This document shows positions 1 to 31,951 of a DNA stretch of 31,951 nucleotides, one piece after another. The notes under the pieces were generated by a model that saw only the letters and a list, made by a program, of their open reading frames with translations, was not told the origin of the DNA and did no database searches. Made by a program: the position numbers and the translations under genes. Location: the IMG/VR virus record IMGVR_UViG_3300025387_000050, positions 1 through 31,951 of that record; one strand, 5' to 3'. Each line of letters starts with the position of its first letter. Position 1 is the stretch's first letter. This stretch comes from a virus (taxonomy: Duplodnaviria > Caudoviricetes).

Positions 1-126
1 GATTTGTTCATTAGTAGGTTTTGCATACATTGCAAATTTTGTTGTATGTCCACCTCCATACAAACACCAATAACCAACTGGTTTAGGTGGTTTATAAATA
101 GTAAATCCTGTTTTTTGTTCAGTCAT
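1..126 (-). CDS. Hypothetical protein, 3' end runs off the window (MTEQKTGFTIYKPPKPVGYWCLYGGG...)
   Basis: Read manually. ATG at 126-124 overlaps the TGA of 123..371 (ATGA coupling); frame open to the window edge. Confidence 0.6.
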   Translation of the reverse strand, partial: MTEQKTGFTIYKPPKPVGYWCLYGGGHTTKFAMYAKPTNEQI

Positions 127-371
127 TCTTGTCCCCTTGCTCGGATTGCACCAGCACATTCGCTTGCTCCCTCACCCATGAATTCATATCTACCTTGTAT
201 GTCTATCCATGATAAGTAAAAACCATCACAAATTTCAGCACATTCCTCACGTTCTTTTTCTGCTACCAATTTGGCAAAGTCTATAAACATTTTTAATGCA
301 GGTGAATCATCCTCTGGTCTTTCACATCCACCTATTTGCATAACCATCTCTATGATTTCTTCTTTAGTCAT
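123..371 (-). CDS. Small phage hypothetical protein (82 aa, EREECAEIC motif)
   Basis: ORF track; tightly coupled to neighbours in the leftward operon. Confidence 0.7.
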   Translation of the reverse strand: MTKEEIIEMVMQIGGCERPEDDSPALKMFIDFAKLVAEKEREECAEICDGFYLSWIDIQGRYEFMGEGASECAGAIRARGQE

Positions 372-465
372 TTTCCATCATCCTATACAAAAACCATGCC
401 AATAGCCCAATCGGGATTAGCGATAAAGCGGCACACAAAAGGGCTATAAAAACAATTGTTGTCAT
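364..465 (-). CDS. 33-aa single-TM peptide MTTIVFIALLCAALSLIPIGLLAWFLYRMMEND
   Basis: Read manually. Fills the gap between ORFs, ATGA overlap with the stop of 462..647, hydrophobic. Confidence 0.55.
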   Translation of the reverse strand: MTTIVFIALLCAALSLIPIGLLAWFLYRMMEND

Positions 466-647
466 TTAATTGATCGCCATTGGGTTCTTGGTTCGTTGGC
501 GTGCTTAATATAAAAGTGGATCAAAAAATTGATTACTTGCTTGTAATTCATCCTTATTCCCGTGTCTTCCTTGATTCTTTCAATAACGTGTTCAATGTTC
601 GGTGAAACGGGAATTGTGATGCGTTTTAGATTAGTTCCGGTTGCCAA
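462..647 (-). CDS. Small hypothetical protein, possibly ribbon-helix-helix DNA-binding
   Basis: KRITIPVS beta-strand pattern followed by two predicted helices; function inferred. Confidence 0.55.
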   Translation of the reverse strand: MATGTNLKRITIPVSPNIEHVIERIKEDTGIRMNYKQVINFLIHFYIKHANEPRTQWRSIK

Positions 648-946
648 GGTTCACCATCCATCTTTTTAATGTTAAACAAATCTTTGTGTTGGGGATACTT
701 TTCACGCCATAAACGGGCATAAAACGCGATGAAATCATTGCTTATCTTAAAATCATCGCCCGTTGTAATAACGTAAACTTCCCATCTAATGCGGTTGATA
801 ATCAACCAATGGCTAATCTTTTTGCGCCGCATTCTTATAGCTTCCATTGCGAACTTTTCAAAATATTGCCAAATCATTGGGTTGTTTTTGTGCCATTCAT
901 CAAATAAAACCTTACGGATTACATAGGGTTTAGCCATTGTGTTCAC
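626..946 (-). CDS. Phage hypothetical protein (106 aa)
   Basis: ORF track; operon packing. Confidence 0.7.
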   Translation of the reverse strand: MNTMAKPYVIRKVLFDEWHKNNPMIWQYFEKFAMEAIRMRRKKISHWLIINRIRWEVYVITTGDDFKISNDFIAFYARLWREKYPQHKDLFNIKKMDGEPWQPELI

Positions 947-948
947 CT

Positions 949-1224
949 TCAGAATGGTATGTCATCGTCTTCAAAACTAGCTTTGGCCGCTTGGCGTGGC
1001 GCATAGTTAGCTTTGGGCGCGTAATCATCTTTGGGCTTGGGATCGTTCATGTATGCCCATCCATCCCATCCACCTTCCTTTAATGGAATTGTGTCAATCT
1101 TTAACATCGGCCCGTTTTGGGTTTCAATGATTGATCCAATCCGTGTGTATCGATTCTTCTTCATGCCATCGGCATTGGTGTAGGAACCGGTGATAACGCT
1201 TACTTCTTTGATTAACTTAGCCAT
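949..1224 (-). CDS. ssb: Short single-stranded DNA-binding protein
   Basis: Acidic C-terminal EDDDIPF tail typical of SSBs; next to exonuclease and recombinase genes. Confidence 0.75.
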   Translation of the reverse strand: MAKLIKEVSVITGSYTNADGMKKNRYTRIGSIIETQNGPMLKIDTIPLKEGGWDGWAYMNDPKPKDDYAPKANYAPRQAAKASFEDDDIPF

Positions 1225-1831
1225 TGAATTTCCTTAATAGTTCAACTTTCTTACTAACATCATCTAAAAATTGTGTAATTTCTAGTTCTAACATCTTCAC
1301 ATAGGTTGGATCGTATGTAATTCGTTCTACAAAGATTTGAAGATTTTCGGGAAACCTTGGATCAAAACTAACGAAATCACACCATTCACGCTTTGTGCAA
1401 GCCATTTGCCACATCATTTGGGGGATATATTTGGCCGGAACTTTGCCGCTTAACAATGTTTCCATGTGTGTGGCGCTATTTGGGCACTTGATTTCCACCA
1501 ATCCCTTATCGCCAACCAATCCATCGGGGCTTGCGCCGCTATTTTCAATCGTTGGGTGATCTATGAATCCGGTTTCATCAACAAACACACCACGCTTCAA
1601 TTCATAGGCTTGGCGGGCCATTGGTTCCGTTTCCGTTCCCCATTGCATTGCGGCGTTGGTGTAGCTTTCGCCTTGTTTGCCGGTTAGGCGTTCCAACACC
1701 AATTGGGTTAGGTAGTTTTCACGGCTAGCACTTGGGCCGGTTTTGGTTTTGGCAATCACATCCGCCACGCGGCTTGCGGTTACTTTACCCAATCTAGCGT
1801 TAAACCATTCATCTGTTCTTTGTTCCATCAT
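1217..1831 (-). CDS. YqaJ / lambda-exonuclease family protein
   Basis: QRTDEWF..RLGKVTAS, AMQWG..EP.AR, GASPDGLV and EIKCP motifs. Confidence 0.92.
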   Translation of the reverse strand: MMEQRTDEWFNARLGKVTASRVADVIAKTKTGPSASRENYLTQLVLERLTGKQGESYTNAAMQWGTETEPMARQAYELKRGVFVDETGFIDHPTIENSGASPDGLVGDKGLVEIKCPNSATHMETLLSGKVPAKYIPQMMWQMACTKREWCDFVSFDPRFPENLQIFVERITYDPTYVKMLELEITQFLDDVSKKVELLRKFNG

Positions 1832-1965
1832 TCTTGTTCCTCACAATCTTCGCAACCAGGGTGTTCGGGATCACGGCAATGCGGCGCACGTCTTAACAGT
1901 CTTTTGTAATCCCTTTGGCATAATTCTTCCAAATATTCAAAATAATAATCATCAGGTATTTGCAT
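1828..1965 (-). CDS. 45-aa Cys/His peptide MQIPDDYYFEYLEELCQRDYKRLLRRAPHCRDPEHPGCEDCEEQE
   Basis: Read manually. Fills the ERF-exonuclease gap, ATGA overlap at 1828-1831, HCxxxxHxxCxxC possible metal site. Confidence 0.65.
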   Translation of the reverse strand: MQIPDDYYFEYLEELCQRDYKRLLRRAPHCRDPEHPGCEDCEEQE

Positions 1966-2521
1966 TTAAAGCACCTTTCATTTCATTCTTAGCGGCAACC
2001 ACTTTGTCTTGATGAATCTTTTCCCCGTGGCACGCTTGATAAGCAATGCGATAGCTTGCAACCAATTGTTCTTCCGTTTCCGATTGGCGCATCTTTTCAA
2101 TTAACTTATCCAATTCTTTGGCATCAACATGGGAAACGGTTACTTTGGGCTTGGATGCGGCGTTGCCATCATCATCTTCGGGGGCAATACCACAAGCGGC
2201 CATCAATGAATAACGGCGGGCATAGGTTAAAGCCGAACCAAACCCTTGAGCATCATGCTTTGTTGCGGGGATGTGTAACTTGCCGCAATTCAATGTTTCA
2301 CCACTTTCATGCAAAAACATTGTTTCAACAATCACACCGTTATCGCTTTCGGATAAGTTTTGAATCAATGCTATTCCGTTGGCGTTTAAACCTTCTATAA
2401 CCGCTTCAACGCACGCGGATAGATCGGCATAGCGTGATTTGAAATGGGGGTTTGTAGATGTTTTTAATGCGGGGCCAAATGCCTTTTGTGCCTTAACCAA
2501 TGCTTGTGCTATTTCTTTCAT
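1952..2521 (-). CDS. erf: ERF-family single-strand annealing protein
   Basis: NPHFKSRYADL and GSALTYARRYSL...EDDDGN signature motifs. Confidence 0.92.
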   Translation of the reverse strand: MKEIAQALVKAQKAFGPALKTSTNPHFKSRYADLSACVEAVIEGLNANGIALIQNLSESDNGVIVETMFLHESGETLNCGKLHIPATKHDAQGFGSALTYARRYSLMAACGIAPEDDDGNAASKPKVTVSHVDAKELDKLIEKMRQSETEEQLVASYRIAYQACHGEKIHQDKVVAAKNEMKGALNANT

Positions 2522-2712
2522 GCTAAATCCTTTGTTAGTTCTTTCATTTGTTCAATGGTTGATTCAAGTTCTTGTTGCAAATATTCAACTTCTTGGCATA
2601 GCGATTGAACTTGTAACTTGTAATATCCGCTTTCAAATGCGTATTTGCTTTGGAATTGATAGTTTTGAATTGCTTCTTCGCAATGCTTAACAATGTGTTC
2701 GTATCTAGTCAT
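2518..2712 (-). CDS. Hypothetical coiled-coil protein (MTRYEHIV...)
   Basis: ORF track 2518..2739; start moved to ATG 2712, just after the upstream stop and downstream of GGAG. Confidence 0.65.
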   Translation of the reverse strand: MTRYEHIVKHCEEAIQNYQFQSKYAFESGYYKLQVQSLCQEVEYLQQELESTIEQMKELTKDLA

Positions 2713-2713
2713 T

Positions 2714-2875
2714 TCATGGTCTCCAAAACAAAAGGTCAAACATGATTACCAATGCGGCCAAGGCATAAACAATGGTTAATGCTTTTTCGGCACGGGTAAA
2801 ACGTGGCTTTTCGATGGATGCGCCATATTCCATTGTTTTGGGAAAGGCTTCGTTAATTGTTCTGTGATATTTCAT
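2714..2875 (-). CDS. 53-aa protein with C-terminal TM (MKYHRTINEAFPKTMEYGASIEKP...FDLLFWRP)
   Basis: Read manually. GGAG RBS, ATGA overlap with the upstream ORF. Confidence 0.65.
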   Translation of the reverse strand: MKYHRTINEAFPKTMEYGASIEKPRFTRAEKALTIVYALAALVIMFDLLFWRP

Positions 2876-2982
2876 GGCTTTAAATCTCCGGTTGTGATTA
2901 ACGCTAGATTAATTAAATATGTTGGGTGTGGAATGCCAACCTTAACTTGATCCAAGATAAAGTTGGCTTGTTGTTTAGTCAT
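2872..2982 (-). CDS. 36-aa hypothetical (MTKQQANFILDQVKVGIPHPTYLINLALITTGDLKP)
   Basis: Read manually. TAATG overlap upstream, ATGA overlap downstream. Confidence 0.6.
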   Translation of the reverse strand: MTKQQANFILDQVKVGIPHPTYLINLALITTGDLKP

Positions 2983-3206
2983 TAGTAATCTTGGCCATTA
3001 ACGGCACGCGCCGCACCTAAAAATTCGGCGTTGATTGGTGCATTGTGTTGCCAAGTAATTGGCGTTGTATTTTCTTTGGATGTAAACATAATAAAAGGGC
3101 GATTGCCTTTTAATAGTTCACGGGCAAAATCTAATGCTTGTTGAACCGTTGCAAACTCAAAGTGTTGCAATGTGTCTTGTGTTTCTAAAATGTATGATTT
3201 TTTCAT
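2982..3206 (-). CDS. First gene of the leftward early operon, hypothetical (74 aa)
   Basis: ORF track; TAGGAAG RBS-like sequence upstream. Confidence 0.7.
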   Translation of the reverse strand: MKKSYILETQDTLQHFEFATVQQALDFARELLKGNRPFIMFTSKENTTPITWQHNAPINAEFLGAARAVNGQDY

Positions 3207-3254
3207 TTGCTTGCTTCCTAAAAGACCACTACGATGTGTTGTGGATTGATGCTT

Positions 3255-3282
3255 ATTTTAAGCTAGATTAACTACCAGTCAA
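3255..3282 (-). promoter_or_regulatory. Leftward sigma70-like promoter
   Basis: TTGACT (3282-3277), 16-nt spacer, TAAAAT (3260-3255). Confidence 0.6.
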
Positions 3283-3372
3283 TGCTTTTTGTTAAGTAGT
3301 TTCCCTAATGTTGTATTTAGTCAACTTAATTGTTGTAAATCTGCATTACCAGTATAATTTAAGCATGATTAC
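3258..3372. promoter_or_regulatory. Three operator-like imperfect palindromes, consensus TTAAG-N4-(C/A)TTAA
   Basis: TTAAGctagATTAA 3258-3271, TTTAGtcaaCTTAA 3316-3329, TTAAGcatgATTAC 3359-3372. Confidence 0.5.
3330..3358 (+). promoter_or_regulatory. Rightward sigma70-like promoter for the Cro-like gene
   Basis: TTGTTG (3330-3335), 17-nt spacer, perfect TATAAT (3353-3358). Confidence 0.55.
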
Positions 3373-3529
3373 CAAAAAAGAAGCTATACAGTTTGCAGGG
3401 TCAGTTACAGAACTAGCCAAAATATTGGGTATTTCTAAAGCTGCTATTTCTCAATGGGGTGAAATTCCACCACAAGCAAGAATATGGCAAATGCAATCTT
3501 TACATCCTGAATGGTTTCTTTACAGATAA
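3365..3529 (+). CDS. cro: Cro-like HTH regulator (54 aa)
   Basis: MITKKEAIQFAGSVTELAKILGISKAAISQWGE HTH pattern; first rightward gene; start set at ATG 3365. Confidence 0.85.
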   Translation: MITKKEAIQFAGSVTELAKILGISKAAISQWGEIPPQARIWQMQSLHPEWFLYR

Positions 3530-3548
3530 TTTGTTTATAATATTTTGA

Positions 3549-3654
3549 AACGCTTGGCGGCGTTACTCGTAGTAGGGTTACACATGCTGTCTGCTGGTAC
3601 TACGCCAGTCCGCCAACGCCGAAAGGTGAGACAGCAGGTGTAGCCCTTTTTTTT
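3549..3654 (+). ncRNA. C4-antisense-like structured RNA with upstream complementary targets, ending in a U-tract
   Basis: Outer stem 3574-3592 pairs with 3629-3647; inner hairpins GCTGGT-ACTAC-GCCAGT and CGCC-GAAA-GGTG; CCGCCAA (3610-3616) complements TTGGCGG (3554-3560); TACTACG (3598-3604) complements CGTAGTA (3568-3574); T8 at 3647-3654. Confidence 0.7.
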
Positions 3655-3663
3655 GGGTTTTAT

Positions 3664-4392
3664 ATGCATTATTATCAGCATCATATTGGTGATTTTATAA
3701 AAGACACCGCATTTCTTACCAATGAAGAAGTAGGCATTTATTTAAAACTTCTTTGGCTTTATTACGATACTGAAAATCCTTTACCAAACGATATTTTTAC
3801 TCTTAGCATGAAAATAAATGCTAGGGACAATGAAGATATTGTTATTGGAATACTTAATATGTTTTTCAAATTGAAAGGCGAATATTGGTATCAAAGTCGT
3901 TGTGAATTAGAAATATCAGAATATCGAGATTTAATTAACGATAAATCTAAAGCAGGAAAAGCATCAGCTATTAAACGTGCGTTAAACAAACGATCAACAG
4001 ATGTTGAACAGGTGTTAAACATCTGTACAACAGATGAGCAACTAACCATAAACCAAGAACCAATAACCAATAACCATATATATATGGATTTTGAGAAAGT
4101 TCTAAAAGCCAAAAACAAACCCTTAACTCAAACTTTGCTTAACTCTATTCAAAAGGAAGCGGATAAAGCCAAAATTACTTTGGATGATGCGATTAAAGAA
4201 TGTTGCGTTAGGGGTTGGACAACTTTTAAGGCGGAATGGATATCCAATAAAGCCGATATTGTTCACCAAACCGTTCCATCATCTAAAGAACGCGATCCCG
4301 TGCTTGTTAAGTTGGAAGAAGATGCCAAAAAGGCCGTGGCCATGCCGGAAGATGTTAAGGTTAAGTTTCAAATGATTAAGGGGAGAAAATGA
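3664..4392 (+). CDS. Replication initiator, DUF1376/YdaU family
   Basis: MHYYQHHIGDF..DT..L...E.G.Y..LL..YY N-terminus; position after cro; internal iterons. Confidence 0.85.
   Translation: MHYYQHHIGDFIKDTAFLTNEEVGIYLKLLWLYYDTENPLPNDIFTLSMKINARDNEDIVIGILNMFFKLKGEYWYQSRCELEISEYRDLINDKSKAGKASAIKRALNKRSTDVEQVLNICTTDEQLTINQEPITNNHIYMDFEKVLKAKNKPLTQTLLNSIQKEADKAKITLDDAIKECCVRGWTTFKAEWISNKADIVHQTVPSSKERDPVLVKLEEDAKKAVAMPEDVKVKFQMIKGRK
3972..4078. repeat. Probable replication origin: 11-bp iterons followed by five 7-bp repeats
   Basis: AAC recurs at 3974, 3985, 3996, 4007, 4018, 4029 and 4040; AACCA(TA/AG/AT) occurs five times in tandem at 4044-4078. Confidence 0.75.
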
Positions 4393-5348
4393 ATGAGTTG
4401 GCTTTATTCGCAGGCGCTGGTGGAGGGATTCTTGGCGGGAAATTACTTGGATGGCGAACCGTGTGCGCCGTTGAATGGGAACCATACCCAGCAAGCGTAT
4501 TGTGCGCCCGACAAAATGACGGACTTCTCCCGCCTTTCCCGATTTGGGATGACGTTCAAACCTTTGACGGAAACCCGTGGAAAGGAATTGTTGATGTCAT
4601 ATCTGGGGGCTTTCCATGCCAGGACATTAGCGCAGCAGGAAAAGGCGCAGGAATTGACGGAGAGCGATCAGGAATGTGGGGAAAAATGGCAAGGATCATT
4701 CGTGAAGTACGACCCAAATACGTCTTTGTGGAAAACTCACCAATGCTCACTTCTAGGGGACTTGGACGAGTTCTTGGAGACTTGGCCAAAATGGGGTTTG
4801 ATGCGCGATGGGGAGTGCTGGGAGCAGCAGACGTTGGAGCAAACCATCAGAGGGACAGGATATGGATTGTTGCCAAATGGGATGGACAGTTTTCATACAT
4901 TCAACACAACAGGATTAGACGGTGGGAGCAACAGTCGAAAAGCCTTAAAAAAACGTATGGAAAATTGGCCAATGCCCGATGCGAATTGTGGAATGAGGGG
5001 GACACAAGAAAATTGGACACCAAAGAGGAAATCGGGGCATCAAGCACAATATTCGATAAATCAAGCAGTGAGAGATGCGGAAAAGATCAAATGGCCAACA
5101 CCAGTGAAATCAGATCATGCAGCGAGAAGACCAAGCAAGGGATGGCAAGGAAATTCAGATTTGCCGAGTGTGGTATGGACAGAAACTGGTGGCAGAGAGA
5201 ACCCGAGTTTGTCCCCCGCACAACTCAACGCGACATGGGTGGAATGGTTGATGGGTTGGCCGCTAGGGTGGACAGACTTAAAGCAATTGGAAACGGACAA
5301 GTTCCTCTTTGTGCAGCAACCGCATGGGAAATCCTAAGTGAAAATTGA
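4389..5348 (+). CDS. C5-cytosine DNA methyltransferase, catalytic (alpha) chain lacking motif IX
   Basis: Motif I LFAGAGG, IV GFPCQD, VI VENS, VIII QRDRIW, X LKAIGNGQVP. Confidence 0.92.
   Translation: MNELALFAGAGGGILGGKLLGWRTVCAVEWEPYPASVLCARQNDGLLPPFPIWDDVQTFDGNPWKGIVDVISGGFPCQDISAAGKGAGIDGERSGMWGKMARIIREVRPKYVFVENSPMLTSRGLGRVLGDLAKMGFDARWGVLGAADVGANHQRDRIWIVAKWDGQFSYIQHNRIRRWEQQSKSLKKTYGKLANARCELWNEGDTRKLDTKEEIGASSTIFDKSSSERCGKDQMANTSEIRSCSEKTKQGMARKFRFAECGMDRNWWQREPEFVPRTTQRDMGGMVDGLAARVDRLKAIGNGQVPLCAATAWEILSEN
4393..5337 (+). CDS. Overlapping +1-frame ORF, probable methyltransferase beta chain carrying motif IX
   Basis: 314 codons open; ends with LNATWVEWLMGWPLGWTD (motif IX-like); GGGAG lies 7 nt before its ATG. 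Confidence 0.75.
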   Translation: MSWLYSQALVEGFLAGNYLDGEPCAPLNGNHTQQAYCAPDKMTDFSRLSRFGMTFKPLTETRGKELLMSYLGAFHARTLAQQEKAQELTESDQECGEKWQGSFVKYDPNTSLWKTHQCSLLGDLDEFLETWPKWGLMRDGECWEQQTLEQTIRGTGYGLLPNGMDSFHTFNTTGLDGGSNSRKALKKRMENWPMPDANCGMRGTQENWTPKRKSGHQAQYSINQAVRDAEKIKWPTPVKSDHAARRPSKGWQGNSDLPSVVWTETGGRENPSLSPAQLNATWVEWLMGWPLGWTDLKQLETDKFLFVQQPHGKS

Positions 5349-5493
5349 TTTAATTGTTGAACACTATGCCAAACTAGCTTTAAAACCGGCTTGGATTGAT
5401 TATGTTCGCCATCAAGTTAAATTAATGGAACAAGAACCACAATTCAAAGGCATCGGAAAGTTAATAGCCCAACGCATTAAGGAATTAAAGTGA
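5338..5493 (+). CDS. 51-aa hypothetical (MKIDLIVEHYAKLALKPAWIDYVRHQV...)
   Basis: Read manually. GTG directly follows the TAA of 4393..5337; its stop overlaps the start of the resolvase gene (GTGA). Confidence 0.6.
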   Translation: MKIDLIVEHYAKLALKPAWIDYVRHQVKLMEQEPQFKGIGKLIAQRIKELK

Positions 5494-5951
5494 AATACTA
5501 CATAGGCTTTGATCCTGGCTTTTCCGGCGCATGGGGCGCTATCGATCAAAACGGTGAATACATTGCTTGCGGCGATATGATCCACACCGATCAATATATT
5601 GAAACCGAAAAGATATGGGATGAAATCACCGATATGCTTAACGGCAATGATTGTGAAATAACCCTTGAATGGGTTGCATCCATGCCAAACCAAGGGGTTT
5701 CATCAACCTTTAAGTTCGGAAGTGCCTTTGGGGCCGCTTTAGCGCTTGCACAACGCTTTAAAACACCTTGGCACCTAGTAACCCCTAGGGTTTGGAAAAA
5801 AGCGCTTAAATTGGATTCTGACAAGAAACAAAGCCTTGAATTGGCCCGCCGGTTATTTCCACGGGCACCGCTTAAACGAATCAAAGATAACGGCCGTGCG
5901 GAAGCATTGTTGATTGCTTATTATCAATTTACACAAACAAGGGGGTATTAA
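5490..5951 (+). CDS. RuvC-like Holliday junction resolvase
   Basis: IGFDPG, LEWV..MP.QGVSSTFKFG, VTPRVWKK and D.GRAEALLIA motifs. Confidence 0.85.
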   Translation: MKYYIGFDPGFSGAWGAIDQNGEYIACGDMIHTDQYIETEKIWDEITDMLNGNDCEITLEWVASMPNQGVSSTFKFGSAFGAALALAQRFKTPWHLVTPRVWKKALKLDSDKKQSLELARRLFPRAPLKRIKDNGRAEALLIAYYQFTQTRGY

Positions 5952-6128
5952 ATGGATGAATTAAAAGTTATTGTTGAAAAGCAAAAAGAACTAGCCAAAG
6001 AAGCCAAGTTTCTATCCGATGAAATCCGCAATGCCGTGCTGGAAGAAGTGGCCCAAGAATTTGACAAGATGCGTTTTGGCAACACATCGGCTTCATTTGC
6101 CGCTTATGTTCGGGGGATGAAGAAATGA
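5952..6128 (+). CDS. 58-aa hypothetical (MDELKVIVEK...RNAVLEEVAQEFDKMRFGNTSASFAAYVRGMKK)
   Basis: Read manually. GGGGG RBS, fills the gap, ATGA overlap downstream. Confidence 0.7.
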   Translation: MDELKVIVEKQKELAKEAKFLSDEIRNAVLEEVAQEFDKMRFGNTSASFAAYVRGMKK

Positions 6129-6411
6129 CACCCGAAAGTTATGCCCAATTTATCCGTGAAAACGCTAGTGTTTATGCCGATGCCAAATCACGCCGGATCG
6201 GTGCCGAACTAAAATTAAAATCCGCCAAATTGCCGCACAAGAACGTGAAGCATTGGCCGATGGTGAATATTCCGCACTTTACGATGAACTTTGTAAAGCC
6301 ATCAAAGTGGAAGAAGAATTGAAATATAAATTGGAAGCGGCACGCCTTTTCATTGACATTTGGCGCACCCGTGAAGCATCCGAACGTTTAGCAATCAGGT
6401 CACATGAATGA
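6125..6411 (+). pseudogene. Frameshifted helical phage protein
   Basis: Frame 1 reads MTPESY...LKSAK; the -1 frame continues QIAAQEREALADGEY...IDIWRTREASER...HE to TGA 6409-6411, which overlaps the next ATG. Span is 287 nt, not a multiple of 3. Confidence 0.65.
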
Positions 6412-6632
6412 AATGCCCCATTTGTAATCAAAAAACAACAACGATTGAATCAAGATTAAATGACAACAACACTAGAAGAAGAAGATACGAATGCGCCAAA
6501 GGGCATCGTTTCAAAACAATGGAAGTCATATCCCAAGACGAAATACACGCGGAACGCGAATCTTCTAAGGTTAATTGCATCAATCCCGTGCCAACTATGT
6601 GGTTTCCATCTATCCCAAGCGGCCCATTCTAA
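6408..6632 (+). CDS. Zn-ribbon protein (resembles NrdR N-terminus)
   Basis: MKCPIC...ESR....RRRRYEC..GHRFKTME pattern. Confidence 0.75.
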   Translation: MKCPICNQKTTTIESRLNDNNTRRRRYECAKGHRFKTMEVISQDEIHAERESSKVNCINPVPTMWFPSIPSGPF

Positions 6633-6882
6633 TTGGCATGGGGGCAAAGGCCGTGGGATTAAAGCTAGTGATGAATATTGTGCGGCACTATGCCAATCGT
6701 GCCATCACGAAATAGATCAAGGAAACGAACTAAGCAAAGAAGAACGAATTGAACAATGGGTTTTTGCCCATATCAAAACGTTGCATTACCTTTGCATAAC
6801 CGATCAATGGCCACCCAAAGTGCCATTAACCGATTTGTATTTAGCCTTTACGCAAGGCGGGGATTCCGGCGCTAGGTTGTGA
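6460..6882 (+). CDS. Zn-binding HNH-like protein (DUF968/DUF1364-like); start uncertain
   Basis: PCQLCG..QAAHSN..GKGRGIKASD...ALCQSCH..ID motif. Confidence 0.75.
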   Translation: MTTTLEEEDTNAPKGIVSKQWKSYPKTKYTRNANLLRLIASIPCQLCGFHLSQAAHSNWHGGKGRGIKASDEYCAALCQSCHHEIDQGNELSKEERIEQWVFAHIKTLHYLCITDQWPPKVPLTDLYLAFTQGGDSGARL

Positions 6883-7056
6883 ACTAGGGCTATGGCGTGG
6901 GTGTGCGTGTGACATATCGGTTTTTTCGTGCTTCTTTAGCTCTTTTTCGATAGCCATAACGTGTTCACGTTCTTTTTGCCATTCCTTTTTAACAACAAAA
7001 TGTTTATCCATTTCGTGTTTGGTTTCACCCTTGGTAAACTTAAAATTCGTAGGCAT
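6841..7056 (-). CDS. Last late gene, His/Lys-rich hypothetical (71 aa)
   Basis: ORF track; GGAG RBS; starts 2 nt after the endolysin stop. Confidence 0.7.
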   Translation of the reverse strand: MPTNFKFTKGETKHEMDKHFVVKKEWQKEREHVMAIEKELKKHEKTDMSHAHPRHSPSSQPSAGIPALRKG

Positions 7057-7058
7057 AG

Positions 7059-7652
7059 TTACTCCAATACGCTTAACGCGCGTTTAGTTAATGAAATTCT
7101 ATCATCTAGGCCAATTGTTCCGCCATTGATGCGTTTAGTCAATCCTACCCAATCTTCCGCTTCGGCTAGTTCATTGCAACCGTGGGTTTTCCAAAACCAT
7201 GCCGCGCTTAAAGAAGCATACATGGGGGATGCCACAAGTTGTGGGTTTTTAATGAAATCTTGCCCAACCGCTTGGCCAAAATGCCAATAGTTATCATGGC
7301 CGGTTAATTGGATCAAACCGCGCCCGTGGAACCGATCACCATCACCACTAGTTTCATCACGGTTGCCCATCCGATTGGCGTATATCCGGTTGGCAATCTT
7401 GCTTGCGTTGCCCGCGTATAAAGGGATTTCTTCGGGCTTAAACTTGTGGCCAAACAACTTTTGAAGCGTTTCCGCGCGATAGTGTAGGTTTTCTTCCAAC
7501 ACCCTAAAATGCGCCGATTCATGGCTACATTGGCCTATAAACGCCGCTTGTTTCTTAACATCGTTAATCCCAAACGTGGTGAACGCCGTGGTTAGCGGTT
7601 CAGACCATTCCGGCCCAATGCCTAGTGCGTGAAGTTTTTCGGTGCTAATCAT
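7059..7652 (-). CDS. Endolysin, glycoside hydrolase family 19
   Basis: AAFIGQCSHES, GRGLIQLTG..NY, SAAWFW and TKRINGG..GL.DR motifs. Confidence 0.93.
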   Translation of the reverse strand: MISTEKLHALGIGPEWSEPLTTAFTTFGINDVKKQAAFIGQCSHESAHFRVLEENLHYRAETLQKLFGHKFKPEEIPLYAGNASKIANRIYANRMGNRDETSGDGDRFHGRGLIQLTGHDNYWHFGQAVGQDFIKNPQLVASPMYASLSAAWFWKTHGCNELAEAEDWVGLTKRINGGTIGLDDRISLTKRALSVLE

Positions 7653-7726
7653 ATATTGCCACTAAGTAACAAATAAAGCATTAAAAAACCAACGGCAATA
7701 CAAATTCCAACCAAGAATCTATCCAT
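7649..7726 (-). CDS. 25-aa single-TM peptide MDRFLVGICIAVGFLMLYLLLSGNI
   Basis: Read manually. TAATG overlap with the Rz stop and ATGA overlap with the endolysin start. Confidence 0.6.
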   Translation of the reverse strand: MDRFLVGICIAVGFLMLYLLLSGNI

Positions 7727-8313
7727 TATTTGACACCCCCATTAACGGTTTCCATTACGGTTTTGTAATTTGCGATGCAGGCATTGAGTTGGGTGATGGC
7801 GGTGTCTCCATCGGCGGCGATTTGGACAATAGCTTTAAGAGCCGATCGGTTAGATTCGGTTCCATCGGTTGTATTTCCGGCGGAAGCGGGGGCATTTGAA
7901 TCGGCTTGTAAACAACCGGCGGCGGGGATGCGCAACTCGCCACTATCAATCCGATCGTTGATGCTAGTAACCTTGTTTTTAATGTCATCTTTGGCTTTCT
8001 TTAGTTGGCCATTGGCTTTGGCTAATTTGCCGTTTAATTCGGCTTCTTTGGCCCTAGCTTCGCCATTAAGGCGTTCAATTTCTGCTTTATCTTCTGCAAC
8101 CCTTCGGTTATAGCCGTTTTGATTTGCAACATAGTATCCCCCTAAGATAACCAACAATAAACCCACAACCTTCAAGATCGTGGCATGGGCTTTAAGCATA
8201 GGGATATACCCTATAAAGTTGCTTAAAACATACGCTATTACACCGCCAACCAATGCAATAACGGCTATCCAATAAAACAAATCATCAATAAACCATGATA
8301 ACCAACTAAGCAT
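7726..8313 (-). CDS. Rz: Inner-membrane spanin (Rz-like)
   Basis: N-terminal TM segments, coiled coil, C-terminal IAADGD.AI.QLNACI..Y; contains an embedded lipoprotein ORF. Confidence 0.8.
   Translation of the reverse strand: MLSWLSWFIDDLFYWIAVIALVGGVIAYVLSNFIGYIPMLKAHATILKVVGLLLVILGGYYVANQNGYNRRVAEDKAEIERLNGEARAKEAELNGKLAKANGQLKKAKDDIKNKVTSINDRIDSGELRIPAAGCLQADSNAPASAGNTTDGTESNRSALKAIVQIAADGDTAITQLNACIANYKTVMETVNGGVK
7755..7988 (-). CDS. Rz1: Embedded outer-membrane spanin (Rz1-like lipoprotein)
   Basis: Signal peptide with lipobox VASC, Pro-rich mature part, nested out of frame in the 3' half of Rz. Confidence 0.8.
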   Translation of the reverse strand: MTLKTRLLASTIGLIVASCASPPPVVYKPIQMPPLPPEIQPMEPNLTDRLLKLLSKSPPMETPPSPNSMPASQITKP

Positions 8314-8767
8314 TTGAAGCCCTTGCTTGCGCCATGCGTTCGCGTTCTTGATCGGATTCCAATGTTGGCGGTGTCATTGGGGGCGGCGGCGGTGTCCAAT
8401 TTGGTGCCGACATAATGATTGGTGCGGGCGGGGGCGGGGGCGGTGCTACATAGGCATCTTTATTGGCCTTTGCCGCATTCATCATGTTTGTGGCTTCATT
8501 GGTTAGCCCCTTGGTCAAAATGCCCCCTATGCCCCCCACAATCAATAACACAATGTCATTCAACATCTTGGTGTAGGCTTGATCGATCGGTGCCATAGCT
8601 TTGATTGGTTGCGATACAAACGTAACCGAATAAAGCAACGCCATCACGATGAACGCTAGGATTAATGTAACCACAATGATTACAAACGATCTAACCCTAA
8701 TTTCTATTTCATCGGCATTGAGGCGTTCCTTGGGGTTGTTGAGGAATGCTAGAAGTAGTTCCTTCAA
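8306..8767 (-). CDS. Two-TM membrane protein with poly-Pro tail (holin candidate)
   Basis: Two hydrophobic helices; located in the lysis cluster. Confidence 0.6.
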   Translation of the reverse strand: MKELLLAFLNNPKERLNADEIEIRVRSFVIIVVTLILAFIVMALLYSVTFVSQPIKAMAPIDQAYTKMLNDIVLLIVGGIGGILTKGLTNEATNMMNAAKANKDAYVAPPPPPPAPIIMSAPNWTPPPPPMTPPTLESDQERERMAQARASNA

Positions 8768-8969
8768 TTTTCTTCTCCAATATAGGGGCTACAAGGTATT
8801 CGGGGCAATCTTGGTTAAATTCACACAATGGCTTTTGGCAACGTTCGGATTTAAAGTTATCGGGGTCTTGGCAAAAATATCGATATTGGTCATGGCAACC
8901 TGTAAGCAAAAACGGGAAAAGTATACATATCAATAGCGATGTATATAGAAAACTTGGTTTTTTAATCAT
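8709..8969 (-). CDS. Cys-rich lipoprotein
   Basis: Lipobox LTGC; five further Cys (CQDP..RCQKPLC..DC..C). Confidence 0.75.
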   Translation of the reverse strand: MIKKPSFLYTSLLICILFPFLLTGCHDQYRYFCQDPDNFKSERCQKPLCEFNQDCPEYLVAPILEKKIEGTTSSIPQQPQGTPQCR

Positions 8970-9208
8970 TTCCCATCAATCCTTTGTAGGGCTTTGTTTA
9001 CCCTAATTTCCATGATCCGAATATCAACATACATCCAAGCCATTAAGGGCAATAGCAACAAAAGAAAAATTAACAATATGGCTATAACCGTGAGGTATAG
9101 TGAATCAGACTTGCCATCATCCCCCACACCCACGCGATCATCATCAAAATTGCTAGGGTAACTAGGAACCTTGTTCGCATTAAGTCTTCCCTTTGAACCC
9201 GTTGCCAT
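8966..9208 (-). CDS. Single-TM membrane protein (80 aa)
   Basis: Long hydrophobic helix; ATGA coupling to the lipoprotein gene; overlaps the upstream gene by 127 nt. Confidence 0.65.
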   Translation of the reverse strand: MATGSKGRLNANKVPSYPSNFDDDRVGVGDDGKSDSLYLTVIAILLIFLLLLLPLMAWMYVDIRIMEIRVNKALQRIDGK

Positions 9209-9798
9209 TTAGCTCTCCGTTTTGCTAAAAGTTCTTCCCTTCTTTGTAAGGCTTGCTTTGTTGCAATATCACCAATCGTTGCGTTAACCCGCGAATACAA
9301 ATCTTTCAATTCGCTAGGCACATGGTAAACCATGTAATCCGATAGTTCCGAATTTAACTTTTCCATTTGCAAATTAGCAATCACCAACTTGATGGCAATT
9401 TCTTGCCCTTCTTCGTTGCCAACGTGTAAAGCCAATTCTTCTTGTTCTTTAACGTAATTCTTTAGGCCGTTGTAGGCTTGAAAGAACTTTGTTAAAGCAT
9501 CCGCCACTTGCGAATAAATTAAGTTTTCATCAAATTCGGGCGGCGGTTCTTTTTTCTTCTTAACCTTTTTAACCGGTTGTTGAACTTCCGGTTGTTCTTC
9601 TTTTTTGCCAAAAACCGCCGTTAGGAACCCAAGTAACCCTTTCGATTTCTTTTGAACGCTCTTAACGTCTTTGACAATTCCATCAATTTCTTTGGCGGCA
9701 TCAACAACAATTTGCCGCCCTTCTTTATACATTTCGCAAGCATCTTTGCATAGCTTAAAGGCCCCGCTTGCCAATGCAACAAGTGTGAACGGATCAAT
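9082..9798 (-). CDS. Coiled-coil protein with C-terminal TM; probable ATT start
   Basis: ORF track 9082..9774, extended in frame to ATT-GAT-CCG (IDPFTLVALA); GGGGTG lies 6 nt upstream of the ATT. Confidence 0.7.
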   Translation of the reverse strand: MDPFTLVALASGAFKLCKDACEMYKEGRQIVVDAAKEIDGIVKDVKSVQKKSKGLLGFLTAVFGKKEEQPEVQQPVKKVKKKKEPPPEFDENLIYSQVADALTKFFQAYNGLKNYVKEQEELALHVGNEEGQEIAIKLVIANLQMEKLNSELSDYMVYHVPSELKDLYSRVNATIGDIATKQALQRREELLAKRRAKWQRVQREDLMRTRFLVTLAILMMIAWVWGMMASLIHYTSRL

Positions 9799-9801
9799 TT
9801 G

Positions 9802-9999
9802 TTACACCCCAAATACTTTGTGTAGGAACGCCGCGGCAACACCTGGGCCAAGCAAAACACACAACATCACGCCATAAAGCAAATATTCAATCTTTGACAT
9901 TCGCTTTTCACCGGCGGTTAGGTGTTCTTGGATAACCCTATAACGTTCCGCGCAAATAGCTTCGTGAACGGCTAATCGTTTATCAACATCATCCGTCAT
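9802..9999 (-). CDS. Small coiled-coil plus TM protein (LAVHEAICAERY), lysis-region accessory
   Basis: ORF track; C-terminal hydrophobic helix. Confidence 0.7.
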   Translation of the reverse strand: MTDDVDKRLAVHEAICAERYRVIQEHLTAGEKRMSKIEYLLYGVMLCVLLGPGVAAAFLHKVFGV

Positions 10000-10001
10000 T
10001 T

Positions 10002-10553
10002 TTATGTCTTTTGGATGAACGCCAAAGCGTAATAAAGGGGATTGTTTGTGCCGCCGGATGTAACCACACCGCTAGATGCAAAACCACCATTGTTGCCAAC
10101 GGAATAGCTATTTCCCGCACCAACGATGAATCGATCACGCAAATCGGGCGTTCCGTTTGATCCATTACACAACACATAGCCGGTTGGGATAGAACCAATC
10201 GAACCACTCCACATAATAATTCCACCGCTTGGAACGGCCGAAACGGATGGGCTTGTTCCAATAATGCCATACAAGTTATCCAAGGTTTGAATAGTTACGT
10301 TGTTGGCATCGGTTAAAACAAACTTATAGGAATATCCGCTTGTTAACCAAATCTCATTTGGGGGGCGGCCATCGGTTCCCAAAACGATTGGGTTGGTGTT
10401 GGCCGTGTTGCCGGTGTTATCGGTGTATGTGTTTAACGGTGTTGTTGAACCGGCTTGATAGGTGTAGATATACCCACCGGCCAATGGCACGTTAGGCGTT
10501 GTGCTAGATAGGAATTGAAAGCCATTTCCTACCGGTGAAAGATTAACGCTCAT
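10002..10553 (-). CDS. Short tail appendage: head-binding-like N-domain plus tail-collar domain
   Basis: PLAGG.IYTY.AG.TTP..TY...NTNPIVL..DGR N-terminus; PSGGIIMWSG...PTGYVLCNG.NGTPDLRDRFIVGAG collar motif. Confidence 0.75.
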   Translation of the reverse strand: MSVNLSPVGNGFQFLSSTTPNVPLAGGYIYTYQAGSTTPLNTYTDNTGNTANTNPIVLGTDGRPPNEIWLTSGYSYKFVLTDANNVTIQTLDNLYGIIGTSPSVSAVPSGGIIMWSGSIGSIPTGYVLCNGSNGTPDLRDRFIVGAGNSYSVGNNGGFASSGVVTSGGTNNPLYYALAFIQKT

Positions 10554-10555
10554 TT

Positions 10556-12736
10556 TTATTCCTTACCTAAATCAGAAAGTTTTGATTTTTTACCAGCTTC
10601 TTGCAATTGTTTTTTAACATTTTCGGCTTGCTTTTGGGTTTCTTTTTTCATTGCGCCTTTTTGCAATTTTTCACCAAACTTTTCACCAAAACCTTTAGCA
10701 AATGGTATTTGTGTTTTTTCGGCTACTTTACCAAAGATCAATGGATAATTTGATGAAATTGGGCCTAACCTTTCGGCTTGCAAAGCGGCACCTTCATATT
10801 CTTGTGCGGCGGGCATTAAATGACCGGCATAATTTAATTTATGAAATGCTTGTTGTTCGCTTAATGGAAAAGCATGGCGTATCTTTTCGCCCCTTGCATT
10901 CAAAACATCGGTTACATTTTTTCTTGCCCAAACACTTAAATTTTTTGATCCGGTGTTATGAACTTCACGCGCAATACTTCCGGCAATCTCATTTTTTGCG
11001 TTTTGCCCCATTTGCCTTAATTCGGGCGGAACTTCTAAAACCCATTTGTGTAATCCGGTTTTAGGATCAATTGGCCCAAACAATTTGCCTGATGCAACCT
11101 TATCCGATAGATCATAGATATGCTTCCATTCATCAACCGGCATATCATTTAATTTTTGTGGAATCTTTTCAAATGGTGTTCCGGTTTGAATTCCATTTGG
11201 ATCAATATCGCCAAATAATGTTTTGATGCCTTTTGCACCAAACAATGTTTTTTCGGCTTGATGCAAACTATCCGCTTTTTTAAGATATTCCAAACCACCG
11301 GCGTTGCCAATATCTTTTTCAATAGCATTATTAATTTTGGCAATAACGGATGCGTTATCTTTTGTCCAATCTTTGTTCAATGCTTTTTGAACTGCCACCC
11401 ATGCGTTAACGGTGTTGGGTTGATAAACATTTCCATGTTCATCTTCAAACCCTTCTTTTTTGGCAAGATCAATATATTCATTAACACTTTTTAAAACACC
11501 TTCATTGCCTTTTAAACCCATTCCGGCTTTGAATTGTTTGTTGTTCAATAAGTTATCAATATTTGTTGATTGAATGGGGTTATCTCCAACTTTATTTTTT
11601 ACATCATCATAAAGTTTTTGCTTTTCTTTCTTGAAGAAACCTGATAAACCTTCTTCACCGCTTGCAAAATTATGAATGCGTTCGCCACGTTGATAATCAT
11701 TGATTAATCTTGGATCGGCATTTGTATTCCGAACACGTTCTTGTGCGTATTCAGATAGGGCATTTTGTTCGTTAACAATTTGCCGTTTCATTATGTCTGC
11801 GGCACTTCCTGGAACTGGATTAGGTGTCTTGGCCAACAAATATTCATTTTTCAATGTGTTTTCGTTGCCCGTAACAACACCTGGCCTTACTTGCTCATTG
11901 CTGCCCAAAACATCGGATGCAATTTCCGCACGTTTTTGTTGTTCATTGCTAGGAACATCTTCGGCAATCTTTGAATATTTAATTGTTGGATATTCTTTAT
12001 TGCCTTCTTCACCGCTAAATTTATAAGGATTTGGTTCAGTTTTTGCCGCACCAACACCAACCAATGATTCTTGTGGCGTGGTTGGTCTAACGGTTTCAAA
12101 TTTAAGATTAGATGGCGCACGTTGTTTTGCCGCTTGGAATGCGGCTTCAAAAGGTTTTGCAACGGTTGTTATGCCTTCTTTGATTGGTGTTGCTAATTTA
12201 GGTGCTATGCCTAATTGCAAATTGGCCGTGATGTTTCTAACGTCTTCAATTGGCAATCCGGTCTTTTCGGCAAGCCATTGATTACCTTTTTCGGCGTGTT
12301 CACCAATATAGCCTAATAATTGGCGTGATAATTCTTGTTTGTATTCGGGTGTATCCGTAACACCAAAAAATTTTCCAATTGGTTGCGTTTCACCGCCAAT
12401 TGCTTGGCCTATTTGTTCGGCTTTTTGTGGTGTTGTAAAAGGGCGAACCAATGGTTGAACAACTTGGCCAACAACGGGCATGATCCCACCAACGGCTACA
12501 TCACCTAATGATGCGGCACTTCTTCCAAATTGTTTTAAATAATTTGGTGATTGTGTAGTTGTTGCTTTTTGTTTGTTGCGTATAACCGAACCACGCATGA
12601 TTTCATCTAAATCATCTTCTTGTGGTTGCAATTGTGGATTTGCACCACTCATTGAACTTTTTTTAGGTGAAATTAAATTATCATTAGTTGATGGTGCTTC
12701 GGTTTCATCACCAAACATGGCCGCATAAGCACTCAT
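10556..12736 (-). CDS. Probable DNA ejection protein (P22 gp16 position)
   Basis: 726 aa, helical; third of three ejection-type genes; assigned by synteny. Confidence 0.6.
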   Translation of the reverse strand: MSAYAAMFGDETEAPSTNDNLISPKKSSMSGANPQLQPQEDDLDEIMRGSVIRNKQKATTTQSPNYLKQFGRSAASLGDVAVGGIMPVVGQVVQPLVRPFTTPQKAEQIGQAIGGETQPIGKFFGVTDTPEYKQELSRQLLGYIGEHAEKGNQWLAEKTGLPIEDVRNITANLQLGIAPKLATPIKEGITTVAKPFEAAFQAAKQRAPSNLKFETVRPTTPQESLVGVGAAKTEPNPYKFSGEEGNKEYPTIKYSKIAEDVPSNEQQKRAEIASDVLGSNEQVRPGVVTGNENTLKNEYLLAKTPNPVPGSAADIMKRQIVNEQNALSEYAQERVRNTNADPRLINDYQRGERIHNFASGEEGLSGFFKKEKQKLYDDVKNKVGDNPIQSTNIDNLLNNKQFKAGMGLKGNEGVLKSVNEYIDLAKKEGFEDEHGNVYQPNTVNAWVAVQKALNKDWTKDNASVIAKINNAIEKDIGNAGGLEYLKKADSLHQAEKTLFGAKGIKTLFGDIDPNGIQTGTPFEKIPQKLNDMPVDEWKHIYDLSDKVASGKLFGPIDPKTGLHKWVLEVPPELRQMGQNAKNEIAGSIAREVHNTGSKNLSVWARKNVTDVLNARGEKIRHAFPLSEQQAFHKLNYAGHLMPAAQEYEGAALQAERLGPISSNYPLIFGKVAEKTQIPFAKGFGEKFGEKLQKGAMKKETQKQAENVKKQLQEAGKKSKLSDLGKE

Positions 12737-14193
12737 TAAAGTTCCCCTGTGCGTGATAATTTAAGAAGATTATTTTTTTGTCTAGTTAATTTATCAATTT
12801 CTTGTGCCGATGCGCCTTTGAATAGCTTATCAATCTTATCGATTTTTTCTTCTTTAGTTAAATCGCTATTATTGATTGCAATTGCTTCAAACACACGCGA
12901 ATCTTTGGCGTTATCCGCCCATTTTTCTTGATATGTTTTTAGATTATTATCGCCATATTTTTTAGCAAAGGCTTGAGCGCCTTTTGCTTGCAATTCAACG
13001 TTTGTCATATCCGCTTGTGTGCGTCTTGCAATGTTAATTAAAACATCGGGCGGATAAGTGTAATCACCATTAGCGGCGGCGGTTAATGTTTTATCGGCAT
13101 CGGTTGATAAGCCCAATGCTTTCATATTAGACAATTGCGCATTTGCCAAATCTTTGCTTAATTCTTTATAACGAACGCCTTGTTCCGTTCCTAAAAATGT
13201 GCTTAGATTACGGCCCGCCATTCCTAAAAAGCCCGCGCCACCGCCCCATTCGTGTTCACCCAAATCTTGTGCTTGCTTGATGATTTCATCAAGATTACGC
13301 CTTTGGGTTGTTAAATTAGTTGCATGATTAACTAATGTATTTCTATAAGTTTGCCCCGCTTCTTGATCGGTTTTTTCGCTTGGTGACAATGGGCGAATAT
13401 CACCCGCACGGCGAACGGGATATTGCAATTGCATTTGCGTTGGTGTAACGCCTTGTTGCATTGCGGATGGCATTCCGCTTGGCAATTGCATTCCTTGTGG
13501 CAAAGGGCCACCTTGGGGCATTGGTTGGCCCATAGGTGCGTTGGGTTGTTGGATTTGTGCGGGTGTAAGTGTTCCTGGCCCAGAACGATAAAGCGCGGGA
13601 TTTCCAATTGCATCCGTGGTAAGTTGTGGTGTTTGCAATGTTTGTTGTTGTTGTGGCGTTAATCCACCACCAATAATGTTATCCAAAACGTTTGGCAACA
13701 ATTGTGGCTTGTTACCAATGTGATCTTTAATGATCTTCAAATGTGAATTAACCGTGTCTTTAGGCAAGCCACTTTGAACCATCAAATCTTTAGCAACATC
13801 CAATGTTCCCATTGCCGCTTTTGGGTCTTGTGCGGCATTTTGAATTTGTGGCAAATTGCGAATGCCACCAAGAATTTGCTTGGCAAGTGCCGATTGTGAT
13901 GCGGTGAAATCTAATGCCGCTTTCTTTTCGGCCGTTTGTTGTTGGCCGGATATGGCTTTGGCGGATTCAATTCTTGGGTTAGCGGTTTCTTCGGAAACCC
14001 TTGTTTCGGCCGCTTGTTGACGCAAAGCCAATGGGTTCATAGCTTGCGCTTGTTGCAATTCCAATTGCGCCTTTTGAACTTGCAAAGGGTTTAATTGTTG
14101 GGCTTGCTTGTATTGTTGCAACGTTGCCAACGGGCCTAATATGTCATTTAGGCTTGTTTGCTTGGTTGTTGGATAATCGGTAAAAACTGGCAT
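12736..14193 (-). CDS. Probable DNA ejection protein (P22 gp20 position)
   Basis: Gln/Ala-rich helical protein; synteny. Confidence 0.6.
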   Translation of the reverse strand: MPVFTDYPTTKQTSLNDILGPLATLQQYKQAQQLNPLQVQKAQLELQQAQAMNPLALRQQAAETRVSEETANPRIESAKAISGQQQTAEKKAALDFTASQSALAKQILGGIRNLPQIQNAAQDPKAAMGTLDVAKDLMVQSGLPKDTVNSHLKIIKDHIGNKPQLLPNVLDNIIGGGLTPQQQQTLQTPQLTTDAIGNPALYRSGPGTLTPAQIQQPNAPMGQPMPQGGPLPQGMQLPSGMPSAMQQGVTPTQMQLQYPVRRAGDIRPLSPSEKTDQEAGQTYRNTLVNHATNLTTQRRNLDEIIKQAQDLGEHEWGGGAGFLGMAGRNLSTFLGTEQGVRYKELSKDLANAQLSNMKALGLSTDADKTLTAAANGDYTYPPDVLINIARRTQADMTNVELQAKGAQAFAKKYGDNNLKTYQEKWADNAKDSRVFEAIAINNSDLTKEEKIDKIDKLFKGASAQEIDKLTRQKNNLLKLSRTGEL

Positions 14194-14202
14194 GATCTAT
14201 CC

Positions 14203-15579
14203 TTATGCTAATGCGGCAACGGTTGCGGTGTTGGCCAAGTTACTTAAAAGGTTGGCATTGTTTACGGCTTGTGCGGTTTGGGCACCGGCTTGTGCGGCCG
14301 CTAATCCCGTTGTTGTTGTTCCATACGTTTGCGCCAAAGAACCGCCTAATTGTCCAAGTTGTGCGTTTGCCGTTTGCCCAATTCCGGCTTGCCCCGCCAA
14401 GTTTTGATAAATGTTTTGGCGTTGGGTTTGATAGTTATTAAACGCTTGTTGATATGCCCCACCGGCATAGTTTTGCGCATAAGTATTCAAACCTTGCAAA
14501 GTGTTGCCGCTTAACAATCCACCGGTTGCATTGGCCGCGTTTTGCGCTTGGCCTAAACCTTGTTGCAATTGGAATTGGTAATTAGGTGCAAGTTGGGCGT
14601 TTAAATCTTGGTTATTGAATTGATTGGTTAGATAACCCGTTCCCGTGCCGGTTCCCGAAACCGTTCCATCGGGATTCATAATGTTGTATGTTCCCGATCC
14701 CAATGAACCTAACGTGTTGGCCGCTTGCGTTCCAAGTTGTTGATATGGTGCCGCGTAACCTTGTTGGTTAGCGTACATTTTGTTAATGTAATCTTGAACA
14801 TTATTAGCGGCGGCCGTTTGTGTTTGTGCGGCGTTGCTAATGGCTTTGTTTTGCCCAATTGTTCCCAATGTGGATGCCAATGCCGATCCACCTAATGCGG
14901 CGGTTTGTGCGGCGGTTAATCCACCGGCGGCACCCAATCCGGCCGCACCAGCGGCTAACGCACCCAATGTGGTTCCACCAACGTTTGATGCTTGCAATGC
15001 GGCATCCGTGGCCGCTAAACTTGTTCCCAATCCCGCACCAATTGTGCTTCCGGCACTTGATCCCAATCCACCGGCGGTGCCCAATCCGGCCGCGCCCAAT
15101 GTTGCGCCACCAACCAACGCACCGGTTGTTGGATCAATTGTGCTTGCGGGGATGGTTAAACCTTGCGCACCACCCATTTCCGCTAAGTTAGCGGTTGCGG
15201 GGGCCGTCATTCCTTCGTTCACGGCGGGTGCAAATAAATCGGTTCCGGCACCGGTTGTTGCTTGTATTCCGGTTCCGGTTGATCCCATTCCGGCTAGGCT
15301 AGTTCCACTTAGATCGGTTGCACCGGCATCCACGGCGGCGGCGGCCGGTGTTGCACCGGCGGCTACATCGGCACCAACGGTTCCTATGGCATCCGTGGCG
15401 GCACTTGCAACGGCATCGGTTGCGGCCCCACTTGCTATGGCATCACCGGCGGCGGCGGTTGCGGCATCAACGGCGGCACCGGCGGCGGCATCGGTTATCA
15501 CACCATCGGCAACGGCACCGGCAACGGCATCGCCCCCAATCGCACTTGCCACCGCATCAATCGTTGCTGAAACACCCAT
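14203..15579 (-). CDS. DNA transfer/ejection protein (P22 gp7 position)
   Basis: Ala/Gly-rich N-half; PNYQFQLQQG...A.ATGGLLSGNTLQGL..Y.Q.YA motif. Confidence 0.7.
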   Translation of the reverse strand: MGVSATIDAVASAIGGDAVAGAVADGVITDAAAGAAVDAATAAAGDAIASGAATDAVASAATDAIGTVGADVAAGATPAAAAVDAGATDLSGTSLAGMGSTGTGIQATTGAGTDLFAPAVNEGMTAPATANLAEMGGAQGLTIPASTIDPTTGALVGGATLGAAGLGTAGGLGSSAGSTIGAGLGTSLAATDAALQASNVGGTTLGALAAGAAGLGAAGGLTAAQTAALGGSALASTLGTIGQNKAISNAAQTQTAAANNVQDYINKMYANQQGYAAPYQQLGTQAANTLGSLGSGTYNIMNPDGTVSGTGTGTGYLTNQFNNQDLNAQLAPNYQFQLQQGLGQAQNAANATGGLLSGNTLQGLNTYAQNYAGGAYQQAFNNYQTQRQNIYQNLAGQAGIGQTANAQLGQLGGSLAQTYGTTTTGLAAAQAGAQTAQAVNNANLLSNLANTATVAALA

Positions 15580-15583
15580 GTTC

Positions 15584-16036
15584 TTACTCCAATACTATCG
15601 AATATGTTTTTTCAAAAAAGTGCCCACCCAATCGCTCTACCAAGTGCCCATAATCGATATGAGGTTTCATGTGGAACAATATCCTTTGTGGCTTTCTTTT
15701 TTTAACTTCTTCCGTTGTCCATTTCACAAATTTATAGCCAAACATACCTTTTCGATAATCGGGATGGATATATAGAATGTCCGATGATGCCGTTACACTT
15801 TTCTTATAGTGCAAATGGTTCATCACCATCCATAAAGAATACCCAACCAACTTTCCATCATCCCGTGCCGTGTGGATTTCTAACATCCCTAAATCCATCA
15901 ATTTTTGATACTTTTCAAAATCGGGATCAAGTTCAATTACATCCGTTCTTTCCGCCAATTCCGCATAATGTTTTTCAAATAAATCAATCGCTTCGTTCGC
16001 AAACGGTTGGATTTGTTCTTTTTGAAAAGTAATCAT
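15584..16036 (-). CDS. GNAT-fold acetyltransferase-like protein
   Basis: TARDDGKLVGY...DILYIHPDYRKG..G motif A; occupies the P22 gp14 position. Confidence 0.75.
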   Translation of the reverse strand: MITFQKEQIQPFANEAIDLFEKHYAELAERTDVIELDPDFEKYQKLMDLGMLEIHTARDDGKLVGYSLWMVMNHLHYKKSVTASSDILYIHPDYRKGMFGYKFVKWTTEEVKKRKPQRILFHMKPHIDYGHLVERLGGHFFEKTYSIVLE

Positions 16037-16270
16037 TTAGATATTGTAATACGGCACCTTAAAATGTTGGCCATTTACCGTTATATTTATGAACCCCACG
16101 GGATTGGCCGGAAGCGTTGCCGATCCGGTTGTTGCCGTGGTTGATGAGGTGAAGTTCAACAAATTCAGAAAGAATTGTTGCCATGCCCTAGTTGGCCGAT
16201 TTGTTGTGCTATCCAAAAAAGGTGATTGCGGATAGGGTTGTAATTGCGATGTATTTGTTGTGATGCTCAA
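16037..16270 (-). CDS. Small tail protein (tail needle/plug position)
   Basis: Directly follows the gp10-like gene; synteny. Confidence 0.55.
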
Positions 16271-18234
16271 TTTTCACCCCCGCTTGCCTTCAAATTAGCC
16301 GAAACGATAACCGCATTCACGGGATCGGTTATTGAAACTTCAAAAACCCTATCCCTAGCTTGCCCCAAACGCCGCCAAATGGCACGATTTTGGTATTTAC
16401 CGGCTTGGCCAATCGTAACCCAATGTTCTTTTGACCAAGTGGAACCACCATCATCAGACCATCTAAGCATGGCTTGGGGATAGGTTGTTGTGGTTGTTTG
16501 GTTAATAGCGTTTTGTGTGCCCAAATAAACCGTTGCCGTTGCCGGAATTGTGTAGGTTTGTGTAGGCAAAATGTAATAAGGCGATGCCAAGGTGATGGCC
16601 GTGGCTTGAACCGATAAACCCGTTGTTCCAACCCCTGGTTGAAATTGGATTTGCAATTCTTCAAAGTATTGCCTTTGGAAATCCGAAACCAAATGCGGTG
16701 CGCGTCTTATGCGCCTAATTGGATTTCCATCATCGGTGTAGTTGGTGTTATCCAATTCATATATCTTGCCGTTGGCGTAATCACCCACAAGCACCATGCT
16801 TTGGAAGACACATGAACAATTTCCACGGTGCCTTTGGTATTGGTTGAAGTCATTAACGTATAGCCATTTGTGCCACAAACCGGTTGTAACGTCAAAAGCC
16901 CAAGTGATGTTAATTGTAGGAAACGAAACAACATAAACTTCATGCCCTTCTAGCTGATACGTCCACGCGATCGCATCATCTATGTATTGGTTGGCCAATG
17001 TTGCTTCAACCGCGTGCGTTGAAATCCTTTGTGGAACATAACCTTGCATTTGCATAATTTGGCCTTGTCCACGCAAATTGCGTGAAACATAGGCAAAACT
17101 ATTGCCAAGGCGGGCCAAACTATTTTGGGAGGCAATGCCGTGTTGTGTTGAAGTTCCTGGAATTCTTTGGAATGGGAATGGAAACAATCCGGCATCTACC
17201 CAAACTTCACTAGATGCTTCACCCATCAAATACACTTCGCGGTGATCCACAATCAAAGCCACTAATTTATCGGGTGCGCCATCCTTAGAACCAACCGATA
17301 ATGGTTGTGAAATAGGGCTTAACGCATCGCTAGAACCCCATTGTTGGCTTTGGGGTCGTGAATAAACAAAGTAGTTATCCACAATATCAACCGATGTTGC
17401 GCCAATAAAAGGCCCATCATTGTTAGGCATAACCGTAAAATCTAGGGCATACATCGTTGTTGATGAAACCGCCGTGTTGCTAGATAGTGTGTAAACATTA
17501 TTGCCGCCGGTTGGTGTTCCAATCGCCGTGACAATCGTATCCGCCGGAACCGTTGAACCTTGGATGGTTTGGCCTAAATAAGCCGTTCCCGTGGTTGTTA
17601 GAGTGGCGTTGGTTGCGCCGGTTGTGATCGTTCCGGTAAAACTTGTTGTGTTCAACGAATTCATCAATGTGGATGCAACCGTTTGCGATAAGTTAACCGT
17701 CCACGATGATCCCGATCCACCGGTGATAACCGTTTCTTGGGAAACACCCACGCCATACAAAACTTGGCCAATAGCAATCGTTCCACTTTGTATGTTTGAA
17801 ACGGTTAAAGTGGTTCCGCTAATTGAACCGGTAAATATGGCCGTTGTGGGCGTTGTAATGCGCCATGAATAGCGATATGTGCCATCCACTATGTAGGCAT
17901 ACACGCCATCATCAACTAGCCCTACACGCCCGCTATTGCTATTTAAAATGCCAACAATATTGGGGGTTAGGTTGCTAGATAAAAGATAAACATAAGCACC
18001 GCAAACGGCGATAGCTTGGCTTCCGCCACTTAGGGTTCTAAGGCCACGAACTTCCGCACCGGCCGGTAAAACCAATTGCGTTGTAAGCCCTGGCGTTGGG
18101 TAAAGCGCCACAACACCGCGTTCGGGCGGTTGCTTGGTTGGATCAACTTCGGGGAAAAAGTTAATACACTCCTGCGCATCTTGATAAATGCTAGGTGCAA
18201 CATAACTAGCGCCGACAAACCCAAAATCAGGCAT
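16267..18234 (-). CDS. Tail hub / packaged-DNA stabilization protein (P22 gp10-like)
   Basis: LYPTPGL N-terminus; RWSDDGG.TWS and WRRLG..RDRVFE..ITDPV C-terminus. Confidence 0.85.
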
Positions 18235-18246
18235 TTTGTGTCCTTA

Positions 18247-19218
18247 TTAGCGGAAGAATCCACCCGAAAGAATCCAACCGGCATCACGTTGGCGTGAAGT
18301 TAGGATGGCATCTTGATAGGCGGAATTTTGAACGGGTTTCATGTTGGTGCGCTTAATGGTTGATTTGCCTTGTGCCGCAAATGCGTTAATCATTTGAATT
18401 TGCGTTGCGCTTGCCTTGCCATAGCTAGGCATCAAACGTTCGGCTAAACACCATTCCAATGCCATTTCGTAGCCTTGGGGAAGAATAATGGGATCGTTAA
18501 TAGTGACATAGTTGCTAAACAACGTATCGCAAAATAAGTGCATTTCACCTTGCGATGGGTTAGGCCAAACAAAAATGTTGCCCAATGGATCGCTAGGTTG
18601 GTAATAAACCGCTTTTGGCCAAGGGCCATTTAGCGTTTTCAAACCAATCATGTTGTAGTTTTCTAGGTTCAACACGGCAACGGGATAATCCAAACCACCA
18701 TTGATAATCGGTGTTCCGTTGCTATTGGTGTTAATCCTAACAAATGATGAATTGATGCTTAGTGGGCGTTGATAAAAAGCATTGATTGATGTTGATGCGG
18801 CCGTTTGGCTTATGTTCAACAAATAAGTGCCCAATTCGTTAACGTTTCCACCCGCGCCGGTTGCAAAGCCAACAATTTTGGTGCCGGTTGTGATGCCGGT
18901 TCCGCTTAATGTCATGCCCAACGCAATAGCGCCGCTAGTAATGGCCGTAACCGTTAACACATTGTTAACAATAGAACCGGTAAAGTTAGCCCCAATTTCC
19001 CCCCCTGGGCCAATGGTGTATTGCGTTTGTCCCGATGTGATGGGAAAAATGATTTCGGTTTTGTAATAAACCATCATTTGTTCGTTTGACCATTGATCGA
19101 TCATACGATTCATCATTACGAACGCATCTTGCGCCGCCGCCGGATCGGGCGTTTCCCCCGCCGCCAAAGCGCCGATATCTTTCAATGCGGAACTAATAAT
19201 ATCAATGGGGGCTGTCAT
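18247..19218 (-). CDS. Head-tail adaptor (P22 gp4-like) with internal insertion
   Basis: DIIS.AL..IG.LA.GETP....QDA...N.MID.W N-terminus; LP.GY..AL...LA.RL...YG C-terminus. Confidence 0.8.
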
Positions 19219-19227
19219 GCTTCTTCC

Positions 19228-19389
19228 TTATGCTGGAACCACAATATGCCCATCATCGGCGGGCTTTGGGGTTTGTTGTTCTTGCACTTGCTTTTGGATT
19301 TCATCCATTGTTTGCGCAATCAATTCTTGGTTGCGTTGAAGTGCAACAAAAATTGTATTGATTTGCGGAATGCTTAGTTCAATTTTCAT
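19228..19389 (-). CDS. 53-aa hypothetical (MKIELSIPQINTIFVALQRNQELIAQ...)
   Basis: Read manually. ATGA overlap with 19386..19682; fills the gap. Confidence 0.65.
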   Translation of the reverse strand: MKIELSIPQINTIFVALQRNQELIAQTMDEIQKQVQEQQTPKPADDGHIVVPA

Positions 19390-19682
19390 ACTTTAATTGT
19401 AAAAGTTTGTGGCAACCAAGGGGGCGTTACTTTTTGGGGTTGGCTTAATTGATTTGTTAACGCCAATTCTATTGAACTTACGCCGTCTTTCATAGATGCT
19501 TCTTTAATCCAACCAATAACCATTTCTTCGGTTACGTTGTTGAATGAAACATCACCACCTTCGGGAAAATGCCAATAGCCTTCCGTTTCAACCGTTTGAT
19601 CGCCATCAACATGGCTAACAAAGTATTTAGCGGATGTTATAACGCCATCTTTAGCGTGAATATCTGTTACTTGCCATTTCAT
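19386..19682 (-). CDS. Hypothetical tail-associated protein (98 aa)
   Basis: F..VTEE.VIGWI...PPW pattern typical of fibre-associated small proteins; inferred. Confidence 0.65.
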   Translation of the reverse strand: MKWQVTDIHAKDGVITSAKYFVSHVDGDQTVETEGYWHFPEGGDVSFNNVTEEMVIGWIKEASMKDGVSSIELALTNQLSQPQKVTPPWLPQTFTIKV

Positions 19683-19685
19683 GTT

Positions 19686-19910
19686 TTATCCAATAATTGC
19701 AGTTGATGTTTCACGATTAATTGTTAATGTGCCATCGCACACAATATTCCAATCTTCACTTTTAGAATCTTTTTCAGTTTGACAAGGAATATTAATTTTA
19801 ACGTTTTTAAATAAATATTCTTTTTCACCTTCAAAAACACGCCAACAATGATCCAAAGTTCCACGGCCTTCTTGACCCCTAGATTTATTGAATCTTATTG
19901 AATATTTCAT
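19686..19910 (-). CDS. Hypothetical protein (74 aa)
   Basis: ORF track; ATGA-coupled to the oxygenase gene. Confidence 0.7.
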   Translation of the reverse strand: MKYSIRFNKSRGQEGRGTLDHCWRVFEGEKEYLFKNVKINIPCQTEKDSKSEDWNIVCDGTLTINRETSTAIIG

Positions 19911-20611
19911 ATTATTTCAGCAGCAGGTAATACACAAGATATTTGTGGTGCCTGTTGAACTGTTAAATTGAAATGAACAAATTTGATTGGCTTTTCATTA
20001 GCGTGTCTAGTAAAGGAATGTGCCAACCAAGCATTTGAAAAAATCATCAAACCAGATTTTGGTTCAAAATTAATCATTTGACTTGCAGGTGTAGCCATAT
20101 TCATGTCTTGTTCGGGCAAACTGGATATGATTTTCCCTTGTCTTGGGTCGTGAAATACAACTCTTGACGAGTTTTCAGGAACTTCTACAAAGTAAAAACC
20201 AACAATTTGAGAACCAAATCCATGAACGTGTTGTTCCATAGCTGAATGTTTATGATGTTCTTGTGTCCACATTTCACTAAATGTAATCACTTTATCTTGC
20301 ATGGCATAACCTTGTTCAGACAAAATATTCCAAGCAGTTCCACCAACAAATTCAGCAAATGCTTTAATTCTAGGATCATCCGCAAAATTGCCAGACATCA
20401 TAACTGGATAAATTTCATCTAGCTGACGTTCAGCGTGTTGTTTAGCTAAAGATTCTTCAGAAACTAAATTAACAGATTCAATAAAATCAGGACGTTCAAT
20501 TAAATAAATTGGACATGGAAAGTGATAAGCAACTTGAAGTTGTGTGTTTTGAACAATTTCTTTTACTTGCTTTGCAGCTTTGCAAAATTTTTCATTTTTC
20601 ACTTTAGCCAT
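19907..20611 (-). CDS. 2OG-Fe(II) oxygenase-like protein (TIGR02466-type)
   Basis: FPCPIY, W.......MEQHVH (HxH), GFYF, FHDPR, P..G.MIF..WL.H and FNL motifs. Confidence 0.85.
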   Translation of the reverse strand: MAKVKNEKFCKAAKQVKEIVQNTQLQVAYHFPCPIYLIERPDFIESVNLVSEESLAKQHAERQLDEIYPVMMSGNFADDPRIKAFAEFVGGTAWNILSEQGYAMQDKVITFSEMWTQEHHKHSAMEQHVHGFGSQIVGFYFVEVPENSSRVVFHDPRQGKIISSLPEQDMNMATPASQMINFEPKSGLMIFSNAWLAHSFTRHANEKPIKFVHFNLTVQQAPQISCVLPAAEII

Positions 20612-20620
20612 GTTAGTTCC

Positions 20621-21133
20621 TTATGTTGTGGGCGTAGATGGCACAACAACCCAAACCCACGCAAAAAAATCAAATGTATATTGATTTCCATCATTGGGAT
20701 AGGGAGGAGTGTCTTTCCAATTACTTTCAGCACCGCACCAATATGTATAAATTTTTTGATCCAATTTAGTTTGGTCTTTTTCAGGTCTAGGAATTGGAGG
20801 CAAATAAGCGCAAGTTGCATCATCAAATGTCCACGCAGACCAATTTGATGCTTGAAATCTTTCAGACCATGCGGTTTTTATTTTTTGTTGCTTTGCTGAT
20901 TTTTCATCAGCAGTCATATCACGAATAGACCATACATCAGTCCAAACATTATTTACTTTGGAATATGTTGGGGTATTACTATCTAAAACTTGATATATTC
21001 CTAAAGTTGCGTTTGGAACTCTTACAAAAGGTTCCCAATCATTAGGTATTAAACCAAACGCCGCTACTAAATTATCATCATAAGCAGGATGATTTATTGG
21101 TTGCCCGTTTTCAATTTGAATATAAAGCGCCAT
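20621..21133 (-). CDS. Probable tail-fibre assembly/accessory protein (MALYIQIENGQPINHP...)
   Basis: Start at ATG 21133 (TAATG overlap); SAWTFD...C.Y.PPIPRP and PPYPNDGN.Y.F...W motifs. Confidence 0.6.
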   Translation of the reverse strand: MALYIQIENGQPINHPAYDDNLVAAFGLIPNDWEPFVRVPNATLGIYQVLDSNTPTYSKVNNVWTDVWSIRDMTADEKSAKQQKIKTAWSERFQASNWSAWTFDDATCAYLPPIPRPEKDQTKLDQKIYTYWCGAESNWKDTPPYPNDGNQYTFDFFAWVWVVVPSTPTT

Positions 21134-21939
21134 TATGGTGTTCCTACGCAAGTTGATGGGAATTGACGAGTGTTGCCAGGCCAAACAATACGAACTGCGC
21201 CATTAAATCCAACGCCATTATGATTACATTGGTTGCCACCACCGCCACCGCCATAATAACCCCCTGAACCAGCACAATAAGCATAACCATTAGAACCTGC
21301 ACTTCCCCCAGAACCAGCGCCACCACCATATGATACTGATGAATTTGATACGCCACCAGAACCAGAAGAACCTTGACCATACAAACCAACGCCACCACCG
21401 CCACCGCCGCTTTGAACATTAATGCAACCACAAAGAGGTAAATTGCTCCAAGCGCCGCCACCACCAGCGCCACCAGTTCCGGCATATCCATTATGATGGC
21501 CAGAATAACCGCCATTACCACCAGCGCCACTATAACCGCCAGCGCCGCCGCCGCCGCCATAGCATCCACCATTACCACCTAAATAATAAGCAGTTCCAAC
21601 ATTTCTGGAACAACATCCTGATACATTTTGATTGCCGGCAGTTAAAACAGAAGTGCTAATAAAAGTGCTTCGTTTTGTACCAGGTGTTCCGGAACCCGCA
21701 ATAACAGTATAAGAATTACCAGGGACAACTGTATAGTTATTCAAATAAGCCAAATTACCACCAGCGCTACCATGAGCGCCACAAGAACCACCGCCAACTG
21801 CAACAACAGAAACTTTTGTAACACCAGCAGGTGCAACCCATGTGTATGTTCCAGCGCCGCAACTTCCGTATGTCACAGAACCTGGAGGGGACCCAAAACT
21901 TCTTTGATTTTGAAAAACAGCAACAGTTGCGCCACTCAT
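21133..21939 (-). CDS. Glycine-rich tail-tip/adhesin protein with 10 cysteines
   Basis: GTYTWVAPAGVTKVSVVAVGGG...GAVRIVWPG framing of poly-Gly repeats; start at ATG 21939 (ATGA overlap). Confidence 0.75.
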   Translation of the reverse strand: MSGATVAVFQNQRSFGSPPGSVTYGSCGAGTYTWVAPAGVTKVSVVAVGGGSCGAHGSAGGNLAYLNNYTVVPGNSYTVIAGSGTPGTKRSTFISTSVLTAGNQNVSGCCSRNVGTAYYLGGNGGCYGGGGGAGGYSGAGGNGGYSGHHNGYAGTGGAGGGGAWSNLPLCGCINVQSGGGGGGVGLYGQGSSGSGGVSNSSVSYGGGAGSGGSAGSNGYAYCAGSGGYYGGGGGGNQCNHNGVGFNGAVRIVWPGNTRQFPSTCVGTP

Positions 21940-22667
21940 GTCAAACCACTCCCTGAAATTAACCAAGTTGTTGATGTCATTTTTACTGCTGTAGCCGATC
22001 CATATTGAGCTAAAGATCGTGATCCAGTTGTACCGGCACTTGACAAATACATTGTGTCAGTATTGATTGCAATTGTCACAACTTGTGAAGTCATATTAAT
22101 AAACGTTAAAGTTGTTCCAACAGGATAGGCAACGCTTGAGTTAGCAGGTATTGTGAATGTTCTAGCGTTTCCATCTGTTGATGGATGGAAAATAACTTTA
22201 CCGGCATCTGATAAAACCGCGGTGTATGCCGTAGATTGGCTATTAACTGGGATATTGATATAACCAACACCATTTGTGCCATCAACGGTGCAATTACTTA
22301 AATTTCCACTTGTAGGTGTTCCCAAAATAGGCGTTGTAAAAGATGGGCTTGTAGCTAATGCAACAACAGTTCCTGATCCGGTTGTCGAATAAGATGTTCC
22401 CCAAGCGCTTCCGGTGCTATTAGCTATTCCGGCACTTGGATATGTTTGTGCTGAAATGCTTGACCATGTTCCATCACCACGCAAATATGTTGAACTTGAT
22501 GGTGTTCCGGTTGCGGATAACATGGTAACGGTAACCGTTCCTGTATCACCGGTTGTAACCATTGTTCCGGTAACGGCGGGAACGGTGATGGTTAGTGATG
22601 ATGCGGTGTTTGTTCCACTTAGGGCAATTTGACCGCCCGATGTTGCCGAAAAGACTAATTGGCCCAT
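21936..22667 (-). CDS. Tail fibre protein (243 aa)
   Basis: Ser/Thr/Gly-rich; TYLRGDGTW, PILGTP.SG.L.NC and TTWLISG.GLT motifs. Confidence 0.75.
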   Translation of the reverse strand: MGQLVFSATSGGQIALSGTNTASSLTITVPAVTGTMVTTGDTGTVTVTMLSATGTPSSSTYLRGDGTWSSISAQTYPSAGIANSTGSAWGTSYSTTGSGTVVALATSPSFTTPILGTPTSGNLSNCTVDGTNGVGYINIPVNSQSTAYTAVLSDAGKVIFHPSTDGNARTFTIPANSSVAYPVGTTLTFINMTSQVVTIAINTDTMYLSSAGTTGSRSLAQYGSATAVKMTSTTWLISGSGLT

Positions 22668-22676
22668 GTTTTCCCC

Positions 22677-25079
22677 TTATGGTGCTATATAAATAGCGCT
22701 TACATATAACGCACCGGTTGATGGATTATATTTTAGCTTAGTTGATGATGTTGTTGCGGCATTATTTCCGCTTGAATTGCTTACGAAAACCGGATAATAC
22801 GTTGCGTTGGTGCTTGTGTTATCGGTGATGGCAATGTTGGTTGCGTTGGTTGCGGTTGTGGCCGTTGTTGCCGTGCTTGCGTTGCCGGTTAACGCACCCA
22901 CAAAAGTGGTTGATGTAACCGATGTTAATCCGGCAATCGTTGTGGCCGTTCCGCCCAAACTAATGGCGGTTGATCCAACGGTTACGCTTGAATTGGTTAA
23001 AGCACTATTGGGAATTGATGTTAAACCGGCACCCGATCCACTAAATTGCGTTGCCGTAATAATTCCCGTGCTAGGGTTAAATTGTAGCTTTGTTGAACTT
23101 GTGTATTCGGTTGAAACCGATCCACTTGTGGCACTTGTAAACGTTAAATAACGGGTTGCATTTGTGGTTGTATCATCACTAATTGAAATCGATCCACTAA
23201 CGCTTTGCCATGTTGGGGCCGATGATCCATTAGAAGTTAGAACTTGACCACTTGTTCCGGCGGATGTTATCCCTAATGCGCTTCCACTAGAATAAACCGC
23301 ACCACCGGCAACGGCGGTTAAATTAGCGTTTGTGCCGCCATAACCAAGGCCAACAACGTTACCGTTCCATGTGCCGTTTGTATAAGAACCAGCCCAATTC
23401 AACGTGTTAGTCGACCAGCTTGCGTTGCTAGGCGTCGAATTATGGTAATCCCACGACCCTGCTGCTGTTGAGTTGCTCAACAAAACAACTGTAATGTAAG
23501 AGCCTGATTGAACCGTGATAACCGTAGTGGACGAATTGTTTTGAATAACAATCGTGCCGCTAGATTGGTTATTGTTAAACGTAAACGTAGCGCCATTGGG
23601 CAGCGTAGTTGCATCAGGCAGTTTAATCGTCTGACCGCCAGAGCCTGTAATGGCCCAATTCTGAACAGAAGAAGCTGTCAACGTAATCAATGTGCTAGCA
23701 GCTTGGCTTGTGTAGCCCTCAAACAAGCAATTAGTAGTGATGTTGCCGTTTCCATCACGCAAAACAACCGAATTAGCACCACTTGATGCGATTACACCGG
23801 TTCCACCACTGGCAACATTCAATGTTCCGGCAAGCGTAACCGCCCCCGTTGTGCCGGTTGATGGCGTAAATCCCGTGGTTCCCGCACTAAATGTGCTTAC
23901 AAAATTACCACTTAACGCCGATGTTGGAATTGTGGTTGATGCGCTAACCGCACTTGATCCGTTGCCATAAAGATAGCCGGTTAAGCCACTTGTAACCAAT
24001 GTTGAAAGCGTTGCCGATCCACCCGTGATTGAAACGGAATTGGCATTTTGCGTTGACATTGTGCCCAAACCGGTAATATCCGTGTTCGGGATAGTGGTTG
24101 TGGCCGTAAAAGCACTTGTTCCGTTGCCTTTAACATATCCGGTTAGCGTTGTTGCACCGGTTCCGCCATTCGCGGGGGCAATAGTGGTTCCGTTCCATGT
24201 TCCAACCGTAATTGTTCCAACGCCGGTAATTCCGGTGTATGAACCACTAATTAGGCTAGTTGAAATGGTTCCACTTGTGATTTGGCTTGCGGCAATCGCA
24301 ATGTTTTGTTGGCTTGCGCTAGTGATTTGGCCTTGCGCATTCACCGCCAAAGTAACAGATTGGCTTGCCGAACCATAGGTTGCGGCCGTTACACCGGTGT
24401 TTGTGATGCTAAATGTGTTGCCGGTTAAACTTAGGCCGGTTCCGTTGTAATAGGTTCCATTTCCACTAAATTGAACCCAAGGAACGGCCGTTGTTCCTAA
24501 CGTTCCGCTAGATGATGCCGTGCAAACCCATCCGGTGTTAGCTTGGCCACCATTCAAAAGAACCGTGTAAGCACCGGAAAATTCAGACCAAACGTTCATG
24601 TCACTAGAACGTGCCCATGCGCTTGCCGATGCTATGTAAATTCCGTTTTGTGATGATGTGGTTTGATTTTTAACCAAAACACGATCACCGGCTAATGTTG
24701 TGTAGCCATCAATTGTTTGCAATCCGCTTAACGTGATGTTTGCGGTTGTTGCCACTTGGCACGCCGCTTTGGGGCCTAGCCCTTGTGCAACCGTGTCAAC
24801 ATAATATTTGTTTGCAATATCGGTGCTATTCGCCGGTGTTGTTGTAATTGTTCCGGTTGTAGTGGTGATATTGGTAAAAACGCCGGTTGATGGCGTTGTA
24901 GCACCAATCGGTGAAGAATCTAAGGTGCTATTGGTGATCGTTAATCCGCTTAGGATCGGATTGATCGGAACGGTGAATGCCTGGCCCTGCCCAATGAACG
25001 TTTGAAAATTACCGTAAACATCAAAATATGCTTGAACGGGTAATATATTTTGGTCAATGGTTTTTGCAGGGCCAGCCAT
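22677..25079 (-). CDS. Long tail fibre protein (800 aa)
   Basis: Thr/Ser/Gly-rich; ATTANITLSGLQTIDG...GDRVLVKNQT..QNGIY domain; repeated GTWNG/GGTG and TSSTKL..NPSTG units. Confidence 0.8.
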   Translation of the reverse strand: MAGPAKTIDQNILPVQAYFDVYGNFQTFIGQGQAFTVPINPILSGLTITNSTLDSSPIGATTPSTGVFTNITTTTGTITTTPANSTDIANKYYVDTVAQGLGPKAACQVATTANITLSGLQTIDGYTTLAGDRVLVKNQTTSSQNGIYIASASAWARSSDMNVWSEFSGAYTVLLNGGQANTGWVCTASSSGTLGTTAVPWVQFSGNGTYYNGTGLSLTGNTFSITNTGVTAATYGSASQSVTLAVNAQGQITSASQQNIAIAASQITSGTISTSLISGSYTGITGVGTITVGTWNGTTIAPANGGTGATTLTGYVKGNGTSAFTATTTIPNTDITGLGTMSTQNANSVSITGGSATLSTLVTSGLTGYLYGNGSSAVSASTTIPTSALSGNFVSTFSAGTTGFTPSTGTTGAVTLAGTLNVASGGTGVIASSGANSVVLRDGNGNITTNCLFEGYTSQAASTLITLTASSVQNWAITGSGGQTIKLPDATTLPNGATFTFNNNQSSGTIVIQNNSSTTVITVQSGSYITVVLLSNSTAAGSWDYHNSTPSNASWSTNTLNWAGSYTNGTWNGNVVGLGYGGTNANLTAVAGGAVYSSGSALGITSAGTSGQVLTSNGSSAPTWQSVSGSISISDDTTTNATRYLTFTSATSGSVSTEYTSSTKLQFNPSTGIITATQFSGSGAGLTSIPNSALTNSSVTVGSTAISLGGTATTIAGLTSVTSTTFVGALTGNASTATTATTATNATNIAITDNTSTNATYYPVFVSNSSGNNAATTSSTKLKYNPSTGALYVSAIYIAP

Positions 25080-25088
25080 AACTTTCCT

Positions 25089-25436
25089 TTAGCTTTGATC
25101 GCCAACCGGTGTTACATAAAGTAAACCGGCGGTGCCACTATTGCTTATCGCCGTCATGTAAAACGGCGCGGCGGGCGTAGCAAGAATCAATGGTGAGGTC
25201 ATACCGGCTGGTAAAACATAATCACCATTTGTCCCATCCGTTGGGAACGTTGGTGCGGGGCAAGGCGATGCGTTAGAAAACTTAATCGCCATAGGTGCCG
25301 CACCGGTGTTCAAAAAGGATGCGTAGTTGATTTGGTCATTCGTGTATCCGGCAATCAACGTGCTTGAATGCGCGGTGCTTGTAACGGATAAAGCAACGGT
25401 TTGACCACTATTGCGTTGAACGGTTGATCCGGCCAT
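25089..25436 (-). CDS. Hypothetical structural protein (115 aa)
   Basis: ORF track; beta-rich; lies between head and fibre genes. Confidence 0.65.
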   Translation of the reverse strand: MAGSTVQRNSGQTVALSVTSTAHSSTLIAGYTNDQINYASFLNTGAAPMAIKFSNASPCPAPTFPTDGTNGDYVLPAGMTSPLILATPAAPFYMTAISNSGTAGLLYVTPVGDQS

Positions 25437-25438
25437 GA

Positions 25439-25765
25439 TTATGCGGCATTAGTTGGTAGAACGGTGCCTTCCAAACGATCAACACCCAATGTGTAAACAC
25501 CGGATGCGGGCGTTGCGGATGAACCCGTGCTATTTGTAAACTGAATTGACAATGTGTTAGCGGCAGAAACCCAAACGTTTGCAATGCCAACACCGGTTGT
25601 TTGCGCACCTTGCAATGAAATATTTACGAAATCATTAACCACAAGGCCAGGAATCGTAAATGTTTGTGTTGCTTGTGAACCGGAAACCGCTGCGGGTGTC
25701 AAAGTAGGGTAAACAAGGAAAGAATTGAGGATATTACCTCTAAGGATCGTAGTTTGTAATGACAT
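25439..25765 (-). CDS. Hypothetical structural protein (108 aa)
   Basis: AAGGAG RBS; beta-rich. Confidence 0.7.
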   Translation of the reverse strand: MSLQTTILRGNILNSFLVYPTLTPAAVSGSQATQTFTIPGLVVNDFVNISLQGAQTTGVGIANVWVSAANTLSIQFTNSTGSSATPASGVYTLGVDRLEGTVLPTNAA

Positions 25766-25800
25766 AAAAACTCCTTTGCGTTGATTGTATCTTGAAAAAT

Positions 25801-25831
25801 AAAAAAAGCCACCCGTTTTGTGGATGGCTTT
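25801..25831 (-). terminator. Rho-independent terminator after the capsid genes
   Basis: Minus strand AAAGCCATCC-ACAAAAC-GGGTGGC-TTTTTTT. Confidence 0.8.
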
Positions 25832-25850
25832 CCCCTTATTTACTCACAAA

Positions 25851-26291
25851 TTAGGGTAAAAATGTAAGGTCGTAACCGTAGACAAATACGTCACAAGTCG
25901 CGGCAATCGTAGTTCCAACGTTCACATAAATGTTAGTTGGGCTAGAAATAGCGGTGTTAGGATTTGTTGCGGTTGAAATGGTCACATAAGGGCCACCGGT
26001 GTTGCTTGTTAAAGCGGCGGTAGTCAATACGGTTGAACCGGTTTGGCCCGTTCCGGTGTAAACACCAACGGTTGCCGTTGCAATAGTGGTTGTTGCACCG
26101 CTAGAGTTTAGGCCGTTTGTGATTACAACGCTTGTGGGCACAAATTTAGACACATCCAACACAACCATAGCGGTATCACCCGCTAGGGCCAAGTTTACGG
26201 ATTGTGCGGAAGCAATCAAACGCAACGCTTGGTTTGTGGCCAAGTTTTGTGGGTGATTGCTTACTGTGGTTGCGGGTCCTGGATTACTCAT
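25851..26291 (-). CDS. Probable capsid decoration/minor head protein
   Basis: AAGGAG RBS; directly after the coat gene and before the terminator. Confidence 0.65.
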   Translation of the reverse strand: MSNPGPATTVSNHPQNLATNQALRLIASAQSVNLALAGDTAMVVLDVSKFVPTSVVITNGLNSSGATTTIATATVGVYTGTGQTGSTVLTTAALTSNTGGPYVTISTATNPNTAISSPTNIYVNVGTTIAATCDVFVYGYDLTFLP

Positions 26292-26313
26292 GTTAATTAC
26301 TCCTTAATTTAGT

Positions 26314-27558
26314 TTAGGCGGCAACGCGGCAAGCCAATTCGGGATACAAAGGTGCCCATCCGTACAACACATCCAAACGAGTTGGAATTGAATCGTTGTT
26401 GATGGTGTACTGACGTACAACACGCATTGAAAGTCCGATTTCTTTATCGGAAGCACGGCCCGCAAAATGTACACCTTCAGGCAATTCGAGATCGGCTACT
26501 GCCAAGCAGAATGCGTTACGGTGCATGATGATGTTTTGGGGTGAAACGGTTCCGCTATTGTTGAACGGTGTAACGGCGGATGCACCGGCGTTAGTAACGC
26601 TAACGTTTTGGAATTGACCGCTTGTAATCACGGCAGGGCTAACTGTTACGCTAGTTGTGCCGGATGTTGCAACCGTGGCGGCTTGTGTAACAACAAAGTT
26701 TCTCAACTTGTTGGAACCATAGGCTTGGCGGTTTTGTGGGTTAACGGCATACACGCCCGCGATTTGGATCACATCACCAACGTTCAAATTACCGGCGGCC
26801 GTAGTGGCGCTCAGTGCGATTGTTGATGTTTGTGCCCATCCAGATGTTAAAAATCCGGTTGCGGTGCTTGTATTGCACGATAAAACGGCCGTAGGGCTAT
26901 TGCCAAAGGTTTGGCTAACCACGTTCTGGTCCATTTTCCAGTTCATTCCAGCGGAATCCCTGCCCATCAGGCCCTTGCGATATTGTTCGCCAATGGCTTC
27001 TTGTGGAACAAACAAGCCTTTTAGTGAATCAACAATCGTTGCGGATGTGAAAGGTTCAACAATACATGAACGGCGGCCATCACGGGGTGCGCCTTCAGCG
27101 TCCAAGTATGCGGCAGCGGTCAAATATGTAATCAAACCGGTTGGGGGCGTTCCGGCAACACCAACAATATTAGCCGTGTTGTTCTTGGCCATAACCAATC
27201 CATCACGGTCTATCTTATTGGCAATGGCGGCCACAGCGGGTTTCAAAACACGGTCCGAAAACATGTCGAGGCTCAAAGCCAAGTCTTGGGTCGTGAACTG
27301 GGTATCAACGTGGAATTGCGTTGCCAATGTTACTGGCACGCTTGTCTCGTTGAAGTCTTCAACATTCAATGCGGGACCCGTGGTACCGATAAAGCGACCA
27401 GGTCTCCTCACATTGACGGTATTGCCGATCTTCGCGCCAACTACTGCGAACTGGTCATCATAGTTGCGGTCAACTTCGCTTGTGAACGTAAGTTCATTTT
27501 CCAAAACCATCAGAGCTTCGTTGGTGATTTTGGATATCGTTAAGAGATTATTACTCAT
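26314..27558 (-). CDS. Major capsid protein, P22 coat (gp5) family
   Basis: MSNNLLTISKITNEALMVLENEL...KIG.TVNVRRP...RLDVLYGW.PLYPELACR. Confidence 0.93.
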   Translation of the reverse strand: MSNNLLTISKITNEALMVLENELTFTSEVDRNYDDQFAVVGAKIGNTVNVRRPGRFIGTTGPALNVEDFNETSVPVTLATQFHVDTQFTTQDLALSLDMFSDRVLKPAVAAIANKIDRDGLVMAKNNTANIVGVAGTPPTGLITYLTAAAYLDAEGAPRDGRRSCIVEPFTSATIVDSLKGLFVPQEAIGEQYRKGLMGRDSAGMNWKMDQNVVSQTFGNSPTAVLSCNTSTATGFLTSGWAQTSTIALSATTAAGNLNVGDVIQIAGVYAVNPQNRQAYGSNKLRNFVVTQAATVATSGTTSVTVSPAVITSGQFQNVSVTNAGASAVTPFNNSGTVSPQNIIMHRNAFCLAVADLELPEGVHFAGRASDKEIGLSMRVVRQYTINNDSIPTRLDVLYGWAPLYPELACRVAA

Positions 27559-27581
27559 TTGATTTCCTTTGAATTAAAAAA

Positions 27582-28472
27582 CTATCGAATTTTTCCCGCT
27601 TTACGCGCTTCTTTCCACGCTTGGTATGTGCCGTGAAATTCACCACTAGAATTAATGGGAATATCCGCAACACCACCACTTGGCTTCAATCCACGCACCG
27701 GTGCGGGTGCTTTACTTGTCTTAACCACAGTTTCCTTAGCCGGTTCGGCCTTTTCGTATAGCTTTTCCAACTTTCCCAATTCAACCAACGCTTTGCGGGT
27801 AGGCATGGCCGCCAACTTTTGCGCATATTCCAAATCTTCCGCTAGGTGATATAGGATTCTTGGGCCTACATCGGATTCCAATATGGAATCACGGATTTCA
27901 TCGGAAACAACAACATTAGCCGTTGAAACCATATCATCGTAATCGGGCAATTCCGCCTTCACTTTGTCCAACTTTTCCGTCCAAGATTGGATAACCTTTT
28001 GACGTTCTTCGTTGGCTTTCCGTGTGGCTTCTTGTTGATCCCTTTCACGCAATGCCTTTTCCGTAGAAAATTCCGCTAATGCCTTTGCATATTCAAACGC
28101 ATCTTGGAACTGCCCTGGTTGTGGTTCATTATCAACGCTCGGCTTTTGTGGTGCCGCCTGTTGCTCTAACGCCTTCAACCTCGCTTCCAACGTTGCCCTA
28201 GCTTGGCGTTCTGCTTCCAGATTTTGCTCGGCTAGTTTCCGTTGTTTAGTCAATTCGGAAAATCTTCGTTCTAACTTCGGATTCGCCTTCTTTTCTTCTG
28301 TGGGGTTGGCTTCTTCATGCGCTTCGGGTTCATTCTCAACCACTTCGAATGATGGCTCGGGAGTTGTCTCAACCGCCACATCATCCGTTTGGTTAGCTAA
28401 ACCTAAACGATTTGCATAAAATTCCGCCGCATTTTCGCTAGTGAGCACTTGGCCCGCTTCTTTTTCAGACAT
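27582..28472 (-). CDS. Scaffolding protein
   Basis: Acidic coiled-coil protein before the coat gene; basic C-terminal helix YQAWKEARKAGKIR. Confidence 0.85.
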   Translation of the reverse strand: MSEKEAGQVLTSENAAEFYANRLGLANQTDDVAVETTPEPSFEVVENEPEAHEEANPTEEKKANPKLERRFSELTKQRKLAEQNLEAERQARATLEARLKALEQQAAPQKPSVDNEPQPGQFQDAFEYAKALAEFSTEKALRERDQQEATRKANEERQKVIQSWTEKLDKVKAELPDYDDMVSTANVVVSDEIRDSILESDVGPRILYHLAEDLEYAQKLAAMPTRKALVELGKLEKLYEKAEPAKETVVKTSKAPAPVRGLKPSGGVADIPINSSGEFHGTYQAWKEARKAGKIR

Positions 28473-28523
28473 AGGTTACCCTAAGAATTAACCCCGTATA
28501 CCTTACGGGTAAGGTTTGTGTAA

Positions 28524-28551
28524 ATACTACACGAATTTATTACTTTGTCAA
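28524..28551 (-). promoter_or_regulatory. Sigma70-like promoter upstream of scaffold/coat
   Basis: TTGACA (28551-28546), 16-nt spacer, TAGTAT (28529-28524). Confidence 0.55.
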
Positions 28552-28874
28552 TCATTAGGTTTTGTGTAATCCCACGCTTCAGTTACATGGTTTCTCATGT
28601 CACCCATTCTTTCGTTATATTTTTTATTTTTTTGTTTTTCGTTTAATCCAGTAAAAGTTTTAATTTGATTTGCAATCCCACTTGCGTGTTCTTTAATATG
28701 GGGTTCATTCACCTTTACAAATTCAAAATAATCTTTATGTGGATTAAGTTTTTCTTTATATTTACTGTAAAAATCATTAGATGGGCTAGGCTTTCGTTTT
28801 TCTTTTAATTGACCGCGTTTTTCCATTGTTTCACGATCAAAATCCGATTTGTTATGGCTTGTTACGGTTGGCAT
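28548..28874 (-). CDS. Lys-rich hypothetical protein between portal and scaffold
   Basis: TAATG coupling to the portal stop. Confidence 0.75.
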   Translation of the reverse strand: MPTVTSHNKSDFDRETMEKRGQLKEKRKPSPSNDFYSKYKEKLNPHKDYFEFVKVNEPHIKEHASGIANQIKTFTGLNEKQKNKKYNERMGDMRNHVTEAWDYTKPND

Positions 28875-30973
28875 TAGATGGCCCTTTCAGTTGTTTCGGC
28901 ACTTGCTTCATGTGCCGCGCGTTTATCCATTTCGGCCAAAATAATGGCCACTTGTGCTTTATAACGTTCGATTTCCAATTGGGTTTGTGTTTTAACCACG
29001 GTGTCTTGCGCTTGCGTATGTGTGCGCAACAACATATCGCGGTGTTTTTCTTGATCGCGCAATTCAATATCGTGGGCACGATTGGTTTCTTTAATCAAGG
29101 TGCGCTTGGTTTCCGCATCTTGTTTCAATTGTTCAACATCCGAACGGTTCTTCAACATCAATTGCATGGCTTGTAATTGTTGTTGTAGTTGTTGGATGGT
29201 TTGTTTAGATTGTGCCAATTGCATCTGAACTTGTGGCGGAACGGGTGATTTATCATCGATTTGCGCCAATGGGTTAGCGGCCGCCAAACGATCGGCAATC
29301 ACATCGGCACCTGGAAAATCCATATTCCTAAAAATCAAATCACCGGCAATATTCATCAATGCGGGATCGGCACCCAACAATGGCATCATGGTTTCAACGG
29401 CTTCGATGCGCTTGGAATTGTATCCTGGGCCGGTATCCATCACCACATCGTATTCGCCAACGGTTACATCGTTAAGAATCTTTTCAACGCCTTGTTCATC
29501 TTGCGCTTTCTTATTGATTTCAACCAAATCGGGCTTTCCATCATCACCAATGATGCGCATAACACGGGCGTTATCGTAGATTTTGGGGATCAAATCCAAG
29601 ATAACACGGGCGGTGTGCTTAATAGAACGTGTTAAGTTATCGTAATAGTGATAGTTAGATAAATCAATTTGTTGTTGTTGGCCGTTCAATGCCTTACCGC
29701 TAATGTTGCCGGTTGGCATTTGATTGGGATCAAAGATACCCAAAACGGCTTGCATATCGCTATTAATACCATCCGCGGCGGCCATGATACCGGCGGGGGG
29801 CGCTTCGGGTTGGATGCGTGTTGGTGTAGGTGCGGGAACGCCTTCAATGTCTTTTTGCTTATATCTAAGCACGGGCATTGATTTGATGTTAGCTTGCGCC
29901 CATTCGTTTTCGTGGCCTTCGTCTTGGCCTTCCGCAATCAACCACTTGGCTTTTGGTGCCAACGCAATGCTTTCGGTTAATGCGGTTTTCCAAAAGTTAT
30001 ACATCCGTTGTGGGTCTTTGGCCATGCGAACCAAGCCATACTTCTTACGCTTGTTTTCAACAATGAATTCTTCGCCATAAACGGGGATGATTGGGATGTA
30101 TTTAGATGCCCATTTGCCTTCTTCCAACACTTCCATGCCGGTGCAAATGATTTGCTTAACTTCGCGCTTGAAAGATGGGCGTTCATCGATCACATAAAGG
30201 CCACGGGCAATCATTTCTTCTTGATCGGGCAAATCGGTGCGGAAGTGCTTTTCACCGTTGCTTAACAAGCATAGCTTATCCGCCTTGCGTTCGGTATACC
30301 AATATTCGGCAATCCTAATGTCTTCACGCATTACCCATTCGGCGTTGGAATCACCCGTTCCGCGTTGTGTGAATCCCGCGCCATCATCGGCCCCTGGATA
30401 CATTTTGCGGAATACTTCCTTGCTAACCACTTGGGTGATTAGGCACTTTTCGGCATCGGAACCATCCGGCAATATGCTATTTGGATCAAAATAAACCGTG
30501 AATGGGTTGTGGATAGGCTTGATGTAGATTTCTTGATCGAACGAATCTTCACGCACATAATCCGTTTCAATGCGCCAATAGCCAAATCCCATGCGAACGG
30601 CATAATTGAATGCGTTGTCATAGGCGTGATCGGCATCGGATTGAACTTCAATATGGCGGCAAATGCCGGTTAGGATTTCCGCAACCTTGGCATCCGATTG
30701 GTTGTTCATGCCGTGAACTTTGATGCGGGGGCGTTGTTGCCTTTGTTGGTTGGTTACTTGGCGAACATAAGCATCAATCTTGTTGATGGTTAGGCAAGGG
30801 CGGGCTTCCAAAGAACGGCTATTTTGTATTTCAACGGGCCATTGATCCCCCGCCGCAAACTTTAAGTCTTCCAACGCTTCCGAACGGTTGTTAGTATCGG
30901 CATCATTGGCCAACTTTAAGAACTTTTTGGCTTCATCAATCCGTGGATCGAATTCCGTTTGGTTATCGGCCAT
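28874..30973 (-). CDS. Portal protein, P22-like
   Basis: EDLKFAAGDQWP...RPCLTINKI, YGLVR.AKDPQRMYN, SGKA...QQQ, GEYDVV.DTGP.Y.SKR.EA motifs. Confidence 0.93.
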   Translation of the reverse strand: MADNQTEFDPRIDEAKKFLKLANDADTNNRSEALEDLKFAAGDQWPVEIQNSRSLEARPCLTINKIDAYVRQVTNQQRQQRPRIKVHGMNNQSDAKVAEILTGICRHIEVQSDADHAYDNAFNYAVRMGFGYWRIETDYVREDSFDQEIYIKPIHNPFTVYFDPNSILPDGSDAEKCLITQVVSKEVFRKMYPGADDGAGFTQRGTGDSNAEWVMREDIRIAEYWYTERKADKLCLLSNGEKHFRTDLPDQEEMIARGLYVIDERPSFKREVKQIICTGMEVLEEGKWASKYIPIIPVYGEEFIVENKRKKYGLVRMAKDPQRMYNFWKTALTESIALAPKAKWLIAEGQDEGHENEWAQANIKSMPVLRYKQKDIEGVPAPTPTRIQPEAPPAGIMAAADGINSDMQAVLGIFDPNQMPTGNISGKALNGQQQQIDLSNYHYYDNLTRSIKHTARVILDLIPKIYDNARVMRIIGDDGKPDLVEINKKAQDEQGVEKILNDVTVGEYDVVMDTGPGYNSKRIEAVETMMPLLGADPALMNIAGDLIFRNMDFPGADVIADRLAAANPLAQIDDKSPVPPQVQMQLAQSKQTIQQLQQQLQAMQLMLKNRSDVEQLKQDAETKRTLIKETNRAHDIELRDQEKHRDMLLRTHTQAQDTVVKTQTQLEIERYKAQVAIILAEMDKRAAHEASAETTERAI

Positions 30974-30976
30974 AAA

Positions 30977-31951
30977 TTACCCCATCCAATTGCTAGGTTC
31001 GTAAACCGGTTTTTTAACAACCATCTTTTTAGGTTCTTGGATCATTAACCCAAGCATCCTAAAGGCATCGGCACCATGCGAATATTGATCGTGTAACGGT
31101 GTTCGGCTAAATTGCTTAGTATCGGGATCAACTTCATAGCGATAGTGACGTAAACATTGTAGCCCATCGGCACAATTTATTCTATCAAACCAACAATTAG
31201 CGAAAATAGTTCGTGCGGCGTTGATGCTATCGGCAATCGGTGTGCGCGGGATAATCCTAGTTTTATAACCGGCCGAACGCACAATTTCTTCAATCGATCG
31301 CCCCGCCGCCGCCAATGTCTTGTTTTCGGCATCATGGGGAAGCCATAGCGTATCAAACACATATCCAAAGGTTTGCATCTTGGCCAATATGGCGCTTATG
31401 GTTTCTTGGGATGTTTCAAAATAGCGGATTAGGCGTGTTTCCATGCCCACAAACTGAACAAACCACAATGCCGTTGCATCCGCCCAACCTAAGTCAAAAA
31501 CAACGTGAACCGGCTTAATAGGATCATAAGGAACTTTTCCAATCCTTTCTTGAAGATCGGCCAATTGGATTTCCTTGGCAAATACGGCACCATCAACGGT
31601 TTGGCGGCATATTCCTTCCCAAACCATGTTATAGGCTTCCAAATCACGCATCTTTAGCGTGTCTTTTTCCATCCGCAATACTTCGGGGAACCAAGGGTTA
31701 TCGTTCCAATTGATCTTTTGGATAACCGCGTTTTCCGGCGTGTGGATCACGAATCTTTGGTAGGTTTCATCCGTTTCTAGTTCCGGATTGAACGAAACCC
31801 ATATTTCGGATTCTTCTTTTCGGATAGTTGGAATCAATGTATCCCATGAACGCTTGGAAACCGTCTGAGCTTCTTCCACCCAACATACATCCACACCTTC
31901 ATAAGATTTAACGTTGGCCACGTTGTTCTTTAAGCCAACAAAGTTAAATTC
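30977..31951 (-). CDS. terL: Terminase large subunit (5' end outside the window)
   Basis: Walker B WVEEAQ, SFNP, DNPWFP, nuclease DLG..D and SHGADAFR motifs; frame open to the window edge. Confidence 0.93.
   Translation of the reverse strand, partial: EFNFVGLKNNVANVKSYEGVDVCWVEEAQTVSKRSWDTLIPTIRKEESEIWVSFNPELETDETYQRFVIHTPENAVIQKINWNDNPWFPEVLRMEKDTLKMRDLEAYNMVWEGICRQTVDGAVFAKEIQLADLQERIGKVPYDPIKPVHVVFDLGWADATALWFVQFVGMETRLIRYFETSQETISAILAKMQTFGYVFDTLWLPHDAENKTLAAAGRSIEEIVRSAGYKTRIIPRTPIADSINAARTIFANCWFDRINCADGLQCLRHYRYEVDPDTKQFSRTPLHDQYSHGADAFRMLGLMIQEPKKMVVKKPVYEPSNWMG

Follow-up and report, generated by a model that had tools for sequence, protein, structure and literature searches.

Both-strand avoidance of the trinucleotides CAG, GAG and GAC in a clade of P22-like podophages, and its possible causes

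The window analysed here is the whole stretch of 31,951 nt, and about 1 kb of the phage genome lies outside it. Its features are as follows, with density given as sites (any of CAG/CTG, GAG/CTC and GAC/GTC) per kb:

400-31951, no strand assigned: P22-like podophage (portal phrog_156, coat phrog_283) with both-strand depletion of CAG/CTG, GAG/CTC and GAC/GTC
462-2521, minus strand: early recombination genes (SSB-like, YqaJ exonuclease, Erf), strongly recoded, 0-15 sites per kb
4389-5348, plus strand: C5 cytosine methylase, undepleted island, 82 sites per kb
5490-19682, no strand assigned: resolvase, lysis, DNA-ejection, head-closure and adaptor genes, 3-23 sites per kb
14761-15540, no strand assigned: first stretch counted in the sequence-only reading, in a DNA-ejection gene, 2 sites in 780 nt
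19907-22667, minus strand: less-depleted island with 2OG-Fe(II) oxygenase and tail-accessory genes, 37-58 sites per kb
22681-23340, no strand assigned: second stretch counted in that reading, in a tail/decoration gene, 1 site in 660 nt
25439-28472, minus strand: head region with partial retention, capsid 43 and scaffold 27 sites per kb
28874-31951, minus strand: portal and terminase genes, strongly recoded

The terminase large subunit gene is truncated by the window end. The sequence-only reading, made before this analysis, had counted sites by hand in two stretches, and a recount returns exactly the same numbers. Its description of the core genome as almost free of the six triplets is accurate for most core genes (0-20 per kb), the exceptions including the C5 methylase, the 19907-22667 island and the capsid gene. 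The C5 methylase, which spans two overlapping frames (4389-5348 and 4393-5337), is missing from the complete clade relatives G001 and G002 and is 77-80% identical to genes in undepleted phages. Thus, it is likely a recent import and is rejected as the cause of the depletion. Three of the four genes in the 19907-22667 island are without a match in G001-G005, so these are also likely to be recently acquired. The capsid gene has a site density 0.55 of that in undepleted kin; as its nucleotide identity to sisters (78%) is like that of the portal gene (76-77%), it is not a recent import.

Depletion of the triplets across the window is confirmed. CAG occurs 149 times and CTG 109, GAG 61 and CTC 68, and GAC 94 and GTC 141, so that both strands lose triplets; the sum of 622 compares with 2,579 expected from mononucleotide composition. 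Under a first-order model these are the six most depleted of the 64 trinucleotides. With strands pooled, the observed/expected ratios are 0.15 for GAG, 0.27 for GAC and 0.30 for CAG, and 1.09 for CAC. TAC/GTA is a weaker fourth depleted word (0.46), chiefly as GTAC and CTAC. A synonymous-codon shuffle that preserves protein and codon usage was run 200 times and scored in the codon-junction frames. All six triplets are depleted in both junction frames, among the 34 low-density genes (z -5.2 to -19.2) and among all 46 genes (z -3.5 to -20.4), and the observed junction counts are reached in 0/200 shuffles. The depletion therefore exceeds protein and codon-usage constraints. This bears out the earlier claim that both strands and all frames are affected: the depletion persists with codon usage controlled, and it extends from in-frame codons to codon junctions. 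The codon choices that had been pointed to at junctions (ACC GGT for Thr-Gly, GCC GCC for Ala-Ala) agree with the counts, the Thr codons before Gly being ACC 59, ACG 15, ACA 3 and ACT 3, and those in Ala-Ala being GCC 56, GCG 36, GCA 5 and GCT 5. Within the portal gene, GAG encodes 0/52 Glu and CAG 1/49 Gln.

Other avoided words are found in the same genome. Among six-base palindromes 27/64 are missing from the window, counts of CCSGG and GASTC are 0 and that of GTAC is 11, while the Type III-style words CGAAG and GAAGG are missing from one strand only (0/34 each). Ordinary 5-6-base sites in these genomes reach zero, whereas the 622 triplets persist, and the triplets vanish in non-palindromic contexts too. 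Thus, the earlier reading was right to set the triplets apart from classical palindrome avoidance, but classical avoidance of other words accompanies them. In the accessible part of a survey of virulent phages, avoidance is almost only of orthodox Type II sites, with none reported for Type I or IIG (Rusinov et al. 2018, PMC6286503). The window is similar in its silent purge of presumably host-read words from a dsDNA phage and includes that classical form. However, the unit avoided here is an asymmetric triplet, lost in every context and from both strands, and incompletely. Strand-biased avoidance of asymmetric sites, as described for Type III/MANTIS in the available text of a preprint (bioRxiv 10.64898/2026.09.23.753747), is likewise seen here for CGAAG and GAAGG; it differs from the triplet loss in affecting a single strand and words of at least five bases.

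An origin in Type I systems with CAG, GAG and GAC half-sites recombined with many partners, or in Type III systems alone, is very improbable. GAG half-sites are common among Type I systems (PMC12707154, as listed in Table 1), and surviving triplets carry slightly fewer T at +7 to +10 (0.87-0.97). However, a partner T at these positions makes no difference to the depletion (0.17 without and 0.15 with T in the window; 0.28 and 0.24 in G002), and the Type III words are missing from one strand, the triplets from both.

In the portal tree the depletion is limited to a 14-member clade, and sisters 83-86% identical in the portal are normal; the clade is read from a quick tree of 35/81 distinct rows in which the 60-73% identity group was thinned. 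The depletion appears, from this tree, to have arisen within a genus-level group. Between close relatives (20 loci, 95-99.95% identity) 46 unique silent differences create a triplet against 253 expected, and at 88-95% identity (8 loci) the figures are 16 and 131. Control words in the same test do not show this (CAC 1.29, AAG 0.92, AAC 0.90, GAT 1.13), nor do undepleted sisters (1.06). Whichever base of a triplet can change silently is the one altered, and this may be the central A, replaced by C or G. The loss is by selection and not mutation, and new triplets are still being purged. A mutational signature, a codon or tRNA preference or a sequencing artefact is thus extremely unlikely. Mild under-use of GAG/CTC (0.4-0.9) is general in undepleted relatives and bacterial chromosome pieces, but gains are suppressed in all twelve substitution types with losses up merely 1.4-1.8-fold, loss proceeds by A/T to G/C in one frame and by G/C to A/T in another, and antisense words and junction frames are affected equally. 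The depletion is shared by 40/274 viral loci, which also counts against these readings. The junction, gain and loss, clade-specificity and convergence tests together support the idea, first put forward from the sequence, of DNA-level selection on A:T-centred three-base cores. A test on protein-forced dipeptides (Met/Trp-Ser/Thr) is uninformative, since the deficit in the window (19 vs 33) is also found in undepleted sisters (26 vs 48). CRISPR PAMs, DarT-type thymine motifs, RNA-cleaving toxins and UV photoproducts are rejected because they do not fit the pattern: AAG, GAA, GANA and TT/TC words are not depleted and both strands are hit.

The recoding is convergent, being found in other phage lineages that include an unrelated virion type. 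An HK97-type siphophage clade is without all four S-A-S triplets (GAG, CAG, GAC and CAC); in siphophage G1171 the four stand at 0.07, 0.14, 0.24 and 0.33, against 0.81-1.83 for the other twelve xAy words, and siphophage locus L454 is also depleted. The triplets are separable, as lineages differ in which are lost: G1172 has mainly lost CAG (0.27; flanks 0.20-0.42), L501 and L502 have lost GAG alone (junction 0.31-0.40, with CAG about 1), and L083 has lost CAG and GAG. Partly depleted siphophages lose four-base words (CCAG 0.08 vs ACAG 1.07). The clade relative G002 is also short of GAAG (0.24) and GAAC (0.47); GAGG only looks spared there, as it trades off with GAAG where Glu is encoded (antisense 4/31).

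Measured against undepleted kin, the window retains 73/687 CAG, 37/256 GAG and 79/342 GAC. For CAG and GAG the loss is context-free: no testable five-base context is spared, and upstream contexts are homogeneous (p 0.61 for CAG, p 0.31 for GAG). GAC loss depends on context, with AGACA spared (16/16.8). The same comparison gives 0.99 for AAG, 1.10 for CAT and 1.22 for CAC; CAAC stands at 2.49 in the window and GAAG is also kept. Six-mers with a count of zero show no asymmetry between the upstream (9 vs 4.5 expected) and downstream (8 vs 4.2) sides of the triplets, and the upstream extension of 3-4 bases expected of MmeI-like specificity gives no signal, although saturation could mask one. Mom's +3 pyrimidine preference is uninformative here, a slight deficit being found alike in depleted and undepleted genomes.

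These contexts bear on a strong rival explanation, which we nevertheless consider rather unlikely, in which a swarm of fast-changing single-strand m6A systems with 5-7-base sites (MmeI-like Type IIG/IIL, BREX type 1, some Type III), carried by the host population, acts on the phages. As their methylated adenine lies nearly always in S-A-S, purging the union of sites over time would collapse onto the triplets. The IIG and BREX part of the cause proposed by the sequence-only reading survives in this form, while its Type I part fails on the partner-T test and its Type III part on the one-strand mark. The MmeI family (Type IIL/IIG) places single-strand m6A at a penultimate adenine followed by C/G and usually preceded by C/G, so far as the accessible text of PMC2731913 and PMC2731914 describes it, and an orientation-independent loss would be expected of it, as seen for the window triplets. 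Among the sites given there, 14/22 have a fixed S-A-S at their end, and G-R-A-G or G-N-A-C closes most of the rest (PMC2731913), endings that match the extra words GAAG, GAAC and GTAC of G002. A core of S-A-S plus such words fits G1171 and the extra words of G002, but the window keeps CAC, GAAG and CAAC. A hand tally of 83 detected IIG and III motifs with fixed flanks from one supplementary table gives GAG 23, CAG 15, AAG 10, GAC 8, CAT 8 and CAC 6 (Blow 2016 S3 Table, PMC4752239). MmeI-type recognition domains are found in 62/201 genomes of one candidate host family. From a residue code applied by hand to 31/32 domains, about 18 sites with a fixed S-A-S and five with G-R-A-G are predicted. 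DUF4007, which we take to be tied to BREX-4/Ssp/Dnd phosphorothioate systems, is found in 7/201. S-A-S-containing five-mers (e.g. GAGAC, GGACG, CAGTG) are already missing from undepleted relatives, and surviving triplets favour A/T at -2 and -3, both of which would suit the swarm. However, it predicts loss of AAG, CAT, CAC and CAAC, all four of which the window retains, and makes CAG the rarest target in that candidate host family (3/31), yet CAG is the most depleted triplet relative to kin. MmeI family sites are 6-7 bases long and extend upstream (PMC2731913, PMC2731914, accessible text), where the window has no specific signal. Context-free loss of single triplets in other lineages (G1172, L501, L502) is hard to obtain from a family that toggles C/G by two residues. 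The survey's report of no Type I or IIG avoidance also counts against it, but its site-level test may miss a three-base effect. Avoidance tests usually take di- and trinucleotide frequencies as background (e.g. second-order Markov), so such an effect would be subtracted away.

A self-inflicted origin is also conceivable but improbable. Here a phage enzyme (of the ParB-associated amino-methylase family, or Mom) would mark adenines, either widely or at S-A-S, and marked triplets would be selected against by a host nuclease that depends on modification or by the burden of a bulky mark. The amino-methylase is present in G002, L176 and L180 and in the independently depleted L083, G1171 and G1172. 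Outside the focal clade, with the gene itself excluded and with loci that are not independent, median CAG is 0.71 in carriers (n=19) and 1.13 in non-carriers (n=40), and CAG falls below 0.7 in 8/19 carriers vs 0/40 non-carriers. E. coli Mrr probably cuts methylated GAC and CAG, which also favours this origin. G001 has a Mom-family gene, and Mom of Mu modifies exactly S-A-S in the available text of PMC13219725 and PMC3299994. Against this, the window and G001 are without the amino-methylase, and gains stay suppressed among kin lacking it (17 vs 64 expected, with recombination with carriers possible); 11/19 carriers are not below 0.7, and GAG, GAC and CAC are alike in carriers and non-carriers. 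Depletion is weakest in the subclade that carries Mom (CAG 0.36-0.47), Mom was not found in G1171, G1172, G1173, G1174 or G1175 (search without a ringing control), no Mom-family match is present among the window proteins, and L454 shows the depletion but no such gene over 21 kb. Gene comparison finds no modifying gene common to the window, G001 and G002; this and the suppressed gains among non-carriers point to a gene of the host and not of the phage. Mom and these phages share the S-A-S class, but Mom is a phage enzyme that masks sites chemically, with no site loss, where these phages delete them, and the window, without Mom, keeps CAC.

The preferred explanation, to which we give somewhat less than an even chance, is that a host defence reading a 3-4-base A:T-centred site, with dose-dependent effect, drove the silent recoding. 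The phage has silently recoded, losing CAG, GAG and GAC on both strands; the host would carry a defence that directly reads such a site, and harm to the phage would rise with the number of sites carried. The agent would be host-encoded and act on DNA, and it would target the S-A-S family, different variants reading a single triplet or more than one. A graded effect would account for a four- to ten-fold thinning of sites that stops short of zero, and for the larger number kept in the capsid gene. Because other lineages have lost single triplets whatever the context, we lean towards a reader of very short motifs, which was the second cause proposed from the sequence. Several points count against such a short reader: the context-dependent GAC loss and the loss of four-base words such as CCAG in partly depleted siphophages would be expected if longer sites were combined, homogeneous residues would likewise be left if very many long sites had reached saturation, MmeI-type domains are far commoner than DUF4007 in the candidate host family, and the enrichment of amino-methylase carriers for CAG loss fits only as a correlated counter-defence.

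The chemistry can only be guessed, and the closest published precedent is the single-strand-marking phosphorothioate system of the BREX type 4/Ssp kind. Our guess is that this kind takes about half of the weight of the short-reader explanation and an undescribed system the rest. BREX type 4, Ssp and Dnd have 3-4-base motifs, partial modification and shape-tolerant families, and the motifs given in the accessible text (CAG, NCTC, GACG, GAAG, GAAC, partially modified; PMC11931770, PMC12914056) overlap the depleted words. However, GAC loss in the window is wider than GACG, CAC is absent from the motifs reported in that text, and the common phosphorothioate motifs CCA, GATC and GGCC (PMC12914056, same limits) are not depleted in the window; no host genes are seen here. 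The BREX-4 motifs are from gut bacteria (Bacteroides, Parabacteroides, Clostridiales), and the accessible text gives the anti-phage activity of those variants as untested (PMC12914056). It describes no phage-side avoidance.

Nor did a literature search that left most subscription papers outside its reach return a report of trinucleotide-level S-A-S avoidance in phages. Entire genomes have had their codon use altered by triplet avoidance, which is also seen in a virion type unrelated to this one. It points either to a defence with an unusually short target or to a collective footprint, reported absent by the survey, of fast-changing asymmetric restriction systems, and it offers an easily read signature by which uncultured phages can be connected with hosts and defences. 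A bolder and rather doubtful proposal is that freshwater bacteria carry a widespread, undescribed defence that reads three-base S-A-S on dsDNA, with GAG, CAG, GAC and CAC variants. If so, a three-base reader made podophages and siphophages recode whole genomes independently, Mu Mom may have evolved as a mask against it, and phage trinucleotide spectra would be a readout for finding it.

The host was sought in several ways. No spacer-like exact match to 12000-31951 is found in 401, 401 and 361 genomes of three betaproteobacterial families, cluster and homologue look-ups give no host names, isolate searches give distant phages only, and the MmeI methylase has 0 matches in one genus (3 genomes only). 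The comparison with a host chromosome that the sequence-only reading had proposed covers 20 chromosome pieces of candidate host families, none of which is CAG-depleted (1.02-1.52), and the true host may differ from these. A portal scan of genome contigs recovers 8 loci, mostly on short contigs in assembled genomes, with the conflicting labels Methylotenera, Legionella, Bacillota, Limnohabitans, Methylococcales and Saccharibacteria.

The six triplets CAG/CTG, GAG/CTC and GAC/GTC occur 622 times in the 31,951 bases of the window, where base composition alone would give 2,579; a first-order model puts them as the six most depleted of the 64 trinucleotides. The hand counts of the sequence-only reading (two in 14761-15540, one in 22681-23340) proved exact on recounting. 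With strands pooled, observed/expected ratios are 0.15 for GAG, 0.27 for GAC and 0.30 for CAG, with CAC at 1.09. In-frame codons follow suit in the 34 low-density genes (CAG 9/416 Gln, GAG 12/387 Glu, GAC 40/358 Asp). The scarcity is neither explained by codon usage nor confined to in-frame codons, as the triplets are still scarce in both junction frames and none of 200 synonymous shuffles is as low; a conditional codon-choice model again ranks them lowest of 64 (weights -1.05 to -1.89). Non-coding DNA in the window carries 37 sites in 1,748 bases. The core had been described as almost free of these triplets. The overall loss is indeed strong, but it is patchy, with 12 of 46 genes above 25 sites per kb, including the following:

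Triplet-rich genes and regions of the window
123-371: gene, 64 sites per kb
4389-5348: C5 methylase, 82 sites per kb, the highest of any gene
19907-22667: block, 37-58 sites per kb
Cro-like gene: 54 sites per kb
Capsid gene: 43 sites per kb

The C5 methylase is overlapped by a second full-length open frame (4393-5337) starting four bases later, and both frames match methyltransferase PHROGs. Head genes are richer than their neighbours in S-A-S triplets (CAG, GAG, GAC, CAC; S = C or G) in both virion types (window 26314-27558; L425:12340-14761 in a siphophage), suggesting a weak per-site cost that is offset by expression constraints.

PHROG matches in the window include P22-like portal, coat, scaffold, head-closure and ejection genes, an Erf/YqaJ recombination module, the Cro-like gene, a resolvase and a GH19-type endolysin. 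The window's proteins are also found on a 32,976-base contig, thus about 1 kb is missing from the window. Named relatives by portal are the Manatee Spring phages (66-71%) and Rhodoferax phage P26218 (41.5%), which suggest, without demonstrating, a freshwater betaproteobacterial host. A portal scan of genome contigs, cluster and homologue look-ups, and DNA searches with 12000-31951 against genomes of three betaproteobacterial families yielded no host.

Among 80 portal relatives, depletion is seen in the 14 with at least 89% identity and in none of the 66 at 66-73%. A quick tree built from 35 of the 81 distinct portals places the depleted ones in one clade (SH-aLRT 93). Sister phages at 83-86% portal identity have CAG ratios of 1.17-1.48 and lack CCGG. 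With a single depleted clade beside normal sisters, the change is therefore recent; it goes together with the loss of CCGG avoidance, a possible sign of a new host. Avoidance of CCGG and CGCG is complete in the sisters L218, L225 and L230 and gone from the depleted portal-clade phages, and CCGG is likewise kept by those siphophages that are depleted the most.

Gains and losses were scored on unique silent differences to kin at 95-99.95% identity, at 20 loci. Changes that create a triplet occur 46 times where 253 would be expected (CAG 15/109, GAG 13/55, GAC 17/75), and triplet-losing changes 31 times where 22 would be. Control words are close to 1, except TAC (0.44) and, mildly, TAG (0.63) and AGT (0.68). 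The suppression of gains spans all twelve substitution types, and the gain ratio against undepleted sisters is 1.06. Sister triplets at conserved residues have been erased via whichever base is silent. Of 106 junction CAGs, 56 went by A to C and 32 by A to G, and G to A accounts for 96 of 101 in-frame GAG removals, so no single mutational process fits both. CAG is at 1.02-1.52 in 20 chromosome pieces from candidate host families. The DNA-level selection proposed earlier is supported: the purge is at DNA level and on both strands, ongoing, clade-specific and convergent. The signal is real, strong and unusual; the evidence for avoidance is now stronger than at first reading, and the pattern extends past one genome.

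CAG and GAG, though not GAC, are scarce in L083, a locus of a separate portal lineage (65%). A search with a methylase of G002, a complete relative in the window's portal clade, reached the HK97-type siphophage G1171. Its ratios are GAG 0.07, GAC 0.14, CAG 0.24 and CAC 0.33, and its remaining twelve xAy triplets lie at 0.81-1.83. Of its 80 fetched portal relatives, 50 with at least 87% identity show the depletion (typical values 0.10/0.42/0.54/0.65), and the other 30, at 73-86%, have CAG of at least 0.94, with GAG-only loss in three. S-A-S loss is graded in this siphophage clade, with GAG at or below 0.26 in 49 of the 50 loci L425-L474. Another genome, G1172, has lost chiefly CAG. All of these losses persist at codon junctions, and the class common to the lineages is S-A-S. 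The same class is modified by Mu Mom (PMC13219725).

Removable sites left in the window, relative to undepleted kin, are 0.11 for CAG, 0.14 for GAG and 0.23 for GAC. For CAG and GAG, none of the testable five-base contexts is spared, and the loss is even across upstream contexts (p 0.61 and 0.31); GAC contexts are heterogeneous, with AGACA spared. The Type I cause proposed in the sequence-only reading is rejected, since depletion is the same with or without a downstream partner T. Zero-count six-mers show no excess upstream over downstream. In partly depleted siphophages CCAG is at 0.08 versus 1.07 for ACAG, RGAC is also lost, and GAG is down in all contexts; in G002, GAAG is avoided more strongly than GAG. 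Taken with the context-free triplets, these losses point to units of both three and four bases.

We infer a host agent behind the purge and tentatively favour, at somewhat under even odds, a host defence that would read a 3-4-base site directly, with a graded effect on the phage. One short-site enzyme is expected to cause just such a loss of one triplet whatever its flanks, and true 5-6-base sites in these genomes hit zero while hundreds of triplets remain, most numerous in the head genes of both virion types. Published phosphorothioate motifs (PMC11931770, PMC12914056) are 3-4 bases long, partly modified, and include CAG, NCTC, GACG, GAAG and GAAC; motif length and words match, but nothing ties such systems to this phage's host. 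It is conceivable, but less likely than not, that the signal reveals a three-base defence system not yet described.

The strongest rival, less likely than the short-site reader but with genuine support, is a swarm of MmeI-like IIG or III sites sharing S-A-S cores. In one candidate host family, 62 of the 201 genomes have MmeI-type domains, and 7 of the 201 have DUF4007, which marks phosphorothioate/BREX-4-type systems. A fixed S-A-S ends 14 of 22 MmeI-family sites in Table 1 of PMC2731913, and in a hand tally limited to S3 Table of Blow 2016 (PMC4752239), 46 of the 83 motifs of types IIG and III whose flanks are fixed are GAG, CAG or GAC. However, the published residue code, read by hand on 31 of 32 fetched MmeI-type domains (several assignments uncertain), gives predicted specificities of about GAG 5, GAC 6, CAC 5, CAG 3, RAG 5 and RAC 6, with one of the 31 unreadable, and so predicts loss of CAC and CAAC with little loss of CAG, the opposite of the window. 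Two small genomes from the family of G007 (G469 and G451) contain full-length genes of MmeI type, two or three per genome, that differ in predicted specificity.

It is improbable that the purge is self-inflicted, with a phage modifying enzyme of an amino-methylase family making the triplets costly. Outside the window's clade, CAG is below 0.7 in 8 of 19 carriers of this family versus 0 of 40 non-carriers, counted over loci that are not independent, but the family is absent from the window and from its complete relative G001, and triplet gains are still suppressed in non-carriers (17 vs 64). The family, with an SCPPY motif (L092:3455-4450, L176, L180, L083, L373:7995-8927), is swapped in and out near a replication gene, and distant members contain or adjoin PLP enzymes. 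A ParB and a Mom-family gene (PF25680, E 7.8e-51) lie ahead of the small terminase in L089:8075-9275 (G001), L012 and L013, and this Mom-carrying subclade is the least depleted. About 200 bases split the G001 capsid gene (L089:15033-15249); by core motifs the insert resembles a minimal group I intron, but an Rfam search gave no match at E up to 1.

Restriction-site avoidance shares its mode of action with the purge, but the triplets lack the defining marks of palindromic, Type I and Type III avoidance. A IIG or phosphorothioate assignment would need a host. Avoidance of Type I and IIG sites was not seen by Rusinov 2018 (PMC6286503), and our literature search found no account of trinucleotide-level S-A-S avoidance in phages.

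The statement that this is not classical palindrome avoidance holds for the triplets, which fail the palindromic test, but the classical form is present alongside: 27 of 64 six-base palindromes are missing from the window, CCSGG and GASTC are also absent, and GTAC occurs 11 times. Some words are absent from one strand only, as is typical of Type III avoidance: CGAAG (0 vs 34) and GAAGG (0 vs 34) in the window and, likewise, CCACC, GAACC and GGACT in relatives.

Follow-up and report, generated by a model that had tools for sequence, protein, structure and literature searches.

The window analysed here, meaning the whole stretch of DNA, is a 31,951-base virus record that is 93% complete and carries P22-like portal and coat genes. 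The single PF00145 match in the whole window falls in a gene where two reading frames, A (alpha) and B (beta), overlap on the same strand. The features of the locus are:

3664..4392, plus strand: upstream replication gene (DUF1376, primosomal-type)
4380..4385, plus strand: Shine-Dalgarno-like GGGGAG common to the A and B starts, from the sequence
4389..5348, plus strand: ORF A, 319 aa, putative catalytic chain with motifs I-VIII and X (PF00145, 4.7e-34; phrog_363)
4393..5337, plus strand: ORF B, 314 aa, in the +1 frame (phrog_1008, 1.3e-23; open in 110/111 relatives)
4393..4680, plus strand: N-terminal extension of B, residues ~1-96, absent from the EcoHK31I-type beta; stop-free, with low fourfold divergence
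4605..4622, plus strand: A motif IV, GGFPCQ, with catalytic Cys77 (G74, F75, P76 and C77 invariant, n=117 sequences)
4681..4872, plus strand: B residues ~97-160, homologous to residues ~3-69 of the EcoHK31I-type beta according to profile comparisons; in M.EcoHK31I, removing this segment of beta weakens its association with alpha (PMC2836561)
4884..5255, plus strand: A variable region, residues ~166-289, open unconserved filler (low pLDDT, low identity)
4891..4965, plus strand: first module of B, residues 167-191, headed by FHTF where its module family (number 0, with 58 members) has FHTP
4966..5091, plus strand: second module of B, residues 192-233, headed by WPMP where its module family (number 2, with 34 members) has WPTP
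5092..5223, plus strand: B module 3, residues 234-277, head WPTP (module family 10, 13 members)
5224..5277, plus strand: B motif IX, LNATWVEWLMGWPLGWTD, aligning to MLPSEYERLQGFPENWT of the EcoHK31I-type beta
5274..5336, plus strand: A motif X (RLKAIGNGQV helix; G301, N302 and Q304 invariant)
5338..5493, plus strand: 51-aa ORF beginning directly 3' of the B stop
5490..5951, plus strand: downstream Holliday junction resolvase-like gene (phrog_1770, 6.5e-26)

The A gene is 960 bases long, and the two starts are 4 nt apart, with both frames open over 945 nt, as had been claimed from the sequence alone. The TGA of the upstream replication gene (4390-4392) overlaps the A start as ATGA and abuts the B ATG, and a stop codon stands immediately 5' of the B ATG in 206 of 227 distinct relatives. 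The spacing from GGAG (4382-4385) is 3 nt to the A ATG and 7 nt to the B ATG, again in agreement with the original prediction; in 104 of 192 relatives the Shine-Dalgarno-like core ends 4-5 nt 5' of the A start (8-9 nt of the B start). Judging from this arrangement, the starts of A and B may be translationally coupled to the replication gene. Among relatives the A start varies (ATG, GTG, TTG or farther upstream), and the B ATG lies 14 nt 5' of motif I in 149/149 loci. One contig of public run X4, possibly the sample of origin, spans 4745-5494 with zero differences from the window. RNA run X21 yielded short contigs of relatives only and shows no transcription, start or strand. The 51-aa ORF matched no Pfam family; in two related loci (L047 and L156) a sequence resembling it likewise lies 3' of B.

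All of motifs I, IV (PC), VI (ENV/S), VIII and X of C5-cytosine DNA methyltransferases (C5-MTases) are found in A, which carries FAGAGG, GGFPC, ENS, RDR and GNGQV, and its residues 4-162 match HhaI in sequence comparison. The AlphaFold2 model of A is confident for residues 1-165 and 300-319, and most of residues 180-290 have pLDDT below 50. Against HhaI the model gives Z 22.4 and rmsd 2.1 with 181/327 residues aligned; merely ~181-196 residues of HhaI and HaeIII are matched, with disorder in between. A/B is predicted, and likely, to be a 5-methylcytosine-forming DNA methyltransferase. A does not have the one-chain C5-MTase organization, in which a single chain holds motifs I-VIII and X together with the target recognition domain (TRD) and motif IX: here the +1 frame holds motif IX, and the A variable region is unconserved. 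The original prediction that A has motifs I, IV, VI, VIII and X without IX, and that its variable region is filler, is therefore borne out. Motif X is in the same ORF as the A core in 145/149 loci, repeats included.

Is the overprinted frame real? When A was recoded synonymously with the codon usage of the phage, the +1 frame stayed open over the whole gene in 0/20000 trials, and over codons 2-163 only in 1.5e-4 of trials. Two scans and the window supplied 158 loci, of which 149 (repeats among them) were evaluable; clustering at 95% core identity reduced these to 111 non-redundant relatives. B is open across A in 148/149 loci (71/72 of those retrieved by an A query) and in 110/111 clustered relatives, the exception being L110, with a TGA at B codon 164. 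The stops in close homologues that would have spoken against B are absent apart from that one. Over 160 core codons the 111 relatives contain 0 stops in the +1 frame versus 1035 in the +2 frame, and none of the 19 core codon pairs that could take a synonymous +1 stop does so. We conclude that the A/B gene holds two conserved full-length coding frames. Phages S9-5 of Salmonella, ABMM1 of Acinetobacter, ZQ26 of Vibrio and Gerry of Ralstonia have this layout too, as do 52 of the 62 evaluable GTDB loci (of 80). A strict motif pattern made 39/80 and 30/65 loci evaluable in two groups; with a relaxed one, motif IV together with a +1 motif IX was found in 362/427 loci. The sets of relatives were ranked by similarity, mostly from B-type queries, and so do not give the share among all phage MTases. 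Broken copies also occur: A stops before motif X in L042 and L126, and the frames are out of register in L372.

It had been expected that gene callers would drop B, which holds only in part. B is often called, being matched by 7578/8000 scored candidates of a predicted-protein collection, represented by phrog_1008 and annotated in Ralstonia phage Gerry, where A is unannotated; however, A alone is annotated in the 3 other GenBank phages examined. Searches of B against Pfam, NCBIfam and PDB gave no match (nothing under E 0.06 among PDB sequences), Pfam over 117 B sequences gave no consistent family and no PF00145 match, and an Atlas search returned unnamed viral clusters only. Modelled alone, B reached a low-confidence pLDDT of 57 and pTM of 0.26.

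The N-terminal part of B can be compared with relatives having a short B, which provide the better control since their first 40 codons are single-coding. These codons are without a +1 stop in 118/118 whole-gene relatives versus 1/23 short-B relatives, and their divergence at fourfold sites is 0.48-0.50 in the former versus 0.67-0.70 in the latter, so that the N-terminal part of B is under constraint and the reduced synonymous variability sought as a check on B is indeed seen. At 12-16% protein distance, fourfold sites of the A core and of flanking genes diverge by 0.32 versus 0.49 (pairs not independent); at 2-8% core and flanks are nearly alike (9 control pairs). On the other side, where core residues of B depart from the majority, the changes are no more conservative than a mutation model predicts (P 0.06-0.43). 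The N-terminal extension of B is possibly an added contact with alpha.

Downstream of the core, the burden of conservation shifts to B. The FHTF, WPMP and WPTP segments (residues 167, 192 and 234) and LNATWVEWLMGWPLGWTD at 5224-5277 are present in B as first described. Cutting at the xPTP-type head, so that the head pattern itself defined the cut, divided 224 distinct B sequences into 448 modules of 25-45 residues, which group into 101 clusters and occur in 133 arrangements. For each of the 16 clusters printed, it is mainly at B third codon positions that members differ (0.42-0.67 versus 0.05-0.31 per codon), and identity over the modules is 0.68-0.92 in B versus 0.24-0.54 in A, which places the conserved segments of this region in B. 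In other words, the variable region is under selection in B, with A merely open there. Among 118 diverse B sequences, 1, 2, 3 and 4 modules are found in 46, 38, 23 and 4, respectively, and none in 7. In one contig of run X17, 365 nt between 4870 and 5236 are replaced by 356 nt with the frame kept. Beyond the modules, B motif IX ends 29 nt 5' of the motif X Asn in 117/117 sequences.

Two module heads of the window are rare, FHTFN (1/42) and WPMPD (1/20; positions 4900-4901 and 4973), and close relatives from the X13 and X17 runs bear the family head residues at modules 1 and 2. These residues suggest that modules 1 and 2 of the window may be silent. 'Pseudo' domains exist in Bacillus phage MTases.

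A two-chain enzyme with a nested second chain has a precedent. M.EcoHK31I is reportedly an E. coli enzyme specific for YGGCCR (Lee, Kam and Shaw, 1995). According to the accessible text of PMC2836561, its beta chain lies wholly within another frame of alpha and carries motif IX, it functions from a separate plasmid, and removal of at least 42 of its N-terminal residues weakens alpha-beta association. The same text assigns the TRD to alpha, and the available part of PMC3404938 terms it predicted. Using the beta primer given in the accessible supplement of PMC2836561, we located locus L429, whose EcoHK31I type is assigned from that primer and not from the original record; the primer matches 81/5426 complete E. 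coli genomes and had no match in a search of plasmids. L429 encodes an alpha of 309 aa and, beginning at alpha codon 104 in the +1 frame, a beta of 176 aa; the starts of both agree with the primers. RefSeq annotates alpha there and leaves beta out, and a convergent NotI-family endonuclease gene is present (L429:1514-3380).

The B family profile scored 23.0 bits against the EcoHK31I-type beta, compared with 9.2 for the best of 1000 shuffles, aligning the pre-module region to beta 25-64 and B motif IX to MLPSEYERLQGFPENWT. The reverse test gave 10.9 versus 5.4, hhalign gave E 6e-4 and probability 28, and beta residues 115-174 match PF00145 positions 234-298. Since both pairs overlap in the same frame, the similarity of B to beta could in part be a shadow of that between A and alpha. 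Nevertheless, by these profile comparisons B is homologous to the EcoHK31I-type beta, including motif IX and in the same frame, and what the original prediction offered as an analogy stands as homology.

The two systems share a catalytic chain that holds motifs I-VIII plus X, together with a +1-nested second chain with motif IX, and their offsets from IX to X are comparable (29 nt here, 35 nt in the EcoHK31I type). They differ in the second chain (a beta of 176 aa from alpha codon 104, versus 314 aa from A codon 2) and in their neighbours: L429 adjoins a restriction endonuclease gene, whereas no cognate restriction gene was found among the scanned neighbours of A/B. A further difference is in the variable region, which is under selection in alpha for the EcoHK31I type and in B here. 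In 61 distinct EcoHK31I-type loci (from the 81), identity over alpha 226-250 is 0.91 in alpha versus 0.46 in beta; this segment, which has a TL motif, holds GETYTLD in 48 of the 61, and almost none of them has the beta frame open over the first codons. The opposite identity patterns indicate a shared split with the variable region conserved in opposite frames. A/B thus lacks the EcoHK31I-type combination of a TRD in alpha and a short beta, and what is new relative to M.EcoHK31I is the whole-gene B and a variable region selected in the B frame.

Nature also provides one-chain relatives. In L328, L337 and L338 (3/427 loci), motifs I-VIII, xPTP modules, motif IX and motif X lie in one ORF (one-chain MTases at L328:377-1459, L337:784-2043 and L338:559-1971), and both other frames contain stops over the modules. 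Because their order is VIII-modules-IX-X, the modules occupy the canonical place of the TRD. Among 92 candidates, none was a longer fused form of B 160-300, which is weak evidence. In L294:811-1578, an A-type core reads on into one module plus motif IX, ending short of motif X; this looks like a single frame change.

Taken together, these observations lead us to favor, with a probability of about 0.75, the reading that A and B form a two-chain orphan phage C5-MTase in which target recognition is likely the task of the overprinted chain. That two separate chains are made seems highly probable. A would provide the SAM-binding and catalytic domain (I-VIII and X); B would contribute motif IX and probably recognise the target. 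The two would be translated from one mRNA and one ribosome-binding site through starts 4 nt apart. Selection acts on both frames over codons 1-165, on B alone over the modules, on B at motif IX and mainly on A at motif X; over the modules all that A needs is an open frame leading to motif X. The chains might associate through B 97-160. The xPTP modules are swapped in frame between phages; that they are TRDs is probable, and tandem modules would then give several specificities; the chance that more than one specificity is active is only slightly short of even. By analogy with other phage enzymes, methylation likely shields the phage DNA from host restriction. An anti-restriction role is established for orphan phage MTases.

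An alternative, to which we give somewhat less than an even chance, keeps the two chains and has the modules combine into a single composite recognition domain, or has just one of them active, so that the enzyme has a single specificity, with modules 1 and 2 maybe silent. The single module of 46 of the 118 diverse B sequences fits this view, as do the rare heads of modules 1 and 2 next to the usual ones in the X13 and X17 relatives and, judging from the accessible part of PMC2790894, the use by HhaI-type TRDs of two loops around a TL dipeptide. However, the same module family is seen alone and at differing ranks in arrays, each time conserved in B, as would be expected of self-contained units.

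It is unlikely that B is a real regulator or accessory subunit, with A binding DNA itself with little sequence specificity. The one-chain relatives give this idea some weight, as they retain, beside a complete main chain, a shorter +1 ORF with the B N-terminal domain and a module, ending in a stop; hence the B N-terminal domain may have a further role. Yet the variable region of A is neither conserved nor folded, and B is the chain with motif IX, just as beta supplies it in M.EcoHK31I. Ribosomal frameshifting into one fusion, running through A to motif VIII, the B modules and IX and back to A for X, is less likely still. The natural one-chain genes share that order and there are slippery-looking runs in the cassette (e.g. 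A7 at 4947), but two opposite shifts would be required, and the fixed B ATG, the stop-free first 40 codons and the open A filler with motif X in the same ORF would be left unexplained; moreover, M.EcoHK31I works from separate genes (accessible text of PMC2836561). Finally, a shadow frame held open by A conservation, in whose favor are the highly conserved A core, which narrows the +1 frame, and the negative residue-similarity test, is refuted by the avoidance of the 19 possible stops, by the +1 stops of short-B relatives in the same stretch (22/23) and by selection on the module region in B and not in A, leaving it a negligible chance.

Returning to the two-chain MTase, its closest functional parallels would be the C5-MTases of Bacillus phages (M.SPRI, phi3T, SPbeta mtbP and M.H2I), which according to the available part of PMC8936443 are likewise orphan and have tandem exchangeable units before motif IX, the tandem TRDs conferring several specificities. 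Those enzymes, however, are one chain in one frame, and several specificities have been shown for them, whereas in A/B they are only presumed. The TL motif of Bacillus TRDs lies inside the unit; xPTP modules as cut have their head at the start. The B-tail profile placed the SPbeta MTase 27th among 500 shuffles, and profile-profile comparison of modules with 116 Bacillus tails was not significant, a test in which the true motif X of A failed too; by these comparisons the xPTP modules are without detectable sequence likeness to known TRDs. M.AquI, in the accessible text of PMC3404938, similarly consists of two polypeptides, the small one carrying motif IX as well as the distal variable region, but it has motif X in the small subunit, while here motif X is in A.

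Both nested ORFs are annotated in GenBank in several Paenibacillus phages, and in P. larvae phage Bloom both are annotated as MTases. The short-type B profile scores 80.6 bits against the window B; the short-type B starts ~16-87 codons after motif I (0/30 whole-gene), in contrast to the whole-gene B of the window. The available part of PMC6070908 lists two MTase genes without discussing nesting. We found no description of the whole-gene overlap or of the modules in the literature searched, subscription papers lying outside its coverage: the overlap is not described in PMC4472890, nor in the accessible portions of PMC6070908, PMC11855218, PMC9957025, PMC2884959, PMC4260502, PMC3142249 and bioRxiv 10.1101/2025.01.02.630785.

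It is tempting to go one step further, if only tentatively, and regard A/B as a member of a very large phage family of multispecific MTases in which the overprinted chain bears about a hundred shuffled recognition modules of a type not known among solved structures, recognition being placed in the opposite frame from M.EcoHK31I and point changes silencing modules, perhaps 1 and 2 here. As a part of the same tentative picture, intermediates might survive in the form of the short beta, the whole-gene beta and the one-chain enzyme with a residual +1 partner. A 945-nt same-strand overlap whose two frames would serve one enzyme, and along which selection moves between the frames, is a natural test bed for the origin of overprinted genes and the division of function between them. 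If the modules set specificity, the search for targets of phage methylation has looked in the wrong frame, the family's thousands of clusters offer many new 5mC specificities, and restriction arms races between phage and host could be tested directly by swapping modules. An enzyme that is split by nature and has recognition units open to exchange might also serve as a tool for targeted methylation, a use already made of M.EcoHK31I.

The composition of the cassette deserves a separate comment. Its richness in CAG/GAG/GAC was noticed early and is real: counting both strands, the A/B gene has 79 such trinucleotides, whereas the median for stretches of 960 nt is 12. The genome outside 4389-5348 avoids GAG/CTC, GAC/GTC and CAG/CTG (observed/expected 0.30-0.40), and 63/978 Gln, Glu and Asp codons outside the cassette use the avoided trinucleotides. 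This avoidance, common to merely 3/144 relatives' flanks, possibly reflects avoidance of host restriction or methylation motifs. The richness had been taken as a sign of recent acquisition, which is not needed to explain the core: there, 36/37 sites cannot be removed silently in both frames, and dual coding alone accounts for the richness. In the module region, by contrast, 24/27 sites are silently removable yet kept (72 per kb; family median 75), and the corresponding region of L087, from an avoiding genome, has few of them. Recent import of the module region is therefore plausible.

Several further words are depleted in the window: CCCGG/CCGGG (0 versus 42 expected) and GCCGGC (2 versus 31), with TGATCA, CCATGG, GGCGCC and GGATCC absent. 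No tie between the under-represented CCCGG, TGATCA and GCCGGC and the A/B enzyme was established. Trinucleotide avoidance is also lacking at 20001-22500, 25501-28500, 1-500 and 3001-4000 (most bins 26-68 per kb, versus 2-22 elsewhere). These stretches, possibly recent imports as well, include the gene for a 2OG-Fe(II) oxygenase (19907-20611) and the coat gene. On the minus strand, a Gly-rich 277-aa gene (21133-21966) contains in another frame a 144-codon ORF (21144-21578), which is probably a by-product of GGN codons.
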